DNA from: a virus
DNA length: 64,000 bases
IMG/VR virus record: IMGVR_UViG_3300014039_000036
Location: 1,904-65,903 of that record
Strand: one strand, 5' to 3'
The notes below the pieces were generated by a model, which did no database searches, was not told the origin of the DNA, and saw nothing but the letters and a program-made list of their open reading frames with translations. Every line of letters begins with the position of its first letter. Positions within the stretch are counted from its first letter, which is position 1. Shown here one piece after another: positions 1-64,000 of this stretch. The position numbers and the translations under genes are program-made.

Positions 1-135
1 CTTGCGCAGAGGATGTACGATCTGTGCATGGAAATCTCTCCTGAGATATTCGGGATGATGGGTCCCAACTGCAAGGTCCTCGGATACTGCCCCGAGGCCA
101 AGGGATGCGGAAGGGTTCCGAGGAGGGAGCAACGA
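1..135 (+). CDS. thyX: Flavin-dependent thymidylate synthase ThyX, C-terminal end (partial)
   Basis: LAQRMYDLCMEISPEIFGMMGPNCKVLGYCPEAKGCG resembles the ThyX C-terminal P-x-C...G-x-C-P-E-x-x-x-C-G tail and lies near dUTPase. Ends at CGA 133-135 overlapping the next ATG (standard code: 195). Confidence 0.6.
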
Positions 136-518
136 TGGAGGTATCCCACCTCTCTCCTAAGCAGAAGACCCTCCTCGCCATGGACAAGCGTCTGAAGATA
201 GCGAAGCTCGTGGGCGCCAATCCGGAGGGCATGACCGTATCGGAGGTGGTCGCGAAGCTGGACATGACGGAGGCTCAGGTGAAGTACGCGATGAACAATC
301 TGATCTCCTTGGGCGAGGTGGAGGTCGTGTACCGCAGGACCGGCAGGGACGCAGGACGCGTCAAGGTCTCCAAGGCTCTGGAGGACAATCCCGACGGGCT
401 GACGATAGGCGACGTGACCGCCTGGACGGGTCTCACCAGGGAGCAGGCCGTCACGGTGCTGGACTCCATGAGATGCCACGGCGAAGCGACGGAGACATAT
501 CGGAAGGTGAAGGAATGA
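135..518 (+). CDS. Tandem HTH DNA-binding protein
   Basis: Two repeats of GxTxxEV(A)xxxxxTxxQ(V/A)xxxLxxL, an HTH-like pattern. Confidence 0.55.
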   Translation: MEVSHLSPKQKTLLAMDKRLKIAKLVGANPEGMTVSEVVAKLDMTEAQVKYAMNNLISLGEVEVVYRRTGRDAGRVKVSKALEDNPDGLTIGDVTAWTGLTREQAVTVLDSMRCHGEATETYRKVKE

Positions 519-925
519 TAAGCGAGTTCGGAGAGGACCTGATGCCCCGCAGGAGGAATCGGGGAGATGCGGGCTACGATGTATGCATGCCCGAGGATGC
601 GCACCTGGAACCGGGAGCCGTGCACGTGTTCGACACCGGGATCAGGCTGGAGGACGGGGACATCGCCGATGACGAGTTCCTCATGATGGTCCCGAGGTCC
701 AGCATGGGCTTCAGGTACGGCATGATGTTCTCCAATACCGTCGGGATCATCGATGCCCGCTTCCGCGACACGATGAAGATGAGCATCGTCGTGCAGAAGC
801 CCTGCGACCTCAGGAGAGGCGACCGCGTGGCGCAGCTCATCGTCTGCAGGTTCGGGACCATCCGCGGGGAGATCCCGCCCGAAGGCGAGAGGAACGGCGG
901 CATCGGGTCCACGGGAGTGAGACGA
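515..925 (+). CDS. dut: Trimeric dUTPase
   Basis: Motifs DAGYD, PRSS, NTVGIID, RVAQL, RNGGIGSTG. Ends GSTGVR then CGA 923-925 overlapping the next ATG (standard code: 979). Confidence 0.92.
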
Positions 926-1095
926 TGGCCGCGAAGACCGAGGAGGGCTGCGCGGGCTGCAAGGGCTGCGAATACCTGATGGTGGGCAAGTGGGCCCCGT
1001 GGTGCGCGTTCGCGGGGATGCCGTGCGCGTTCGTCCCGGAGGAGAGATGCACATGGAGGACTCTGGATGAGAGGGTACAAGCCGACACCCCGTGA
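925..1095 (+). CDS. Small Cys-rich protein (56 aa)
   Basis: MAAKTEEGCAGCKGCEYL...WCAFAGMPCAF; fills the gap between dut and the next gene; below the ORF-track cutoff. Confidence 0.5.
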   Translation: MAAKTEEGCAGCKGCEYLMVGKWAPWCAFAGMPCAFVPEERCTWRTLDERVQADTP

Positions 1096-1291
1096 CATCG
1101 CGGTGCTGGACGCTCTGAAGGCCGCAGGACCCGGCGGAGCCACCGCGAGGGAGCTGGGCCCCCTGCTTCCCGATATGGACTATGTCGAGATCGGGCTCGC
1201 CCTCCGCGCCCTGAGGGAGCGCGGGGAGGTGAAGCGCAGGATGTCGGGATTCGCCCGGTCCAGAGGGAACGCCCTGTGGGAGCTCGCCCGA
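1067..1291 (+). CDS. Winged-HTH protein
   Basis: GATARELG...LALRALRERGEVKRR...WELA; ends at CGA 1289-1291 (standard code: 1363, running into repeats and a promoter). Confidence 0.6.
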
Positions 1292-1305
1292 TCGCCGGTC
1301 GGATG

Positions 1306-1370
1306 CATCGAAACCTCTTCCATCGAACTCTTTTCATCGAACTTCTTTCAACAAACATCTTAAATATAAT
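1306..1370 (+). promoter_or_regulatory. Three CATCGAA direct repeats followed by a TATA-like box
   Basis: CATCGAA at 1306, 1321 and 1335; TTAAATA at 1360-1366, about 25 nt before ATG 1391. Confidence 0.5.
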
Positions 1371-1390
1371 TTCTGTATTACATTATATTG

Positions 1391-1576
1391 ATGACAACAC
1401 AGTTGGTATCATTCAGGCTGGACAAGGACGATAAGAGCGACCTCCAGGTCCTGTGCGATTCGCTCGGCATAGACGTGACCACGGCCTGCAGGCTGATGGT
1501 GAAGAAGTTCCTCGCCAGCGGAGGGGCGTCCATCCTCGTGCTGGATGCACCGAAGGACCACGGGACGGAAGCATGA
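1391..1576 (+). CDS. RelB/DinJ-like ribbon-helix-helix protein (orphan antitoxin-like)
   Basis: VSFRLDKDDKSDLQVLCDSLGIDVTTACRLMVKKF matches the RelB/DinJ pattern. Confidence 0.7.
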   Translation: MTTQLVSFRLDKDDKSDLQVLCDSLGIDVTTACRLMVKKFLASGGASILVLDAPKDHGTEA

Positions 1577-1857
1577 GCGGAGAGGCCATGGAGGACCTCT
1601 GGCGCATGGAGGAGTGGGCGAGGGAGATCGACCGCGAGAACCCGCTGCTGGCGAAGCTGGTGCGCGAGATGCGCGGACTCCTGGACGACTACAACTACTA
1701 CGTGTCGGGGGACACGGGAAGCGACAAGGCGGAGAAGGCATGGTCAGAGTTCAGATCGAGGTGGCTGTCGGGGAGCATGGAGAAGGTCCTGGAGGAGCTT
1801 CTCGTCTCGATGGAGCACTCGGTGCTGCACGGATGGAACAAGGAGAACAGATGGTGA
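1573..1857 (+). CDS. Hypothetical viral protein
   Basis: ATGA overlap with the previous gene; LLDDYNYYVSGD...EFRSRWL. Confidence 0.7.
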   Translation: MSGEAMEDLWRMEEWAREIDRENPLLAKLVREMRGLLDDYNYYVSGDTGSDKAEKAWSEFRSRWLSGSMEKVLEELLVSMEHSVLHGWNKENRW

Positions 1858-2090
1858 ATCGTATGAAGAACGGATTGGAAGACTGCACTGCATGGAAGGT
1901 GAACTGGTTCACGCGCAAGGGCGAGATGCCCGAGTCCGTGGGCTCGTATGCCACCAAGGAGGAGGCCGAGGCGGCCATGGCGAGGTTCGGAGAGCACACC
2001 GAAGGATTCGGGCAGATGTTCATGTACTACACATGCTGCCCCGGATGCGTCGAGACCGTCACGGGAGAGTTCGACCCGGAGGACTGCCGA
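1851..2090 (+). CDS. Hypothetical protein with CPGC...C cluster
   Basis: Ends at CGA 2088-2090, 2 nt before the next ATG (standard code: 2165). Confidence 0.55.
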
Positions 2091-2092
2091 AG

Positions 2093-2389
2093 ATGCCCAG
2101 GAAGCCTTCCAAGAAGAGGCCCGATGCGCTCGGGGCGTACTGGGCGGACATCGCGACCGACCTGATGGACGGAGGCCACGGGCTTCTCGTGACCTTCACA
2201 GACGGAACGGAGCTGAGGATTCCGCAGGGAGCCGTGAGACAGGTCTTCTATCGCGGGAAGGACGACCCGGACGCATGGCATGCGGGGAGGCTCTGGGTGC
2301 ATGACTCCTCCAAAGGGGTCACATCGGGGTTCCACCCTGCGGAAGTGGAGAGCATCATAGGAATAGACGAAGGAGACGAGAAGCAATGA
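2093..2389 (+). CDS. Hypothetical protein
   Basis: Globular-looking ORF; ATGA overlap with the next gene. Confidence 0.6.
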   Translation: MPRKPSKKRPDALGAYWADIATDLMDGGHGLLVTFTDGTELRIPQGAVRQVFYRGKDDPDAWHAGRLWVHDSSKGVTSGFHPAEVESIIGIDEGDEKQ

Positions 2390-2802
2390 TAACACGCGCA
2401 TGGACCGAGATGACGGAGGACGGGGAGCTGTGGATCTACCCCGTCACGGAGAACGACCAGACCCGTATGGAGATAAGGGCGGTGCTGAAGGATGCCACGG
2501 TCACGTGGAGCATCGCCCCTTCCGACGCCGGCCTTCTGGCGGAGATGCTCAGAGCGATATCCGAGAGGCCCGATCCCGGGGAGCCGCCCCTCCCCGCCGC
2601 TCCCGTGCAGAACGCCGCGGAGACTCCGCAGGGAGACCTCGCAGAGGCCTCTCAGGAGGCTCCTGCGGAGACCGAACCCGAAGTGAGGTTCGACTACCAG
2701 CAGAACAGATTCGTCCCTCAGGAGCCTCAGGAGGAGCCGGGAAAAGGATTCTCCGGCATCGGAGCGAAGCTGTCGAACGCGTTCTCCAAGCTGAGCGAGC
2801 GA
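2386..2802 (+). CDS. Hypothetical protein with Pro/Glu/Ala linker
   Basis: Ends at CGA 2800-2802, 1 nt before ATG 2804. Under the standard code it would overrun two genes to 3405. Confidence 0.65.
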
Positions 2803-2803
2803 G

Positions 2804-3235
2804 ATGGCCGACCGCAAGGGCAGGAAGGCGGACCGCACCGCCTCCGCCCTCTACCAGAGGCCCGTGTGGTACGACGGGTGGCTTCCCGATCTGATAGATC
2901 AGGAATGGCTGAAGGACATCCTCCTGGGCCGCGCGACGTTCAGTCCCGGATTCGAAGGGGATGCCGTCGGGGATGCACGGAAGCTGTATCTGAAGATGAT
3001 AGAGGCGGTCACGGACTGCATCTTTGTCACGGAGGACATCATGCTGAAGCCCGACTACGTCTCCGTGCCGTGCACGGAGGGCACTCTGTGGACCATCAGG
3101 GTGTTCCTCTATGCGGGGGATGTGAACCTGGGCGCGGTGGACGACCTGGAGGTGCAGGGCACCGTGATGAGGATCTACTCGGGATACATGGTGCTGACCG
3201 TGGGTGTGAAGGAGAGGAAGAATGGATCTCGATGA
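2804..3235 (+). CDS. Hypothetical protein
   Basis: Coherent ORF ending in tandem CGA-TGA (3230-3235). Confidence 0.65.
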   Translation: MADRKGRKADRTASALYQRPVWYDGWLPDLIDQEWLKDILLGRATFSPGFEGDAVGDARKLYLKMIEAVTDCIFVTEDIMLKPDYVSVPCTEGTLWTIRVFLYAGDVNLGAVDDLEVQGTVMRIYSGYMVLTVGVKERKNGSR

Positions 3236-3677
3236 TGTGGACAAGAGCAGGGGGTCCGATTGGGACTCCCTCAGAGGCATATGGCGCGGCATCTACAAGC
3301 GTTGCGACAACCCCTCCGCGAAGGACTACGCCCACTACGGCGCGAGGGGCATCAGGATGTGCGAGGAGTGGTACGACTTCGAGGTCTTCTACGAGTGGGC
3401 GATGACCCACGGGTACCGCAAGGGGCTCACCATCGACAGGGTGAACAACAACCAGGGCTACAGGCCCGGGAACTGCCGCTGGGTGACCCGCAAGGCGCAG
3501 GCCAACAACAGGACGACCGCGAGGATGTACACCATAGACGGCCATACCAAGTCCCTCACCCAGTGGTGCAGACTCTACGGCATCCCGACGTACGTCGCAT
3601 GCCACAGGATGAAGGACTATGGGTGGAGCGTGAAGGATGCCCTCACGACTCCTGTAGGAGAGAAGAGACAGGAGCGA
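3222..3677 (+). CDS. Free-standing HNH-like (homing) endonuclease
   Basis: W..I..RC.NP...Y..YGARGI..C.EW..F..F..WA...GY...LTIDRVNNNQGY.P.NCRWVT...QANN. CGA at 3675-3677 (standard code: 3713). Confidence 0.8.
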
Positions 3678-4079
3678 ACTCGCCCGATTGGACAATTACA
3701 GTTCGGCGGATAGGACGCTCGCCGATAGGCATCATGGTTCTCTAGCAACACACTCCCCGAGGCCCTTGCTGATTTCTCAGAGGTATGTATGGCTTTGAAT
3801 CCGTTCCCGTCTCTGTATTCTGCATCGTCGTTCTGGTATTTAACCTTACGAACAAGAGGATCTACGGCCCTCGGATCCGCCTGGATCTCCAACTCGCGAC
3901 GGATCCGAGGAACCTGCCCGGCAGGGGGTGAGATGATCTTTCCGATCCCCATCGAATATCGGAACGGCGGATTCCTTCGAGGGCCGTCATCCTGCCGCTC
4001 CATCGGATGAAGTTTCCGTATATATCGATTCACCTGCCCGGAACGATGTTCACCGAGCCTGCAGAGAATGAAAGGAAGC

Positions 4080-4159
4080 GCCCTCCCTTCCGGGAGGGCA
4101 GGACAGAAGGTAATGAAAATGAATACGCAACAGGGGGGTGAGAGGGGTCGCCCCCTCTC
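4080..4159 (-). terminator. Two GC hairpins downstream of MCP
   Basis: GCCCTCCC-TTCC-GGGAGGGC (4080-4099) and a GAGAGGGG...CCCCTCTC stem (4140-4159), each followed by pyrimidine-rich tracts on the minus strand. Confidence 0.6.
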
Positions 4160-4169
4160 GGTGTCGGGA

Positions 4170-5465
4170 TCAGGCGTCGTCGGCCAGACCCACGATCTTT
4201 CCGTGCTGGATGAAGGAGTCCACACGGGTCTCCATCCTCATGTGCAGCACGTTGCGCTCCCTGAGGGTCCTGGTGATAGCGGGGTTGTCCGCGGTGTACA
4301 GGCTGACAGGGGAGAGCATGGACATCCAGATGTGGTCCAGGTCGAGGAGCATGATGTTGCCCATCCTGGTGCTGGAGACGCGCTTCGTGGTGTAGTCGAA
4401 GTTGGCGTTTCCGGTCTGGATGATCGGGATGTTGTTGTAGCTCTTCAGAGTGAGGCCGGCGTCCCTTCCGGGGATGGTCTTCACTCCTCCGAAGTCCCTC
4501 TGGACATAGACGGTGTTGAGATACCTCTGGTTGGCTTCGAGCATGGCTCCGAGGACGTCGAGAGCGACGTTGGACATGAAGAAGACCTTGTTGTTGGGTG
4601 CTCCGGAGTCGGACCAGTTGACCTGGCAGGCCCTGTAGAGGTCCCTCATGTGCTCCATCTTGAGGACGGAGCCGGAGGCATCGACGATGTTGGAATCCAG
4701 GTTGGACGTTCCGGCGGACCTGAAGGCGTAGAAGTCTCCGTGGGTGGCGGTGCGTCCTCCGTAGGGGGAGACGTCCTCGGCGGTGAGGGTCGTGGTTCCG
4801 ACGGTCCTTCCGATCTCGGAGAATCCGGAGACGATCCTGTCCAGTCCGTTCAGGGAGGTCTCGACGCCGTTGAGCATGGGCTGCTTGACGCTGACGGGCC
4901 TCATGAGGGTCTTGTCCACGAGGTCGGAGTAGTTCCTGGAGATGAGGTCGAGGTAGTCCTTCTTGGAGACGACATCGTCCTTGTTCTCGACGGCCGCGAG
5001 GTACATTCCGTAGTCGAAGGACAGGGGCAGCTCCTTGGAGGGCTCCCTGAACTCGTTGACGGGCATGGCGACGGATCCGGGGATGTCTCCGTCGGGGAGG
5101 GTGGTGGCTCCGATTCCCACGAAGTCTCCCTCGGTCACTCCGAGAGCGGTGGCATCGGCGGCGGAGGCCAGTCCGTAGGTGGCGGCCTCGGTGGAGATAC
5201 GGACACCCTCGGTGGTGTAGGGACGTGCACCGAGAGCGGTGAACACGTTGTCGTTCATGAACATCGCGGCGGTGATGTACTTTCCGAAGATGGGGTTGAA
5301 GTACCCGTTGTTGCCGTCGCCGTATCCGGCGTGGCCCGCGGATTTCATGAACTTGCCGACGGCCGCGCCGTAGAAGTCCTCGATGAGGTCCTCCATGGCG
5401 TAGGGGGATTCGGGGTAGGTGGTACCCAGCTTCCCGTTCTGATTGATGAATTGTCCTGAACTCAT
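4170..5465 (-). CDS. Major capsid protein (HK97-fold)
   Basis: 431 aa; last gene of the terminase-portal-protease-scaffold cluster; strongly biased codon usage; followed by terminators. Confidence 0.8.
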   Translation of the reverse strand: MSSGQFINQNGKLGTTYPESPYAMEDLIEDFYGAAVGKFMKSAGHAGYGDGNNGYFNPIFGKYITAAMFMNDNVFTALGARPYTTEGVRISTEAATYGLASAADATALGVTEGDFVGIGATTLPDGDIPGSVAMPVNEFREPSKELPLSFDYGMYLAAVENKDDVVSKKDYLDLISRNYSDLVDKTLMRPVSVKQPMLNGVETSLNGLDRIVSGFSEIGRTVGTTTLTAEDVSPYGGRTATHGDFYAFRSAGTSNLDSNIVDASGSVLKMEHMRDLYRACQVNWSDSGAPNNKVFFMSNVALDVLGAMLEANQRYLNTVYVQRDFGGVKTIPGRDAGLTLKSYNNIPIIQTGNANFDYTTKRVSSTRMGNIMLLDLDHIWMSMLSPVSLYTADNPAITRTLRERNVLHMRMETRVDSFIQHGKIVGLADDA

Positions 5466-5474
5466 AGGATCGCC

Positions 5475-7337
5475 TTAGAAGTCGTCTTTTGCCTTAAAAA
5501 CGTTGTATCTCTCGATGTCGGCCAGGAGCATGTCCATGGGGTCCTTTCCGATCTTGAAGGTGTGGTCTTGGGATTTCGCGATGCTCTTGGCTCCGTATTC
5601 CGGAGTGGAGATATCGCCGTTGACGGAGCACAGCACGCCGGGGCGTCCGCTCTTGGCTATGGCGGACATCTCCTTGAACGTCATGATGTGCTTGCCGTTG
5701 TCCTGAGCGGTCTTGGCCACGGGAACGGTCACGGAGGACCTCTGTCCCGCACCCTCGCCGCGCTCCATCTGCGCGGAGGGCATCTCGACCTGCTTCGCGC
5801 TCCCCTCGTCGGAAGGCTCCTCTCCGGTGACCTCCTTGATAGGCTGAGCGGTGGCGATGGACGTCGGGTCCTGATGGCCCTTCTGCCCGGTTCCGATCTC
5901 CTTGGCGGGCGTGACCTCGTCGGCGGGGACGGAACCCTTCTCGGACGAGCCTCCGAAGTCGAAGTCCCTGATGCTTCTGGCGAGCCAGGAGTTGTCGGGG
6001 ACCATGGTGGACTTGGCGATGTCGCAGTCCACCTCTCCTTCGGGATGCATGATGGCATCCTCGTCCACGGCCTTGGCCGCGCGGTCGTTGTACTGCTTCG
6101 CGATGGCCTCGTGCCCGTCGTAGGGGTCGAGGCTCTTCAGCAGGAGACCGAGGTCCCCCTTGCCCTTCATGAGGTCGGAGATGCTCGGAACGGACTTGCT
6201 GAGGGTGTCCTCGGGGTCCTTGAGCAGACCGTCGTCGGCGTCTATCTTGGACGCTCCTTCTCCGAACAGCGCGTTGCTCGCGCCTTCGGAGCCTGCGCCG
6301 ATGGCGCCCGCATCCTTCTCGATGCCCACGGTGTCTCCGCACTCGGCGGACTTCTTGATGTCGTCGTCCCCGTCATCGACCTTCTCCTCGGAAGGCTCCT
6401 TCTCCGGGGACTCCTCCGCAGGAGGCTCGTCGGAACCCTCTGCGGGACCTGCCTCCGGTGCGGGCTCTCCCTCGTCTCCGAGGTCGGGGACCGCGTCCAC
6501 GGGGGGCTCCGCGGGAACAGGACCCTCTCCGCCTGCTCCGCCGTTGGCGAGAGCGTCGAACTCCGTCAGAAGCGACTTGATCTTGTCTCCCAGCTTGCCC
6601 AGGGAGGCGATCGATGCGCTGTCTCCGCGGTCCACCGCGGATGCGAGAGCATCCTTGAGACTGTTGTTGAACACGGTCGTGATGTCCCCTCCTCCGATGT
6701 CGGCCTCGGGACCCTCGACTCCTTCGAGTCCCGTCGCATCGGCGGGACCCGCCTCGGGGGCCGCGTTCTGCGGACCTCCCAGCCCGAGGGACGCCATCAG
6801 CTCGTTGAAGGCCGCGTCGTCGTCCTCGGTCCACTCATCGTCGTCGTCTTCCCCGTATCCCTCGTCGAGACCGTCGGCACCCTGCACGGGCGCGGCGGAA
6901 TCCCCTGCCGGAGCTCCGGCTTCGGGAGGCATCTCCGGCATCCCCGCTTCGGGACCCGGGGCCCCCTCTGCGGGGGGCATATCGGGAGGCAACTCCTCTT
7001 TGTCTGCCATTGCATCACCTGCCAAATCCATGCCGGTACCGTCGGACTCCCCGCCCGGCAGACCTTCAGGGGGCATGCCTCCGGCATCGGGTCCCATAGG
7101 AGCTCCTCCCATGGGGTCCATGCCGGGTGCACCGCCCGCATCCGCGGCTCCGGCGTTGGCGGCATCGACCGCGGCGTCGTCTCCGAGGATGGAAGGCACT
7201 ACCTGCGCGGTGCGCGACGCATCGGTCCTGATCTCGTTGAGGGCAGCCAGCATGGTGTCCAGCTTCTCGGAGATCGAGGCTTTCTCGATGCGTGCGGAGT
7301 CCTTGCAGAACTGCTCCCACGCTTCATCGGTGTCCAT
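5475..7337 (-). CDS. Capsid scaffolding protein (acidic, low complexity)
   Basis: 620 aa D/E/G/P/A-rich protein between protease and MCP; several xxK(S/A) motifs. Confidence 0.6.
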   Translation of the reverse strand: MDTDEAWEQFCKDSARIEKASISEKLDTMLAALNEIRTDASRTAQVVPSILGDDAAVDAANAGAADAGGAPGMDPMGGAPMGPDAGGMPPEGLPGGESDGTGMDLAGDAMADKEELPPDMPPAEGAPGPEAGMPEMPPEAGAPAGDSAAPVQGADGLDEGYGEDDDDEWTEDDDAAFNELMASLGLGGPQNAAPEAGPADATGLEGVEGPEADIGGGDITTVFNNSLKDALASAVDRGDSASIASLGKLGDKIKSLLTEFDALANGGAGGEGPVPAEPPVDAVPDLGDEGEPAPEAGPAEGSDEPPAEESPEKEPSEEKVDDGDDDIKKSAECGDTVGIEKDAGAIGAGSEGASNALFGEGASKIDADDGLLKDPEDTLSKSVPSISDLMKGKGDLGLLLKSLDPYDGHEAIAKQYNDRAAKAVDEDAIMHPEGEVDCDIAKSTMVPDNSWLARSIRDFDFGGSSEKGSVPADEVTPAKEIGTGQKGHQDPTSIATAQPIKEVTGEEPSDEGSAKQVEMPSAQMERGEGAGQRSSVTVPVAKTAQDNGKHIMTFKEMSAIAKSGRPGVLCSVNGDISTPEYGAKSIAKSQDHTFKIGKDPMDMLLADIERYNVFKAKDDF

Positions 7338-7370
7338 AGTGTACCTGGCTCTTGATAGCGTGCTTCGTTT

Positions 7371-7772
7371 TTATAATATATCCCCTGTCTTGCCGTCCCA
7401 GCCCTCCGGTGCGATGATTATACGCGCATCGACGAACAGCGGATAGCGTTCGAAGACGTCCTCTCCGTTCCTGTCCGTATAGCGCATGACGACATCCAGC
7501 CAGCCTGCGGGGCGGCCCCATACGAAGCCCTTCCTGCCGTCGAGGTCGCGGATGCCCATGCGCAGGAGCATCTCCTCCGACTCGTAGGTGTAGTCGGCCT
7601 CGTTCTCCACATAGGCCTCCTGGGCCTCCTCGGACGCCTCCTCGGGAAGGCTGTCGGGCATCATCGCGTATTCCGGGATGACGTCGACGAAGGTATCGAC
7701 GAACTCGTCCCAGCAGAAGCGGTTCCTGTAGAACCAGATGAGATCGTTATGCCGCTGTGAATCTCCATCCAT
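7371..7772 (-). CDS. Hypothetical head-module protein
   Basis: Start MDGDSQ at 7772; overlaps the protease stop. Confidence 0.6.
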   Translation of the reverse strand: MDGDSQRHNDLIWFYRNRFCWDEFVDTFVDVIPEYAMMPDSLPEEASEEAQEAYVENEADYTYESEEMLLRMGIRDLDGRKGFVWGRPAGWLDVVMRYTDRNGEDVFERYPLFVDARIIIAPEGWDGKTGDIL

Positions 7773-8748
7773 GTCCGTCCCTCTCCAGCAGACCCAGCCC
7801 GTAAAGGCGGTCGAACGTTCCGCGGTCCAGATCCAGCACCCTTCCGTCGGGCGTCGCCTGTCCTGCATCGTACGCCTTCCTGAACTCGTTCTCCAGCGTC
7901 TGTCCGCGGGGATACAGGAACGCCGTGCCGTTCTTCCACATGCCGACGGCGTCCAGGCTCTTCAGGAACGGTCTCGTGGATTCGAACATGCTCGACGATA
8001 TCCCCCCGACCTCCACGTGGTCGCTCCTGGCATGCGCCTCTATGCCTCTGTCGCGGAGGGCCTTCCTGAGGCCCAGCACGGGGCAGGTGGTGTAGTCGCG
8101 GTGGATCTCGTAGGAGTCCACGCCCAGCACCACGTCCTCCGAGGACTTCTTCAGACGCGCCTTCTCGTTGCACCACGTCATCTTGGCGTGCCTGTTGGAC
8201 GGCACCCTGCAGAGGGATATCTCCAGGAGCTGCCTGACGTCGCGCTTCACATAGCACCCCTTCTTGTCGCACTGGTAGCGGCCCTTTCCCGCCTCCCCCG
8301 CGATGCTGACGTTGTTGAACCCCTTGACGAAGGCCTGTCTCGCCGCGTCGTAGACCTCGTCCCCTCCGAAGACGTTCCCCCACATGCGGACCGCGGGCTT
8401 CCCCTCGACCTCGCACGGCTCCATATCCCAGCAGGCCCCGATGTTGTAGTTCCCGTGGTTGTCCTGCAGGTTGCCTCCGGCGCGGATGTAGTCGTCGGCG
8501 TGCTTCACGATGGACTCCACGTCGATGACCTCCCCGTCGTTGTCCACGTCCTCCACGGACGCTATGGCGCTGAAGGAGAAGCTGGACGGAAGGTCCTTGC
8601 ACGCCTTCCACGCCTTCTTGCGGGCATCCAGGACCTCCTTCTCGGTATGCGGGTCGGACTCGTTGTAGGCCTCCATCCATTTCTTCGAATCCTCGTCGTC
8701 CAGAGCCATCCTCACCTGGGTGGGCAGCTCCTCTATGCTCGTGTACAT
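7747..8748 (-). CDS. Prohead protease with N-terminal ChaB-like domain
   Basis: N-terminus YTSIEELP.QVR.AL.....KKWMEAYN...ARKKAWKACK (ChaB-like); then DxDGEVI, QDNH, NVSIAG, LEISLCRVPSN (HK97-type protease). Confidence 0.8.
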   Translation of the reverse strand: MYTSIEELPTQVRMALDDEDSKKWMEAYNESDPHTEKEVLDARKKAWKACKDLPSSFSFSAIASVEDVDNDGEVIDVESIVKHADDYIRAGGNLQDNHGNYNIGACWDMEPCEVEGKPAVRMWGNVFGGDEVYDAARQAFVKGFNNVSIAGEAGKGRYQCDKKGCYVKRDVRQLLEISLCRVPSNRHAKMTWCNEKARLKKSSEDVVLGVDSYEIHRDYTTCPVLGLRKALRDRGIEAHARSDHVEVGGISSSMFESTRPFLKSLDAVGMWKNGTAFLYPRGQTLENEFRKAYDAGQATPDGRVLDLDRGTFDRLYGLGLLERDGHGWRFTAA

Positions 8749-8750
8749 CT

Positions 8751-9170
8751 CTATGCCTCCGCTCTGAGACTGTATGTCTTATGCCCGGGCTTGCCGGTGC
8801 ATTCGATCTCGTGCATGACGTCCAGGGCCATCTGGACCTCGTATCTCGTGAACCCGGTGGCCTCCACGAGGGCCATCAGGGTGGACGGGCTCTGTATGGT
8901 GGAGCGGACCGCGTCCTTGCACTCCTCCGACACCGCGCACCATTTGGAGCCTATCTCCTCGTAGAGCAGGCGCTTCTCCTCGGGAGTCCCGTTGAGACGC
9001 ACCGCCGACGGAGCACGTTCCCACTCCACCAGGGGGGTGTCCACCGACGCTATGATGCTCTGCACCGATCTGGGGAGCATGTTGAGCCTCCACGCCAGCT
9101 CCCTGATGGTCACGAATCCCTCCTCTCCGCACAGTTCCTGCCACACCTTGAAATCGTTCCTGTTCATCAT
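8751..9170 (-). CDS. Double-HTH protein
   Basis: VTIRELAWRL... and TLMALVEATGFTRYEVQMAL. Ends TAG 8751-8753; if TAG is read through, an in-frame CGA follows at 8739-8741. Confidence 0.6.
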   Translation of the reverse strand: MMNRNDFKVWQELCGEEGFVTIRELAWRLNMLPRSVQSIIASVDTPLVEWERAPSAVRLNGTPEEKRLLYEEIGSKWCAVSEECKDAVRSTIQSPSTLMALVEATGFTRYEVQMALDVMHEIECTGKPGHKTYSLRAEA

Positions 9171-9799
9171 CGGTACCTCGGACGCCTCGCCTGCCTGCCT
9201 TCGATTCCCATGTTCATGTTCTCCTTCTTCCAGAGGTTCTTGTCCGTGTAGGACGGGTCCTTCGTGCCCTCTATCGTGCACTCCGATGCGGGCATGGCCC
9301 TGATGCTCTCCGCCAGGGTCCCCTCCCTCGGCTCCCCTGCTTCGTTGACGGCGGAGCTGTAATCCTCGACATAGCGCTTCGCGTTCTCGGCGATGCGCTT
9401 CGCCACATCCTCCACCGTAGGCGGGAACGTGTCCCATTCCGCTTCGACATCGAGGATGTCGAGGGTCCTGTACAGCGCGGGACGCATGAAAGGATTGGGC
9501 ATCGCACCGTGCTCCATGACCATGCTGTACACCTTGTCCGCATAGGCTTCGGAATAGCCTCTGGCGGCGGCCCAGTCCCTGAACTTCTCCCTGGTGAGGG
9601 TGATCTTCGGATTCTTGACTCCCATGGGTCCGCGCTTGGTGTGGTCCGCAGGCCTGGTGCCGAACTCCACGTATGCGGCGTACGGAGCATCGGCCACCAC
9701 GACCCATTCGTCCAGCAGGCCCATCTCCTCCAGACGCTCCTTCAGAGCCTTCTCGATCTCGTCACGGAGCCGTGCCTCGTCGATGACCACCTCGCTCAT
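9167..9799 (-). CDS. HK97 gp10-like neck/tail-completion protein
   Basis: APYAAYVEFGT and PNPFMRPA motifs; ends CGA-TGA, with the CGA overlapping the next ATG. Confidence 0.7.
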   Translation of the reverse strand: MSEVVIDEARLRDEIEKALKERLEEMGLLDEWVVVADAPYAAYVEFGTRPADHTKRGPMGVKNPKITLTREKFRDWAAARGYSEAYADKVYSMVMEHGAMPNPFMRPALYRTLDILDVEAEWDTFPPTVEDVAKRIAENAKRYVEDYSSAVNEAGEPREGTLAESIRAMPASECTIEGTKDPSYTDKNLWKKENMNMGIEGRQARRPRYR

Positions 9800-11511
9800 T
9801 CCATGCTCCCGTCGGCCTCCCTCTTGGAGAGGTCCACCTCGTCCTCGGCATCGCCTATCTCCTCGTCCTCTCTGCGGGCGGTGCCCTTCTCGGGAGGCCC
9901 GTCTCCGTCCCCGGGCATCATCCCTCCGTCGGCGATAGGCTGCTGGGCCATCTGCGCCTGCATCTTCGCCTGCGCCTCCTGCTCCTTGCGCTGGATCTGG
10001 TCGATGGGCTCCTCGGAGTACCTGAACTCGCCGTCCACGTAGCGGATGTCGAATCCGAGGGACTTCATCATCTGGGCCTCCTGCATCTTGTCCATCCTGC
10101 GCTTGGCGTCGGTGTACGCCTTGGACGGCCTGTTGACCCTCAGCTGCCAGTCGGTTATCTTCGGGAACCAGCTGAGTATCCAGTCGCACAGCCTGTCGAT
10201 GAAGTTGTACTTGTCCATCAGATAGCGGTCCATGACGGTGATCTGCTGGGACTCGTTGTTCATCCCCCCGGAGGCCTCCACGTCTCCTGCGAACAGGTTG
10301 GGGAGCCCTCCGTGGGCGCACAGCCTGTTCCTGATGTCGTCCTTGACCTGCAGGGCCTGCGAGGCGTCGTCGGTGCCCAGCTCCAGTGTCTGGGCCTTCA
10401 TCTCCGCCGTCCCCGGGATCTGGGGAGGAGTGCAGATGATGGGGATGGAGTTCGTATTGGTGGACAGCACGTCCTGCACGCCCTTGGCCATGGACTCCGC
10501 ATCCTGCTCGTTGAACCCGGGCAGGATGACGATCTTCCTGACGTACCCGAACTTATATCTGGACAGGAAGTGCTTCTCCAGATAGTGGTAGGTGAGGAGG
10601 TCGTCCTCTATATCGAACCACGTGGGGATGCCGTATGTGAGGGAGGGTCTGAACCAGTGGTCCTGATAGACCTCCTCCTGGGTGTACAGCCAGTACTGCC
10701 CGTTGCCTCCGGGGGACTCTCCGATCTGCCAGTAGGCGGGGTATATCTCCTTGCCCTCCTGCGACAGCTCGTAGAGCTTCTCCTCGTCCGTGTCGATGTC
10801 GATCTTGCTGCATCTGTCCTCGCGGATGAAGCCGTAGGTGGTCCCCGGCTTCCCGGTCCTGTCGAACAGGCACATGACGTACTCGGGAGCCTCGGCGATG
10901 AACTCCAGGGGGTAGGCCCTCTCCAATCTCCCGGTGTCCTTGTCTATGAGGTCCCCGGTGACGCACAGGATATACGCCTGATTGTTGAGATACTGCGACT
11001 CCGCATAGGACCTCATGACCTCCTTGAGCGTCTGTCCGTTGTCGTTGGCCTCCTCCATGAAGCTCTTGCCGTTCGGACGGACGAAGTACGCCTGCTGGCT
11101 CCAGTCCGGTCTCCTGAGCCTCGCGGAGCCGCACTGGGGGCACCTGTCGATCTCGGTCTGGGACTCGTACCCGCAGTCCTCGCATTTCTTGTCGAACTTC
11201 GGCACGAGGCTCAGGTCGTGCCTGAACAGCTCCGTGGTCGCACGGGTGCAGATGGTGGACAGCACCGAGACCTCGCGCCTGTACCAGTTCATCAGGGTGT
11301 ACATCATCCAGAAATTGGACTGCTCCGCGACGCGGTAGTACTGGTTGGTCGGACGCTCGGCGTTGGCCACGGCCACGTTGATGCGTTTGAACTCGTCCTG
11401 TCTGCCGATGACGTCTTCCGTCCCCGCTCCCATCTGGGACAGCGTGATCGGGGGAAGGCTCTGCTGCATGGATGGCGCCGCAGGCACCGATGCGCTTCCG
11501 ATTATCCTCAT
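9796..11511 (-). CDS. Portal protein
   Basis: 571 aa directly after TerL; portal-like DxxRNRLCAHGGLP and acidic tail; contains a CxxC-x10-CxxC insertion. Confidence 0.8.
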   Translation of the reverse strand: MRIIGSASVPAAPSMQQSLPPITLSQMGAGTEDVIGRQDEFKRINVAVANAERPTNQYYRVAEQSNFWMMYTLMNWYRREVSVLSTICTRATTELFRHDLSLVPKFDKKCEDCGYESQTEIDRCPQCGSARLRRPDWSQQAYFVRPNGKSFMEEANDNGQTLKEVMRSYAESQYLNNQAYILCVTGDLIDKDTGRLERAYPLEFIAEAPEYVMCLFDRTGKPGTTYGFIREDRCSKIDIDTDEEKLYELSQEGKEIYPAYWQIGESPGGNGQYWLYTQEEVYQDHWFRPSLTYGIPTWFDIEDDLLTYHYLEKHFLSRYKFGYVRKIVILPGFNEQDAESMAKGVQDVLSTNTNSIPIICTPPQIPGTAEMKAQTLELGTDDASQALQVKDDIRNRLCAHGGLPNLFAGDVEASGGMNNESQQITVMDRYLMDKYNFIDRLCDWILSWFPKITDWQLRVNRPSKAYTDAKRRMDKMQEAQMMKSLGFDIRYVDGEFRYSEEPIDQIQRKEQEAQAKMQAQMAQQPIADGGMMPGDGDGPPEKGTARREDEEIGDAEDEVDLSKREADGSME

Positions 11512-11538
11512 ATAGACACCTCTATCCTCTCCGAAGGT

Positions 11539-14034
11539 TTAAAAATCTCTTTTCGATGAGAACACCCTGCGACTCCTCGGGCTTTCACCTCCCTTCGACG
11601 GAGTCACACCTCCTTTGGCTTCGAAGACGCGTGCTGTAGCGTTGATGAAGAACGGTGTACTACAATAGCGTACAGCGTCAAGGCAATTCCCTACTAATGT
11701 CTTACAGGCGAAGAAATCATGCGCCTCATCCACTGTGAGATCATAGACATACTCGAAACGTCTGGTCGATTCAACAGCCTTTATCTTTTGAAGCCGGCAT
11801 TTCTTTGCCAGTTCCACGGAGTCTGAGCTGAGCCCCACATGTTTCAGAACAGGTCCGAGTCTTGTAGTATTTGTTTGTCTTGAAAGTCCCTCCACATATG
11901 ACACAAACGCGTTCCTCGTCATCGACCCCGGATGCTCTACGGGCTGCAGATTTACAGGCATTTGAGCAGAATTTTCCATGACCTGGCTTGGCCATATACT
12001 CTTTTTTGCAATATTGGCATATGTGTTCGACCGGTTTGAGATTCTGTGCGACTTGTTTTCCATGTTGGACATGCCACTCGTGCCCCTCTTCGGAAGCATG
12101 CCACGCTCTGCACAGTGATTGTTGTTTAGAATTGAGGTCCTGCATGGTTTTGCGCCTATCCTCTCTACGCTCCTGCGACCAGGGATGTCTCTGCATATGT
12201 TCTGCGCGTGTGAGACATTCGAGATTGGAGATATCGTTGTTGTCTGGATTCTCATCGATATGATGGATTTCATAGCCCTTTGGAATAGGCCCGTTGTATT
12301 GTTCCCAAATATATCTGTGTAATAATATACACTTGTATCCATCATATCTTCTGAAATACACGCGCATGTCACGGGCTTTTGCATCAGGATATCTGGACCA
12401 GATATACCCGTCATACTCGATACGTTCGCTTTTTGCATTTTCTGAACGGGGTCTTGCCATTGGATTACCTCATCATATACCGTAAGACATCCAAGACACT
12501 TAAGCCCTTCCATCGTCATAATCGGATGGTCTTTCGTTCCTTCCAACACAGTACCATTCTCGAATTCTACACGCCATATCTCCGCCGGCAACGGACGGGC
12601 GATACCTGCGGCCAGCACCTTCCTGTAGCCGAGATGGGTCAAGACCATGTCCCCGACCTCGATGTCCTCGATAGGCACCTCTCCGTGATCGGTGATCACC
12701 ATGGTGCCCGCTACAAGACAATGATCGAACTCTTTGATCGGTTTTTCAAGCCATACCCCATCAGCTGAACGATCATACGCGTAATTCTGCAGCTCTATGA
12801 GCGTGTTCCTGCACGATTGATGGACGTGCCATTTGAACGACTGGAGCCTCTGGATACCGTTCTTCAGGGAGTCGGGACCCTTCAGAGCGGGACGGATGGC
12901 GGGAAGCGCCCATGTGATCGGTATCTGGTTGCCGTGCTCGTCGATGGTCGCCTCGGTGAGCCCTCTCTGGAGCTCGCTGATGGACTTCGGCTCCGCGGCG
13001 TCCGCCCAAATAGTCTCCTTGCCGTAGCCCATGGCGCAGATGCGCTTGGCGATGGCGAGGTTGGTCATTCCGCGGTCGTACATCTCGTCGAACACCCACA
13101 GCTCCCTTGCTCCGAGGTCGAAGAACACCGCCACGAAGGCGTTGTACGATATCGAGTACCCGAAGTCCAGTCCGAAGGAGAGCACTCCGCGGGGGTGCTG
13201 CTCTATGACCTCCTTGATGTCGAAGGCCTCCTCCTGCCAGTTCTCGTAGATCAGACCCTCGGCGATACCCCAGTCCCCGTCGCACACGATACGGGCGAGA
13301 CGCGGAGCGTCCTTGTAGAGGGCCATGTACTGCGCCCTGTCCACGTCGGAGAGATGCTCGTTGCATCTGAACGTGGTCGTTATCGCGAGGGTGTCGGGAC
13401 GGGGATGGTCGAAGAACCTCGCCTTTATCCACGAGGTGGCGGACCATGGGTTGAACGTCCCGGTGTACTGCTTCCACAGATACGGCGGAAGGTCTCCGCG
13501 TATGGACATGGCCATGGTGTCGAAGTCGTTCTCGTTGCCGAAGTCCGCGAACTCCTCCAACCACACCCAGCAGAGGTATCCTTCGGACACTCCGACTGAT
13601 GCCAGCTTGAGAGGGTCGTCCATTCCTCTGAACAGGATGACCTGCTCGTTGGGGCGGGACTCGGACTTGCGGTGCGTCATCCTCAGATTGGACGGCGAGA
13701 CCTCCCAGCTGTCGTGCAGGTACAAGCGGTTGATGGCCCACTCCAGCGTGGCGAACACCGAGTCGCGGAGGGTGTTGGTCTGCTTCTTGATGACCAGCAG
13801 ATTGGCCTCCGGATAGCGCTCCAGATGCCAGATGAACCACAGAGCGGCGGTGTAGGACTTCTTGGAACCCTTGGAGCCCTTCACCATGCGGTAGAGGTCC
13901 TTGCTGTTCCAGAATTCGTCGTATCCCTCTCCGATGAGCCTGCGGAGGGAGATGATCGGCCTTCCGTCGGGACCTATGGGGTCGCCGTAGCGGGTGACGG
14001 GCGCATCGCTCGGAGCGATCGCTGTACTCGGCAT
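11539..14034 (-). CDS. terL: Terminase large subunit (PBSX-like) containing an intein
   Basis: Walker A-like KGSKGSKKS, WLEEF (Walker B), TFNP, GLDFG, and DH[intein]CLDAVRY nuclease motif. Start 14034 has an upstream GAAGGAG RBS. Confidence 0.92.
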   Translation of the reverse strand: MPSTAIAPSDAPVTRYGDPIGPDGRPIISLRRLIGEGYDEFWNSKDLYRMVKGSKGSKKSYTAALWFIWHLERYPEANLLVIKKQTNTLRDSVFATLEWAINRLYLHDSWEVSPSNLRMTHRKSESRPNEQVILFRGMDDPLKLASVGVSEGYLCWVWLEEFADFGNENDFDTMAMSIRGDLPPYLWKQYTGTFNPWSATSWIKARFFDHPRPDTLAITTTFRCNEHLSDVDRAQYMALYKDAPRLARIVCDGDWGIAEGLIYENWQEEAFDIKEVIEQHPRGVLSFGLDFGYSISYNAFVAVFFDLGARELWVFDEMYDRGMTNLAIAKRICAMGYGKETIWADAAEPKSISELQRGLTEATIDEHGNQIPITWALPAIRPALKGPDSLKNGIQRLQSFKWHVHQSCRNTLIELQNYAYDRSADGVWLEKPIKEFDHCLVAGTMVITDHGEVPIEDIEVGDMVLTHLGYRKVLAAGIARPLPAEIWRVEFENGTVLEGTKDHPIMTMEGLKCLGCLTVYDEVIQWQDPVQKMQKANVSSMTGISGPDILMQKPVTCACISEDMMDTSVYYYTDIFGNNTTGLFQRAMKSIISMRIQTTTISPISNVSHAQNICRDIPGRRSVERIGAKPCRTSILNNNHCAERGMLPKRGTSGMSNMENKSHRISNRSNTYANIAKKSIWPSQVMENSAQMPVNLQPVEHPGSMTRNAFVSYVEGLSRQTNTTRLGPVLKHVGLSSDSVELAKKCRLQKIKAVESTRRFEYVYDLTVDEAHDFFACKTLVGNCLDAVRYCSTPFFINATARVFEAKGGVTPSKGGESPRSRRVFSSKRDF
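11686..12720 (-). mobile_element. Intein (345 aa) in the TerL nuclease motif DH|CxDAxRY
   Basis: Block A CLVAGTMVIT, block B GTKDHPIMT, block F VYDLTVDEAHDFF, block G LVGN followed by +1 Cys. Penultimate residue is Gly rather than His. Confidence 0.9.
11771..12460 (-). CDS. HNH endonuclease with zinc-ribbon repeats, nested out of frame inside the intein
   Basis: LHRYIW...GPIPKGYEIHHIDENPDNNDISNLECL...H; CQYC/CSNAC/CVIC/CSETC clusters; own GAGGT RBS 6 nt upstream. Confidence 0.85.
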   Translation of the reverse strand: MARPRSENAKSERIEYDGYIWSRYPDAKARDMRVYFRRYDGYKCILLHRYIWEQYNGPIPKGYEIHHIDENPDNNDISNLECLTRAEHMQRHPWSQERREDRRKTMQDLNSKQQSLCRAWHASEEGHEWHVQHGKQVAQNLKPVEHICQYCKKEYMAKPGHGKFCSNACKSAARRASGVDDEERVCVICGGTFKTNKYYKTRTCSETCGAQLRLRGTGKEMPASKDKGC

Positions 14035-14512
14035 CGATGCATTCTCCTTCGACCGGGAGCGGTTCGTCATCATCGTCGTCATCGTCATCGGACGATGCGC
14101 TCATGGTGACCACCTCGGAGGCCGTCATCACGCCGTTCTCTATGCGGACGTCCTTGGCGGACGTGATGGCCAGGTCGTCCACGAACGTGGGCGCCTCGAC
14201 CTGCATGAGCTGCTCCTTGACAGGCTCCAGGCCGCCGTACTTGAACAGGAACTCCGCCTTGCGCTGGTCCCCCTGCACGGCATCGGCCGCGAACTGCATG
14301 ATGATACGGGTCCTGATGTCCACGTTGGCGTTCTTGTACGCCTTGAGAGGCCTCTGTCCGTCCACGTAGTCCATCGGACCCTCCTTCACCGGCGATGCGA
14401 GAACGGTGTTGATTATGTTCTGGATGTCGCGGCGGTTGTTCTTCTTGGCGAGGGCCCTCTCCGCCAGCACCTCCGTGGGAGTGTATAGGCTGGGTGCATC
14501 GGACATGGGCAT
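14006..14512 (-). CDS. Putative terminase small subunit
   Basis: Immediately upstream of TerL; helical protein with acidic tail; CGA at 14006-14008 (standard code would run to 12773 inside TerL). Confidence 0.55.
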
Positions 14513-14979
14513 CGCCTGTTGAACGCTCCGTCCTTCTTCATCCTTCCGAGAGGAGTCAGCTGTCTGCACCTTAGGCATCTGTCCGGAAGAGTTTTCAGGG
14601 ACATCCCGTATTTGAGCTTGCATATCGGGCAGGTCCACCCGTCGTCGGGGTTGTCCACGATCTCCCCGCCTTCGAAGTTCTCTCCGTAGAACGAGAAGTA
14701 CATCTCCGCGAGATTGTCGCTCAGGGCGAACTCCCTGGCGCACATATCGTAGTCTCCCTTGGTGGCGCGGTACTTCTCCATCTCCGCATCCTGTCCCGAA
14801 CGGACCGTCATCCTCTCGATGCCGCGCTTCTGCTGCCTGTAGATGTCCAGCCTGAGCCTGTTGGCGACCTCCGGGTCCACCCAGCGCTCCAGTAAGCTAG
14901 CCGGCATAATCCTCAGCTCGTACGGCGTGAAGGCGTGATGCATCCGTTCCCTGAATTCCTCCGATGCCCGCGATGTCAT
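14512..14979 (-). CDS. Hypothetical protein with C-terminal Zn ribbon
   Basis: CPIC...CLRC; ends at CGA 14512-14514 overlapping the next ATG (standard code: 14413). Confidence 0.65.
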
Positions 14980-15103
14980 ATGCTGTCTCGATGACAGACT
15001 GCATATATGGGCATTTTGAAGGTATGACGTATACAAGTATAGGTGCGGTATATACAGAATAAAAAGAGGTAAGAGGTTTGGCGGAGCGGAAGCTCCGCGG
15101 ATA

Positions 15104-18100
15104 TCACCATTCGCTGGAGATGTAGTCCTGCAGATCGCAGTCGGGTATCTCCGGGTGATTCTGTTGTATGTATTTGCGGAACGGAACAGGCCATTCGGCG
15201 ATGTGTCCCGCGTCGCTCGCATAGAGAGATTTACGGATGCTTTTAAGGACTCCGTACGAGGGGTTGGTATACGTGGGTGAATCGTCCACGCTGGAGCTGG
15301 TGGATGCCGTCCTCGACATACCTCTTCTGTACGAGGGGTTGGTATACGTGGGTGAATCGTCCTTTGTAGTATAGTTGTGGATGCCGTATCCGTTGTCAAA
15401 AGTGATATAGTCGTTGTTTTTCATATTGTCATTTCTGATCATCCGAGCAGTTTCAGCATCAAGACCTCCTCCTACACGAAGGATTCCAGGATAATCATCT
15501 GAACCGCCTATGCGGAGATCATCAGCTCCGTCGTCCGATCCTCCCGCACGAAGGTCTCCCTGATAGTCATCTGAACCACCTATGCGGAGATCATCAGCTC
15601 CGTCGTCGGAACCGCCTATGCGGAGATCATTACCCGTAACGGGTCCATCGACCAGTTTATCGAAGTATCCTTTCTCTATCTTGTCGGACCCTTTATCACC
15701 TGTCTTCAGAGAGATTTCCTTCTTCGTCAACCCCTCGTCGTTGGTCTTGGCGGTGGGGATGTCCGCGGGCATGCCGCGCTCTCTCCCGTCTCCGCCCATC
15801 CGCACGGGCACGCATCCGAACGCGAACACGGAGCCTCCGATAGGTGCTCCGTAGGGGTGTCCGTCCTTGCCCGTGTTCTTCGCTATGCTGTCCATCATGT
15901 CCCTGAGGGACATATTCCTCATCTCATCCATTATCCTCACCCTGTTATTCCGATCGGATTCTGTAAACTTTTTGTCGAGCGTCTTATTATATTCCGACCC
16001 CGACTTCCATTTGTCGGCCTCCCTGCCATCGAACGAGAGACTCTTGTCTTCCACGATCTTGTCCTTGTTCTCCTTCGTCTGAGCACCGATGATCTTGCCT
16101 TGATCGATGAGATTCTTGCCCTGGTACCTGACCGGCACGTTCTGATCCGGTGCGACCTTCGGCAGGTTTTCAACGGAATCATCGGCATTCGTCTTGGAAG
16201 AATCATCGGCATTCGTCTTGGAAGAATCATCGGCATTCTTCGCCTCAAGTTTCTTCCGTTCTTCTGCAGCTTTGGCTGCGAGAGCTCTGTCTTCATCAGT
16301 AAGGGGCGTAACGATCTCGGACGGATCATCCCCATTGCCCAGTCTCGCCTCCTGTTGCTGGACACTCGCCTGGTATTGATTGACCTTGAACGTGTCCCCT
16401 CCGAGCATCTGCAGAAGGTTGCGCTCCCTCTCATTGGAGTTGTGCCAGTTCCTTCTGTCTCCTTCGGAGGGCTTGTCCTCGTTCTCCCGTTTCTCATACG
16501 CATTCTGAATATCATAGGTCTTATCCGGCTTGAGGTTCTCGGATTTTTTGGGAATCAATTGTCTGACGATGCGCTTCTCCGCATATCCTTCGTCGCCGGG
16601 TTGCACTGCGGTGTTCATGAACTTCTGCTGATCGGACGGCAGCATGTCCATCCATTCTTCATCGGTTATGTTCGCCTGCCTGTTCCCCTTGACCTCATCG
16701 TAGCCGATGTCGCCCACGAGGTACTTCATCGGACCGTAGTCGACGTTCCCGAAATCCAGGTCGTCGAATCCCTGGAATCCCTTTTTCTGAAGGAGCTTCC
16801 TGAACTCCGGCATCACCTCCGTCCATTCGCCTTCCTTCGAGAGATCCTTATCTTCCAGCAGATCAGTGTCATCCGAATAGGCTCTTTTCTGCCTCATCAT
16901 ATCGACATAGGAGCCTACTGCATCTGCCATGCGCCGCATGATGGGGTCGCGGGTGGACTCGGCTTCATTTTCCAGATCAGACCATATAGAATTCACATCT
17001 TTATGTCTGAAAGCACTCTCGGCCAATCTTCTGATTCCGGGGTGGTCGTCGTAGTGAGGCCAGAACTTAGGCTGAGCCATTGATGATTCTGTTGTCAGCT
17101 GATCTGCAAGAAACTTGTATAACTCGCTCATATCAGCCTTCGTTTCGTAATCTGATATTGGTGAGAAACCCGCCATTTTTCCATTTTCATCCATCTGGAT
17201 CGTTTCGGGCGAGGACGGCACGGCTTTTTTCGAAAGAGAATACAGGTACTCTGCGAGGCCTTCGACAGAAGGTTTGAATTTCTCATCTCTGAACTTCGTC
17301 TTGTTTTCATCCAGCTTCTCATTGACCCTGGCGTTCATCTCCGCACGGGCTTCCGAAAGCTTGCTCAGCGAATCGGCCCATTGAGCATAGATGGAATCCG
17401 CATCTCCTTGAGAAAGACGCTTCAAAGTGGCGATGAGTGTTTTCGTCTTGCTGTCTGGAATCGGCACGTTCCGTGTGAAGTCGGCAAGTCTGTTGGATGC
17501 ATGCACCACTTCTGTAGGCAGTTTGCGGAGCATCTCGCCCCAGACCTCGTCCTCCCAGTTCTCGCCGTATTGGTTCTTCATGGCTCCGGCGAGTCCGTAC
17601 GTCTTCGCATCGGGATTCTCGCCGAGCATCTCGCTCATGGTTCTATAGAACTGGCTGTCCTTGGACAGAGGGTCGAGACTCTGATATGTGTTCTGCTTTT
17701 CTTTGATGTCTTCCAGGAAAGGCACGATACTCTCCTTAGTCAGACCGGGATAGGCATCCATGACCTGTTTGATCACCGCCTCCGCCTTATCAGCATAGCC
17801 TCTGCGCGTGTGATTCCTCAATGTATTCAGCAATCCGCCGAATCTGTTGAGAACCTCCAGCTGCTTCGCCCTCAGTTCATCGTCCCTCTCGGGCGAACCC
17901 TCAGGCGTCGTGAACGTCGTGCCTGCGGGCAGAGGCACGTCGTACGCATCGTCCAGAACATTCCGGTACAGCTCCGATGCGGAGCGGGCCCGCTCGGCAT
18001 TCCTTACACCCCTGCGCCTTTCGTCCTCCATGCCCTCTTCGTTGAGGATGATGACGGCGGCATCGATGAGGGCCATCTTGTCATGGTCGAAGTAGCCGGG

Positions 18101-20053
18101 GAGGCTGTCCGGCAGGTCGTTGGGGTTGCTGTATCTATTATTTTCAAGGAACTCCTTCCCTTCATCGGTATTGAAGAATTCGAGCGCTCTCATCGCCAGG
18201 GCCTTGTTGTTGCCGTAATCCAACCACTTCTCGGCGGCGCTTCTGCGGGATTTCAGATCGTCGTTGATGGTCTTGGTCCTCATCACATCTCCTGTGGACA
18301 GCCGTCCGGAGGGAGTATAGTTCTGAACGGGCTCCAGACTGAGGGTTCCCGTCTCGATGAACTTCTCCGATACGGAACGGGGGAGAACGGTGAACAGGCG
18401 CACGATGTCTTCCAGATCGGTCTTGTTCTCATCACCCAGCAGATCGTACCAGATGTCGGGATTCTTCTGCACCAGACGAACCGCCATGTTGATGGCATCC
18501 TCATAGGACACGGGTGCATGCTCCTTCAGATACGTATCAGAGTCGGAAAGAGCCTGTTTTCTTTCATCGAGACCTTGTTCGGAATAGCCTGTCTCCGAAT
18601 CAGGCAACGCATATCCCCTCTCGCTCTGCTTTCTGAACAGTTCGTTCCTGAGCTTTTTCCACTCAGGGGCTTTGGGATTATTCGGGTCCTGTTCGAGTGC
18701 GTTCCGGAGCATTTCCATGGTCTTGCGCTCGTCAGGAGTCAACCCGGGATACAACTTGCCCTGATCCGCGTCCTGGGCCACTTCGCGTTTGACGCCCTCA
18801 TCCCTATCCAATTTTCCGACAGCATCCTCGAATGCCTTGAGATGCTTCCGCTTCAGCTTGGCTTCGGGTGTGAGGAAGTCGATCCTCCCGTATATCGGAT
18901 GCCATAGCGCCTCCACCTTCTCTCCTGTCGAGGGATCGATATAGCTGTATGGCCTCGCGATGGACATCCCCGGAGTGGAGTACGGATTGCGATCTTTCAG
19001 AGCCTTCTCCGCGAGCGCCTCATGGACATCGGAACCCACCAGATCATCCTTCAGATCCTTGGTGTCCCTGTACCAGCCCATGCCTCCTCTGTCTATGGCG
19101 TACCGGGGCATCGGAGCTCCGTTCTCGTCCTTGATGCCCATTCCGATGGAATCGGCTTCTCCGAAGATCTTCCCCAGACGCTTCAGCCATGCATCCTTGT
19201 CCCTGTTCTTCAGCTCGGCCTCCTGCGCTCTGTAGAGCCACTCCATGGCCTCGTCCCACGTGGCGCCGTTCTCCAGCATGTCGTTGATGCGCTTGGCATC
19301 CCTCATCTCGCTGAAGGCATTGACGACGTATTCCGAATTCAGAGCATCGGGATTGACCATCATGCCCAGATACGTGTTCCCTTTGTCGTCCTTCCTGATT
19401 AGGGGGATCCTGTTCCCTTTCTCATCCAGTTCGGGTATGTACCTCCCGAGCTTGTCCTTGGCGAGGCGCATCACCGGCTCGCCGTTCCTGTCGAACTTCG
19501 GATTCCCGTTCCTATCCTTCGCCTGGATCTTCTTCAGCCTGTAGGTGATCGGCATGAATCTGGGCGTCGAGAAGGGATCCAGCAGGATCTTCCCGTTGTA
19601 AGGCATCGGCTCCTCCTTGATCTCGCCCGTGGTCGGATCCACATCCGGAACCATCCTGATGATGCCGTCCGCACCCTTCTCCTCCTTGAGCCTCGGTATA
19701 GGCGTGGCCTCATTGCGGGGAACGGGCGAAGGGACTCCGGATTTGGGATCGACCCTCGCATAAGGCAGTCCGGCGGGGAAGTGATACGAATTGACGGTCT
19801 CGCCGGTAGGCGACCTCGCGGTATGGTCCAGCCACGGTCTGTCGCCGGCTCCGCGGTCGGAGTTTCCCGTTCTTCCTCCGTACTTGCGTCTCAGGGATTC
19901 TCCCATGGCTCTGTACTTGGCCATGTTGTAATTCTTCTTCTTCTCGATCGGCCGCTTCTTCAGCTCCGATCCCGTTCCGGACGACTTCTTCAGCTCCGAT
20001 CTCGCGACGAGGGCCTTGTCCAGCTTGGAGAGCATCCTTGCTATGTCGGCCAT
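15104..20053 (-). CDS. Giant (~1650 aa) uncharacterised protein, possible internal virion/ejection protein
   Basis: Long coherent ORF; start MADIAR at 20053; no catalytic motif recognised; internal peptide repeats. Confidence 0.75.
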   Translation of the reverse strand: MADIARMLSKLDKALVARSELKKSSGTGSELKKRPIEKKKNYNMAKYRAMGESLRRKYGGRTGNSDRGAGDRPWLDHTARSPTGETVNSYHFPAGLPYARVDPKSGVPSPVPRNEATPIPRLKEEKGADGIIRMVPDVDPTTGEIKEEPMPYNGKILLDPFSTPRFMPITYRLKKIQAKDRNGNPKFDRNGEPVMRLAKDKLGRYIPELDEKGNRIPLIRKDDKGNTYLGMMVNPDALNSEYVVNAFSEMRDAKRINDMLENGATWDEAMEWLYRAQEAELKNRDKDAWLKRLGKIFGEADSIGMGIKDENGAPMPRYAIDRGGMGWYRDTKDLKDDLVGSDVHEALAEKALKDRNPYSTPGMSIARPYSYIDPSTGEKVEALWHPIYGRIDFLTPEAKLKRKHLKAFEDAVGKLDRDEGVKREVAQDADQGKLYPGLTPDERKTMEMLRNALEQDPNNPKAPEWKKLRNELFRKQSERGYALPDSETGYSEQGLDERKQALSDSDTYLKEHAPVSYEDAINMAVRLVQKNPDIWYDLLGDENKTDLEDIVRLFTVLPRSVSEKFIETGTLSLEPVQNYTPSGRLSTGDVMRTKTINDDLKSRRSAAEKWLDYGNNKALAMRALEFFNTDEGKEFLENNRYSNPNDLPDSLPGYFDHDKMALIDAAVIILNEEGMEDERRRGVRNAERARSASELYRNVLDDAYDVPLPAGTTFTTPEGSPERDDELRAKQLEVLNRFGGLLNTLRNHTRRGYADKAEAVIKQVMDAYPGLTKESIVPFLEDIKEKQNTYQSLDPLSKDSQFYRTMSEMLGENPDAKTYGLAGAMKNQYGENWEDEVWGEMLRKLPTEVVHASNRLADFTRNVPIPDSKTKTLIATLKRLSQGDADSIYAQWADSLSKLSEARAEMNARVNEKLDENKTKFRDEKFKPSVEGLAEYLYSLSKKAVPSSPETIQMDENGKMAGFSPISDYETKADMSELYKFLADQLTTESSMAQPKFWPHYDDHPGIRRLAESAFRHKDVNSIWSDLENEAESTRDPIMRRMADAVGSYVDMMRQKRAYSDDTDLLEDKDLSKEGEWTEVMPEFRKLLQKKGFQGFDDLDFGNVDYGPMKYLVGDIGYDEVKGNRQANITDEEWMDMLPSDQQKFMNTAVQPGDEGYAEKRIVRQLIPKKSENLKPDKTYDIQNAYEKRENEDKPSEGDRRNWHNSNERERNLLQMLGGDTFKVNQYQASVQQQEARLGNGDDPSEIVTPLTDEDRALAAKAAEERKKLEAKNADDSSKTNADDSSKTNADDSVENLPKVAPDQNVPVRYQGKNLIDQGKIIGAQTKENKDKIVEDKSLSFDGREADKWKSGSEYNKTLDKKFTESDRNNRVRIMDEMRNMSLRDMMDSIAKNTGKDGHPYGAPIGGSVFAFGCVPVRMGGDGRERGMPADIPTAKTNDEGLTKKEISLKTGDKGSDKIEKGYFDKLVDGPVTGNDLRIGGSDDGADDLRIGGSDDYQGDLRAGGSDDGADDLRIGGSDDYPGILRVGGGLDAETARMIRNDNMKNNDYITFDNGYGIHNYTTKDDSPTYTNPSYRRGMSRTASTSSSVDDSPTYTNPSYGVLKSIRKSLYASDAGHIAEWPVPFRKYIQQNHPEIPDCDLQDYISSEW
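15254..15635 (-). repeat. Intragenic repeats: 34-bp duplicate (DDSPTYTNPSY x2) and D(L)R(I/A/V)GGSDD x5
   Basis: Identical 34-mers at 15254-15287 and 15329-15362; peptide repeat array at about 15470-15635. Confidence 0.85.
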
Positions 20054-20256
20054 CGTCTGATCCCCCTCAGGCATTTGTCGTAGCGTGCTTTCATCACGCG
20101 CTTCATCATCTCGCCTATCGTCATATCCTTATCGTTCGGGTCGTCCTCTTCGGACTCCCCCTTGCACGCATCCATCACGGACTCGCGCACCGGCTCCTCG
20201 GGCTCTCCATCGTCGCAGACGGCGATGCTCACCTCTATCCTCTCAGCCTTCTCCAT
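20053..20256 (-). CDS. Small acidic protein
   Basis: Ends at CGA 20053-20055 overlapping the ATG of the giant gene. Confidence 0.55.
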
Positions 20257-20262
20257 ATCCGT

Positions 20263-20607
20263 TCAAATACCCCTGCAGCATGGACGAAACCCGTCGGGTC
20301 CGCAGCCCGCGTCATGTGCGGACCCGCACCCGTCGTCGATCTCTATGGTGATGTCCATCGCAGGGCTCTGTATGAGCAGGCCCTGCGGAGTGACCGCCAT
20401 CGCCCTGATGTCATGCACTTCGATGACATTGCGTTTGCGGTCCTGCGCGTACTCGATGCGCAGGTCCGCGGTCCTCACGCGACGGCAGACCTTCATGGAC
20501 AGGGAGAGCCTCATGTCCTTCTGGGTGACCATCGCGGTGCCCTCGCAGGCATCGCGACGGAACATGGACGAGAGGCTCCTCGCGTTGTCCTCGGTTATCG
20601 GTATCAT
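20263..20607 (-). CDS. Hypothetical protein
   Basis: Tightly packed between neighbouring genes. Confidence 0.6.
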   Translation of the reverse strand: MIPITEDNARSLSSMFRRDACEGTAMVTQKDMRLSLSMKVCRRVRTADLRIEYAQDRKRNVIEVHDIRAMAVTPQGLLIQSPAMDITIEIDDGCGSAHDAGCGPDGFRPCCRGI

Positions 20608-20608
20608 C

Positions 20609-22435
20609 TCATCCCTTCACGATGAGGATGCTCGGCACGGTCAGGGACGACGGCTGGGACTTCGCCCAGATGTACACTCCGCCTTCGAACGTCTCGCATA
20701 CCGGGGAGTACCTTCCGCTCACGGCATCGTCCTGGGAGAAGGACACGGTGGCGATATCCGAGGACGACACCGAGCTGTTCGAGTAGGTCCCCTTGTAGCC
20801 GTATGCGGTGTTCGAAGCATCCGCGACCCAGGTGAACGAGGCGTTCGAGACGATGAGGCACTTCTTCTGGCATTCGGAGACCTTGGTGTCCACGTAGGTC
20901 GTGGCGGCCTTGGCGTTCAGCTCCGTCTTGGTGGCGTAGGTGCTCGTTATGACGTTGCCGGCCGCATCCTGCGTCGCCATCGTGGCGGAGGATGCGCTGG
21001 TCGCGGTGGTAGCCTTGGCCGCGCTGTCCGCCTCATCGGCCTTCGTGGCCCTGGCGACGGTGCCGCACGCGGTGGGGACACCGTTGTTCAGATAGATCGG
21101 GGTGCTCGCGCTTCCGACGGTCTCCGAGAGGGCGGCCTTGTCCTGCTTCGCAGTGCCTACGAGCACCTTGCCCGCTCCCGCGGGTATCGCGCCCGCCGAG
21201 ACCAGTCCGCTGAGGTCCACGGTCTCCGAGAGCTTGTCCCATCCCTCGTCGGTATAGAGGATGTTCGCACCCTTGGGTACGGTGATGGTCTCGCCATTGA
21301 GTATCGGGAGATCGAAGGGCTCGGAGACGTTCCACACGCCTCCGACCTCGGGATTCGTGGGCACGGTGGCGGTGCTCCCCTTGATCATATAGACGCCCTT
21401 CAGGCTGCTGGTGCCAGTGGCGATGGCGGTCTTGACCTGTGCGGCCGTGACCAGCTTGTCGGTCCCTTCCTCGATGGAGGCCGCCACGTCGCGGGAGGCC
21501 GCGGTTCCGAGTCCGAGGTCGCATGCCACCGGGACTCCGCCCTGGAAGTACACGGGCGTGTTGGAGCTTCCGCCGTCGGAAGTGAGCTTCTTCGCGGACG
21601 CGGCGGCATCGTCCTTGCCGAGCTTGTTCGCGATGTCCTTGACGACCGTATTCAGATTCGCCTTGTCGTCCTTGGACATCAGACCGTTCTCGGATGTCGA
21701 AGCGACGGCGGTGGACGCCTTCCCGTTCAACGCGGCCGTGACAGTCTTGTTCTGCACGGGATTGGTGCTGGATGCGTCCAGGGTTGAATCGACCTCGATC
21801 TTGCTTCCGGCTTCGACCGTGCAGCTGATGGTGTTGCCGGAGATCGATATCCCTTCGCCCGCCTTGAGCGTATCCTGCTTGCCGTTCACCGCGTTCGTGA
21901 GCTCCGTTATCTTCGAACCGTAGCCGGTGTATGTCGAGACCAGGGACGAGGTTATGCCGGAGTCGACCGCGGCCTTCTGAGCCGTGCTCAGAGCATCCTG
22001 CTTCCCCGCCGCGTATCCGTCGTACTGCTTCACCTTGTCCGCGGTGATGCCCGAGTCCGTCGCCTTCAGCCGCTCGTCGGAGAGCTGAGCCTGCTTGCCT
22101 GCGACATCCGTCTTCAGGGTCTTGATGTCGCTCTCGGTCGCGGTGATGCGGTTCTCGGTCGCGGTGATGCGGTTCTGGTTGTCTGCGATCTGTCCGGACG
22201 CCGTTTCGAGTTCTCCCTCGAAGCTCCCGACGCGGGGGTCGCAATCCTCCCATATCGGGTTCCCCGCGTCGTCCGTTCCGGTGCATCTTCTGAGCACGCC
22301 GTCGATGAGGGCGACGTCCCCGACCTTCGGTGCCGAGGGAGCGGAATCTCCGATGAGCCGCCCCTGTGCGGTGGAGTAGACCTCCCCCCTCACGTTGACA
22401 TCCGACCTGAATGTGTAGACCTTTGGATCAGCCAT
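20609..22435 (-). CDS. Tail/head fibre protein A
   Basis: Ala/Thr-rich; coiled-coil NRITATE repeats; VDSTLDASSTNPVQNK and GLMSKDDKANL fibre modules; own TATA (ATATAAAG at 22457-22464). Confidence 0.7.
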   Translation of the reverse strand: MADPKVYTFRSDVNVRGEVYSTAQGRLIGDSAPSAPKVGDVALIDGVLRRCTGTDDAGNPIWEDCDPRVGSFEGELETASGQIADNQNRITATENRITATESDIKTLKTDVAGKQAQLSDERLKATDSGITADKVKQYDGYAAGKQDALSTAQKAAVDSGITSSLVSTYTGYGSKITELTNAVNGKQDTLKAGEGISISGNTISCTVEAGSKIEVDSTLDASSTNPVQNKTVTAALNGKASTAVASTSENGLMSKDDKANLNTVVKDIANKLGKDDAAASAKKLTSDGGSSNTPVYFQGGVPVACDLGLGTAASRDVAASIEEGTDKLVTAAQVKTAIATGTSSLKGVYMIKGSTATVPTNPEVGGVWNVSEPFDLPILNGETITVPKGANILYTDEGWDKLSETVDLSGLVSAGAIPAGAGKVLVGTAKQDKAALSETVGSASTPIYLNNGVPTACGTVARATKADEADSAAKATTATSASSATMATQDAAGNVITSTYATKTELNAKAATTYVDTKVSECQKKCLIVSNASFTWVADASNTAYGYKGTYSNSSVSSSDIATVSFSQDDAVSGRYSPVCETFEGGVYIWAKSQPSSLTVPSILIVKG

Positions 22436-22523
22436 GAATCATGGATGGCGCGGAGGATATAAAGAACAGGAACCCCGCCTGAGGGCGGGTAACGGGTTTG
22501 ATGTTCACGGTTCGTGTACAGAC

Positions 22524-23009
22524 TCAGTGCTTGTTGAGCTCGTTGAGGACGGGAACAGGCTCGGCAGGCTGCTCGGCAGGCTGCTCGGCGACGATGCCCT
22601 TGAGGGCGTCCTTCGTCTTGGCCTTGTCCCTGGAGGACTCCAGCACCGTGCGGAGAAAAGCATCGCCCGCCAGTCCGCAGATGATGGAGATGATGAACAC
22701 GAGTCCGGCGCAGTCGTAGAAGGTGCTGCCGTCCACGATCCCGGCTCCGATGATCCATCCGCTCACGTAGAACGTGGCGATGATTCCCAGAACGATGGTG
22801 GTGACGTTCTGGATGATGTAGTTGAAGCCGTAGTCCATGGCTTCTCCCTTGTCGCGGGCGACCTCCTTGGCCTTGGCCCTGTACTCGCTGATCCCCTTGG
22901 TGAAGGTGATGATCGCGATGACGAGGAAGGCGAGGACGAGCAGCTTCGCGACGTATCCGCTGTCGATGTTGAGGATCGTATCGACCGTATCGACGTAATC
23001 TGTTGCCAT
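22524..23009 (-). CDS. Multi-pass membrane protein (holin-like candidate)
   Basis: 3-4 hydrophobic segments and a charged C-tail; start MATDYV. Confidence 0.5.
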   Translation of the reverse strand: MATDYVDTVDTILNIDSGYVAKLLVLAFLVIAIITFTKGISEYRAKAKEVARDKGEAMDYGFNYIIQNVTTIVLGIIATFYVSGWIIGAGIVDGSTFYDCAGLVFIISIICGLAGDAFLRTVLESSRDKAKTKDALKGIVAEQPAEQPAEPVPVLNELNKH

Positions 23010-23107
23010 TCTGTCAACTCCTATTATCAGCATGATCTCGACCGTCGTCCCGGTCAACCTCCCCTCCCACGCGAGGCGGGAGGAGAGGGACCAGACGAAC
23101 AGTCCGA

Positions 23108-25078
23108 TCAAGGTTTCTTCTTGGCCTCCTTGGCGGCCTTGGCTGCATCGAGCTTGCCCTTGACGAGCTTGTAGTTCATCGGGGATGCGGGAGCCACGGC
23201 GAGAGCGACGGCTCCGAGGACCACGATGACGATGACCACGAGGGCGATCTGCCCAGAGGTGGTCTCGAAGAACCCGGGCTCCTCGGGAGCCTGAGGCGCG
23301 ATGGACCTGTAGATGGCCACGAAGGTCACATCTCCGGTGTAGGCGTACTCCATGGGGTCCACATAGTCGGAGGTCCCGGCTACGACCCATCCCTGGAACT
23401 CGTATCCCTCGCGGTAGGTGGCGGGAACGGTCAGAGAGTCGGACTTCTGGGTGACATCGGTCTTGCCCTCGATCTGGAAGGTGACGTTGAAGGAAGCCTC
23501 CTCGGCGATGGCCTCGACGGTCGTGTTCTCGTTGATGAGGGTCTCGAAATCGAAGTCCCATGCCTTGAATCCCTCGGGGAGAGCAGGGATCTGCTCGGCG
23601 GGGATGGCGGTGCCTTCGAGGACGGTGATCTTCGCGACCTCGGTCTCTCCGGCGACGAATGCGACATCGTAGTAGATGTTGTCCCTGAGCTGGATGGTCA
23701 TGGGTCCGGTGACAGGCACGGAAGCGTCGAAGTTCCACCTCTTGTCCTTCTCGGGGAAGGCCTCGGGGATGACAGGGACCTTGTCGGCGGGGATGAGCTG
23801 ACCGTGCTCCACCTGGATGGTGACGTTCATGGCGGCGTACATCACTCCGAAGTCGAAGGTGACGTCGTAGACCTTGAGGGCTCCCTTGACGACGACGTTC
23901 TCGACGATGGCGTCATCGGCGTTGAAGTCCCACTTGTCGTAGCCCTCGGGGAGGGCGGGGATCTGGTTCTCGGCGAGCTTCTCGCCCTTGATGACCTCGA
24001 CGGTGGCGACGGTCTCGTCTCCGGCGACGAAGGTCACGGTGCACTTGAGGACCTCCGCGACGGCGTAGAACCTCATGTCGGGTCCGGTGATGGTGACGGG
24101 AGAGCCGACGACCTTTCCGTCCTTGTCGGCCCATGCGACGAAGCCCTCGGGGAGGGCGGGGAGGTCGATCTGACCCATGTACTCGGAGGATCTCTCCGCG
24201 ACGACGGTCTCGCCGTTCATGAAGAAGACCTTGTAGGTGAGAGGGGCGAAGACCGCATACAGAGTAGTGTCCTCGGTGAAGACCACTTTAGCGTCGATCT
24301 TGCTGTCCTCAGTGAGTGCTATGATGGCTTCCTTAGAATCATTCACAGTGGACCATCCAAGGAAATTATAATGCTCCTTGGAAGGTGCAGCGGGCACTTC
24401 GCGCTTGATGGAATCAGTGGTTGCACCGTAGGTGGAATCTCCATTGACGAAAGTGATCTTGTAGATGGGTGTGAGCTCAAGAACGAGCGTTGCGGATTTG
24501 GTCAGGTCGGTAACGTGGACAGCGGTAGAGTCGCTCGAAATCTCAACGGATCCGGCTTCCTTGCCATCCTTGTCTACAAGCTTTCCGATCTCGAACTTAG
24601 TCTGATCGATATTCTTCAGAGCCTCGATGAGAGCCTTGTATGCATCAGACTCAGTGGAGATGGCACTATCTTTGACAATGCACTTGAACGAATCCTCGCC
24701 GACAGTGATGGTGATGTAGATGTTCTCATCAAGAACCGCAGTGAGAGTAGCATTACCATTGGAATCGGCAGTGAGAGCGCTTACGAGGTATTCCTGACCT
24801 GCAACGAACTTGGCGCTACCGCTCTGCCAGTATTCAAATGCCTTTTCGGAAGAAAGGCTCAGCTCGGCGGGAGCGGGCGCGACGAAGGGGGTCGCACCCT
24901 CAGCGAGCTTCCTCGTTGCGGACTCACCGTCCATCACATAAGTGATGGTTTTGACGGCAACGGAGTCTTCTCCGTCGGCAGAGGCATCCTCTGCGACGAA
25001 GACCACCGACCCGGCGAGAGCCAGCATCGCGAATACGCTGAATGCGATTATGGCCTTGTAATCAGTCATGACTATCAT
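23108..25078 (-). CDS. Membrane-anchored adhesin-like protein with Listeria-Bacteroides (Flg_new/InlB B) repeats
   Basis: Signal peptide; repeats (Y/C)xVTFxxG...PxxPxxEGYxFxGW; C-terminal TM helix and Lys-rich tail. Confidence 0.75.
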   Translation of the reverse strand: MIVMTDYKAIIAFSVFAMLALAGSVVFVAEDASADGEDSVAVKTITYVMDGESATRKLAEGATPFVAPAPAELSLSSEKAFEYWQSGSAKFVAGQEYLVSALTADSNGNATLTAVLDENIYITITVGEDSFKCIVKDSAISTESDAYKALIEALKNIDQTKFEIGKLVDKDGKEAGSVEISSDSTAVHVTDLTKSATLVLELTPIYKITFVNGDSTYGATTDSIKREVPAAPSKEHYNFLGWSTVNDSKEAIIALTEDSKIDAKVVFTEDTTLYAVFAPLTYKVFFMNGETVVAERSSEYMGQIDLPALPEGFVAWADKDGKVVGSPVTITGPDMRFYAVAEVLKCTVTFVAGDETVATVEVIKGEKLAENQIPALPEGYDKWDFNADDAIVENVVVKGALKVYDVTFDFGVMYAAMNVTIQVEHGQLIPADKVPVIPEAFPEKDKRWNFDASVPVTGPMTIQLRDNIYYDVAFVAGETEVAKITVLEGTAIPAEQIPALPEGFKAWDFDFETLINENTTVEAIAEEASFNVTFQIEGKTDVTQKSDSLTVPATYREGYEFQGWVVAGTSDYVDPMEYAYTGDVTFVAIYRSIAPQAPEEPGFFETTSGQIALVVIVIVVLGAVALAVAPASPMNYKLVKGKLDAAKAAKEAKKKP

Positions 25079-25198
25079 TTTCCCATCCTCTTCGGACCCT
25101 GTGCGACGGTCGTTTCGAGAGGATGCGCATCAATCGCAGGTTAGCGATATAAAAGAGTATGAACGGAGGGTCCGAAGACCCCCCGAAAGGGTTTGATA

Positions 25199-26890
25199 TC
25201 AGCGGAGACCGACGATGCTGACGGTTCCGTTGAAGGCCTCGGAGAATTCGAGGCTGACGCTGCCGCCGGAGATGGCGATGCCGCACTGGACGACGTTGCC
25301 GTTTCCGTCGAGGACCTGCGCCATGAGGGCGGTGGTCAGGCCGGAGGCCACGGAGAGCGCGGTGTTGGCGGTCGCGGTGACGGCCTTGCTGACGGCCACG
25401 ACGGGGCACTGCTCCAGGGGCAGGGTGCCGGTGGTCTTGCTGAAGGGGATCTTGTCGGGCAGGTCGGAGACCTCGAGAGCCGCTCCCGCGGTGACGAGTC
25501 CCTTCGCGTCGTAGGTGATCTTGCAGGCGGTGCCGGCGGTGATGTCGGCGTTCTTGGCGACCTTTCCGTCCGCGGCGGTCTTGGCGGCGTCCGCGGCCTC
25601 CTGAGCGGTCGTGATGAGGTCCGCGTATCCATCGTAGGTTCCGACCTTGGCAGCGGTGATCCCCGAGTTCGCGGCGGCGAGCTGGGCCTCGGTGAGGGTG
25701 GCCTGCTTGTCCTTGACGGCGTTCTGGATGGCGGTGGTGACCTCGGTCGTCTTGGCGTAGGCGGAGAGGTCGGTGACTCCTCCGAGAGCATCCCACTTGC
25801 CATCCTGCGCATCTCCCTCGGTGGCGACATAGACGACGTTGGTTCCCGCAGGATAGTTCTTCCCGTTGTCGGTGAAGGCGGCGGTGATGTTATAGACATC
25901 TCCGACTTCCGCGGAGGCGGGGAGCTCGGAAACGGATGCCAGAGTTCCCTTGACCTTGTACACGGACGAGAGCTCGGTCTTCTTGGCGTATCCGGACAGG
26001 TCGATGTTGACGGCCTTGTCGGTGACGGTCAGAGCGGTTCCGTCGACCTTGACTGCTTCGATGACATTGACCTGCGCACCGGCGGCGATACCCGTGAGCT
26101 TGGTCTTCTCCTCGGTCGTGTAGTCGTTGGTGGACAGTCCCTTTCCGGTGACCTTGTCGACCTTGCCGGCGAGAGCCGTCTCGACCTCGGTCTTGACGGC
26201 CGCGGCATCGGCGGTGGCCTTGACTGCGGCGATAGCGGTCGTGTTGTCGGCGACGTCCTTGCAGAGTCCGGTGGCGGCTACGTCTCCGGATGCCTTGGCT
26301 CCGACGGTGGTCTTCAGAGCGGAGATGTCCTCGGTCTGGGTTCCCGTGGTGGCCTGCAGGGTCTCGATGGCCGTGGCGTTGGCCGCGGCGGAGTTCTTCG
26401 CGGCGGTGGCGTCGGTCTGAGCGGCCTCGGCCGCGGATTTCGCGTCGGCCGCGGATTTCGCGTTCTTGGCGATGTCCGCGGTGTTCTTGGCGATCCTGGC
26501 GTAGGCGGAGCCCTCGGCGTTCGCCTCGTCCTCGGCGGTTCCGAGTCCGGCCTCCAGGTTCGCGATCTTCGTGCTGATGGAGTTCTCCCCGGTGCCTCCC
26601 TGTCCGAGAGCGGCCTGCAGATCGAGGACGTCCTTGACCAGTCCCTTGCTGGAGTCTCCGACTGCGGTCTTCAGAGTGCCGATGTCGCTTTTGTTGGTCT
26701 GCACCTGGGCATCGTCGGCGTACTTGACCCATTTGGTCCCGTTGTACGTCTGGAGGACGCCCTCGAACTCGACGACCTGTCCGGGGAAGGCGTTCTCCGT
26801 GGGCAGAGCCGTGACGGTCTCGAACTTGACGTTCTTGACCGCGTTCGTCTTCATGTCGATATCGACATAGAATTCCTGTTTCTTCGCCAT
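25199..26890 (-). CDS. Fibre protein B
   Basis: Coiled coils; GKGLSTNDYTTEEKTKLTGIAAGAQVNVIE; GDVYN...G.NVV...WDALGG modules typical of gut-virus fibres. Confidence 0.72.
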   Translation of the reverse strand: MAKKQEFYVDIDMKTNAVKNVKFETVTALPTENAFPGQVVEFEGVLQTYNGTKWVKYADDAQVQTNKSDIGTLKTAVGDSSKGLVKDVLDLQAALGQGGTGENSISTKIANLEAGLGTAEDEANAEGSAYARIAKNTADIAKNAKSAADAKSAAEAAQTDATAAKNSAAANATAIETLQATTGTQTEDISALKTTVGAKASGDVAATGLCKDVADNTTAIAAVKATADAAAVKTEVETALAGKVDKVTGKGLSTNDYTTEEKTKLTGIAAGAQVNVIEAVKVDGTALTVTDKAVNIDLSGYAKKTELSSVYKVKGTLASVSELPASAEVGDVYNITAAFTDNGKNYPAGTNVVYVATEGDAQDGKWDALGGVTDLSAYAKTTEVTTAIQNAVKDKQATLTEAQLAAANSGITAAKVGTYDGYADLITTAQEAADAAKTAADGKVAKNADITAGTACKITYDAKGLVTAGAALEVSDLPDKIPFSKTTGTLPLEQCPVVAVSKAVTATANTALSVASGLTTALMAQVLDGNGNVVQCGIAISGGSVSLEFSEAFNGTVSIVGLR

Positions 26891-27008
26891 TGCAATAGCT
26901 CCTGACGTGGATGAGGCTCCGATGCCTCTTCCGTCGCCTCGCTCAACGTCGCATGAGTTGATAAATCCGATATAAGGAAGGAGGGCATACGCCCTCCGAT
27001 AAGGGGTT

Positions 27009-29480
27009 TCAGTTGGGGATGGCGACCACCACGGGAACCGTGATGGAGGTGTTCTTCTTGGCCCAGATGTACACCTTTCCGGACGCGCTCTCCGCTATCG
27101 GAGCGTAGTCCCCGCTCGTGGCCTGCGCCATGTCGAAGGTGACCTGCGGCACATGGGACGCCGTGCATCCCGAGACCGTGATCGTCCCCTTGTAGGCGTA
27201 TCCCGTGTACGTGCTGTCCGATGCCCATGTCACGGATGCCGATGTGACGATGATGGGCTTCTTGGCGTAGGTGGTCGTGATGGTGTTCCCGCTTCCGTCC
27301 GCGGTGGCCTTGTCTGCAGTCGTTGCGGATGCCGCCTTGCCTGTAGAGGACAGCGCACCCACATCCGAAGCGGAGAGGGATATGTTCGCGCTCAGGGCCT
27401 TGCCGTTGACCGTCCTCGTGGTGGGGACCGCACCCACATCCGAGGCCGTGAGGCTGATATTCGAAGACAGGGCGTTGCCGTTGACGGTACGGGATGTGGG
27501 GACGTATCCGCTCAGAGAGGGTATATCGGAATACAGAGCGAGGTTGTTCCCGTTCCATGTCGGGCGGGTCTGCTCGCCTCTCAGAAGCGTGTTGTAGTTG
27601 CTCGACCCGATGACGAGGTCCGAGGTGCTGGAGAATCCCAGCAACGTGGCGGTGCTGGAGTCGGTGATCTGCCCCTCGTTCGTGTTGTCGAGCATGATCT
27701 TCCCGACTCCCGCCTGATCGCCCCCGGTGACCTTCAGAGGAGCGGTGAGCGTGCCGCCCTGCTTGATGTAGGTGCTCGATATGACGTTCCCGTCCCTGTC
27801 CTGGGTCGCCTTCGTGGCGCTGGTGGCGCTGGTGGCGTTCCCGGAGAACGTCTTGGCGGTGATGGTGCCGGTATTCGGGTTGGCGTAGATCTGATTGTTG
27901 AGGATGGCGGTGTTCGCGCCTCTGGATGACGTGGACGATATCCCGCTCGTGGAGGTCATCAGCAGAGGGTAGGAGTCGTTCGTGGTCGAGTACCTCTGCG
28001 TGACCTTGGTGTCGGTGTTGTTGTCCGAAGGGAGCGTCACCGTCTTGGTGTTGATCTTCGTCACGTGTCCGTTGGAATCCCTGGTGATGCTGTCCACCGC
28101 GGTGAACGTTCCCCCATGGCTCGGGGACGCGACGGACGTGGTGTCCGTGCCCGTGGTGATGGACGGGTGCGCCGTCAGATAGCCCGCATCGTTGGTGAAC
28201 GAGCTGACCTTGGTGGGAACCGTGGGTATGGTGGGCTTTCCCGACAGGTCGGAGTACTTCCCGCTGGTGGCGACCGTGGCGAGAGAGGACGTCTTGGCGT
28301 ATGCGGAGAGGTCGGTGGCGGTGGTGCCTATCTTCTCCCATGCGTTGTTGGCACGCACGTACTCGTCGTAGACGTTGTTCGTCGCCGCGGTGGACGACTT
28401 CACCAGATAGATGGTGCTGGTGCTGATGCCCGTCGTAGGGAGGGCGGTCACCACGGACAGCGTGAGCTTCGCGGAGACGAGGCTGTTGACCTCCGCCTTG
28501 GTGTACGTGTTGCTCGTCGTATAGTAGTTGGTCAGGTCGGAGACCGCCTTGGTTATGAACGCGCTGTCATTGGTCAGCTCGGAGACCTTGGTGGGCACCG
28601 TGATGTTCGCGGTGACGTTCGACGAGGAGTTGGCGGTGAAGGACTTCACCGTGGTGCCGTTCCTCTGGATGGTCAGCGTCCCGTTGTTCACCGTCGGGAT
28701 GGTCGGAGTCCCGGTCAGGTCGGAGTACTTCCCGCTGGTGGCGACCGTGGCGAGATCCGCGCTCTTGGCATAGGTGCTCGATATGACGTTCCCGTCCCCG
28801 TCGGCGGATGCCGCGGCGGCGGTGTCCCCCTCCGCGACGACCGCCTTCCCGTTGCTGTACAGCCTGTCGTCGTCGCCTATGTAGACCTTGGCGTTGGAGT
28901 ACGTCGTCGCGCTGGCGGCCTGCGACACCGCTCCTGCGAGGAACAGCTTGGTGGACGCCTTCTGCGACGTCCCGGCGGTGTTCTTCGTATCGGTGTCCTT
29001 CTGGTACAGGGTCGTGGTCGCGCCGTTGACGGTGATCTCCGCGACCTTGGTCCCGGAGGTCTGCGATGCCGTGACGGACACGGAGTCGGCGGACTCGGTG
29101 ATGCCGTCCAGCTTCTTCTTGTCGGCCGCGCTCATGAGTCCCGCCGCGGTCGTCGAGGCGACGGACTTGGGGGCCTTGGCGTCCAATGCCTCCTTGACGG
29201 CCTTGTTCTGCACAGGGTTGGCGCTCGTCGCGCTCAGCTCCGCATCCACGTCTACGTGGTAGTCCACGCGCTCCCACGCATAGGCCCCTTCGGCCTGAGG
29301 GACGCACCGGTATATCGCACCCGGGGTGTACGTCCCTGCGGCCCCCGTGAAGAGGACCGCGGCGCCTCCGAGCTTGGCGGAGGCGTCGGGCATGGAGTCG
29401 ACGATGCCGATCATGCGCCCGTTGGACGCCTTCACGACACCTTTGACATCGATGCCCTGGTAGAATGTGACGCTTGTCAT
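27009..29480 (-). CDS. Fibre protein C
   Basis: LATVATSGKYSDL x2, VPTSRTVNGxALSxNISLxASDVGA x2; C-terminal module homologous to fibre A. Confidence 0.75.
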   Translation of the reverse strand: MTSVTFYQGIDVKGVVKASNGRMIGIVDSMPDASAKLGGAAVLFTGAAGTYTPGAIYRCVPQAEGAYAWERVDYHVDVDAELSATSANPVQNKAVKEALDAKAPKSVASTTAAGLMSAADKKKLDGITESADSVSVTASQTSGTKVAEITVNGATTTLYQKDTDTKNTAGTSQKASTKLFLAGAVSQAASATTYSNAKVYIGDDDRLYSNGKAVVAEGDTAAAASADGDGNVISSTYAKSADLATVATSGKYSDLTGTPTIPTVNNGTLTIQRNGTTVKSFTANSSSNVTANITVPTKVSELTNDSAFITKAVSDLTNYYTTSNTYTKAEVNSLVSAKLTLSVVTALPTTGISTSTIYLVKSSTAATNNVYDEYVRANNAWEKIGTTATDLSAYAKTSSLATVATSGKYSDLSGKPTIPTVPTKVSSFTNDAGYLTAHPSITTGTDTTSVASPSHGGTFTAVDSITRDSNGHVTKINTKTVTLPSDNNTDTKVTQRYSTTNDSYPLLMTSTSGISSTSSRGANTAILNNQIYANPNTGTITAKTFSGNATSATSATKATQDRDGNVISSTYIKQGGTLTAPLKVTGGDQAGVGKIMLDNTNEGQITDSSTATLLGFSSTSDLVIGSSNYNTLLRGEQTRPTWNGNNLALYSDIPSLSGYVPTSRTVNGNALSSNISLTASDVGAVPTTRTVNGKALSANISLSASDVGALSSTGKAASATTADKATADGSGNTITTTYAKKPIIVTSASVTWASDSTYTGYAYKGTITVSGCTASHVPQVTFDMAQATSGDYAPIAESASGKVYIWAKKNTSITVPVVVAIPN

Positions 29481-29556
29481 GTTTCACTCCCGCGATGCCA
29501 TAGGTGCGGAGAGATTAAAAGACAGCGTGACAGGCGGGCTATGCCCGCCTTGTTTT

Positions 29557-29991
29557 TCAGATGACGCTCTCGGGATAGTTCGGAACATTCTCCGGGTAGC
29601 CCTTCGCGTTCTTGGTCGCTTCGACGGCCTTGCAGTAGTCATCGATGGCCTTGAGCTTCGCAGTATTGGCTTCGACATCGACGTTCAGACGGATGTTCCT
29701 CTCCGCCTTGGCACGCTCTCCATCGGTCCTTTCATAGAGGATGGTACGCATCATGGTCTGAAGACCGTCATTCCATGCATCGAATGACACTGCGGGAGCG
29801 GATGCGCGGATGGCGTCGTACTCGGTGCGTGTGAGGACATCCTCGGTGTACTCCCAGAACTCGGAGGTCCTTCCATCCTCCTCGACGGATCTACGGACGA
29901 TATCTCCGCGGATGTAGACCGAATCCCCGTTGATCTCGATATTGGCAGGCTTGACCGCCTGCGTTCCTCTGACTGTTCCGTTGTGTATCAT
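29557..29991 (-). CDS. Fibre-associated/chaperone-like protein
   Basis: VYIRGDI...WEYTEDVLTRTEY pattern; sits just upstream of fibre C in transcription order. Confidence 0.5.
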   Translation of the reverse strand: MIHNGTVRGTQAVKPANIEINGDSVYIRGDIVRRSVEEDGRTSEFWEYTEDVLTRTEYDAIRASAPAVSFDAWNDGLQTMMRTILYERTDGERAKAERNIRLNVDVEANTAKLKAIDDYCKAVEATKNAKGYPENVPNYPESVI

Positions 29992-31030
29992 GAAGAAGCA
30001 CCAGTCCGCAGATAACCTGCTCGTAATTTAAATGTCTCAGTCTGCAACCGTCGCACCAGCTCGCCATGCCGTCGTAGGAGCAGGCGGATGCCAGGTCGTG
30101 CGTGCTCGGTTCGCAACACCCGCACAACAACCCGATGATGCGCCTACAGACCCTCTTGTACCTGATCTTGTTCCTCTTGCGCATAGCCACATGGTCGGGC
30201 CGATGCACATAGCCGACGAAATCAAGTCCTGTATCGATAGGAGCGATGCGCCAGTTGCCTTTGAGCTTCAGCCCGTACTCCGATTCCAGCTTCGCCTTGA
30301 CGGAGAAGTGAATGCGCCTCAGAAGGTTCTTGTCGGACGACAGGAACACCATGTCATCCATGTAACGGTAGTAGTATCCCATGCGGAGCACCTCCTTCAC
30401 CCAATGATCGAAATAGGTGAGCATGAACGATGAGAATATCTGACTGGAGTACATCCCGATTGGAAGGCCTCTGCGACCCGGTGCATCGAAGATGAATGTA
30501 TGGATCAGGTCCAGTGCATCCCGATCCTTGATCTTGCGCTTGACGAGTTCGAACAGCTTCTTCCGGGGGATGTTGTCGAAGTACTTCGAGATATCCTCCT
30601 TAAGGTAGTATTTCGTACCCTCCGGATCGGAATAGATGTCATTGCGGACCTGCATGGAGCACATGTGCGTGCCTTTGCCCTTCTGCGCCGCATAGGAATC
30701 GCGGATACTGGTGCCGAGCAGAATAGGTCCGATCACCTGCAGCACAGCATGCTGCACCACTCTGTCAGGGTAGGTGATGGTGTAACAGAGGTGCCTCTTC
30801 TTCCCGCGTTCGAAGATATCGCGGGTTCTGAACTTGGAGAAACGGAAAGATTTGGTGCTGATGATCCTATGGATCTCTTCGGCGCACTTCAGTTTGTTCT
30901 CCAGCATCTATTCGACTTGCGGATCCTTGGAATGGCCCTTGGCGGCGTTGTCGATGGCCTCCATGATGTTGCCTCTCTCCAGGATGCACTCGAACAGCGT
31001 CTTTCCATCGATGTGTCCTATTCTCTTCAT
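29936..31030 (-). CDS. DGR reverse transcriptase (in-frame TAG at 30908-30910)
   Basis: MKRIG N-terminus typical of DGR RTs, YPDRVVQHA, LKEDISKYF, LPIGMYSSQ, YYRYMDD, LDFVGY. First in-frame CGA at 29936-29938 (standard-code stop 29891). Confidence 0.9.
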
Positions 31031-31191
31031 GTGGCTCTCCTTTTGTGCACCGCGTCCTCTTCCTTCGCCCTCTCGGGAGTACCAAGGCCGTATCGGTGCG
31101 GTGTCGGCTCGTTCGTCCGACCGTGATTTTTCAGCAAGAGCTGAGGCTGCATAGATTCCCCCAGGGTTTCGAAGAAAAACTGGAGCGTGAT

Positions 31192-31338
31192 GTAGGATAG
31201 CCGCGACCCGGTGTTCGAATTCGTGTTCGACGCACTATAGTTGAAGTTCGCATTGAAGGGACCTGCATTGTCACCGTTGTTGTAGTTGCCTCCGACATAC
31301 GGGAAATTCGAGGAGTTGACATTCCCATTGTCGGCGAA
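31192..31338 (-). ncRNA. DGR template repeat (TR)
   Basis: 147-nt near copy of the VR, rich in AAC/AAT codons; 20 mismatches to VR all at TR adenines, plus one terminal C/T. Confidence 0.95.
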
Positions 31339-31462
31339 CGGTGCACAAGCAGTCGATTCCATGTCGCACTCGCAATGTCGCAATATACTATGCCGCCTGC
31401 AGAATACTACGTATTCTGCAGATTCGGTGAATGTGAGAAGATATAAAAGGGTTTGGTAAGGC

Positions 31463-31520
31463 GGGGGCTGCGCCCCCTGTTTGCGCCCGGCGCCTCCGGC
31501 TACCCGGGCGCGGGGTTGCG
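31463..31520 (-). promoter_or_regulatory. GC hairpins downstream of VR (DGR target-recognition hairpin candidate)
   Basis: On the minus strand GGGGGC-GCA-GCCCCC (31463-31477) and a GCGCCCGG...CCGGGCGC stem just after the target stop. Confidence 0.6.
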
Positions 31521-31526
31521 GGCGTT

Positions 31527-32981
31527 TCAGAGCCGATAGGAGAGCCGCGACCCGGCGTCCGAATACGTGCTCGACGCACTACAGCTGAAGTCCGCATAGA
31601 AGGGACCTGCACTGTCACCGCTGCCGTAGCTGCCTCCGACAAACGGGAAACGCGAGGAGTGGACATACCCATAGTCGGCGAAATACGTCGTGCCCGAACC
31701 TTTGTCGCCTGCGGGAAAGAACCCCGCATCCGTGGTCCCGACGACCTTATCGATGTATCCGTTCAGGCCGGATGATAGCGATGGCGAAAGCGACGTCTTG
31801 TCGAAATCGGAATCCGTCACCGACGAATATCCCGTGCAGGTCATGAGTCTACGCGAGAAATCCGTCTTCGCGCCTCCGACGAACTGATACATATTGCCCC
31901 AGAGGTTCTGGATCCAGAAGAACGCCATCTGCGTGGTTCCGCTCGTTCCCGGAGTGCCGTACATCCCGTAGTCGTTGGTGAACGTCAATGCGGTCTCGCT
32001 CTGCACGCTCGAACCGCTGACGTAACCGGACGCCATGGCGGTCTGCAGATCGGTGCTCTTGTACAGGAGGGTCGCAAGCGCAGTCAGATAGGTCCACTGG
32101 TACCAGGTCATGATGTCGTAGCCTGTTCCACGGTTCTTGGCGTAGGTGATGAAGTTCGTGATCGATTTGTTGACGGTCGGAACCACGCCCCCTATGGAAT
32201 ATAGATCGGACTCGGAATCTACATCATGATATGCGGCGAAGCACCCCACTCTGAAATGCCCCACATGGTTGCTTCCGACGCTTCCGGCGTAATCCTTCCA
32301 GGTGTCGTCGATTTGCGTATTCGAAAAAGCGCAGTCGATGTTCGTGCCGTCGTTGGTCATCTTCATCCACCACGTGGGGACGTAGGTCATGACATCGGTC
32401 CACAGACCACCCCTGTTTGAATCGAAATAACCTACATTGGCGGATCTCTTATCATCTACGTCTTCGAATACACCCGGGCCGCGCCCGCTATCGGCGGTCT
32501 GCCTCTTTATCCCCGATATCAGCTCGCACCCCGCCCAGTCGTTCATGCAGCTCGCACCGGTACCCGATGCGGGAGTCTTGCCGTAGGCGAGATTGGTCTT
32601 TCCGAAGATGGTCTCCGGATAGGTGACCCTGGCTGCGGGATCGGCGGTGTTCACGGCGATGCGGAAGCCGTATACGCTCTGCTTCGCTTCGATGGTCAGT
32701 GCGACGGAGTACTGCTCGCCGTCCACCACGGTCTGCGTCTTGGAAGAGGTCTTGTAGGAGCTGCTCGGGAGATCGACGGAGAACGTCCACGTGCCTGCGG
32801 GCAGGCTGAACGCCACGCTCGTCGCTCCGGAAGGTATCGTCTTGGTCTGCGTCGTCTGCCCCGATGCCTTCGCGGTGACGGTGCGACCCGCCACGGACAC
32901 GCCTTCGGGAGCCGTGACGGACACGGAGACGATGCCCTGCTCCGCCGCCTTGAAGACGAAGGAGTTCGTGGAGCCTTTCAT
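31527..32981 (-). CDS. DGR target protein: Ig/PKD-like N-terminus plus C-type-lectin (FGE-like) receptor-binding domain
   Basis: IQNLWGNMYQFVGG, VGGSY..G..AGPF, GSRL C-terminal CLec signature; carries the VR. Confidence 0.88.
   Translation of the reverse strand: MKGSTNSFVFKAAEQGIVSVSVTAPEGVSVAGRTVTAKASGQTTQTKTIPSGATSVAFSLPAGTWTFSVDLPSSSYKTSSKTQTVVDGEQYSVALTIEAKQSVYGFRIAVNTADPAARVTYPETIFGKTNLAYGKTPASGTGASCMNDWAGCELISGIKRQTADSGRGPGVFEDVDDKRSANVGYFDSNRGGLWTDVMTYVPTWWMKMTNDGTNIDCAFSNTQIDDTWKDYAGSVGSNHVGHFRVGCFAAYHDVDSESDLYSIGGVVPTVNKSITNFITYAKNRGTGYDIMTWYQWTYLTALATLLYKSTDLQTAMASGYVSGSSVQSETALTFTNDYGMYGTPGTSGTTQMAFFWIQNLWGNMYQFVGGAKTDFSRRLMTCTGYSSVTDSDFDKTSLSPSLSSGLNGYIDKVVGTTDAGFFPAGDKGSGTTYFADYGYVHSSRFPFVGGSYGSGDSAGPFYADFSCSASSTYSDAGSRLSYRL
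31536..31682 (-). repeat. DGR variable repeat (VR)
   Basis: 3' end of the target gene; aligns to the TR without gaps. Confidence 0.95.
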
Positions 32982-33209
32982 AGCGGTGCCCTCCGAGTAC
33001 ACGTACGGCTAGCCGTATTTACTTCCATTTCTGCAATCGTCGTCATATCTGTCATACCCATCGGCAGCTCCTTCGGGCCCCCGAACACGTCGGAAACGCG
33101 TTCCGGAGCCTCTATACCGACCTGAATCCGTCGTGGACATATAAAGCTCATGCCATAGGAGAGGCTTCGGAGGAGCTCCCCGGGCGAGCGCATCTGCGCA
33201 AGCTACGGG

Positions 33210-33259
33210 TACCCGTGTATGTACTACAGGAGATGTGTTCTGATGAGCAAAGGTACGAC
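33210..33259 (+). repeat. Left arm of a 50-bp inverted repeat (partner 35886-35935)
   Basis: TACCCGTGTATGTACTACAGGAG is a perfect 23-bp match; 45/50 overall. Confidence 0.85.
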
Positions 33260-34115
33260 CAATTCAGCTCAGAAGACCGAGTACACTGCCGGGTCGGGAA
33301 TCAACATCTCGGGGAATGTGATCTCTGCGCCCTATGCTCCGACGACCGCCGGAGAAGAGGGTCAGGTCTATACAAGTGATGGTTCCGGTACAGGCGTATG
33401 GAAGACGCCAGATTCGGGTGGTAATGGCAAAGTAAGCGTGGAAGAATACGGACCGATTGAGACTTGTGATTATTTATCAGTAAAACCACTAATAGTGACA
33501 TTTGGGGACGTTTATGTTTCTGATAGCAACATATCAACTATTTCAGATTTATTTGGCAGCTCATATAGCCTTAAATTGTACACACCTAGTACAGGTTCAA
33601 AATCAATAACAAATAGTTCTATATATTTTGATACGACTCAAAATAAGATGTGCAGAGTAGACAATGTATCTCAGAATTTAACAAAGAGACATGTTATGAC
33701 TTTTAGTGGATCTAACATGTATGTGGCGTGCAATAGTTATGGTATTTCGAATAATGCAATTCCGTCAATCATAACAGCGATAAATAACTCTTCTTATTTT
33801 TCATACCAGGACGAATCTATATCCCATGCCGCTGGAAAAAAGTTCTATCTTGCAACTAAATCTTTTTCAATTGTATTTTCATTAAAGGCATATTCAACCT
33901 CAGGGAGCGGGGTTGATATTCTAAGTGAAACATACACTTTTTCTACTTCAGCTGATTTCTCTAGCCAAATAGCAGGTCAGACCTTGGAACTATACCCTGT
34001 TTATGATGAGACTGTAGTAGATATCACATATAAGCTTACAGGAGCCCCGATGTCACATACATATATAAATAATACAATACCAACTTCATATAAAAAAATC
34101 ATAGATCTAACATAA
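33243..34115 (+). CDS. AT-rich putative fibre-tip/receptor-binding protein 1
   Basis: MSKGTTNSAQKTEYTAGSGINISGNVIS fibre-like N-terminus; Ser/Thr/Tyr-rich, low-GC body. Confidence 0.65.
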   Translation: MSKGTTNSAQKTEYTAGSGINISGNVISAPYAPTTAGEEGQVYTSDGSGTGVWKTPDSGGNGKVSVEEYGPIETCDYLSVKPLIVTFGDVYVSDSNISTISDLFGSSYSLKLYTPSTGSKSITNSSIYFDTTQNKMCRVDNVSQNLTKRHVMTFSGSNMYVACNSYGISNNAIPSIITAINNSSYFSYQDESISHAAGKKFYLATKSFSIVFSLKAYSTSGSGVDILSETYTFSTSADFSSQIAGQTLELYPVYDETVVDITYKLTGAPMSHTYINNTIPTSYKKIIDLT

Positions 34116-34125
34116 ATTAAAGAAA

Positions 34126-34182
34126 GCGCGCAGAGGCATCGTACTCTCCCACTCTGAGAGCAGGGTTGCGACCCTCTGCGCT
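34126..34182. terminator. Hairpin downstream of 33243-34115, in the gap before the convergent gene
   Basis: GCGCAGAGG...CCTCTGCGC stem. Confidence 0.45.
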
Positions 34183-34459
34183 TAACTGCAATAATCGATA
34201 GGCTGTGGCCCTATATCAGATTATCCCCGACGACCGCCATCCGAAGATTTCATATGAACTCCGTGCATCCTAGTTTCATGAGTCCGATCGGTCACGAGTG
34301 CAGCCTGCGGATAGCGGATGACGATGGCGGAGTGAAGGAGTTGGGAAAAGGAACATTGGACTGGGCCTTCGAGAAGATAGGCGGTTATGGGATCCAGCAT
34401 AAGCTGGAGATAACCGTGAAGGTGAAGAGGTAAGGGATTTATGAGGTGTATATTTGATT

Positions 34460-35147
34460 TTAGATAGAGATGATTCTAGTATAGGACGATGGAATCGTCT
34501 TATCAATAGAAGGTGCATTGACTAATATAGCATGGTTTGAACGAAATATTTGATTCAATTTTAATGCACCATTGTTTATTTCGAATCCCTGAGAGGAAGC
34601 ACGATGAATGTAAAACGAGGAAAGACTCTGTATTGTACCGATTCCAGTTTCTGCATCAATATTACAGTATATACTACACTCTATAACAAGATCTTCATAA
34701 CTAAAATACAAATCCTGTGATGTATCAGAGGAATTCAGTGTAGTTAAATGTTTATCAATAAGTTGCATTATCTTCTGCCCAATTAAAGCTGACTCTAAAC
34801 TAGTTTTAAAAAAAGAATAATTTGTAATATTGGTACTACGTATCGAGTATGCTAGTTCAATGGCGTTTGATAAAATATACGGGTGATAATATTTTATACA
34901 CTGTTTTATTTTATGAGTACTCGAATCATAATATATGCCGTTTGTCTCTGTTATAGTTGAATCACTAGGCTGTATAATATAGTACAATTTATTATTTAAA
35001 TCAGATGAAACAGATAACGTATCTGCTCTAGCAGTAGAATCAAAAGACACATTTAGATATTCCATTATATCTGCTGCTGTAGGGCTGTAGTATTCCACTA
35101 CAATCTCATCCCCCCCCCCCTTGGGCGTTCGTCGTACCTTTTGCCAT
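34460..35147 (-). CDS. AT-rich tip protein 2, frameshifted at a G11 tract (phase-OFF or pseudogene)
   Basis: ATG 35147 (MAKGTTNAQ) then G11 gives TGA; G10 or G13 would join it to ORF 34460-35098. Confidence 0.6.
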
Positions 35148-35197
35148 TTCAGATCACCTTCTCAATTGAAGCATCCATTTCACTCACCGAATCTGAT

Positions 35198-35902
35198 TTA
35201 ATCTAGCCACATCCTTGTAGGCAGATTGGTATAATTTTGATTAGCAGATGACGAGATATATCTGCTTGAAATCCCCTCTGAAATAGTTTTTGTATATGAC
35301 CATTCTCCATTTTCATTTGAAGATATGGTGCAAGACCCTATTTTTTTAGAAGAATAAGAAATCAAATTCTCCCCTGTGACTGAATTTGATACGTCTCCGT
35401 AATAATCAACCATGATGTTCATGCTCATGGTTTGAGCCCCATACGCCATAGGTAATGACATGATCTTTGTTCCAATCACACTATCAAATTGAGACGACAA
35501 TTCCTCTGTTGAAATTGAAGTGATCGGCGTGTAATACATAGATTTAGAAGTCTCAGACCAGTCCATAGAATAGTATACGATATATGAAGGATAATCTATT
35601 GTAATTTTTGAATTAGAATATGCTAAATAGGGTCTATTTATATAAATACGATATGACTTGTCTGTGTATTTTACAGAAGTCCTATAATAACACTCTTTCT
35701 TAGATGAACCTGAGGTGATATTGCATGCAGGGTATATCATTCCTCCAAGAGTCGTACTGTCTGAAGCAGTCGTCACACCCTTAGTTACTTCATTCGAAAA
35801 AGATCCTGCAGTGCAGGATATCACTCCGTTCGATATGGATATCCCCTCACCTGCCGTATACTCTATGCCCTTCTGAGAAGCATTCGTCATACCATTGCTC
35901 AT
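35198..35902 (-). CDS. AT-rich tip protein 3
   Basis: MSNGMTNASQKGIEYTAGEGISISNGVIS N-terminus paralogous to tip 1; TATA-like TTATATAT upstream at about 35953-35960. Confidence 0.65.
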   Translation of the reverse strand: MSNGMTNASQKGIEYTAGEGISISNGVISCTAGSFSNEVTKGVTTASDSTTLGGMIYPACNITSGSSKKECYYRTSVKYTDKSYRIYINRPYLAYSNSKITIDYPSYIVYYSMDWSETSKSMYYTPITSISTEELSSQFDSVIGTKIMSLPMAYGAQTMSMNIMVDYYGDVSNSVTGENLISYSSKKIGSCTISSNENGEWSYTKTISEGISSRYISSSANQNYTNLPTRMWLD

Positions 35903-35935
35903 CAAAACACGCCTCCTGTAGTACATACACGGGTA
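35886..35935 (-). repeat. Right arm of the 50-bp inverted repeat
   Basis: Reverse complement of 33210-33259. Confidence 0.85.
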
Positions 35936-36076
35936 GTCGATGTTTACAAGGGATATATAAAGAATCGAAGGATTCCCGACATTCCAGGAGATCATAGAAG
36001 GAAAGAGGTTTCAGGACCTCCGGGAGGCTTCATCTCCTCCTCCGGTCCTTCGTTCGAACGCTGTTCCCGAGTCCCC

Positions 36077-36283
36077 TCGCAGCTCCTCGTCGACCTCCGT
36101 GCGGACCTTCTCCGGGGTCCTTATCGGAAAGTGCTTCCGAGGCCTTCCGGGCGGGTTGCCCGTGTGCCTGTACCTCCAGACCTTGCTCCTGCATGCCGAC
36201 AGGTGCTTGCCTTGTCCGGCCCGACTGTAATTGTCCAGAGGGCAATTGCAGAAGGGACATCTTTCGTTCCCTCCTCCATTCAT
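36077..36283 (-). CDS. Small Zn-finger/AT-hook-like protein
   Basis: CPFC...HLSAC and PGRPRK; CGA at 36077-36079 (standard code: 36011). Confidence 0.45.
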
Positions 36284-36441
36284 GGATGAACATCGCGTCC
36301 GGGCACCCTAAAGGTATCCCTCCTCCGGGCACGACTCGGCATCATGTATCGGAATGTACGTATTTGAGCATTTTCAAGGGTTCCGATATACCCTGTCGAC
36401 TCCCATATCCAACCGTCCGAGAAGGACAGGAGGCGAACACC

Positions 36442-37383
36442 ATGGCAGAGCTCAATGCGATCCAGGACGAGGGAAGCGACATGTCGAAGCACATAGCGTA
36501 CACCCGCGAGAAGCTGGACGAGATCGGGTGCGACATGCATCGCCTGATGGAAATGGAGGAAAAGGAGATGACGGAAGGTTTCGATTCGGGGATGCTCACG
36601 GGGCTCCTCTCGAAGCAGGGAATAGACCCGGGCATCGTGGCGATGCTCAACGACAGGAGAGACAGAGGAGACTGGGGAGGCGACGGATCATTTTTGGTCC
36701 TTTTCATCCTCCTGATTCTGTGCGGAGGCTGGAACGGATTCGGGAACAGGAACGGCGACTGTGGTGTGGAAAGAGCCGTCAACTCCGCATCGGACTACGG
36801 CATCCTTATGGATACCATCAACAGCACCGGGACCAAGCATGATGTAGCCATGCAGAACCTGGCTCAGACCCTCAACTGCAACCAGAACCAGCTTCAGGCG
36901 GCGCTGGCCGGAGTGGACAAGCAGCTGGCGGTCAACAACGGCGATATGAAGGCGACCCTGATGAATGTCGAGAACAGCCTGGCAGCCCAATTGTCCTCGT
37001 GTTGCTGCTCTACGAAGCAGTTGATCTCGGAGCAGGGATGTTCGACCCGCGCCGCGATACAGGATGTCAGATACCTGATCAGCAATTCTCAGGCAGCCCA
37101 GGATTCGCTCATTCAGAGCCAGTTCGCTAACCAGAATTCGATGATCCAGGCTCAACACTGCGAGACTCTGAACGCTATCCATAATGGATTCGCCGGTCTT
37201 GAGCTGAAAACACTCCAGGATCAGAACGACAGGCTGAGGGAGCAGATAGCCAGCCAGTCTCAGGCGGCACAGACCGCGGCCATCCTTGCAGCCATCAACG
37301 GGCGCAACCAGGTGGCAGTCAGCGGCACCGTGAACACCACTGCAGGAACCTGGACGGGAAACGGACAGATCTCTTCACCCTGA
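36442..37383 (+). CDS. Coiled-coil protein with TM segment and CCC motif (conserved gut-virus family, function unknown)
   Basis: GGAGG RBS; FLVLFILLILCGGWNGFG; QLSSCCCSTKQLI; Q/N-rich heptads. Confidence 0.75.
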   Translation: MAELNAIQDEGSDMSKHIAYTREKLDEIGCDMHRLMEMEEKEMTEGFDSGMLTGLLSKQGIDPGIVAMLNDRRDRGDWGGDGSFLVLFILLILCGGWNGFGNRNGDCGVERAVNSASDYGILMDTINSTGTKHDVAMQNLAQTLNCNQNQLQAALAGVDKQLAVNNGDMKATLMNVENSLAAQLSSCCCSTKQLISEQGCSTRAAIQDVRYLISNSQAAQDSLIQSQFANQNSMIQAQHCETLNAIHNGFAGLELKTLQDQNDRLREQIASQSQAAQTAAILAAINGRNQVAVSGTVNTTAGTWTGNGQISSP

Positions 37384-37576
37384 ACAAGGCTGAGGAGATA
37401 CCAGAATCTATATCGGCTTGGGATGAGGATTTCGCTCTTCCCGAGCCGTAAACCCTTTCCCCAAGGATTTTAATATGATGCTTTACTATAGAATTCCGGG
37501 GAGCGGGTTCGAAACCGCTGAGGCATTTACGTGTCTGCCTCTGCCCCGTTTCATGGCACGTATCAGAGGGACACGT

Positions 37577-38627
37577 ATGAATCCTAAATTTGATTTAACC
37601 GGCCATACATTCGGACACTTGACAGTTATCGAATACGCCTATTCAAAAAACAATTCCAGATATTGGAAATGCCATTGCGATTGCGGTACCGACTGCGTCG
37701 TAAAAGGTGATAGCTTAAAAAGAGGGAACACAAAATCCTGCGGGCATTTGAAGTGTACTCCGCCTGAAAATAAATATGGAGCCTGGATAATAGGCCAGAA
37801 GTTTAATCGTCTCACAGTCTTAGCATTTGCAGGAAGCAACACATATAAGTCTCGGACTTGGAGATGCAAATGCGATTGTGGAAACGAATGCGTAGTGACA
37901 ACCTCTGACCTGAAAAATGGGATCGTAAAGTCCTGTGGTTGTCTTCGTAGAGATGTTGCATCGAAAAAAAAATTTTGTCAATTTAAATGGGCAGAAATTC
38001 GGCAGATTGAGTGTGATCGAATTGAAAGGTTCACTCGATAACCGTCGCATCTGGATCTGTAGATGCGACTGCGGGAGGATGACAGAAGTACCTACTAATT
38101 CTCTTCTATCTGGAAACTCAAAATCGTGCGGATGCCTAAGGATAGATAATGCAAGAGAAGCCATGAAATCTAAGAGGACTTATGTGGGCGAATATAAAAA
38201 CGGCCACACACGTATCTATCGGATCTGGCGTAGTATGTGTCAAAGATGTTACTATGTGAACGATGTAGGATACCATAATTATGGTGCGAGAGGGATTGAG
38301 GTGTGCGATGAATGGCGGTTCGAACCACTCAAATTCCAAGAATGGGCTTTAAACAATGGATACGACGATTCTTTGTCCATTGATCGTATAGATTGTAATG
38401 GGAATTATGAACCTTCCAATTGTAGGTGGGTAGGGTCAGAGATCCAACAAAACAACAGGCGCAATAACACATACATAACATTTAATGGAGAAACATTGAC
38501 TGCAACTCAATGGGATAGAAAAATGGGATTCAGGATAGGATCGGTGGGATGCAGACTTAGAAATGGGTGGAGCCCCGAGAAAGCAATTCAAACTCCTTTA
38601 AGAGCATATCATAAGGTGAAATCATGA
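37577..38627 (+). CDS. HNH-like endonuclease with three FGxLTV..CxCDCG..SCG repeats, split by a +1 frameshift at an A9 run
   Basis: Two overlapping ORFs join if A9 (37964-37972) loses one A; C-terminal YGARGI..SIDRIDCNGNYEPSNCRW. Confidence 0.7.
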
Positions 38628-39058
38628 CAGAATATTCCAACATTCTATCAGCACTCGGAAAGAACCCGGGCATGGGACAGATCGGCAAGCTCTCCCCTAG
38701 TCAAGAGGTCGAGAACTATAACGCATTCTCGGATCTGCAGAAGCAGGGCGTGTACCTTCCCGAACTGATGAAGAAGCTTCAGGAGTTCGATTCCATGAAG
38801 GCGCGTCTGGAGGAGCTGGAGAGGTCCAAGCCCGCCATCGATGCCACCGTATTCGCCACCATGGAGTCCGCCGTCTCCGACGATCCCGACGTGGTGAAGG
38901 CGAAAACCCGCGTAGCGGACGAGAAGGCCCGCGTCATCCTGGAGCTGTGCATGAAGGACCCTGCATTCCGCGAATCCTACGAGCAATACAAGTCCACGGT
39001 GAACCGCGTGTACGTGGAATCCAGAGAGAAGAAGGAGGGGAAGACCCCCTCCGGGTAA
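38624..39058 (+). CDS. Hypothetical helical protein
   Basis: ATGA overlap with the endonuclease gene. Confidence 0.65.
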   Translation: MTEYSNILSALGKNPGMGQIGKLSPSQEVENYNAFSDLQKQGVYLPELMKKLQEFDSMKARLEELERSKPAIDATVFATMESAVSDDPDVVKAKTRVADEKARVILELCMKDPAFRESYEQYKSTVNRVYVESREKKEGKTPSG

Positions 39059-39064
39059 GGTGTT

Positions 39065-42052
39065 TCAGAGGATCAGCAGGATGCCCGACTCCTCCTTGTG
39101 GAAATCGGCTTCCACTGTGTTGAGCCCCGTATAGTTGTAGTCGGCACCCATCAGACCGTCGGCGGCGTTGTAGCTCTGCGCTCCGACGTACCTATTCTGG
39201 TTGTGCTGATACTGGAAGCTGGACGTTCCGGAGAACTCCTTGGTCAGAGTGGCCTCGTACAGGCACACCAGGCCCTGCCACTTCTCTCCGCTGCTTCCGG
39301 TGCTCACGGTCACGGTATGCTCGTCCTGTGTCACGTCGAGGACGCTCTCGCCCTCTCCGTCCTTGAAGCACTGGACCAGATACCACGTGCCGTCCTTCAG
39401 ACCGTCGGTCGTCTTCTTGTCTATCGTCAGAGAGGCCCCGTCCAGATCGAAGCAGGCCGTCGCAGGCGCGAGGATCATCGTACCCGATCTGGCCTCCTGG
39501 AATCCGACCGTCACGGGGTTGTACAGCTCGGCGCTGTTCTGGATGATGTCCCCTACGATGTCGGTGGTCACGCCCTCATCCACGGATACCACCTGCACGA
39601 ACAGAGGCATGCCGGTGTCGTTGCCTTCGAAGGTCCATGTCTTGGACGGGGTGGAGACTCCGATGTTCATGGGTCCGCTCAGAGTGGACGCGCCCTGGGC
39701 CTCCCTGACACGCATGATGCTTATCACGAGACCGTTCACGCCGGGAGGCTCGGAGAGCCTTATCCTGAGCGTGTTGATGGTCGGAGCGGAGACGATGGCG
39801 TTCACGTAGACGTGCTCGCTGTCCGCGGTGTACATCGACCATACCAGCTCCCTGCACATCAGGTTGTGGCGGATGGTGTACTCGGTCGCGGTGTCGTTCC
39901 CGAACTGGGTGATGTAGACGGGCCTGTTGACCGCCTGCACCGCCGCGGCTCCGGAGTGCACGAGAGCGCTCCAGCACTCGACGTTGGTCGGAGGCTGGTG
40001 GTCCGAGAGGGGGGAATCGGCGATGCAGATGTAGAGCGATCCGAGATACTCCACGATGTCTCCGGACTTGTACTCCACTCCGTTCTCCGCCCACTTGGGG
40101 ATGGCGGCCTTGAGCGTCTTCAGCTCGTCCAGGGCCTTGGAGATGACCTTGTTCTGCACGGGCCTCTCGGAGGTAGCGGAGATGGCCTCGTCGACGAGCT
40201 TGTCCAGGTCCAGAGAGACCTTGTTGTCCGTGAAGGTCAGGAACTCCGGGTCCACGGAGATGACATCCTGCTTGGACTGCAGGGCCTTGTATACGGCGCT
40301 GCTCTGAACGGGGTTGGACGAGTCGGACGATATCTCGGCGTCCACGTCGATCTGCTTCGCGGCGGTGAGCGTCCCGTCGTCGTTGACCGTGACCGTCTGG
40401 GAGGACCTCAGCTTCTGCTGCTTGCCGTCCAGGGCCGCCTTGATCGCCCTGTTCTCCACAGGCTTGGAGCTGGTGTCGCTCAGCTTGTCGTCCACGGCGT
40501 ACTTCGCGCGGATGGTGTTGTTGGAGTCGATCTCGATGGTGCCGTCCGGGTCGGCGACGAGCTTGGGCTGCTTGGAGTTGACCTCCTCCCTCAGGACGTC
40601 CTGCTCGGACTTCAGAGAGACGATGTCCGAAGCATTCTCGGAGACATCCGCACGCAGGGCGTTGTCCGCCTCCTGCCTCTCCTGACGCTCTTTGGCGATG
40701 GCCGCATTGATGGCCGCGGTGGTGGTGTCCCCGACGGAGGTCTCCAGCGTCTTGACCCTCTTGTCCAGGGCGGTATCGGCGGCCTCCCTCGTCCCTGCTT
40801 CGGAGGACAGCTCGGACCTCAGGACGGTCTTGACGTCCTCGTCCTTGGAGTCCACCCTGTCCCATAGCTTCTGGGTGACCTCCACGGCATACACGGTCTT
40901 GCCGTCGGCTCCCGTGCGATCCTCGTAGATGGCGATATAGTCGTCTCCGGGCTCGTACAGGGGGATGAGGTCCGTTACGGAGAAGGACACGTCCTTGGTG
41001 CCGGGATCGATGCCGGGCGTGTTGATTATAAGGTGTATCTTCCCGTCCTTGTAGTATGCATCCTTCACGACATCCTCGATAGGGAGGTCCAGCTCGCTGG
41101 CGACCTTCCCGAACCTGTCCCTCAGCTGAAGGACGTAGGACTGTCCGTCGGAGTTGCGCAGGGCGAGTTCGAACGGCACCGCGGATGCGAGGACCACGGC
41201 ATCGGCGTTCATCTCGTCCTTGAGCTGGTCCGCCTTCGTGACGACGGGGGTTCCGATGAAACCCTTCTTCTTCGAATCGAACTGCAGGACCTCCCCGTCG
41301 CCGATGGTCTCCTTCAGGAGAGGGATGTCTCCGTCCCCGAACTGGCCTTTATCGTTTCCTGTGGGCAGGACGTCCGCGGATACCTGTCCTCTGGAGTCGA
41401 GCGTGGGGACGTTCAGCACCAGCGTCTGCGACTGCCCGCGGTATGTGGTGAAGGTCATCTCCAGACCTGGCTCTTTGAGCCTTTCGCGGAGGTCTATCGG
41501 CAGGAGGACGCTGACATCCTTCCACATCTCGATCCATCCTCCGACGGAGGGCTCGCACGCCACGGGAGACGGAGGAGCGCAGGTCCTGGGGCCGCACGGA
41601 GGCATGGGGGGCCTCGCTCCCTCGTCCTTGACCGCGAATCCGGAGACCGCGGACAGGAGGTACTCGGTGGCGTCGATATCCTGGAACGTGCCGTCGAACG
41701 GCACCTTGGTGAACACCAGCTGGAACTCCACACGTGCTGAGCGTGCGCGGGTGGTTATCTCGTAGGGCACCTGGAAGGTGTATCCGTCGAACTTGGGAGA
41801 GCTGGAATCGCCGTAGTAGTAGGGGTATCCGTTCTCGTCGTAGACGCGGAACATGATGTACGCGGAGTAGCCTTCGGCATCGAAGTCCCACTCCTCGGTA
41901 TAGGTCGGCTTGTCGCCCTCGTCCATGGCGTAGTGGTACAGGTCGAAGTGCAGCGTGGTGCTGCGTGCATCGCATCTCTGCCCCGCATACGACCTCCCTC
42001 TCTTGGTGGACAGGGTCCTGTTGTCCTTGCTGAACTCGTAGTACAGGTCCAT
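39065..42052 (-). CDS. Baseplate/fibre protein (BppU-like N-terminus, coiled coil, carbohydrate-binding-like module)
   Basis: N-terminal YxxF...FxVPYEIT...VEFQLVF; repeated VDxxLSxTSxxPVxN modules; W..GVEYKSGDIVEY.G.LY.C (CBM5/12-like). Confidence 0.6.
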   Translation of the reverse strand: MDLYYEFSKDNRTLSTKRGRSYAGQRCDARSTTLHFDLYHYAMDEGDKPTYTEEWDFDAEGYSAYIMFRVYDENGYPYYYGDSSSPKFDGYTFQVPYEITTRARSARVEFQLVFTKVPFDGTFQDIDATEYLLSAVSGFAVKDEGARPPMPPCGPRTCAPPSPVACEPSVGGWIEMWKDVSVLLPIDLRERLKEPGLEMTFTTYRGQSQTLVLNVPTLDSRGQVSADVLPTGNDKGQFGDGDIPLLKETIGDGEVLQFDSKKKGFIGTPVVTKADQLKDEMNADAVVLASAVPFELALRNSDGQSYVLQLRDRFGKVASELDLPIEDVVKDAYYKDGKIHLIINTPGIDPGTKDVSFSVTDLIPLYEPGDDYIAIYEDRTGADGKTVYAVEVTQKLWDRVDSKDEDVKTVLRSELSSEAGTREAADTALDKRVKTLETSVGDTTTAAINAAIAKERQERQEADNALRADVSENASDIVSLKSEQDVLREEVNSKQPKLVADPDGTIEIDSNNTIRAKYAVDDKLSDTSSKPVENRAIKAALDGKQQKLRSSQTVTVNDDGTLTAAKQIDVDAEISSDSSNPVQSSAVYKALQSKQDVISVDPEFLTFTDNKVSLDLDKLVDEAISATSERPVQNKVISKALDELKTLKAAIPKWAENGVEYKSGDIVEYLGSLYICIADSPLSDHQPPTNVECWSALVHSGAAAVQAVNRPVYITQFGNDTATEYTIRHNLMCRELVWSMYTADSEHVYVNAIVSAPTINTLRIRLSEPPGVNGLVISIMRVREAQGASTLSGPMNIGVSTPSKTWTFEGNDTGMPLFVQVVSVDEGVTTDIVGDIIQNSAELYNPVTVGFQEARSGTMILAPATACFDLDGASLTIDKKTTDGLKDGTWYLVQCFKDGEGESVLDVTQDEHTVTVSTGSSGEKWQGLVCLYEATLTKEFSGTSSFQYQHNQNRYVGAQSYNAADGLMGADYNYTGLNTVEADFHKEESGILLIL

Positions 42053-42091
42053 ACGGACCGATGGACTCCTGGGTATAAGTATGAGGATGCA

Positions 42092-42328
42092 TTACTTCAC
42101 CATGGAATGCTTGCGGAGGCGGTTGACCTCCGCGACCCGTTCGCTGTGGTAGCATCCGCAGGAACGGGTCTCTCCCCTTCTCAGATGGAACTCCTGGACG
42201 TCGCGCACCCTTCCGCAGTCGCAGATGCACCGGTAGTACCTGCTCTTCCCTCTGTATCCCAGGTCCGACTCGACGGTCAGACGCCCGAATCTCTGACCGA
42301 CGAGGGACCGGTTCCTGAACCTGCTCAT
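42092..42328 (-). pseudogene. Truncated endonuclease remnant (single FGRLTV..CICDCG..SCGC module)
   Basis: Homologous to the repeats of 37577-38627; no nuclease domain follows. Confidence 0.55.
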
Positions 42329-44553
42329 CCCTTGTTCAGCGCGTCCAGGATGCGGCTGGTGCTGTCCGAGAGGGACACCGACTTCATGATGCCGAAGGAG
42401 TACGTCGTGGTGCACTCAGGGTATCTCCTCGTATGGGAGGAGAGCATCAGCTTCTGCGGAAGGGTCCCGGAGCCGCAGACGGACCCGTTGGTCAGGACGA
42501 TCTCATCGGGTTCATCCGTGAGGGTGTCGAGCATGGTCGGCTCGTCGAAGTACGGGAACCACTCGTAGCCCTTGCCGTCGGCGGTCCTCTGGACCTCCTT
42601 CAGCTCGAAGGTGATGCTCTGCTGGGGCTCCTTCAGGTACTCGATGTAGTTGCGTGCGAACGCCTCGGCGGCCTCCGATGCGCGTGTCGAGATCCCCGTC
42701 TCCTCGTTCGTGTCCACGGTGTACGTCAGCTCGGGGATCGTCAGGGCCTCGGTGCGCTCTCCGAACTTGGCGACCGACGAGCTGGACTCCCTGTCGCCTC
42801 CGTTCTCGTAGTAGGGTCCCATGTTGTACGACCCTCTGCCTTCTCCGGTCTCGGGATTCAGATACGAGCACCTGACGGACACGGAGTTCACCACCGTGTC
42901 CGCGCCTTCGTCCCCCAGCTCCACCTCCCCGGCGGTACGGCCGTACATCGGATCGGATTCCGACGAGGGGTACAGGTCCAGGTCCTCGGCTCCGTCCGAT
43001 ACTCTGTTGAGGACCCTGCGGGTGCAGTTCCTCACGTGCATGGTGTCGTCGGCGAACCATATGCGGCAGCCCATGAGCATGGCGCACACCTGCAGCGCGT
43101 ACCACAGGTTGGTGTCCTGCTCGAACGTCAGAACGCCATCGTACTCGTTCGATGTACGCGATGCGGGGTCCATGTCCAGATAGGACACCTGGATGCCGTA
43201 GTCCGCCCTGGTGGCGAGTATGGTAGCTAGAATGGACCTCGGAGTGCCCGTCAGAGAGCCTCCCTGGATGGTGCTTCCTCTGAACCTCTCCGCATCGCAG
43301 TAGGCGGTGATGGTGAACCTCTTGCCGGAGTACTTGCACTTGGTGACGGTGAACACCCCGCGGCCCAGCGCGTCGTTCAGCACCACCTTCGTGACCCCTG
43401 CGAGGATGCCGTTGGCCTCCGCCAGCTGGGACGCCACGTAGTACAGGCGCTTCTTGGGGATGACGAGCTGGACCATCTCGAACGGCTCCTCCGGGCCTCC
43501 CACGATCTTCATGGAGGAGATGCAGCTCCTCGTGCGGCCCTTGTCGTCGGTGTACATCAGGTCGAAGTAGTCGCTTCCCGTGCTGTCCGACATCTGGACC
43601 CTGAACCTGGAGCGGGAGATGGGTTGGGACCATGCGCCGTTGCCCTCGGAGGAGATGTCATCGTCGCCGTACAGGTTCTTGAAGCTCGACTCGTATTGAG
43701 CATATGCAGTGATATCGCTGGAGAATTGATATCTGTTGCCGGTAATCAGATAATCCCCGGTTCCATCTTCTGTAAGACACCAGCCTTTGAAGGTATATGT
43801 GCACAGCTGACCGTTCACGACCTCGGGGTCCTTGACGCACCGGGGCATCCCCTCGTACCATATGTTCACACCGTTCGTGTAGTTGTACGATAGATTCCCT
43901 ACGACCATCCTCCCTCCGCACGGGTCCAGGGTGATGACATGGGTCTGACTTCCGCTGCTCTGCTCTTTGATCGTCAACCTCCAGGAAAGCGATACATTGG
44001 AGCCGTCCGTAGCTTCTGCATATAGGGTGGAATATCCTGCCGAAACGCCGGTGACCTGGCATGTGGTATCTCCGGTCTGAGAGAATTCGCAGTGTTCCGC
44101 CCCGCTTGTGATGGATATGTTCAGCTTCTTGTTCGCCGCATCTGTCGGAAAGACGGTGATATTGAATGACCGGGTGCTGCCTACATAGATGTTCTTATCG
44201 CCTACCAGAGTCAGACTGGATACGGGCATCGGATCGTCCTGATCGATCACTTCGTAACCGAAGTTGTCATCTCCCTCGGTATACTCCCCTTCCTGGCTGG
44301 TGTATTCGAGGATGAAGATGAATTTCGCAATGCCGGTGGATGTAGGCGTTCCGCTGATGGAGACCGTATACGATACGTCCCCTCCCGCCTCATCGTACAC
44401 CTTGGATCCTATGGAATAGGACATCCCCTTGGTATCCGACTGAGAGCTCAGATACGGCTCCTTCAGGATCGTTTTGATTCCGGAATAATAGATCTTCCTG
44501 GTATCGGAGAACGGCTCTCCTACTCTTATCGGAGAATAATAGCTGTTCGCCAT
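42325..44553 (-). CDS. Tail hub/tip protein with Ig-like and Flg_new domains
   Basis: Start MANSYY at 44553; TVFPTDAANKKLN (Big_2-like); VITLDPCGG...YTFKGW...Y (Flg_new); C-terminal hub-like region. Confidence 0.65.
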   Translation of the reverse strand: MANSYYSPIRVGEPFSDTRKIYYSGIKTILKEPYLSSQSDTKGMSYSIGSKVYDEAGGDVSYTVSISGTPTSTGIAKFIFILEYTSQEGEYTEGDDNFGYEVIDQDDPMPVSSLTLVGDKNIYVGSTRSFNITVFPTDAANKKLNISITSGAEHCEFSQTGDTTCQVTGVSAGYSTLYAEATDGSNVSLSWRLTIKEQSSGSQTHVITLDPCGGRMVVGNLSYNYTNGVNIWYEGMPRCVKDPEVVNGQLCTYTFKGWCLTEDGTGDYLITGNRYQFSSDITAYAQYESSFKNLYGDDDISSEGNGAWSQPISRSRFRVQMSDSTGSDYFDLMYTDDKGRTRSCISSMKIVGGPEEPFEMVQLVIPKKRLYYVASQLAEANGILAGVTKVVLNDALGRGVFTVTKCKYSGKRFTITAYCDAERFRGSTIQGGSLTGTPRSILATILATRADYGIQVSYLDMDPASRTSNEYDGVLTFEQDTNLWYALQVCAMLMGCRIWFADDTMHVRNCTRRVLNRVSDGAEDLDLYPSSESDPMYGRTAGEVELGDEGADTVVNSVSVRCSYLNPETGEGRGSYNMGPYYENGGDRESSSSVAKFGERTEALTIPELTYTVDTNEETGISTRASEAAEAFARNYIEYLKEPQQSITFELKEVQRTADGKGYEWFPYFDEPTMLDTLTDEPDEIVLTNGSVCGSGTLPQKLMLSSHTRRYPECTTTYSFGIMKSVSLSDSTSRILDALNKG

Positions 44554-45011
44554 CGTCTCGTCCTCCTGCACTTGCAGTGCATCGTCCCCGTGGAGAACGT
44601 CACGGAACCGTACACGCACTGCACGTCCCCTGCCTTGAACCTGTACGAGAACGACCTCACATATCCGTTGATCTCCCTGCTGGGCATCCCCGGCAGCTCG
44701 CGGTCGAGGTTGTATCTCAGCGTGAACCCGTCGGTCTCCGCCTGCCAGCGGTCCATCGCCAGATCCATCTCCTCCACCCATCTGGGCGTGGACCAGTCGG
44801 TGCTGTCGATGGCGTTGTCGTCCGGCGAATCGGGAGACCTGCGCACGTAGTCGAACGTGATCTCGCTGTTGCTGGAGGTCTCTATGGCGAACGTGTCGCG
44901 CGTGGACCTGCTGACTATCGGGAACTTCGATACGGACTTGCTGAAGCTCTCGGAATAGCTCGTGATGATCCCCATATCTATCTCTATCCCGTCGTATTCG
45001 AGCGTGAGCAT
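44553..45011 (-). CDS. Tail component
   Basis: Paralogous to the N-terminus of the upstream tail gene; ends at CGA 44553-44555 overlapping the next ATG. Confidence 0.65.
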
Positions 45012-45015
45012 GGTA

Positions 45016-46764
45016 TCGCTTCAGGAACGAGACGATCACAGCGCCGTCTCCCGCGTAGTCTCCGCACTCTCCGCCGGACCCGGCTCCTCCGCCGATAGCG
45101 CCTCCGTCGTCGCGGTAGCCCTTGCCCCACTCGTACATATTCCCCGGGACCTTGCCGTTGCCGCCCTTGGAGACTATCTGGATCGTTCTGGAGTCGTTGC
45201 TCGTATCCGACACGTAGATGCCGCTTCCTCCTTTGTACAGCCTCTTGTTGCCTACGGAGTTGTCCGATATCTCGATGAGATACCAGTACGGCCCCTCTTC
45301 GATTATAGTGGCCTTGAATCTGGTTATCGGATAGAGGAGATCATCCTTTACGGATTCTACATCGATATTGGTCGACGCATACCATTTATTATGGGAATGA
45401 AGCACTTGTCCGTGATTCCACTCGAAAGATATCGAGGGGTCCGTGGTCAGCTCCTCTGAAGCCTTGAGCGCACCGACGGTGACACGCATATTCACATCCG
45501 CGGCTCCGCCTCCTGATCCAGGGAATGGATCGTCCCTCTGCGGCTTATCTATCGGCACACCCGCCTTTCCCGGAATGCCTACGCTTCCGGAACCGTCATG
45601 GGCTATCCCTTGGACAGTACCGCCTCCCGCGTTGTACCTGGAACCTCCGACGCCCCCTTTGTTCCCTGGATTGGCGGCATCTCCGTCGTCTCCGCCGTGC
45701 GCGGTCATGGTGCCCAGGCTCTTGCCGGTGGTCTTCAGGACGGATACCGAGGTGTCCTTGGACCTGTCCACCTTGAACATGCCCATCCCCAGCTGCACCT
45801 TGACGGCATCCCCCTGGCTCAGACCAGACACCAGCTTGGATACGGCTTCTCCGGACCCGCCTGCTCCGCCAGGATAGTACTCGCCGTACATCGCGCCGGC
45901 CTTCCCTCCCGCACCTACTGCGACGATACGCGCTCTGGTGCATCCTGCAGGGACTATGATATCGGGTGCATCGCGTGCCAGGAACCTCGCATACACCGCC
46001 ACCGGGTCGCTCACGACGGCGTAGAACACCGCGCCGTCCATGGAATCCGATATGATCACCTTGGACCCCAGGTCGTAGGTCATACTCCCGTTCCTCCACC
46101 CTGTGATGGCTCCGCCGTTGGTCACCATGGCGGACTGCGCCATGGTCGGATTGGGGAGGTACGCCTGGGTGCCTGCAGGATACGAGCGCGTGAATCCCTC
46201 GTCGGAGCTGTTCGCCTTGAACGTCAGCGTCACGCGGTCTCCCGCGGACTCCTCGCTGAAGACACGGGCCTCCAGCAGGTTCATGCTCCACGTCATCTGC
46301 TGGACTCCGAATCTGGGAGAGATGGAGCCTGTGAGGAACACGTTGGTATCGATGGCAGGGATCAGCTCGGATGCATCCTCTCCGGGGTCCCCCGAATCGG
46401 GGATGTAGTGGAAGTCCAGCCCTCCCTGGATGCGCCAGCCGGAGCCGTCCTGCTCGTAGGACAGGTTCTGCCAGTTGTCCCACATGTGCATGAAGCCCTC
46501 CCACCACTTGCCGTTGGACCACCTGGACGGGTCCGAGGACCTGTCGTCGTAATCGTCCGGAGTGACACGGGAGCAGGACATCGATATGGTGCGGGTGGTC
46601 CCCAGGTCCATGACGAAGTTGTTCCACACGCCGTACACTATGGTAGGTATGTTGGATATGGACGCGTTGTAGGTGACCTCCAGGGCCGTCACGTTGTCGA
46701 TATGGAACGTCGTCAGGTCTCCGCCCTTCTTCCAGCGCACGGAGAACTCCGCCTGCCCTGCCAT
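45016..46764 (-). CDS. Distal tail protein with glycine-rich domain
   Basis: IVAVGAGGKAG...GGAGGSG; ends GAVIVSFLK then CGA 45016-45018, 4 nt before the next ATG. Confidence 0.65.
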
Positions 46765-48119
46765 CGGAACGACCCCTTGAGCCTGCTGAACGATACCTGC
46801 TCGCTGACGATGTCCTGCACGTATCTCTTCAACTCGCTGTCGGTATATCCGTTTATCGTGATGTTGTATGTATTGGAACCTTTCATCCTGGACGCGGCGA
46901 AGGCATCCGCCTTGCTCTCCGGGACGATATGCTCCCCTTCCCCGCCCTCTCCGACGATGGCGAGGGTCCCCCCTTCTCTGGACGGCACATAGCCTCCTTC
47001 GGCGAATCCCGCGATGGACATCGCACCGTACGTTCCTCCGGCTCCTATCGCGAATCCTGCTCCCGCTCCGATCAGAGCACCTGCGGGAATGAGCAGATTG
47101 CCCAGGATGCTGGAGCCGCCTATCGTAGCTCCGATCTGAGCCGTCATGAGACCTACATAGAGCGATACGAACTCCTTGAAGTTCTCAAGGATCGTGGTCG
47201 CTACATTGAGGATGGTCGTTATGATCGCCTCTCCGTTCTCTTCCACGAACGTGCCCAACGTCACAAGGAAGTTCCCTATGCTTCCCACGATGCCCTTCTC
47301 GTCCTTCAGAGTCTCCCCTATATCGATGATGTACGAGGAGAAGACCTTGACTCCCTCTTTGATGGCGAACTCCATCATCTCTCCGAGGGACTTGCCCTCG
47401 AACTTGTCCCATATGTCCAGAACGGCGTCCACGAGGTCCAGAGTCGCGGGAAGGATGGTCTCCGCCAGCTTGTTGCCCAGAGGCATGAAGAAGAGCTGTA
47501 CTGCGAGGTTGAACAGGGACTCGATGGACTGCATCAGCGGAGACGACCGCTTCATGTAGCCGTAGATCATCTCCACGAATCCCAGGGATTGCGTAGCAAC
47601 GGACTTCAATCCGGAGGCTCCCATCTGGACCCCCTTCATGATGATGGGGGACCACTTCTCCTCCCATTTGGCATCGGCCCTGTCGTTGATGTCCGAATCC
47701 TTCTGACCGTACAGGTGCCCGGCCTCGTCGATGGCGCCTTTGGGGATGTCTCTGCGTCCGAATATATCGGTATCCGCGTTCACCACGCGCTCCACGTTGC
47801 CGGAAAGGCCCTGGACCTCCTTGGCGATCTCTTCCAGAGTCTTATTCTGGTCCTCGGTGGCGTGCACCGCCTTCTCGGTGGCTTCGACGACCTTGCTGTT
47901 CGCGCCGGCGTCGCCCCCGCTGCCAGGGGTCACCGCCCCGCTCAGATCCGCTCCCGATGCGCCCGACTCCAGGCCTTTCTTGGCGGCCTCCTCGAAGACC
48001 TTCTGCAGCCTCGGTTCCAGGATGGCGACCAGCTTCTCGATCTCCTCGGAGGAGTACCCGGCATCGAAATCCACCCGGGCCGTCAGGTTGATCACGATTC
48101 TGTTGTCGTTCTCGGCCAT
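46764..48119 (-). CDS. Tape-measure-like protein (451 aa)
   Basis: Helical, hydrophobic Gly-rich segment; FAEGGYV...GEGGEGEHIVP motif common at TMP C-termini; follows the chaperone; ends at CGA 46764-46766 overlapping the next ATG. Confidence 0.65.
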
Positions 48120-48333
48120 CGTCGCACCTTCATTCCGAGCATCGCCGCCATGAGCTTCACCTTGCGCTTCCTGATACCGTCGTCCACGGCGAGCATGAGC
48201 TGGATGTCCTCGTCGTTCAGCTTCCCGAACCCGTCGGGGTCTCCTCCGTTCAGGAGATACAGCCCCCTGGCGTAGAGCCATGCGGATTCCCCGGACAGCC
48301 CTCCGTCGGAGGCTATGGAGTTCTGGAAGAGCC

Positions 48334-48729
48334 TTACTCCGAATTCGCGGTCTCCTGACCCTGTGAGTCTGCAAAAGGGCCGTCCTCTCCCTCCACGATG
48401 GCTCCGACGTCCTTCATGATCTCGTCGTACAGGCGATCTGCATTGCCCTTGCGCACGCCGTCGAGGCGGGCCATGAATCCCATGAATCCGTCCACGGTCC
48501 TCTGGAACGGTCCGGACTCCATGAATGCCAGCAGGTTTATGATCTCCTGATCGGCGACTCCAAGGTCCGTGACCGTGGGCGTGTCTCCGTTGCGGGAGAA
48601 CTTGGCCTTGCGCGTGCTCATGTTCCTCGCCGCCACCTTGCGGGCGAAGTCGGGAGCGGACAGCACCAGGGTGCTTCCGGGCATTCCGTAGGCGGTCAGA
48701 TCTATAGTGAAGCTCATCTCATAATCCAT
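48334..48729 (-). CDS. Tail assembly chaperone G (-1 frameshift product GT extends to CGA 48122-48124)
   Basis: Between tail tube and TMP; slippery CCCTTTT at 48373-48379; -1 frame open to CGA-CGA-TG. Confidence 0.7.
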   Translation of the reverse strand: MDYEMSFTIDLTAYGMPGSTLVLSAPDFARKVAARNMSTRKAKFSRNGDTPTVTDLGVADQEIINLLAFMESGPFQRTVDGFMGFMARLDGVRKGNADRLYDEIMKDVGAIVEGEDGPFADSQGQETANSE

Positions 48730-48758
48730 ATCATCACATCGCGTCATAGGAAAGGGTT

Positions 48759-49868
48759 TCAACCGATGACATGAGGTCCCTTGGACCATATCTCATCTCT
48801 GGATGCCACCTTGCAGGCGGGCGTCTCGATGACTAGGACCAGCTTGCGCACGTCGGTGCTGTTGATCTGGTCCTGCAGCTTGGAGCCGTCCCCCTTCTGA
48901 CGGGTGAGGCCCTTGATGACCACATCGGTGAGCCTGAACTCCGCCGTGCGGGTCGCCTTCGCCATCGCGCCGGCCATGTCTACCGTGCAGCCTCCGTCGT
49001 TGTCGTATGTCACGGACTCGGCGTTGTAGGACTTGAGCTTGACCGAGGAGATGGGGCCCAGGTTCTTGTGGTTGGGATAGTCGGCGGTCTTGCTCCTGCC
49101 TCCGCTGTACATCCTCGTCCTGTATCTGGTCGGGTCGTTGGCATAGCACATCGTACCGAACGTGATGGAGGTCTGACTCTCGGCGAAGTTGCTCGCTATC
49201 GGAGTGCAGGTGGTGTATATCGCGGATGCGGAGTTCTCCACTCCCACCGAGAGCGACTCCGTGTTGGCCACGTACTCGTCGTCCGCGAACATGCACTGGA
49301 ACTCCACCAGGTGACCGTTGTACTCGGTGTAGTCCGTGGCTTCGAGATCGCCCAGCACCATATGTTCGTTCGCATAGAGCCCGCTCATGCTGACCTGCAC
49401 CTGCGATGCTCCTGCGGACTTGGAGAACCTGACGGTCTTGACCACGCATCCCGTGAGGATGTACATCTCGTCCTGGAGGTTCTCCTCCCATGTGCCGTCG
49501 GTTATCCTGTTCAGGATCTTCCCGCGGACGCAGAAGCTCGGGACCCTCTTGCTGTTGGACTTGGTGAACTCGAACACTCCGCCGGAGGTGTTCTCTCCGG
49601 TTCCGACTCCTTCGAAGGCGAGCAGGAACGGCTCCAGATAGTCGTAGTCCATGTTGAACGTCCACTCCCAGGAACCCTGCACCTGGCCGTACGCGTATGT
49701 GTCGAGAAACTTGCTTCCCTCGGTGTAGACCTTGGTCACGCTGCGGTTGTGGGTGGAGCTGAAGAACGTTCCCGGAGGAGGGGCCACCCACTTGTCCCCT
49801 TCTGCTTTTCCCGTGTCGAATCCGTCCTTCTCGCGACAGAATACGATGGATTGTCTGACTCCTGACAT
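48759..49868 (-). CDS. Major tail tube protein
   Basis: Beta-rich 369 aa (GSWEWTFNMDY, SVGVENSAS, ITFGTM) upstream of chaperone and TMP. Confidence 0.7.
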   Translation of the reverse strand: MSGVRQSIVFCREKDGFDTGKAEGDKWVAPPPGTFFSSTHNRSVTKVYTEGSKFLDTYAYGQVQGSWEWTFNMDYDYLEPFLLAFEGVGTGENTSGGVFEFTKSNSKRVPSFCVRGKILNRITDGTWEENLQDEMYILTGCVVKTVRFSKSAGASQVQVSMSGLYANEHMVLGDLEATDYTEYNGHLVEFQCMFADDEYVANTESLSVGVENSASAIYTTCTPIASNFAESQTSITFGTMCYANDPTRYRTRMYSGGRSKTADYPNHKNLGPISSVKLKSYNAESVTYDNDGGCTVDMAGAMAKATRTAEFRLTDVVIKGLTRQKGDGSKLQDQINSTDVRKLVLVIETPACKVASRDEIWSKGPHVIG

Positions 49869-49883
49869 GATTATCCCGATTCC

Positions 49884-50381
49884 TTATCGATTCTTAATAC
49901 AGCCGTCCTGCACCATCTCGTTGACGGGAGAACCCATCCCTGCAACGCGCAGAGGCGTGTTGTGCGATGTCATGCGCACATCCAATGTGCACGAGTAGTA
50001 TCCGGACAGGTCGTTGGTAAATCTCTCCGCGGTCATCTCCAGATACGTATATCCGCCCAGCCCGGTCTTCCCCGGCCTGCGGTTCGCCATCAGGATGCGC
50101 TCCACCTCCTGCACGACCTCCAGGAAGTTCTCCCTGAACGTGGCATCGATCTTGATGCCCAGATAGGACGTCCTCTCCAGCTGGTTGTAGTCCACCGATG
50201 CGATGCGGGTGGACCTGTTTATCATATAGACGAATATGAACGCGTAGCGCGACGACGTGACCTGCGAGCGCACATCGTAGGCGATGGACGGCTCCTTGCC
50301 CGGGGGCAGGGACCACTCGCGCTTCAGAAGATCGTACAGGACCTTGGCATCGTCCGTGAACAACGGGGTCTCGGGGATCAT
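49884..50381 (-). CDS. Tail terminator/neck protein
   Basis: Position and size; ends in tandem CGA-TAA (49884-49889). Confidence 0.55.
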   Translation of the reverse strand: MIPETPLFTDDAKVLYDLLKREWSLPPGKEPSIAYDVRSQVTSSRYAFIFVYMINRSTRIASVDYNQLERTSYLGIKIDATFRENFLEVVQEVERILMANRRPGKTGLGGYTYLEMTAERFTNDLSGYYSCTLDVRMTSHNTPLRVAGMGSPVNEMVQDGCIKNR

Positions 50382-50384
50382 GCC

Positions 50385-51173
50385 TCAGCTCCCGCGGAGC
50401 ATAGAGTGCACGCTTCCCGACCGCTGATAGGACGACATGAGCGTGCCTATCTCGGTATCCCATTCGCGCAGAAGGGCCTGCCTCGTGCCCGCGATGTCCC
50501 CTCCGGAGCCTACCTTGACGGCGTATACGTCCATGACGACGATCTTCTTCGCCACCATCAGGCTGGCGAGACGGTTTATCCCGTACGGAACATGGTTCTC
50601 GCCGTTCTCGTCCTTCTCCTGCCCCCAGCGGTACGTGATGCGCACCGCGTTGACATGGGGAGTCAGGATAGGGTTGGCACGGAGGAAAAGCCTGCCGTCC
50701 TCCGGGTCCATCCACCATTTGAACACCCTGAACGATGCCGGAAGGTCCTTGTAGTCGGCCGCATCGGGGGACGATGATGCTATGTCGGTGACGTCCACCC
50801 ACGCGTTCCACAGGGTCCTGAACCAGAGGCGGTCCCCCTTCGTAGGGTCCATCGGCAGGGCGTTCTTGTGCAGCTGGATGTACTCTCCTCCGTTGCGGTA
50901 CATCTCCATGCGCCAGCCGTTCCTGTCTCCCTCGTACGTCTTGATGGAGGTGACATGGTCCTCCACTCTCACCTCCCTCCATGCCTGCCCCAGACGACGG
51001 TCCAGCTCATCCTCCACTCCGAGGATGAGCTTGCACACGTAGCCGTACGAAGGCACCGAGACGTCGGTGAATCTGAACTGCCCGAGCGGATCGTTCGGAT
51101 CCGGGAGACCCAGCACATCGGCCACGTCGTCCGGGGTGCAGTAAGTCGGTTCGGGCGGTTCTTCGATGACCAT
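50385..51173 (-). CDS. Head-tail adaptor protein
   Basis: YCTPDDVA N-terminus; VRITYRWG...VPYGINRLASLMVA, typical adaptor pattern. Confidence 0.7.
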   Translation of the reverse strand: MVIEEPPEPTYCTPDDVADVLGLPDPNDPLGQFRFTDVSVPSYGYVCKLILGVEDELDRRLGQAWREVRVEDHVTSIKTYEGDRNGWRMEMYRNGGEYIQLHKNALPMDPTKGDRLWFRTLWNAWVDVTDIASSSPDAADYKDLPASFRVFKWWMDPEDGRLFLRANPILTPHVNAVRITYRWGQEKDENGENHVPYGINRLASLMVAKKIVVMDVYAVKVGSGGDIAGTRQALLREWDTEIGTLMSSYQRSGSVHSMLRGS

Positions 51174-51318
51174 GACCCTCCATCATGATGCTCGTTAAAA
51201 TAATGATTCATGCTCGAATCGATAAAACATGCAGAAGATGCAAGTTTCATATCGTTATGACGAACGGAATTTCCTATGAAAAAGTGCGGAAAACGGTCGG
51301 ATTTTCCTAGGAAAAAGT

Positions 51319-51339
51319 GCGCAGGGGCGCGAAGCCCCC
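51319..51339 (-). terminator. GC hairpin after VRR-NUC
   Basis: GGGGC-TTCGC-GCCCC on the minus strand, followed after a short spacer by ACTTTTTCC. Confidence 0.55.
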
Positions 51340-51630
51340 TCGGTCCAGGCTCTCCAGGACCTTTCTGACGTCATCGACGCTGCGGACCACCTCGTAGACG
51401 CCGCCGGCGGACATCACGTCCTCCCGGCATTGGGTCTGGAATCCGCTGACCCTGCCCGTAGGGGTCTTGACCTCCAGTCCGACCCATCTGCCGCGGTAGC
51501 AGCAGACGATATCGGGCACCCCGGGGTGTCCGAAGGCCCCTCCCTGGGCACGATAGTACCACAGGTCCGGGGCCAGGGTGCGCAGGTATCTGCAGATGGC
51601 GTCCTTTATCTCGCCTTCGGGCGTCGCCAT
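51340..51630 (-). CDS. VRR-NUC domain nuclease (Holliday-junction resolvase-like)
   Basis: GVPDIVCCYRGRWVGLEVKTPTGRVSGFQ...GGVYEVVRSVDDV; CGA at 51340-51342 directly followed by a terminator hairpin. Confidence 0.88.
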
Positions 51631-52018
51631 CCTGCACCTCTTCGGGAGTCTCCGTCTCGCTCGCCCGTACGAACGACGAGGTATCGGAGTACTCCGATGC
51701 GGGGATGCCGACCTCTCCGTCGTAGTTCCACACGAGGTCGTCCGGGGGACACAGCCCTATGCGCATGCCCACCTGGAGCAGCTCGTCCGCATGGATCGTA
51801 TCCTTGATGCGTGCCGGCACAAGGAACTTCACGGAATTGCCTACCTTCACCAGACGGGTGGTTATCAGGACTGTGCGTCCCGTGGAGACCACGCGGAGAG
51901 CCACGGTGACATCTGTCCTGGGTGCCAGGTCCAGGTCCTTAGGGGTCGTGATGTACATGGCGGTCGGGCCGGAGCGCCTGGCCATGCCCATGAAGAAGTA
52001 GGTGGTGCTGTCGGACAT
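51617..52018 (-). CDS. AbrB-like (swapped-hairpin) regulator candidate
   Basis: RRSGPTAMYITTPK and KVGNSVKFLVPA halves; CGA at 51617-51619 (standard code: 51371). Confidence 0.45.
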
Positions 52019-52064
52019 GATATGCCTCCTGTGTAAAGGGAGGGGCGAACCCCTCCCCTTCGGA

Positions 52065-52535
52065 TCACTCCGAGACCTCCTCTCCGTCGGGGACGTAGTA
52101 CTGGTCGATGTCGCTGTAGGACAGCACCATGGCTTCGGGGGCGGGCTCGAACTTGTAGATGTTCATGTACTGCCTGCCGGTCTTCTTGCTGGTGTTGTGC
52201 TTGACCTCGGCCCTGACGACTCCTCCGATGATGCAGTGCGCAGGGGGGAACCCGGCCTCCATCTCGAACAGGGACTTCCCGAGGGTCACGAGGGAGCCGA
52301 CGGACATGCCGTTCTTCTTGACGGAGCCGTCCTCTCCTGCCTTCAGGAGGTAGTAGTTGGTGAACTCGCTGGCCTTGGAGCCGTCGAGGTCCTCCACCCT
52401 GATGGAGTACTTCCCGGAGTCGTCGTAGGACGCGGAGACGATCTTCACGGTCCTCCATCCGTCGGGGATCTGGTCCCTCTCGATCTCGCTCTCATCCACA
52501 TGGCTGAATTCCCAATCCTCGATATTGTAGGACAT
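52065..52535 (-). CDS. Single-strand DNA-binding-like protein
   Basis: QIPDGWRTVKIVSA, beta-rich OB-like body, acidic tail; next to ERF and YqaJ. Confidence 0.5.
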   Translation of the reverse strand: MSYNIEDWEFSHVDESEIERDQIPDGWRTVKIVSASYDDSGKYSIRVEDLDGSKASEFTNYYLLKAGEDGSVKKNGMSVGSLVTLGKSLFEMEAGFPPAHCIIGGVVRAEVKHNTSKKTGRQYMNIYKFEPAPEAMVLSYSDIDQYYVPDGEEVSE

Positions 52536-52566
52536 TGTTGATACCTCTTTTTGTTGTCTAAACGGT

Positions 52567-53634
52567 TTAGTGCTTCACGGGCTTGACCGTGAAGACCTTG
52601 GTCACCTTATCGGTCCAGTACGGGGTCAGGTCGATCCCGTGGATCTCCATCATGCGCGTGTCCAGCACCCTGGACACCTTGACGGTCATCTTCGCCTGAT
52701 ACCCTCCGTCGGCGGAGGTCAGGGCTTCCTTCTCATGGGCGTCCATCCAGTCCTTGATGCGGACCTTCAGGGCCTCTGCGGCCTTGTAGTCGCCCTCTAT
52801 CTCCGCCTCATGGGCGGCGATGCGCTCCTTCAGCTCGGAGTACTCATCGATGAGGCTCTTGACGGAGCCGTCGTCGTCGGCGATCCCGGACAGGCGCGTG
52901 AACAGCTCCACGTCCCCCTTGTCGGAAGGGTCGAACGGAGGGGTCACGGAGTTCTCGACGAACTCATGGTACCACGCACGGACCTCGTCCAGCTTCTCCC
53001 TGATGGCCTCCCTGTCCATGTCGAGCGTGAACAGAGTGGTGTTCTCCGCCGAAGGGACCCAGTTCTTCGGGTCCTTCAGGGCCTCCGGGTCCATGATGCC
53101 GAGCACCAGATACGCGGTGTCGGAGTCCGCCACGAACTCATTGTACAGCGCGACCTGCCAGAAATAGTGGTCCGGCACGCCGTTCTGCCACATGTCCATG
53201 TTGCTGGAGGTCTTGATCTCCAGCACGTGGTCGTTGCCCTCGGGGTCCACGACGATGCCGTCCACGTGCCCGGCGAAGATCTCGTCCTCGAAGTCGGATG
53301 CCCAGTTCTCATGGCTTCCGACCTTCTCTCCGTAGATCTCCCTGGCGGGGACGAACATGCCCTTATCGGCGTATGCTTCTCCCGCATAGCATATTATGGG
53401 CTCCTCGCAGGTCTGCCCGGCTATTATGGAGGGCTTGGACGACAGGTCCTTGTCCGCCAGCCCGAGCAGCTGGCACGCCACCTGGAACGGAGACGACCAG
53501 GGGGAGCATCCGAGGATGCCTCCCATGGTGGTCCCGGTCACCTTCCTCCTGACGGAGCCGTCGGTGCGTATGCGGTCCCCCTCTACGGTGAATCCCGCCT
53601 TGGGAGGGAGGTAGACGTCTGCCATCGGATTCAC
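52567..53634 (-). CDS. YqaJ-like viral recombinase exonuclease
   Basis: VTGTTMGGILGCSPWSSPF, GQTCEE, AGHVDGIV, LEIKTS, YFWQVALY. Confidence 0.88.
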   Translation of the reverse strand: MNPMADVYLPPKAGFTVEGDRIRTDGSVRRKVTGTTMGGILGCSPWSSPFQVACQLLGLADKDLSSKPSIIAGQTCEEPIICYAGEAYADKGMFVPAREIYGEKVGSHENWASDFEDEIFAGHVDGIVVDPEGNDHVLEIKTSSNMDMWQNGVPDHYFWQVALYNEFVADSDTAYLVLGIMDPEALKDPKNWVPSAENTTLFTLDMDREAIREKLDEVRAWYHEFVENSVTPPFDPSDKGDVELFTRLSGIADDDGSVKSLIDEYSELKERIAAHEAEIEGDYKAAEALKVRIKDWMDAHEKEALTSADGGYQAKMTVKVSRVLDTRMMEIHGIDLTPYWTDKVTKVFTVKPVKH

Positions 53635-54527
53635 TCCCTGTACATGCGGATGAACGACATGGCGTCGTTCTTGGTCTCGATGGCGGAGAGGTGCTTCAGC
53701 ATCATCTCGTACTCATCGTCGTCCATCATCCCGCCGTCGTGGAGGGTCATCTTGCCGGTCAGGGCCTTCTCGATCATGTTGTACTGTGGCTTGGACAGGG
53801 CCGCCACGGCTCCGTTGACCTCGATGCCGTTGATGAACATCCCGGACCCGTTGCTCTTGGGTGCCTCTGCCTTGACGGGAGCCTCCGCCGGAGCCTTCTG
53901 CGGGGCCTCCGCGGACTTCTCCTCCTTCTTCGGCTCAGGGGCCTTCTCCGCCTTGGCAGGAGCCTTCTTGGGCTCGGACGGAGCAGGAGCGGACGGCTTC
54001 TCTCCGAGGGACAGGACCTTGCTCTTCGCTTCCTCCTGCTCCTCCTCGGTCCTGGGCCTGAACTTCTTCTCCTGACCCTCCACGTACAGCTCGTCGATGC
54101 CGTCGGCTATGAGGAACTTGGACAGCATCCACTGCTTGATGGCCATGGTATGGGCCTTGCGCAGGGCCTTGTCCCCGTTGTCCGCGGCCTCGGCGTACAC
54201 GGTGCATGTGTCCGCGCACCCGGTGTCGATATCGATCAGGGAGACATCCGCCCTGATGGTCCAGTGCTGGGGCATCCTCTCCAGAGCGTCCCTCTGGGAG
54301 ACCTCCTTGATCTCCACGCGCAGGTCCAGCCCGTGCATGGCGATGAGAGGGGACACGGTCTTCAGCATCTTGTCGGTGGACAGGAACCTGAAGCCTCCCG
54401 ACCCGATCTGCATGAACTTGTCGTCGGTCCAGTCGCGGGTCATGAGATCCGCCCTGAGGCCGTTTATCTTATGGTACAATGCGGCGATGTCGGTCTTCGG
54501 CACCGCGCATATCTGTTCTTCAGCCAT
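53631..54527 (-). CDS. ERF-family ssDNA-annealing protein
   Basis: LYHKI...FRFLSTDKML...HGLDL...DKALRKAHTMAIKQWMLSKFLI. Confidence 0.75.
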   Translation of the reverse strand: MAEEQICAVPKTDIAALYHKINGLRADLMTRDWTDDKFMQIGSGGFRFLSTDKMLKTVSPLIAMHGLDLRVEIKEVSQRDALERMPQHWTIRADVSLIDIDTGCADTCTVYAEAADNGDKALRKAHTMAIKQWMLSKFLIADGIDELYVEGQEKKFRPRTEEEQEEAKSKVLSLGEKPSAPAPSEPKKAPAKAEKAPEPKKEEKSAEAPQKAPAEAPVKAEAPKSNGSGMFINGIEVNGAVAALSKPQYNMIEKALTGKMTLHDGGMMDDDEYEMMLKHLSAIETKNDAMSFIRMYRE

Positions 54528-54600
54528 TCTCGTTTCTCCTTGTTCTTTTCTTCCGTACCTCATCGGGTACAATCCATTGTATATATTTCTACTATATAAA

Positions 54601-55965
54601 TTATAGGAACAAACCCTGCGAAGCCCAATCCGACATCATCCTGTCGGTGATGTCCTTCCCCGATCTGACGGTCTCCCACGCCTTCGCCTCCACCGTCTTG
54701 GAGGTGCTCAGGAAGTAGTAGACGCATCTGGACTCCTGGCCCTTGCGGTAGGTCCTGGCGAGGGCCTGCGTGAGCAGCAGGGAGGAGAACGTGGGTTCGA
54801 ACAGGATCATGGTATGCGACCGGAACAGGTCTATGCCGACGCCTCCGCTCTGATACTGGCAGATCAGCACGTCCCCTTTCCCGGACTGGAAGTCCTTCCA
54901 CGTCGGGGTCTTGGAGCGGCCGTCGAACACCAGGACCTTCTTCCCGGCGGCCTTCGCCACGCGCTCCGCGCGGTCGATGCTGGCGCGATAGGTGCAGAAC
55001 ACCACCACGGCATCGTCCGTCGCCTCCAGCAGGTCCGTGAGGACCGCGTCCTTGGAGCACGGAAGGTCCATGACGGTGCCGTCCTCCCTCTTCAGGGAGC
55101 CGGAGCATATCTGGAGCATCTTGGGGTACTGTCCCCCCGCGGCCTTTATCTCCACCCCGTACCCGCGGGTGTTGCCCCTCCTCATGTCGTCGTACGGCTT
55201 CTTCGCGCTCAGGATGCACGGCATGACCGATTCGGACCTCCCGGGCATGTCGAAGCAGTCCTCCAGACGCGCCACCACCGCATGGTCCTCCAGGAGCCTC
55301 CTGCACTCCTTCACATGATATGAGGAGGGTTTCCCCCAGTGGTCGTAGGTAGCGACGTAGCGTTCGCAGAACGTCCTCCAATCGGGGTACACGTCGGGAT
55401 CGAGGAACTTCATCTGTCCGTAGAGCTTGGAGAAGTCCTCGGCTCCGCCTCCTCCGGACACGGGGGTGCCCGACAGCAGGATGCGGTGCGATGCCAGCCT
55501 GGACAGCGTCAGGCAGGCCTTGGTCTGCTTGGAATCATGGCTGCCTATGCAGTGGGATTCGTCCACTATGACGGCCCCCCAGCGCTTGTCCACGTCCTCG
55601 CGGAGCAGGGTGGTCTTCTTCACCGACGTCGTGCCGTTGCGGTGCTTCACGGTCCTCTTGTCCACCCTGTAGGTCTTCTGGAAGGACACCACCTTCACGC
55701 GCTCCTTGAGAGCGAGGATGTCGGCGGGGCCCACACCCTCGAAGTTGGCCATGGTGTCGAACGACGCGATCCAGTTGGGGACCAGGGATGCGGGGCACAC
55801 CACCAGCGCGTCCGGGATGCGGCGCAGCCTGAACTGCTGGATCAGCCACATGAGGGCCGTGGCGGTCTTGCCGAGGCCCATGTCGTAGCTCAGGAGGATG
55901 CTCCCGTTGGCGTTGATGGCGTAGATGCCGTCCTTCTGATGCTCTGCGAGCTTCCACTTGCCCAT
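54601..55965 (-). CDS. SNF2-family helicase
   Basis: DMGLGKT, LVVCPASL, IVDESH, LLSGTP, SGGVGIDL, QALARTYRKGQ. Confidence 0.92.
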   Translation of the reverse strand: MGKWKLAEHQKDGIYAINANGSILLSYDMGLGKTATALMWLIQQFRLRRIPDALVVCPASLVPNWIASFDTMANFEGVGPADILALKERVKVVSFQKTYRVDKRTVKHRNGTTSVKKTTLLREDVDKRWGAVIVDESHCIGSHDSKQTKACLTLSRLASHRILLSGTPVSGGGGAEDFSKLYGQMKFLDPDVYPDWRTFCERYVATYDHWGKPSSYHVKECRRLLEDHAVVARLEDCFDMPGRSESVMPCILSAKKPYDDMRRGNTRGYGVEIKAAGGQYPKMLQICSGSLKREDGTVMDLPCSKDAVLTDLLEATDDAVVVFCTYRASIDRAERVAKAAGKKVLVFDGRSKTPTWKDFQSGKGDVLICQYQSGGVGIDLFRSHTMILFEPTFSSLLLTQALARTYRKGQESRCVYYFLSTSKTVEAKAWETVRSGKDITDRMMSDWASQGLFL

Positions 55966-55973
55966 GGTGCTCC

Positions 55974-58646
55974 TCGGGACAGACGGACCAGCTGCAGGGC
56001 GTCGTCTCCGCGCATCACCGCGAAGCCCTCCGACAGGAGCATGTCCGTGTCGCTCTGCGACAGCGAGCTCCGCTCTATCACCGTGCCCTCCGAGTACCCC
56101 CGGCCTTCGGCCCATGCCCTCACCAGCTCGGTCAACGTCCCGCGGTCCACGTCCTCGTCCTCCTTCGGATCGGAGGGCGGAGCATACGGCTCCGACGTCC
56201 CTACGGGAACGTCCATGGGGACGTAGCCGTCGTCTCCGTACACCGTCACGGGATCCACATCGCACGACTCCGACAGCCTCATGGCATCCTTCCACATGGC
56301 ATCGCGATGCGCGCGACTGACCAGCGGGTCCCTCCCCGCATCCATCCTGCGGAGGGACTCGGCGCGGTCCCTGGCGGACGCCTCCCTCAGGGCCCTCCTG
56401 CGCTTCGCCTCCGTGTACTCGGGATCCACGCACATATCCTCCAGCTTCACCGGGGCAGGTGTCTTGAACGCCTCCTCTATGCGCTTCTCCTCGTCTTCCG
56501 GATATGCGACGACGGGAGGCTCCTCCTCGACCGGATATGCGACATCCGCCTCCTCCGCGGGCTTCAGCAGCTCCGCGTCGATCTCGGCGTACTTCCGCTC
56601 CATCTCCTCGCTGAGACCCTCCTCCTCGGCAGGCTCTTCGAGGTCGTCCTCCATGACGACGGGCTCCACGGGAGCCTCGGCGGCGACGCCTTCGGGAGCG
56701 ACAGCGAAGGGCATGTCCGCCTCCTCCCTCTCGGGGATCCCGGGGAGCAGGTCGTACGGGTCCTCCGCGGGCTTCTGCGGGACCTCGTCCCTGCGGAGGT
56801 CCGACGGACCGTCGTCATCGTCGTCGCGCCTGACGGCCTCGGGAAGGTCCTCCGCGGGCCTCTGCGCCGCGTAGTCGTTCCCATCGACCATGTTGAACGT
56901 GCATCTCTCGGGCAGGCGTCCGGGCTCGTGCACGCGCCTGTACACCCTGGTGGTCTTCCCGTCCACCTTGACGGGACTGGGGACCCTCTCCCAGCCGGGG
57001 CAGTACGATATCCACTGCTTCCATGCCTTGCTGACCTCGTCGGGGATCTTGGAGAACGGAGGCTCGATGCCGAATATCCTCTGGAACACGGTCAGACGCG
57101 ACACCATGGCCCCTACATGGGAGAATCCGTTCATGGGGTCGTCCAGATAATCGGCGATCATGTCCGAGTCCCTCTCGTCGGCGCAGAACGCCTGCATGGC
57201 CCTGGACAGCTCCGTGCTCTCCGCATCGGCGATGTACCACTTGTGGCCCTGCCTGTACATCTCCAGCGCCTCGGCCCATATCTGCTCCACGATATGCTGG
57301 AGCTCCTCGGGCCTTCCGTGAGAGGGGATGACCATGCCGTTCTCCCTCTGGACGTTCGGGTTGCAGTACACGGGATAGAACCTTCTGGCCCCTGTGGGGT
57401 CGGTGAAAAGGGTGTCGGTATTGGACGACGCGGCCATGATGAAATGCCTGGGATAGACGTTGTCGTGCCTCGCGTACGCCTTCCTCATATGGTCCGACGA
57501 CTGGGAGATGAACGCCTTCAGGGTCCCGAGGTCCTCGGTGTCCAGCTGCACGCCCTCTCCCAGCTCCACGATGATGGACCCGCGGACGGAGTCCAGGAAC
57601 CTCTTGGGGTCGCTGAAGTCGGTCGTGGTGTCCCTGTACCACTCGTCCTTGCCCGCGAGGTACTTCAGAGCCGTGCCTTTTCCTATTCCCTGCGTTCCGA
57701 TGAACACGGGGACGATCTCGTGCTTGACCTCCTCATAGGCGCGTGCCACGGCTCCCAGGAGCCACGCCTCGCCGACGGTGGCCAGATACTCCGCCTCCCT
57801 CTGCAGCCCGTTCTCCAGCCCTCTCAGGGCGGGAGCGGTGCCTCCGAACAGATCGCGGAAGAGCGTGGGGATGCGACGGACGCCGTCCCAGGTGAAGCTC
57901 TCTATCCACTCCCTAAACTGGTTGCGGTGGTTATCTGCGAAAAGAACGTTCAGAGCCTCGTCGCGGACCGACATGGACGGCATGCGGCCCTCCACGTCCA
58001 TGTCTATGAGCCTGCGCTCCACGTTGTCATGATAGATGCACATCAGCTCGTCGCTCATGGGACGGATGCCGGAGTCCCTTCCGAACACGGAGGTGTCCAC
58101 CATCTGCCTCTCGTTGAGCTCGTCGTACCAGAAGCAGTCCTTCAGGTCCTTCCTGCCGTACATCGCGGGCAGCATGTCCACCAGGGCGGACGTGAGCTGG
58201 GGGGACTTCATGCGGACGGGCTCGGCCACGATGCCCTTCGCGGGAGCGGGAGCGGGAGCGGTCGGGATGTCCTCCTCGTACACGGGAGCGGGTCTTCTGC
58301 GGACGATATTGTCCTCCTTCGCGGGCACCTTCGCCTGCACGGCCTGAACCCCGGGGATGTCCATCCACCACGCCTCGCGGGACCTCCTGAAGCCCTCTGC
58401 GGGCTCTATCGAGGGCGACGGCCTGAGAACGATCTCCCCTCCTCCGTTCAGGATGAGGGTCACGGTGCCGTCTATCACGAGATACGTGGGCGACGATATC
58501 GAAGCGTAATCCACGACGCCCTTCTGCGTGCACACGCCGAAGTCGCCGATGATCATGTAGTCTCCGCGAGGCCCGTAGATGATGCCGTCACGGGATGCCT
58601 TCAGGCCCAGGCTGAAGATCGATTCGAGGAATGCGTCGGAATTCAC
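55974..58646 (-). CDS. VirE (virulence-associated E)-type SF3 helicase/primase
   Basis: GTQGIGKGT, IVELGE, LKAFIS..D..RKAY, ASSN...TDPTGARRFYPV; long acidic tail; CGA at 55974-55976 followed by GGAG RBS and the next ATG. Confidence 0.85.
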
Positions 58647-58690
58647 TGTATCTATCTCATTTCATGCAATATGTTTCAGGTATATAAGCT

Positions 58691-59452
58691 TCAGTAATCA
58701 GAAGGCCACTCCGTCTCCTTCCCCTCCCTCACCAGGACGGGCATGGACCCGTGCTCCTCCGCCCATCCGCGGGCGAGGGCCTCGCACATGGCGGGATCGG
58801 GCTCGAACAGGCGGACCGGCTTCCTCCTCGGAGCGTCCTCGATGTCCTCCAGCTCCACAGCCGCGCACACCAGCTCCGCCTTGCCGAACACGAGCACGTC
58901 CCCGGGACGCACCGCGGGTCCCGCCTCCTCGGACACCATCAGATCGTCGGACGCCGTGGGGGCGGGAGGCATCGTCCTGTCCTCCCCGTCCTCCTCGGGA
59001 TCGTCGTCGAACGCTCCGAGGTCCAGGGGGGTGAATCCGTAGTCCTCCGGCTCGAACCCCATGTCCTTCAGGTCGTCGAGCTCGTCGGGCAGCAGGTCGA
59101 AGTCCCATGAGGATATCTCCTGTATCTTGTTGTCCGCGAGACGGAACATCTTCGCCTTGGCGTCGTCGAGGTCCTCGGCGATGATGCACGGCACGGCCGT
59201 ACGGCCCGTTTCCACGGCCGCCTTGAGCCTCGTGTGCCCGGTGATTATCGTCCCGTCGCGGGTCACCACGAGAGGCACCAGGAGGCCGAAGTCCCTGAAG
59301 GAGTTCTCCAGCAGCTTGACGGTCTCCTCGTTGATCCTGGGGTTCCTGCCGTAGGGCTTCAGGTCGGAGACGTTCACGTACGTGACCTTGATCCTGTCCT
59401 CGGGGTTCACCGCGGACTCGTCCGCAGGGGTGATGCTCTTCTTCCGCGTCAT
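58691..59452 (-). CDS. ParB-like N-terminal domain protein with methyltransferase flanks only
   Basis: LKPYGRNPR, FGLLVPLVV, IITGHTRLKAA, FRLADNK, WDFDLL; then PGDVLVFG and FEPDPAMC...W. Confidence 0.8.
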   Translation of the reverse strand: MTRKKSITPADESAVNPEDRIKVTYVNVSDLKPYGRNPRINEETVKLLENSFRDFGLLVPLVVTRDGTIITGHTRLKAAVETGRTAVPCIIAEDLDDAKAKMFRLADNKIQEISSWDFDLLPDELDDLKDMGFEPEDYGFTPLDLGAFDDDPEEDGEDRTMPPAPTASDDLMVSEEAGPAVRPGDVLVFGKAELVCAAVELEDIEDAPRRKPVRLFEPDPAMCEALARGWAEEHGSMPVLVREGKETEWPSDY

Positions 59453-59814
59453 GTCGGGCTGATGGCCCGATGCAGTATTTGATGATGCGGTCCCCCCGGG
59501 ACGGAGACCCGATGCACGCGGGGGACCTTGAGATGAAGGAAGAACGGCGGGAGAAGAGTAGCCCCGCCTTGAGAGTGAAGGGTGCAGAGGAGCGACACGC
59601 TCCGGTCGTCCTCGTCTTTCGCGCCTCTGCATAGGGAGTGTCTCTGGGCCGGAAGGAGATAGATAGTAGACTTCCGGCCCCGCACAGGAGACAAGTTCTA
59701 CATAGCACAGCCTATATATCTAGTTTTCTACCGTCGGATATCAGCAGGGGAGATAAGAGATCGGAAGCCCCGATTCCGGACGGACATGGTTGGATGCAAT
59801 GGCGACATCGGAGA

Positions 59815-60180
59815 AGAGTCTCCGGTTACATCGGTTACATGTTTTCGGAAACTTTGCAATGGAAGCGACGGCGGCCTCCGGAAGAGTTTTCGGAAATTTT
59901 CCCGATTTTCATGTAACTTTGTAACCGATGGATATAACCTCTCTTTCATATAAGTAGATTGGATGTAAAATAAAGAAATAATTATATACCAGTTTCCAAA
60001 ATCCCGGTTACATCGGGATGTAACCGAAATGTAACCATGTAACCGTCTCTCTACGGATTCCGTACCATACTCTACGATACTACATCATATCTCTACGAAA
60101 TACGAATCTCGAATGGAAATGCAGGAATAGGATTCCTAATCCTTATAAGAAAATGATGAGTAGAAATGTAACCGAAGACT
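59815..60180. repeat. Candidate replication origin: TGTAACC/GGTTACA iterons around an AT-rich core
   Basis: Copies at 59824, 59833, 60006 (GGTTACA) and 59920, 60019, 60030, 60038, 60167 (TGTAACC); AT-rich 59940-60000. Confidence 0.55.
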
Positions 60181-60226
60181 CATCGCCGATATGGACCATC
60201 GGAGGGGGTATATCCCCCCTCCGGGA

Positions 60227-63200
60227 TCAGCTTCTGAAGGGATGCTTCGCGATGAACGACCTCACGGCGGACTTGGCGATGGCGGTCGTCTCCCTCAGGA
60301 GATCGGGATCCACGTCGGCTCCGAGACGGCGTGCGGCGATGACGCGGGCCGCCAGACGCATCCTGTCGGACTGCGACAGGCCGTCGTAGCAGGACGACTT
60401 GGTCGCCTTGCCCTTCTCTCTGAAGGCCTGCATCACCAGAGATTGGACCGCGGTCCTGTCATTGCTGCTGACGCCATCCAGAGGCAATTCGCCCATTATC
60501 GTGCTGGTGGTGGTTCCGATGGACGCGTCTCCCACCAGCCTCATCGCCTCGGTCACCACGTCCTTCAGCTGATCGGAAAGCCCTTCATACAGATTCTTGT
60601 ATCTGTCGTTGGAGACGACCTTTTCCAGCAGCTTGGAATGACCCGGTTCGTTGCCCAGATCACTCAGGTTGAAATTCGTCATCTCATCGACTACACTCGG
60701 GGGTGAATCCAACCGGGCGATCATCTCGGGCGTCAGACCCGTGGAAGCCGTTCCGAACGGTTTCGGAGGCTCTGCGGACTTCCCCGCCGAGGGAACATTA
60801 TCGCCCTTCGGCTGTTCGACGCGTTTCTCGTCGTCCTGAAGAAGCATCCTGTTGCGCTTCCTGTTCTCTTCTGCGACATTGGCCTCATCGTCCATGAGCT
60901 TCTGTTGCACCTTCCGCTCCTTCTCGGCGGCCTTCAGCTCCGCTTCGGTAGGGTACGCCTTCTTCAGAGCCGCCAGAAGCTCCGCCTCGGGCTTGTTGCG
61001 GTTGTTCTTGTACACGTCGGCCAATCTCCTGAAACGTTCTCCCGTGTCTCCTTTGATGCCATCTGTCAGCTCCCTCTTCTTCAGATTGCCGCTTCTGTCC
61101 ATCATATAGCGGCCCACGTATGCGTTCAGGCCCAATTCCAGGAGAGCAGAATCCTTGACGGGACCGTCCTCCATCCCGGCGTATCCGGACAGCAGATCAT
61201 TGAAATCCTTCTCGAACGCGCCCTTCTTGGCCCAAGCTTCTCCACTTCTGAATCTGCTCCGGAGCTTACCGGGAGTCTTCGATTCTGCCATACGCGGCTC
61301 TGCGGCATCTCCCTTGTACTCGGCACCATCGTCCGCGTACGCCTGCTTCAGAGCATTCAGAAGATCCTCGTCGGAGCTTTCCAGATTGTCCCTGTACGCC
61401 GTAGCCAGACGCCTTACTCTGGAGGCTGCATCCTCATTCATGTACAGGGGCTCGAATGCTACGTCATCTCTGGGCTTTCCGTCCTTATCGTAGAACCCAG
61501 TATACGCATCCTCGCCCAGTCTCATAAGGAACTTGTCCGCATGTACGTTCCCCTGCAGAGCCGCCCTATAGTCTTCCAGTCTATTCCCGATTCTGATACT
61601 GTAGTTGATGAAATTGCTCTGTGCGCCAGGGTGGTCTCCGAGTCCGATCCCCTGCTCGATACGCTTCAGCCTCTCCTCCTTCCTCTGAGGGCCTTCTGTG
61701 ACCTGACTGTTCTCTTCTGCAAGCTGGTCGGGAACGACCTGAGCATTCTCCAGAGCTTTCTTCAGATCGATGTAACGCTGAGTATAATTCCTGAGATCGG
61801 CCGTGTGCTTAGGGTTCAGAATACCATCATAATTCAGAATCCTACTGATCTTGTCGAAATTCTCCCGCGCATCTTCGATGCGACCGTCATTCAACGCCTC
61901 CTCCGCCTTGGAGAGATACAGGTCTCCGGCGTCCTCCAGCGCCCATGCCATCATACCGTTCATGACATACTTGGTCCCACTGTCCGCAGCTTTCAGATTG
62001 GCATCGTACTTATCCGGGTCGGCTAATGCGGACTCCAGCATCTCCTTGGATCTCGCTCTGAGCTCGTTGTCGGCATGATTCCTCACACGCTCTTTTATCG
62101 AAACCATGTGATCCTGTACGCCGTCTTTTGTCGTCAGATCGAATTTTTCCGGATTATCCAAGAGACCCTCTACGATATCGGACCCCAGGCCCTCTCCTAG
62201 ACCCAGCTCATTCTTCAGGTAATCTCCCGTGATCTGCGCCTGTTGGGAGACCTGCACATTCGACGCAGGAGGCACCTTGTTCTGTCCGCTTGCACCCGCA
62301 TTCGATCCCACCGATGTCGTGAAATGGTCCGCCACAGTATCCGCAGGATCGACCGGAGGCGTGCCGGAACCATCTCCCAGAGGCCTCGCATCGTCATTCA
62401 TGAAGGGCATGATATTCTCAGGGGTCTGCCCCCCACTGAGTCCCATGTACTCCTTCACGAACCTCTTCTTGATGCTTCTGGCATTCTTGAACAGGACCCT
62501 GATGTCCGCCGGCACCGTATCGTCGGCCGACAGCTGCTTGGAAGCGGATACCTTCGATCCGAACGAATACAGGTTCTGCGCCGCATCCCTCAGACCATCG
62601 ATCGTGATGTCGTTCCTATTCAGATATGCCGCGGCCTCCTGGAGATCGGCTCTTGCGGATATGCACGCTCCTCTTTCGACCAATCCGTCGAGGACTCTCT
62701 GCACCTCGGGATCGGCGCTGTTGCGGAGGGCCCTGTATCCGCGGATGTCCCCCATGGCATAGCCGAATATCCCTTCCGCCTTCTTGGCCAACCCTCCCGT
62801 CCTATCCGCGGCTATCGCGCTCTTCACGGACTTCGCACCCATCAGAGCATCGATATCGTCATCCGTCACAGACCCCAGGGCGGGATTGCTCTTGAAGAAG
62901 CCCTTGACGGTCCGAGCGGCCTGAGCCTTGGCCTGTGCATTCCCCCTTGCAACGGCATCCCTCAGGTCATCGATGGCATCGTCGACCTTGGGCCCCAGCA
63001 TCCTCAGGTACTTCGAATACAGCTCTATTCTAGGGAGGGTGATATCATCGGGAAGCACCATGCCTCTTCCGGTGGCCTCGTCGGCCATGTCCATGGCGGA
63101 ATACGACGCCCGAAGGTTCTCCGCGATCTTCACGGCGAGGTCGTTCGGGTCGGCTTCCGCGATCAGCTCCGGCAGGATATTCCCTAATTTCTCGTCCAGC

Positions 63201-64000
63201 CCTCCCTTGAGGAGCGTCTGCGCCCTGAGGTCCATATACATCATCTTGGCCTGCAGGAGCGCGTACGTCTCCTCCGGGGACGCTCCGCCCGCCACGGCCT
63301 GCTTGGCCTCCTGCATGAGCCTGGTGTACTCGGTGAGCGCGACGGCCCTGGCGCCCGCCAGGTCGGATCTCCTGAGCGATCCCAGGGCGTGCATCCCCTG
63401 CGCGGACGCCACGGTGGCCGCGTACGCCGCGACGGTCCTCCTCAGCTCGGGGTGGGCGTTCACCAGGGCGTCCAGACCCTTGAATCCCGGGGTGTACAGC
63501 GGGGACGGGTCGATGCCCCTCAGCATCAGCTCGTTGCGGACACGCCTCATATCGGACTCCATCTTCCTGAACACCCCGGACAGCGGGTCGGACCGTCTCG
63601 CGGCGCTCGTCGCCATCACGTGGACGGCCTCCTCCGTCCTCCCGAGGCGCATCAGCTCGTTGGCCCACCTCTGGTCCAGCGCAGGATCCGTCGGCATGCC
63701 CTCGGCATCCAGATGGTTCCTCATGCCGAACCTCTCCATGAACCGCTTCTCCAGCGGGTCCGCCGCCTGATAGTGCGCCCAGTCGTCCGGAGCGGTGCCC
63801 ATCTGCAACCGCCTCACCCTCGCCGCCTCGGCCCTCCTGAGCCACTCCTGCTGCTCCTTGGGGTCCGTCGCCTGCGCGTTCCTCGCCCTGGCGAACCTCT
63901 CGTAGCGCATGAGCGTCTGGTGATCCTTCGGTATGTCGCCGTCGAACTCGGGAGCGACCCTCTTCGTCCTGCCTCTCGCGACCTCGTCGAACCACGCCCT
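60227..64000 (-). CDS. Giant (>1250 aa) uncharacterised helical protein, 5'-partial
   Basis: Frame stays open from 63910 to the window edge; no catalytic motif recognised. Confidence 0.75.
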   Translation of the reverse strand, partial: RAWFDEVARGRTKRVAPEFDGDIPKDHQTLMRYERFARARNAQATDPKEQQEWLRRAEAARVRRLQMGTAPDDWAHYQAADPLEKRFMERFGMRNHLDAEGMPTDPALDQRWANELMRLGRTEEAVHVMATSAARRSDPLSGVFRKMESDMRRVRNELMLRGIDPSPLYTPGFKGLDALVNAHPELRRTVAAYAATVASAQGMHALGSLRRSDLAGARAVALTEYTRLMQEAKQAVAGGASPEETYALLQAKMMYMDLRAQTLLKGGLDEKLGNILPELIAEADPNDLAVKIAENLRASYSAMDMADEATGRGMVLPDDITLPRIELYSKYLRMLGPKVDDAIDDLRDAVARGNAQAKAQAARTVKGFFKSNPALGSVTDDDIDALMGAKSVKSAIAADRTGGLAKKAEGIFGYAMGDIRGYRALRNSADPEVQRVLDGLVERGACISARADLQEAAAYLNRNDITIDGLRDAAQNLYSFGSKVSASKQLSADDTVPADIRVLFKNARSIKKRFVKEYMGLSGGQTPENIMPFMNDDARPLGDGSGTPPVDPADTVADHFTTSVGSNAGASGQNKVPPASNVQVSQQAQITGDYLKNELGLGEGLGSDIVEGLLDNPEKFDLTTKDGVQDHMVSIKERVRNHADNELRARSKEMLESALADPDKYDANLKAADSGTKYVMNGMMAWALEDAGDLYLSKAEEALNDGRIEDARENFDKISRILNYDGILNPKHTADLRNYTQRYIDLKKALENAQVVPDQLAEENSQVTEGPQRKEERLKRIEQGIGLGDHPGAQSNFINYSIRIGNRLEDYRAALQGNVHADKFLMRLGEDAYTGFYDKDGKPRDDVAFEPLYMNEDAASRVRRLATAYRDNLESSDEDLLNALKQAYADDGAEYKGDAAEPRMAESKTPGKLRSRFRSGEAWAKKGAFEKDFNDLLSGYAGMEDGPVKDSALLELGLNAYVGRYMMDRSGNLKKRELTDGIKGDTGERFRRLADVYKNNRNKPEAELLAALKKAYPTEAELKAAEKERKVQQKLMDDEANVAEENRKRNRMLLQDDEKRVEQPKGDNVPSAGKSAEPPKPFGTASTGLTPEMIARLDSPPSVVDEMTNFNLSDLGNEPGHSKLLEKVVSNDRYKNLYEGLSDQLKDVVTEAMRLVGDASIGTTTSTIMGELPLDGVSSNDRTAVQSLVMQAFREKGKATKSSCYDGLSQSDRMRLAARVIAARRLGADVDPDLLRETTAIAKSAVRSFIAKHPFRS

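Follow-up and report, generated by a model that had tools for sequence, protein, structure and literature searches.

Does CGA, an arginine codon of the standard code, end genes in this virus, and if so, whose code does the virus follow? The stretch of DNA analyzed here (the window; 64,000 nucleotides, positions 1,904–65,903 of IMG/VR record IMGVR_UViG_3300014039_000036) covers most of a tailed dsDNA virus genome (Caudoviricetes). Its large terminase (TerL) and tail-fibre protein find their best matches in Caudoviricetes sp. vir335 (BK063680.1 / NC_134205.1), a virus from baboon faeces with Methanomassiliicoccales as its recorded host. Judged by these protein similarities, the window virus likely infects gut methanogenic archaea of the order Methanomassiliicoccales, an assignment that is indirect for this virus. 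Two MAGs, designated G001 and G002, encode aRF1 and mcrA and have relatives of the window virus inside them; as both are bins, this co-binning of virus and host is not proof. No bacterial release factor (PCRF domain) was found in G001 or G002. An earlier note on this DNA had proposed CRISPR spacers as a route to the host; the 39 spacers of G002 matched neither the window nor its viral relatives. Taken together, the comparisons described below make it probable that CGA ends translation in a variant code of the host lineage and that the virus follows this code.

The CGA trinucleotide is common in the window (1,318 copies on the plus strand and 1,742 on the minus strand). Within 57 window genes that comprise 19,115 codons, however, none of the 1,040 arginine codons is CGA, whereas the same genes contain 1,663 copies out of frame. 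Even if CGA accounted for just 1.6% of arginine codons, the probability of finding none in frame would be 5e-8. The avoidance of CGA inside genes that the earlier note had read by eye is thereby borne out. Every long real ORF of the window lacks in-frame CGA, including the 849-aa TerL (11539–14088, minus strand), which carries an intein (Pfam Terminase_3, Terminase_3C, Hint, and Intein_splicing). CGG, present 66 times in frame, still encodes arginine. At gene ends the picture is reversed: CGA closes 16 of 56 window genes (~29%), and reading it as a stop allows the genes to tile without long overlaps. All 22 CGA sites listed earlier carry the codon in the frame and context described, and the claim that early (ThyX, dUTPase, primase) and late (head, tail) genes both end in this way holds as well.

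The arrangement of these ends resembles that of ordinary stops. CGATG stop/start overlaps occur at 133, 923, 9170, 14006, 14512, 20053, 44553, 46764, and 48119; tandem stops consist of CGA-TGA (3230, 9170), CGA-TAA (49887), or CGA-CGA (48122/48119); and the next ATG follows CGA by ~1–8 nt at 2088, 2800, 45016, and 55974. On the plus strand, the CGA of the ThyX gene (133–135) overlaps an ATG (135–137) that is in frame with a MarR-like gene; standard-code reading past it adds 20 codons, and in vir335 the ThyX part of a protein stops, at a TGA, 1 residue away. The dUTPase gene (515–925) ends with CGA at 923–925. Profile positions 5–128 of the 129 in Pfam dUTPase fall at residues 10–133 of its 136, and the TGA that closes the vir335 dUTPase lies within 3–5 residues of the window's CGA. 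Sequence context places CGA at the ends of a 74-aa ORF (1289–1291) and a 142-aa ORF (3230–3232, in tandem with TGA), while a 116-aa ORF (2088–2090) and a 138-aa ORF (2800–2802) are followed by ATG 2 nt and 1 nt on, respectively. A 151-aa HNH-like ORF (CGA 3675–3677) has a 55%-identical, TGA-ended orthologue in vir335, with tails of 10 and 5 residues.

The remaining CGA-ended genes lie on the minus strand. In the head module, a 209-aa gene ends with the CGA-TGA tandem at 9170–9172, overlapping the next ATG. Upstream of TerL, context assigns CGA 14006–14008 to a 210-aa ORF that the standard code would extend by 411 codons, across TerL itself. A 174-aa ORF (CGA 14512–14514) has a TGA-ended vir335 orthologue, and their alignment reaches the last residue of both. 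A 67-aa ORF (CGA 20053–20055) overlaps the start region of a 1656-aa gene, and CGA at 29936–29938 closes a 323-aa DGR reverse transcriptase (Pfam RVT_1). The 68-aa ORF ending at 36077–36079 is 83% identical to a vir335 orthologue that is CGA-ended at the identical residue. Farther on, a 164-aa gene ends with the CGA-TAA tandem at 49887–49889, which is kept in a 95%-identical relative. CGA at 51340–51342 ends a 96-aa gene and precedes a G+C-rich hairpin (GGGGC...GCCCC); orthologues in the related contigs L001 and L006 have TGA within 1–3 residues, and that in L002 is CGA-ended. Context likewise indicates that CGA 51617–51619 ends a 133-aa gene; under the standard code, this gene would gain 82 codons, among them four more CGA. 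The 890-aa VapE-like primase/helicase gene (55974–58646; Pfam VapE) ends with CGA at 55974–55976, as does its L002 orthologue at the identical residue, and the ATG of the SNF2 helicase lies 8 nt on with GGAG between. TAG ends just 2–3 of the 56 window genes.

The tail region shows what a CGA stop resolves. An apparent 1479-aa ORF, which the earlier note had divided at CGA, separates into a 582-aa glycine-rich tail-fibre-like gene (45016–46764, CGA 45016–45018), a 152-aa gene in another frame (44553–45011, CGA 44553–44555), and, as its second half, a 764-aa tail protein that ends with TGA (42325–44619). Relatives carry each of the three as a gene of its own, in unchanged order; orthologues of the 764-aa protein are separate genes in L001, L002, L003, L006, and L007. 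Standard-code reading would add 897 codons to the 582-aa gene. In an alignment, six homologues of 551–596 aa end at its last residue, with ...VIVSFLK opposite ...IASFLE, ...IIYFFE, and similar termini; the four whose contigs were fetched use a standard TGA stop. The 152-aa gene has a TGA at the identical residue in L002 and is CGA-ended in L001 and L003. For the adjacent 451-aa protein (46764–48119, CGA 46764–46766), all six orthologues end with ...KGSF, but the stop is CGA in the window, L002, and vir335 and TGA in L001, L003, and L006. The ATG of this gene is overlapped by a small ORF that ends with the CGA-CGA tandem at 48119–48124; L001 has CGA at the matching stop/start overlap.

Across eight related virus contigs, orthologues of genes at six window CGA ends stop at or within ~8 residues of the same point, using TGA, TAA, or CGA. 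The search for standard stops at these positions in relatives, suggested earlier, found them at six ends: the 582-, 451-, 152-, 174-, and 96-aa genes and ThyX have orthologues with TGA at or near the equivalent residue. In the reverse test, three TGA or TAA ends of the window were likewise matched by orthologue ends in related viruses. The window's TAA at 52567 corresponds to CGA in L001, where the standard code would extend the gene by 413 codons. In L002, the tail-fibre gene truly starts at the ATG within a CGATG, and a standard-code caller dropped 52 N-terminal residues. These observations bear on the view that the code is unchanged and that CGA is a strongly avoided arginine codon, each gene running to its next standard stop. 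We consider this very improbable. A tRNA-Arg(UCG) in the candidate hosts fits it, as does the standard stop found as the next codon in three genes, where the two readings differ by just one residue. Yet orthologues end, with TGA, at the residue that precedes CGA or next to it; the extensions would reach 897 and 411 codons through the frames of other genes and would be rich in CGA, which is absent from 19,115 real codons; tail length varies from one orthologue to another (for the 451-aa protein, 17, 43, and 7 codons); and the conserved start of the next gene would be shortened or hidden.

The closest published virus tells the same story. Besides providing the best match for TerL (45%) and the tail-fibre protein, vir335 shares syntenic head, tail, and replication modules, CGA avoidance, and CGA gene ends with the window virus; it differs in having an 83-kb genome, 30–85% identity per protein, and a tRNA-Met. 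Its first 52 annotated CDSs contain 9 in-frame CGA among 788 arginine codons. Six of the nine are among the last 11 codons of their CDS, and no affected CDS has its first CGA before its last third. The deposited annotation reads CGA as arginine and several CDS ends therefore overrun. In the 95%-identical relative, 5 of 5 CGA ends are kept and in-frame CGA is absent from ~3,900 codons despite 274 synonymous differences; there, a standard-code call of 925 aa for the VapE-like gene leaves the SNF2 gene with 426 aa, compared with 454 elsewhere.

Because CGA and TGA are one transition apart, the molecule that is translated might in fact contain TGA, either through C-to-U editing of RNA or through an error that recurs systematically in sequencing or assembly, as a modified base might cause. 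The pattern, however, recurs in assemblies that were made independently, by different studies and with different assemblers (Logan runs, two ENA assemblies, NCBI MAGs, the TPA record BK063680, and a complete 1.67-Mb genome), which makes an assembly artefact unlikely. An error would not purge CGA from all sense positions, and out-of-frame CGA is abundant and unaffected. Either variant is highly improbable.

Cellular genomes display the same signature. Gene bodies are CGA-free in G001 (373 kb), G002 (339 kb), and a third genome, G032 (400 kb), and marker genes are CGA-depleted in 13 of 60 sampled Methanomassiliicoccales genomes. In one host orthologue group, five genomes have a CGA end and seven a standard stop. 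CGA ends just 3–4% of genes in G001 and G032 and ~19% in G002; in two comparisons of a virus with its own MAG, the viral share tracked the cellular one (0% vs 3.8% and ~10% vs 18.6%). Virus, relatives, and candidate host genomes together support the earlier preference for a host-wide code over a viral factor. A factor encoded by the virus, with CGA acting as a stop just during infection, could hide among the many viral ORFs of no known function. The cellular genomes nevertheless share both CGA avoidance and CGA gene ends; no tRNA gene was found in the 64,000-nt window and no release-factor family among 50 predicted proteins scanned against Pfam; and early genes (133, 923, 55974) are CGA-ended although they are translated before any viral factor exists. 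Reprogramming of this kind has very little probability. The virus would instead lack a decoding factor of its own, matching the codon usage of its host.

How might a host terminate at CGA? The earlier attribution of the CGA stop to the host's code is supported, but the proposed mechanism, loss of tRNA-Arg(UCG) together with altered NIKS/YxCxxxF motifs of aRF1, is not. The tRNA gene is present, with a normal cloverleaf, in 5 of 5 CGA-free genomes examined, and both motifs, like GTE, are unchanged in the hosts. Three residues ahead of the Tyr of YxCxxxF, 12 of the 13 depleted genomes have Ala and 47 of the 47 non-depleted genomes have Thr or Ser, a correlation that has one exception (G036) and is confounded by shared ancestry. 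This lineage-specific Ala is compatible with a changed release factor. In every one of the 13 depleted genomes, the aRF1 gene contains exactly one in-frame CGA. Three positions are used: three genomes have the codon at a conserved Arg, and most of the rest have it at a site that varies between Arg and Lys. Editing of every CGA would place a stop inside this gene, a further argument against editing. Probably aRF1, the single class-I release factor, reads CGA as well as UGA in competition with the retained tRNA-Arg(UCG), and the single early CGA in its own gene would provide negative feedback on its level. With the tRNA retained, CGA is perhaps still read as arginine to some extent, and the proteins ending at 3230, 9170, and 49887, where TGA or TAA follows, may carry an extra C-terminal Arg.

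Alternatively, CGA could be unassigned or read very slowly, with stalled ribosomes freed by Pelota/ABCE1-type rescue or by an unchanged aRF1 that acts slowly on CGA as a near-cognate codon; the codon would then act as a gene end with no change in release-factor specificity. The unchanged recognition motifs, the presence of a Pelota-like gene, and the low share of CGA ends in G001 and G032, as expected soon after codon loss, agree with this, as does the misreading of CGA by yeast eRF1 (PMC7379694). On the other hand, the tRNA-Arg(UCG) gene is kept in every genome checked, so CGA is not obviously unassigned; rescue at 19–29% of genes (G002 and the window virus), including highly expressed late ones, would be costly; the CGA-TGA and CGA-TAA tandems and CGATG overlaps look like ordinary stop usage; and the Ala beside YxCxxxF suits a changed factor. 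We regard stalling as unlikely and favor termination by aRF1 under a variant code.

Our literature search found no description of CGA termination for Methanomassiliicoccales or their viruses. Sense codons have become stops in organelles: AGA/AGG in vertebrate mitochondria (NCBI table 2), UCA in Scenedesmus mitochondria (table 22), and UUA in Thraustochytrium mitochondria (table 23). As in the CGA case, a codon for an amino acid is lacking inside genes and occurs at their ends. Those genomes, however, are tiny, with a handful of genes and without the cognate tRNAs, whereas here an archaeal lineage of 1.3–2.4 Mb and viruses of 66–87 kb are involved, with hundreds of genes and the tRNA gene kept. 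Conversion of a sense codon to a stop is a change of code that has not been established outside organelles. Recoded phages, which read TAG or TGA as an amino acid and in many cases encode suppressor tRNAs for this, share with the window virus a non-standard codon meaning and genes mis-called under table 11. Their change is from stop to sense and departs from the host's code; that of the window virus is from sense to stop, involves no phage tRNA or release factor, and agrees with the host. The proposed feedback on aRF1 has a parallel in prfB, the gene for bacterial RF2, which is autoregulated via an in-frame UGA near the start of its coding sequence. Both genes have one early copy of the codon that their product reads or is proposed to read (13 of 13 for aRF1), but prfB frameshifts, whereas the bypass in aRF1 would be tRNA-Arg(UCG) reading CGA as arginine.

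Another departure from standard stops in the same archaeal family is the proposed genetic code 34 of Methanomethylophilus and other Pyl archaea, in which all TAG encodes pyrrolysine; it concerns TAG, and CGA is absent from that paper (bioRxiv 10.1101/2024.09.30.615893). The earlier statement that no code with CGA as a stop had been described is nearly correct: one 2026 preprint floats the possibility, without a test, for two Njordarchaeales assemblies in which CGG encodes Trp and CGA is absent from conserved domains (Melnykov, bioRxiv 10.64898/2026.04.02.715157). These too are archaea with no CGA at HMM-aligned positions, but they belong to another lineage, from marine vents, and no viruses are involved; tRNA-UCG is reportedly lacking there, whereas the Methanomassiliicoccales hosts have it, and CGG is Trp there and Arg in the window. 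Finally, eRF1/eRF3 of Saccharomyces cerevisiae can mistake CGA for a stop codon (PMC7379694). The yeast error occurs at a low level and at a rarely used arginine codon, whereas in the window CGA is purged from genes and is a regular gene end. In both cases a release factor of the eukaryotic/archaeal type acts, or would act, on CGA, a look-alike of UGA, and such activity is a plausible starting point for a change of code.

The earlier note proposed that CGA functions as a stop codon in the window, and each position at which it placed the triplet carries CGA in the context it described. CGA is among the commonest trinucleotides of the window (1,318 plus-strand and 1,742 minus-strand copies). It is absent from the window ORFs of 1,656, 1,227, 995, 849, and 823 codons, and shadow frames of 300–600 codons contain 20–40 copies each. 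Codon usage was determined in a self-trained set of 57 genes (19,115 codons). The count of in-frame CGA that the note had suggested for the virus gave none among 1,040 Arg codons, which are divided among AGG (428), CGC (295), AGA (160), CGT (91), and CGG (66); the same 57 genes contain 1,663 out-of-frame CGA. The codon is missing from conserved sense positions of real genes. When CGA is counted as a stop, the window genes tile without long overlaps, and the ends of 56 of them comprise 16 CGA, 29 TGA, 8 TAA, and 3 TAG. TAG, which is said to be decoded as pyrrolysine in the family of the presumed host (bioRxiv 10.1101/2024.09.30.615893), is the end of only 2–3 of 56 predicted genes; TGA is dominant.

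The window covers bases 1904–65903 of a single 65.9-kb contig, has 58.5% G+C, and carries the hallmark genes of tailed viruses (Caudoviricetes). Among GenBank phage records, the large terminase and the fibre protein both match best to Caudoviricetes sp. vir335 (BK063680), which was obtained from baboon faeces and has Methanomassiliicoccales as its recorded host. Orthologues of the major head protein, portal, prohead protease, and major tail protein annotated in vir335 are present in the window. The large terminase (11539–14088, minus strand) contains the Pfam domains Terminase_3 and Terminase_3C as well as an intein (Pfam Hint/Intein_splicing, residues ~457–798) inserted where the nuclease domain ends. 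With 637 aa, the vir335 terminase is the shorter of the two. A diversity-generating retroelement (DGR) region at 29557–33002 on the minus strand includes a DGR-type reverse transcriptase recognized by Pfam (29939–30907), a 144-aa gene 75% identical to its vir335 counterpart (29560–29991), and a 491-aa protein 65% identical to the vir335 "tail protein" (31530–33002), all on that strand. Pfam also identifies a VapE-like primase/helicase, an SNF2 helicase, and a YqaJ exonuclease, together with a ParB-N protein, a dUTPase, and a MarR-like regulator. The ThyX gene spans the left edge of the window. At 48122–48729 on the minus strand, a 131-aa gene is followed by a ~70-codon ORF in another frame that closes with CGA-CGA immediately ahead of the tape-measure-like gene; the related virus contig L001 has the same layout. 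This arrangement resembles the tail-chaperone pair of tailed phages, which is usually expressed by frameshift.

A codon that is plainly avoided, with the apparent tails translated, would also be missing from gene bodies. Because avoidance by itself gives no gene ends, we compared the ends of orthologous genes in a table of orthologue pairs between the window and eight related virus contigs. The tail-fibre-like 582-aa protein (45019–46764, minus strand; CGA at 45016–45018) has six homologues of 551–596 aa that share its last aligned residue before CGA; the four whose contigs were fetched end in TGA. The standard code would add 897 codons to this gene. The relatives keep the fibre region as three separate genes in the same order as the window, with a tape-measure-like gene followed by the fibre gene, a 152–160-aa protein, and then a protein of ~540–910 aa (537–912 aa in the four closest contigs). 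The CGA ends of ThyX and of the window proteins of 582, 451, 152, 174, and 96 aa align to TGA ends with tails of 0–1 residue, and the CGA end of the dUTPase lies 3–5 residues from that of its orthologue. The earlier note had suggested a check of related viruses for TGA or TAA at these positions, and the six genes just listed end within 0–1 residue of TGA. Exchanges in the reverse direction, in which a standard stop in the window corresponds to CGA in a relative, occur three times with tails of 0 to 31 residues. For example, TAA at 52567 is replaced by CGA in L001, where the next standard stop lies 413 codons on. Six orthologues of the 451-aa protein share the terminal sequence KGSF, and the codon that follows is CGA in three and TGA in three. 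In another relative, L002, the ATG at which the fibre gene really starts is overlapped by the CGA of the upstream gene (CGATG at 9843); the standard-code call of this fibre protein dropped 52 N-terminal residues. Standard-code gene calls in the related contigs contain 0–4 in-frame CGA, compared with 338–526 out of frame. The leftover in-frame copies are near called 3' ends except for two, codon 86 of 207 in L001 and codon 45 of 248 in L006. These alignments indicate that CGA occupies gene ends at which orthologues carry standard stops. The shared ends speak against avoidance with translated tails, and so do the extensions of 411–897 codons that it would demand; both contradict it.

A relative with 95% nucleotide identity to the window was recovered as contigs of 83 and 87 kb from human gut assemblies, including one Hadza sample. 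All five CGA ends in the aligning 14.5 kb are kept, and ~3,900 codons contain no in-frame CGA, although 274 codons differ synonymously and 121 non-synonymously.

Among 788 Arg codons in the first 52 annotated CDSs of vir335, nine are CGA; six of the nine lie within the last 11 codons, and the first CGA of each affected CDS falls in the last third. No relatives turned up in IMG/VR when it was scanned with the 582-aa protein and with VapE. An alignment-based scan of GTDB species genomes (a first alignment found none) identified two whole-contig relatives of 83.7 and 55.8 kb. One is CAVKKO010000001.1, the largest contig of a metagenome-assembled genome (MAG) titled "Bacteroidaceae bacterium" (G001); the other, CAVIUM010000003.1, belongs to a MAG titled "Lachnospiraceae bacterium" (G002). 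Both MAGs encode aRF1, the single archaeal class-I release factor, and mcrA, and the PCRF domain of bacterial release factors is absent. This combination marks them as methanogenic archaea and rules out the bacterial host that their titles imply; G001 and G002 look like mislabelled methanogen bins. G002 contains a CRISPR array adjoining cas1 (contig C26, 19351–21759) with 40 repeats of 28 nt (GTGGTCCCCGCGTGAGCGGGGGTGATCC) and 33-nt spacers. Comparison of 39 spacers with the window and its relatives yielded no match, only chance identities of 12–16 nt, so the host link of the window virus stays indirect. VapE homologues and relatives are all located on contigs of 87 kb or less; thus, no integrated copy with host flanks was found. 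ThyX look-alikes in a protein atlas come from bacteria or viruses and are uninformative about the host. The vir335 kinship, the occurrence of relatives in MAGs with aRF1 and mcrA, and the common CGA usage point indirectly to Methanomassiliicoccales as host.

The candidate host genomes exhibit the same CGA pattern, as the earlier note had expected of a host-wide code. CGA is absent from gene bodies in the 373 kb of G001 and the 339 kb of G002 that were examined, and 3.8% and 18.6% of genes end at CGA, respectively. It is likewise absent from gene bodies in 400 kb of G032, which was assembled as one contig of 1,666,795 bp with ~55% G+C and has 3% CGA ends. Leftover CGA in standard-code ORFs of these three genomes cluster in the first and last tenths, which correspond to upstream extensions and read-through tails. 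Such extensions, as well as conserved shadow frames, pass as genes in all-versus-all homology of stop-to-stop ORFs and mislead CGA counts. We sampled 60 genomes of the order around aRF1 and counted codons only within alignments to 13 reference proteins. Thirteen of the 60 genomes are CGA-depleted, with 1–3 CGA per 67–271 Arg codons; CGA accounts for 1.6–20% of Arg codons in the remaining 47. One host orthologue group ends in CGA in five genomes, and a standard stop takes that position in seven. A viral factor that reprograms termination is contradicted by this likeness of cellular genomes and by the CGA ends of early viral genes. The share of CGA ends is 0% in the G001 virus, ~10% in the G002 virus, 16% in vir335, 29% in the window, and 26% in its close relative, and a viral share follows that of the genome with which the virus is binned. 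The wide range of these shares (3–18.6% in CGA-free genomes and 0–29% in viruses) suggests that loss of sense CGA preceded the spread of CGA ends.

The mechanism offered in the earlier note, loss of tRNA-Arg(UCG) combined with altered stop-recognition motifs in aRF1, did not hold up. The tRNA-Arg(UCG) gene is present in all five CGA-depleted genomes examined (G001, G002, G032, G036, and G040) and in the CGA-using sisters G048 and G060, and codon usage on the contigs that bear it does not differ from that elsewhere in the genome. Judged on tRNA genes, the cognate tRNA does not appear to have been lost or disabled. The 31:39 pair that closes the anticodon stem is mismatched (A.A or C.A) in G002 (contig C131) and G001 (contig C116); as a general feature this was rejected, the pair being normal in G032, G036, and G040. 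At base 37, the five CGA-depleted genomes have G and the two CGA-using sisters have A, in a sample too small for interpretation.

In aRF1, the NIKS and YxCxxxF motifs are unchanged, as is the GTE loop in CGA-depleted genomes. Twelve of the 13 depleted genomes have Ala at the residue three ahead of the Tyr in YxCxxxF; the other 47 genomes all have Thr or Ser there. We take this stretch to correspond to positions 122–124 of eukaryotic eRF1, to which a role in the stop-codon specificity of ciliates has been ascribed. The aRF1 gene of all 13 depleted genomes contains exactly one in-frame CGA, located between codons 11 and 81 at one of three alignment positions; in the 47 CGA-using genomes, the gene holds 0–5 copies at scattered sites. 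CGA-using sister genomes carry CGA at two of the three positions, so the ancestral copy that was retained appears to differ between lineages. The retained codon also bears on the possibility that C-to-U editing or sequencing error creates the CGA sites. Editing would turn it into a stop, at a conserved Arg in three genomes and a variable Arg/Lys site in most, and the CGA pattern recurs in independent assemblies; at the level of assembled sequences, both explanations are contradicted. A gene named by eye as a likely arginyl-tRNA synthetase directly follows the aRF1 gene at aRF1 loci of the order (for example, G001:C31:11838–15230). The aRF1 stop overlaps the start of the next gene in G001, and the gene after aRF1 in G040, G019, and G009 is an orthologue of the same marker protein. 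This pairing, striking for a change between an Arg codon and a stop, also occurs in CGA-using genomes and is not specific.

Considered together, the sequence comparisons provide good support for the core of the earlier proposal, that CGA closes genes and belongs to a host-lineage code. How it does so is addressed by a model that we put forward tentatively, with somewhat less than even confidence. In a clade of gut Methanomassiliicoccales, as well as in the viruses of that clade, CGA would be a fourth stop that is ambiguous and regulated. aRF1 with the Thr/Ser-to-Ala change would terminate at CGA in weak competition from the retained tRNA-Arg(UCG), and the single CGA in the aRF1 message would feed back on aRF1 and set its level. 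CGA ends would have risen from ~3% to >25% in some lineages, with viruses tracking their hosts. It is improbable, in our estimation, that CGA is instead an unassigned codon at which ribosomes are rescued.

In full-text literature searches, we found no report of a CGA stop for Methanomassiliicoccales or for viruses of this order. The possibility of a CGA stop was raised and left open for two Njordarchaeales assemblies in a 2026 preprint that also notes that Codetta-type methods cannot infer stops (bioRxiv 10.64898/2026.04.02.715157). Another study reports changes in CGA in low-GC bacteria only (PMC8629427), and yeast eRF1 misreads CGA (PMC7379694). A codon reassignment in this direction and setting is not established before.

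Annotation of public records and protein sets under table 11 is visibly affected. Several vir335 CDSs overrun their ends, the VapE-like protein of the 95%-identical relative was called at 925 aa instead of ~890, and the SNF2 gene beside it (12787–14067 of contig L012) was cut to 426 aa compared with 454 aa elsewhere. The two methanogen MAGs filed under bacterial names are part of the same visible mis-annotation. If the CGA-stop reading is true, standard gene callers and code-inference tools mis-annotate such genomes, and viruses would be locked to the code of their host, which may hinder host switching and could serve as a new marker in host prediction. The host family includes a cultured relative, which opens the idea to bench testing; proteomes of Methanomethylophilus alvi Mx-05 are reported in the preprint on code 34 (bioRxiv 10.1101/2024.09.30.615893).

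The proposed code differs from known systems in several respects. Phages with recoded stop codons, which read TAG or TGA as sense, contain in-frame standard stops and usually a suppressor tRNA; the window has neither, as its long genes are all open under table 11 and the 64 kb contain no tRNA genes. To our knowledge, accepted code changes in free-living cells are all stop-to-sense changes or amino-acid swaps, and we know of sense codons that became stops only in a few mitochondria. If the proposal is true, these cellular (non-organelle) genomes, together with their virome, would be the first in which a sense codon became a stop, and the lineage would have taken that route at 47–61% G+C with the gene for the cognate tRNA kept. 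The layout of aRF1 in turn matches prfB-type autoregulation, in which the message of a release factor holds an early in-frame copy of the codon that the factor reads, and the single CGA of aRF1 is a putative regulatory site of this kind.

What the first reader, a model, noticed from the sequence alone, without database searches (positions are those of the whole stretch)
11686..12720. TerL intein with an HNH endonuclease gene nested in a different reading frame
Seen: the 345-aa intein has intact splicing blocks A, B, F and G, but its central ~230 codons read as non-protein-like filler. The same DNA in another frame encodes a clear 229-aa HNH/Zn-ribbon endonuclease (11771-12460) with its own GAGGT RBS, starting just after block B and ending just before block F. 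The intein frame is free of TAA/TAG/TGA, and of CGA, across this lower-GC stretch, so it is about 690 nt of dual coding. Inference: a free-standing HNH invaded a mini-intein and supplies homing as a separately translated protein. I recall similar out-of-frame architectures reported for actinobacteriophage inteins, but not for an archaeal virus. The penultimate Gly (LVGN) is also non-canonical.
Basis: partly seen in the sequence, partly recalled or inferred. Interest (0 to 1): 0.8.

Follow-up and report, generated by a model that had tools for sequence, protein, structure and literature searches.

The report
Terminase intein hiding an out-of-frame endonuclease
The DNA-packaging enzyme gene of this archaeal virus carries a self-splicing protein insert (an intein), and the middle of that insert also encodes, in a shifted reading frame, an intact DNA-cutting enzyme that probably spreads the insert; this two-in-one layout was first described in 2025 and turns out to be old and widespread in phage terminase genes.

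Summary
ORF 11539-14088(-) is a Terminase_3 large terminase (TerL). It is interrupted at its nuclease motif (DH|C) by a 345-aa class-1 intein (11686-12720). A 229-aa HNH_3 plus double zinc-ribbon endonuclease ORF (11771-12460) lies in frame +2 inside the intein linker.

- **Frame kept open.** The TerL frame has no stop across the 690-nt overlap; the other frames have 5-14.
- **Same layout elsewhere.** Thirty-two nested homologues in bacterial phages and archaeal viruses show the same +2 offset and zero stops. Free-standing homologues have 11-16 stops in that frame.
- **Selection sits on the HNH frame.** dN/dS is 0.12-0.25 for HNH against 0.9-1.7 for the intein frame. The catalytic H/N/H residues and the first zinc ribbon's four Cys are invariant.
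- **Structure predictions agree.** The HNH model has pLDDT 91 and best matches I-HmuI (Z 8.1). In the intein model only the two splicing lobes fold; residues 93-297 are disordered.
- **All three allele types exist.** Intein-free, mini-intein and HNH-bearing alleles occupy the same site. Mini-inteins look like repeated HNH losses, so a recent invasion of a mini-intein is not supported.

The kind of element is already known (Gosselin et al. 2025 preprint). This one has a different nuclease family and an archaeal (Methanomassiliicoccales-type) viral host. Splicing, separate translation and homing are inferred, not shown.

The parts
11539..14088 (-). TerL precursor ORF (849 aa from the first ATG; public protein databases hold an 831-aa version from a later start)
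   Evidence: Terminase_3 E 2.4e-40 and Terminase_3C E 2.8e-19. 100% self hit P0002.
12721..14088 (-). N-extein: ATPase domain and most of the nuclease domain, ending ...KEFDH
   Evidence: Intein-free alleles read DH|TLDALRY or DH|CMDA.RY.
11686..12720 (-). Class-1 intein, 345 aa (Cys1 ... Asn345)
   Evidence: C1, T62, H65, D327, H334 and N345 are invariant in 27 homologues.
12445..12720 (-). Intein N-terminal splicing lobe (residues 1-92; blocks A and B)
   Evidence: AlphaFold2 pLDDT 94-97, all-beta HINT-like. Hint_2 match. Wobble-position divergence follows the TerL frame.
11830..12444 (-). Intein-frame 'filler' (residues 93-297): kept open but not selected as protein
   Evidence: pLDDT 30-48 with no secondary structure. 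dN/dS 0.9-1.7 in this frame. The most variable codon position is TerL-frame position 2.
11686..11829 (-). Intein C-terminal splicing lobe (residues 298-345; blocks F and G, ...VYDLTVDEAHDFFA...LVGN)
   Evidence: pLDDT 85-98. Intein_splicing match. Invariant residues.
11771..12460 (-). Nested HNH homing-endonuclease ORF, 229 aa plus stop, frame +2 relative to TerL
   Evidence: HNH_3 E 2.8e-21. dN/dS 0.12-0.25. AlphaFold2 pLDDT 91. I-HmuI 1u3e Z 8.1 and profile E 0.0015.
12467..12471 (-). Shine-Dalgarno-like GAGGT, 6 nt upstream of the HNH ATG (12458-12460)
   Evidence: GAGGT / AGGTGAT / GGAGGT sits at the same place in the close relatives. The motif also lies inside conserved intein codons (D-E/K-V-I-Q-W), so its conservation is ambiguous.
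12197..12265 (-). HNH catalytic core (H66 H67 ... N75 ... N79 ... H88)
   Evidence: Invariant in 27 nested homologues with 34% mean column identity. Coordinates.
11837..12019 (-). Two zinc ribbons (C148xxC151...C165xxxC169; C186xxC189...C204xxxC208)
   Evidence: The first ribbon's four Cys are invariant and the second is mostly conserved. Coordinates.
11539..11685 (-). C-extein, starting with Cys+1 (CLDAVRY...), plus the stop codon
   Evidence: The C.DA.RY nuclease motif is conserved in relatives.

Best explanation
This is a composite selfish element sitting at the nuclease active-site motif (DH|C-LDAVRY) of the large terminase gene of a tailed archaeal virus of the Methanomassiliicoccales-virus type.

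1. The TerL frame encodes a class-1 HINT intein. Its two splicing lobes (residues 1-92 and 298-345) are joined by a ~205-residue linker that only has to stay free of stop codons.
2. The same DNA, read in frame +2, encodes an I-HmuI-like HNH endonuclease with two C-terminal zinc ribbons.

Proposed working, all inferred: the terL mRNA is translated through the overlap; the intein, with its disordered loop, splices itself out and restores TerL. Ribosomes also start internally at the GAGGT-N6-ATG site and make the free 229-aa HNH. That enzyme nicks or cuts intein-less terL alleles of co-infecting relatives near the DH|C/T site. Recombinational repair then copies the intein and HNH into them (homing).

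The arrangement is not a fresh accident. It is an old lineage with a fixed +2 phase, found in TerLs of several Pfam families in bacterial and archaeal viruses. Mini-inteins arise from it repeatedly when the HNH is lost.
For: Shown here:
- TerL, intein and HNH_3 domain calls.
- The intein frame is open (0 stops) while the other frames have 5-14.
- In 32 nested homologues (20.9 kb) there are 0 stops in the TerL frame, against 11-16 in four free-standing homologues. Summed log10 P is -46 under a conservative codon permutation.
- The frame offset is +2 in every locus that has both an intein hit and an HNH hit, including the cultured phages Highwayman, TJE1 and phiCDHM19.
- The most variable codon position switches from TerL position 3 in exteins and splicing lobes to TerL position 2 (= HNH position 3) in the overlap.
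- NG86 dN/dS is 0.12-0.25 in the HNH frame and 0.9-1.7 in the intein frame.
- HNH residues H66, H67, N75, N79, H88 and four Cys are invariant. Intein residues C1, T62, H65, D327, H334 and N345 are invariant.
- AlphaFold2 gives pLDDT 91 for the HNH. For the intein it gives above 94 for the lobes and 30-48 for residues 93-297, from an alignment of the same depth.
- The nearest solved structure is the homing endonuclease I-HmuI.
- Intein-free (P0005, 85% extein identity), mini-intein (132-174 aa, including the published virus vir335) and long alleles share one site.
- The HNH start falls at intein residue ~85-91 and its stop 14-22 aa (10-43 in the closest clade; ~28 in the window) before the intein end in nearly all family members.
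Against: - Nothing functional was tested. Splicing, internal initiation and cleavage of the intein-less allele are all inferred.
- The penultimate His is missing (LVGN).
- The SD-like motif overlaps conserved intein codons, so its conservation does not prove a ribosome-binding role. About a third of distant relatives have no recognisable SD.
- Three close relatives (L088-L090) have ATA where the others have ATG.
- Several free-standing homologues sit next to terminase genes, so a packaging-related role is not excluded.
- The dN/dS method used ignores the overlap and phylogenetic non-independence.
Confidence: 0.85

Rival explanations
1. The HNH ORF in this particular virus is an intact-looking but no longer active or expressed relic. 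The intein persists only because losing it imprecisely would kill TerL.
For: Homing cycles predict endonuclease decay. Decayed copies exist: L219 has stops in the HNH frame while the intein frame stays open, and L106 has a TAG in each frame. Mini-inteins are common. L088-L090 lack the ATG.
Against: The window's ORF is full-length and keeps every invariant catalytic and first-ribbon zinc residue, plus the second ribbon's four Cys. dN/dS is 0.12-0.25 among its closest relatives, including the ATA-start pair L089/L090 at 0.12.
Confidence: 0.07
2. The nested HNH is not mainly a homing enzyme. It is a terminase-associated nuclease that helps packaging, as proposed for HNH genes next to terS/terL.
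For: Free-standing homologues lie directly beside terminase genes: BP10 upstream of terS; PAE1 and CL2 near the genome start. All nested copies examined sit in TerL.
Against: It is dispensable. A relative with 85% identical exteins has no intein, and many relatives carry HNH-less mini-inteins. The best sequence and fold match is the homing endonuclease I-HmuI, and the Pfam family is HNH_3. Its position inside an intein at a conserved active-site motif is the classic homing layout.
Confidence: 0.05
3. The HNH is not started independently. It is reached by a programmed -1 ribosomal frameshift from the TerL/intein frame, giving an N-extein-intein(N)-HNH fusion.
For: L088-L090 have ATA instead of ATG at the start position yet stay under purifying selection. 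An SD-like AGGTGAT could also act as a frameshift stimulator.
Against: Stops in the HNH frame lie 0-9 codons upstream of the start in most loci, leaving almost no room. No X-XXY-YYZ slippery heptamer is visible there. Most members have a plain ATG.
Confidence: 0.03
4. Artefact: an ordinary in-frame HNH intein made to look out of frame by two assembly indels; or an intron rather than an intein.
For: None beyond the general possibility.
Against: The same +2 offset appears in more than 30 independent assemblies and three cultured, separately sequenced phages. Stops flank the HNH ORF in its own frame. The TerL frame is continuous. No Rfam intron or other RNA family matches 11000-13500. None of the long TerL precursors carries an in-frame HNH_3 Pfam domain, and no longer fused protein was found.
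Confidence: 0.01

Closest known systems
[quoted passage not shown]
   Same: The endonuclease ORF is on the same strand, in the third frame, between the splicing blocks. The intein-frame reading has no recognisable fold. TerL is among the host proteins. Closely related intein-free alleles exist.
   Different: That nuclease is annotated as endonuclease VII-like (IPR004211; 1E7D, Z 6.5 over residues 1-67). This one is HNH_3 / I-HmuI-like with two zinc ribbons. No SEA-PHAGES actinobacteriophage appeared among 22 full-length phage hits at E<=1e-10 or among the intein hits. Here the host is an archaeal virus, and the family spans many bacterial phyla. I did not compare the sequences directly.
ShiLan 'hidden HNH' insertion in mycobacteriophage DNA methylase (PMC11855218)
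   Same: An I-HmuI-like HNH with two zinc-finger modules is encoded out of frame inside a host gene whose own frame stays open through the insert. The host-frame product is predicted to be an unstructured loop.
   Different: ShiLan has no detectable splicing domain, so the insert stays in the host protein. Here the HNH sits inside a complete class-1 intein that should remove the filler.
I-HmuI (PDB 1U3E), the group I intron-encoded HNH nicking homing endonuclease of Bacillus phage SPO1
   Same: Best sequence-profile match (E 0.0015) and best fold match (Z 8.1, 100 residues) to the nested ORF. Same H-N-(N/H) core.
   Different: Only 15-17% identity. I-HmuI is intron-encoded and uses helix-turn-helix-type DNA-binding modules, not two zinc ribbons.
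'Fractured genes': split inteins with a free-standing endonuclease gene between the halves (Dassa et al. 2009, PMC2677866)
   Same: An endonuclease gene that is not part of the intein polypeptide occupies the place of the usual endonuclease domain.
   Different: There the host gene is broken into two ORFs and splicing acts in trans. Here the TerL ORF is continuous.
[quoted passage not shown]
   Same: Overlapping-frame endonuclease inside an intein; intein-free and intein-bearing alleles coexist.
   Different: Cellular host gene (dnaX). I read only the abstract and section headings, so the endonuclease family and frame were not compared.

Membership tests
Class-1 intein (HINT splicing domain) | N-terminal Cys/Ser nucleophile at residue 1 | tested here: met
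   Cys1, invariant in 27 homologues.
Class-1 intein (HINT splicing domain) | Block B T-x-x-H | tested here: met
   T62-K-D-H65; T62 and H65 invariant.
Class-1 intein (HINT splicing domain) | C-terminal Asn followed by Cys/Ser/Thr at +1; block F Asp/His | tested here: met
   N345|C+1, with D327 and H334 invariant.
Class-1 intein (HINT splicing domain) | Penultimate His (common but not obligatory) | tested here: not met
   Gly344 here. The position is S/L/A/G/R in the close clade and His in distant members.
Class-1 intein (HINT splicing domain) | HINT fold of the two lobes | tested here: met
   Hint_2 (29.8 bits; cut-off 28.4) and Intein_splicing (35.7 bits; cut-off 35.8, i.e. borderline). AlphaFold2 gives beta-rich lobes with pLDDT above 94. 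No fold search was run on the intein model.
Class-1 intein (HINT splicing domain) | Autocatalytic protein splicing | not testable with these tools
   Inferred, because TerL is essential and the insert interrupts its nuclease motif.
Class-1 intein (HINT splicing domain) | In-frame insert at a conserved site, with intein-free alleles in relatives | tested here: met
   P0005 (85% identity, DH|TLDALRY) and P0071-type alleles (DH|CMDA.RY).
HNH_3 / I-HmuI-like HNH homing endonuclease | Pfam HNH_3 above the gathering score | tested here: met
   75.3 bits against a cut-off of 24.8.
HNH_3 / I-HmuI-like HNH homing endonuclease | Catalytic His ... Asn ... His/Asn core conserved | tested here: met
   H66, H67, N75, N79 and H88 invariant in 27 sequences.
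HNH_3 / I-HmuI-like HNH homing endonuclease | Beta-beta-alpha-metal fold resembling solved homing HNH enzymes | tested here: met
   Model pLDDT 91. 1u3e Z 8.1, rmsd 7.9 over 100 residues, standing above the next match I-PpoI at Z 5.1. The Foldseek E-value is only 0.016.
HNH_3 / I-HmuI-like HNH homing endonuclease | Site-specific nicking or cleavage of the element-free allele | not testable with these tools
   Needs an enzyme assay on an intein-less terL target.
[quoted passage not shown] 2025) | Endonuclease ORF in a different frame, between the splicing blocks, with the intein frame kept open | tested here: met
[quoted passage not shown] 2025) | The endonuclease belongs to the endonuclease VII-like family of that report | tested here: inconclusive
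   Pfam reports only HNH_3. No PhagesDB-type actinobacteriophage appeared among the phage hits. The published sequences were not compared directly.
Split-intein 'fractured gene' | Host gene divided into two separate ORFs | tested here: not met
   A single 849-aa ORF.
Group I/II intron carrying an HNH ORF | Ribozyme structure; host frame interrupted | tested here: not met
   No Rfam match at E<=1 in 11000-13500. The host frame is open and the splicing blocks are present.
Packaging-associated HNH (HK97 gp74-type) | Required partner of terminase, present in all related genomes | tested here: not met
   Close relatives lack the HNH or the whole intein. No functional test was possible.

The most novel reading that the evidence does not exclude
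The +2 nested layout may be a stable, ancient state rather than a transitional accident. On this reading, one lineage of intein plus I-HmuI-like HNH has kept the same overlap phase and boundaries while spreading among the TerL nuclease motifs of several terminase families, in both bacterial and archaeal viruses.

Gene callers suppress the nested ORF, so many inteins now filed as 'endonuclease-less' or 'degenerate' would in fact carry hidden, active homing endonucleases.

A further untested possibility is that embedding the HNH in terL ties its translation to late terL expression, when co-infecting target genomes are present.
Probability: 0.45. Interest if true: 0.7.

Novelty: new variant of a known kind. 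Interest (0 to 1): 0.58.

Why it matters
Inteins with out-of-frame endonucleases were first reported in 2025, as rare oddities of actinobacteriophages. This locus and its more than 30 relatives add three things.

- **A second nuclease family in the same layout.** An I-HmuI-like HNH with two zinc ribbons uses it, always in the same +2 phase.
- **A much wider host range.** Carriers include cultured Acinetobacter, Tetrasphaera and Clostridioides phages and gut methanogen viruses.
- **Clear signs that it is maintained.** The endonuclease frame is under purifying selection, and stop codons are avoided in the host frame.

This bears on how inteins acquire endonucleases (the 'splicing first, endonuclease invades later' idea). 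It gives a natural series of intein-free, mini-intein, decaying and intact alleles for studying the homing cycle. It also exposes an annotation blind spot: the window's own HNH and its closest relatives are absent from a 5.8-billion-protein collection, because the overlapping TerL ORF was called instead.

Tried and rejected
I could not fetch DNA for the protein hits, in particular the 85%-identical intein-free allele P0005 or the mini-intein alleles. Homing-site and co-conversion comparisons at the DNA level were therefore not done.
- **Megablast of terL against phages:** no match.
- **The search for related loci with the N-extein alone:** nothing. With P0005, only distant TerLs and one already known contig.
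- **Rfam scan of 11000-13500 at E<=1:** nothing, so no intron.
- **Search for longer proteins carrying the HNH in frame:** none, which is weak evidence.
- **Foldseek against the PDB:** no hit at E<=0.001. The I-HmuI match rests on VIA-align (Z 8.1) plus the HMM profile.
- **Sequencing-frameshift artefact:** considered and rejected, because the offset recurs in independent assemblies.
- **Programmed frameshifting:** considered, but no slippery site and almost no room.
- **Recent HNH invasion of a mini-intein:** rejected for this clade on the splicing-domain tree. That tree is short (123 columns) with many unresolved forks, so the count of losses is approximate.
- **NG86 dS saturated** for the more distant pairs; only pairs with finite dS were used.
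Full report
**What is in the sequence.** The minus strand of 11539-14088 is one 849-aa ORF. It matches Terminase_3 (residues 65-271, E 2.4e-40) and Terminase_3C (308-463, E 2.8e-19). Hint_2 and Intein_splicing match only at the two ends of a 345-aa insert. The insert (11686-12720) reads CLVAG...LVGN, follows ...KEFDH, and is followed by CLDAVRY.

Inside it, 11771-12460 is a 229-aa ORF in another frame that matches Pfam HNH_3 at E 2.8e-21. Two stop codons lie three codons upstream of its ATG in that frame. GAGGT sits six nt before the ATG. The ORF is offset +2 from the TerL frame. G+C falls from about 0.60 in the N-extein to 0.46 in the overlap.

**Is the open TerL frame more than chance?** Over the 690-nt overlap the TerL frame has no stop. 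The third sense frame has 14 and the antisense frames have 5-9. When the HNH protein is re-encoded with synonymous codons, the TerL frame stays open in only 0.1-1.5% of trials, depending on the codon model.

The comparative evidence is stronger. I fetched loci with a degenerate DNA pattern for the intein's C-terminal block, which does not select on frame, and added phage records found by tblastn.
- Every locus with both an intein N-lobe hit and an HNH hit has the HNH in frame +2 relative to the intein.
- Thirty-two nested HNH ORFs (20.9 kb in total) have zero stops in the TerL frame and typically 10-30 in the third frame.
- Four free-standing homologues have 11-16 stops in the equivalent frame.
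- Permuting each ORF's own synonymous codons is a conservative test, and still gives a summed log10 probability of -46. The sequences are related, so this is not an exact probability.

**Which frame is under selection?** For the window and seven relatives (HNH identity 47-70%), nucleotide divergence by HNH codon position is 0.30, 0.28 and 0.52. A region-by-region control along the whole gene shows the following:

| Region | Most variable TerL-frame codon position | p-distance |
|---|---|---|
| N-extein | 3 | 0.49 |
| Intein N-lobe | 3 | 0.54 |
| Overlap with HNH | 2 (= HNH wobble position) | 0.49, against 0.27 and 0.31 at positions 1 and 3 |
| Intein C-lobe | 3 | 0.49 |
| C-extein | 3 | 0.64 |

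Nei-Gojobori dN/dS is 0.12-0.25 in the HNH frame where dS is not saturated. It is 0.9-1.7 (median 1.3) in the TerL frame over the same nucleotides. Amino-acid identity is 46-87% in the HNH frame and 25-68% in the TerL frame.

In an alignment of 27 nested HNH proteins (mean column identity 34%), the invariant columns are G57, H66, H67, N75, N79, L80, H88 and four cysteines of the first zinc ribbon. In the matching intein alignment the invariant residues are the splicing residues C1, T62, H65, D327, H334 and N345, plus the VYDLTV...FFA block.

**Structure predictions.** Both models used 27-row alignments.
- The HNH ORF gives a confident model with mean pLDDT 91.
- The intein gives pLDDT 94-98 for residues 1-92 and 298-345, but 30-48 with no secondary structure for residues 93-297.
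- The nearest solved relative of the HNH is the intron-encoded homing endonuclease I-HmuI. The profile search gives E 0.0015 and VIA-align gives Z 8.1 over 100 residues, with I-PpoI next at Z 5.1. Foldseek alone gave only E 0.016.

**Alleles and history.** A search with the TerL precursor returned three kinds of relative:
- about 28 long-intein alleles (300-400-aa inteins);
- about 40 mini-intein alleles (125-192 aa);
- many intein-free alleles, including P0005, which has 85% identical exteins and reads DH|TLDALRY, and others that read DH|CMDA.RY.

None of the long precursors carries an in-frame HNH_3 Pfam domain. The 'filler' of 26 long precursors can be aligned and is S/T/N/I/M-rich, as expected for an off-frame reading of a conserved gene.

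The anatomy is strikingly constant. The HNH start lies at intein residue ~85-91 and its stop 14-22 aa before the intein end in most family members, 10-43 aa in the closest clade and about 28 aa in the window.

Host proteins are TerLs of the Terminase_3 type and of the Terminase_6 / T7-RNaseH type. Two of them also carry a LAGLIDADG intein. Carriers include three cultured phages: Acinetobacter phage Highwayman, Tetrasphaera phage TJE1 and Clostridium phage phiCDHM19. They also include MAG contigs labelled Methanomethylophilaceae, Methanimicrococcus, Byssovorax and Dehalococcoidia.

On a tree of the splicing lobes, mini and long inteins are interleaved. Nine changes are needed, and at least five are forced by well-supported branches. 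All long forms share the same HNH, position and phase, so repeated loss is the simpler reading. The tree is short and partly unresolved. A decaying intermediate exists: L219 has stops in the HNH frame while the intein frame stays open.

**Host.** The only phage-database relatives of the portal protein (48% identity) are the two records of Caudoviricetes sp. vir335. This is an 83-kb virus assigned to Methanomassiliicoccales, from baboon faeces. Its TerL also matches the window's intein N-lobe and carries a mini-intein at the same site. Close relatives of the window's element sit on 82-85-kb human-gut contigs. The 'archaeal virus' label is therefore supported by relatedness, not by direct host evidence.

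**Mechanism: what is shown and what is inferred.**
- Shown: dual coding, purifying selection on the HNH frame, conserved catalytic residues in both proteins, a disordered host-frame linker, and presence/absence polymorphism at one site.
- Inferred from established intein and homing biology: the intein splices out of TerL, the HNH is made separately from the internal GAGGT-N6-ATG, and it cuts or nicks intein-less terL alleles so that repair copies the element.

The SD-like motif recurs in the close clade. However, it also lies inside conserved intein codons and is missing in some distant members. L088-L090 have ATA in place of ATG yet remain under purifying selection, so the route of initiation there is an open point.

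**Comparison with the literature.** Gosselin, Arsenault and Gogarten (bioRxiv 10.1101/2025.01.02.630785) report actinobacteriophage inteins, some in TerL, with an 'endonuclease VII-like' endonuclease in frame 3 relative to the intein. The intein-frame region in those has no recognisable fold. That is the same kind of element.

The same group described the ShiLan hidden HNH: I-HmuI-like with two zinc fingers, out of frame in a methylase, and no intein. They also described an out-of-frame endonuclease in the cyanobacterial dnaX intein.

The present family combines the ShiLan-type nuclease with a true intein. None of the 22 full-length phage hits, nor any of the intein hits, is a PhagesDB-type actinobacteriophage, so it appears to be a different lineage from the published TerL cases. 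I did not compare the sequences directly. No paper in the searchable library mentions inteins in Methanomassiliicoccales viruses or in TJE1/phiCDHM19 terL.

**Verdict.** It is a new variant of a recently described kind: a different nuclease family and an archaeal viral host. The added finding is that the arrangement is old, phase-locked and widespread. Mini-inteins in this clade look like products of HNH loss rather than its starting point.

Noticed in passing
L088:7390-7392, L089 and L090 (homologous start position of the nested HNH): Three close relatives on human-gut 82-85-kb contigs have ATA where the window and others have the HNH ATG. This follows from a W-to-Y change in the intein frame. 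L089 and L090 have no upstream in-frame start, yet L089 vs L090 gives dN/dS 0.12 in the HNH frame. How these copies are initiated is unexplained.
   Followed up: partly
L106 (Methanimicrococcus MAG contig JAITUZ010000029.1), around oriented position 7250: One TAG lies in the HNH frame and another TAG, 7 nt later, lies in the TerL/intein frame; both ORFs are otherwise intact. Methanimicrococcus belongs to a pyrrolysine-using lineage (my own knowledge, not tested here), so this could be read-through or a dead provirus.
   Followed up: no
L219:44-805: A 254-aa intein has an open TerL frame, but its nested HNH is decayed: stops and a deletion follow the catalytic core. It looks like an intermediate between long and mini-inteins.
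   Followed up: partly
L161:1252-6165 and L218:926-4273: These are very long precursor ORFs (1638 and 1116 aa) with two inteins each: one with an in-frame LAGLIDADG domain and one of the out-of-frame HNH type. Pfam found no terminase domain in either; L218's C-extein starts with the TerL-like motif S-LDAIRY.
   Followed up: partly
window 11771-12460 and protein database: The window's own HNH and its 64-70% identical relatives are absent from the 5.8-billion-protein collection. More distant copies are present mainly from ~1-kb contigs or from MAGs where the annotator called the HNH. Nested ORFs are systematically missed where the TerL ORF is called.
   Followed up: partly
window 11686-12720 and relatives: In 15 loci, including the window, the intein plus HNH element is 3-20 G+C points below its own N-extein (0.46 against 0.60 in the window). 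The cause could be foreign origin or dual-coding and composition constraints; this was not resolved.
   Followed up: no
window 9500-15000: Many long ORFs overlap the real genes on both strands (for example 12773-14743(-), 656 aa, and 10312-11559(+), 415 aa). They look like by-products of about 60% G+C rather than genes.
   Followed up: no
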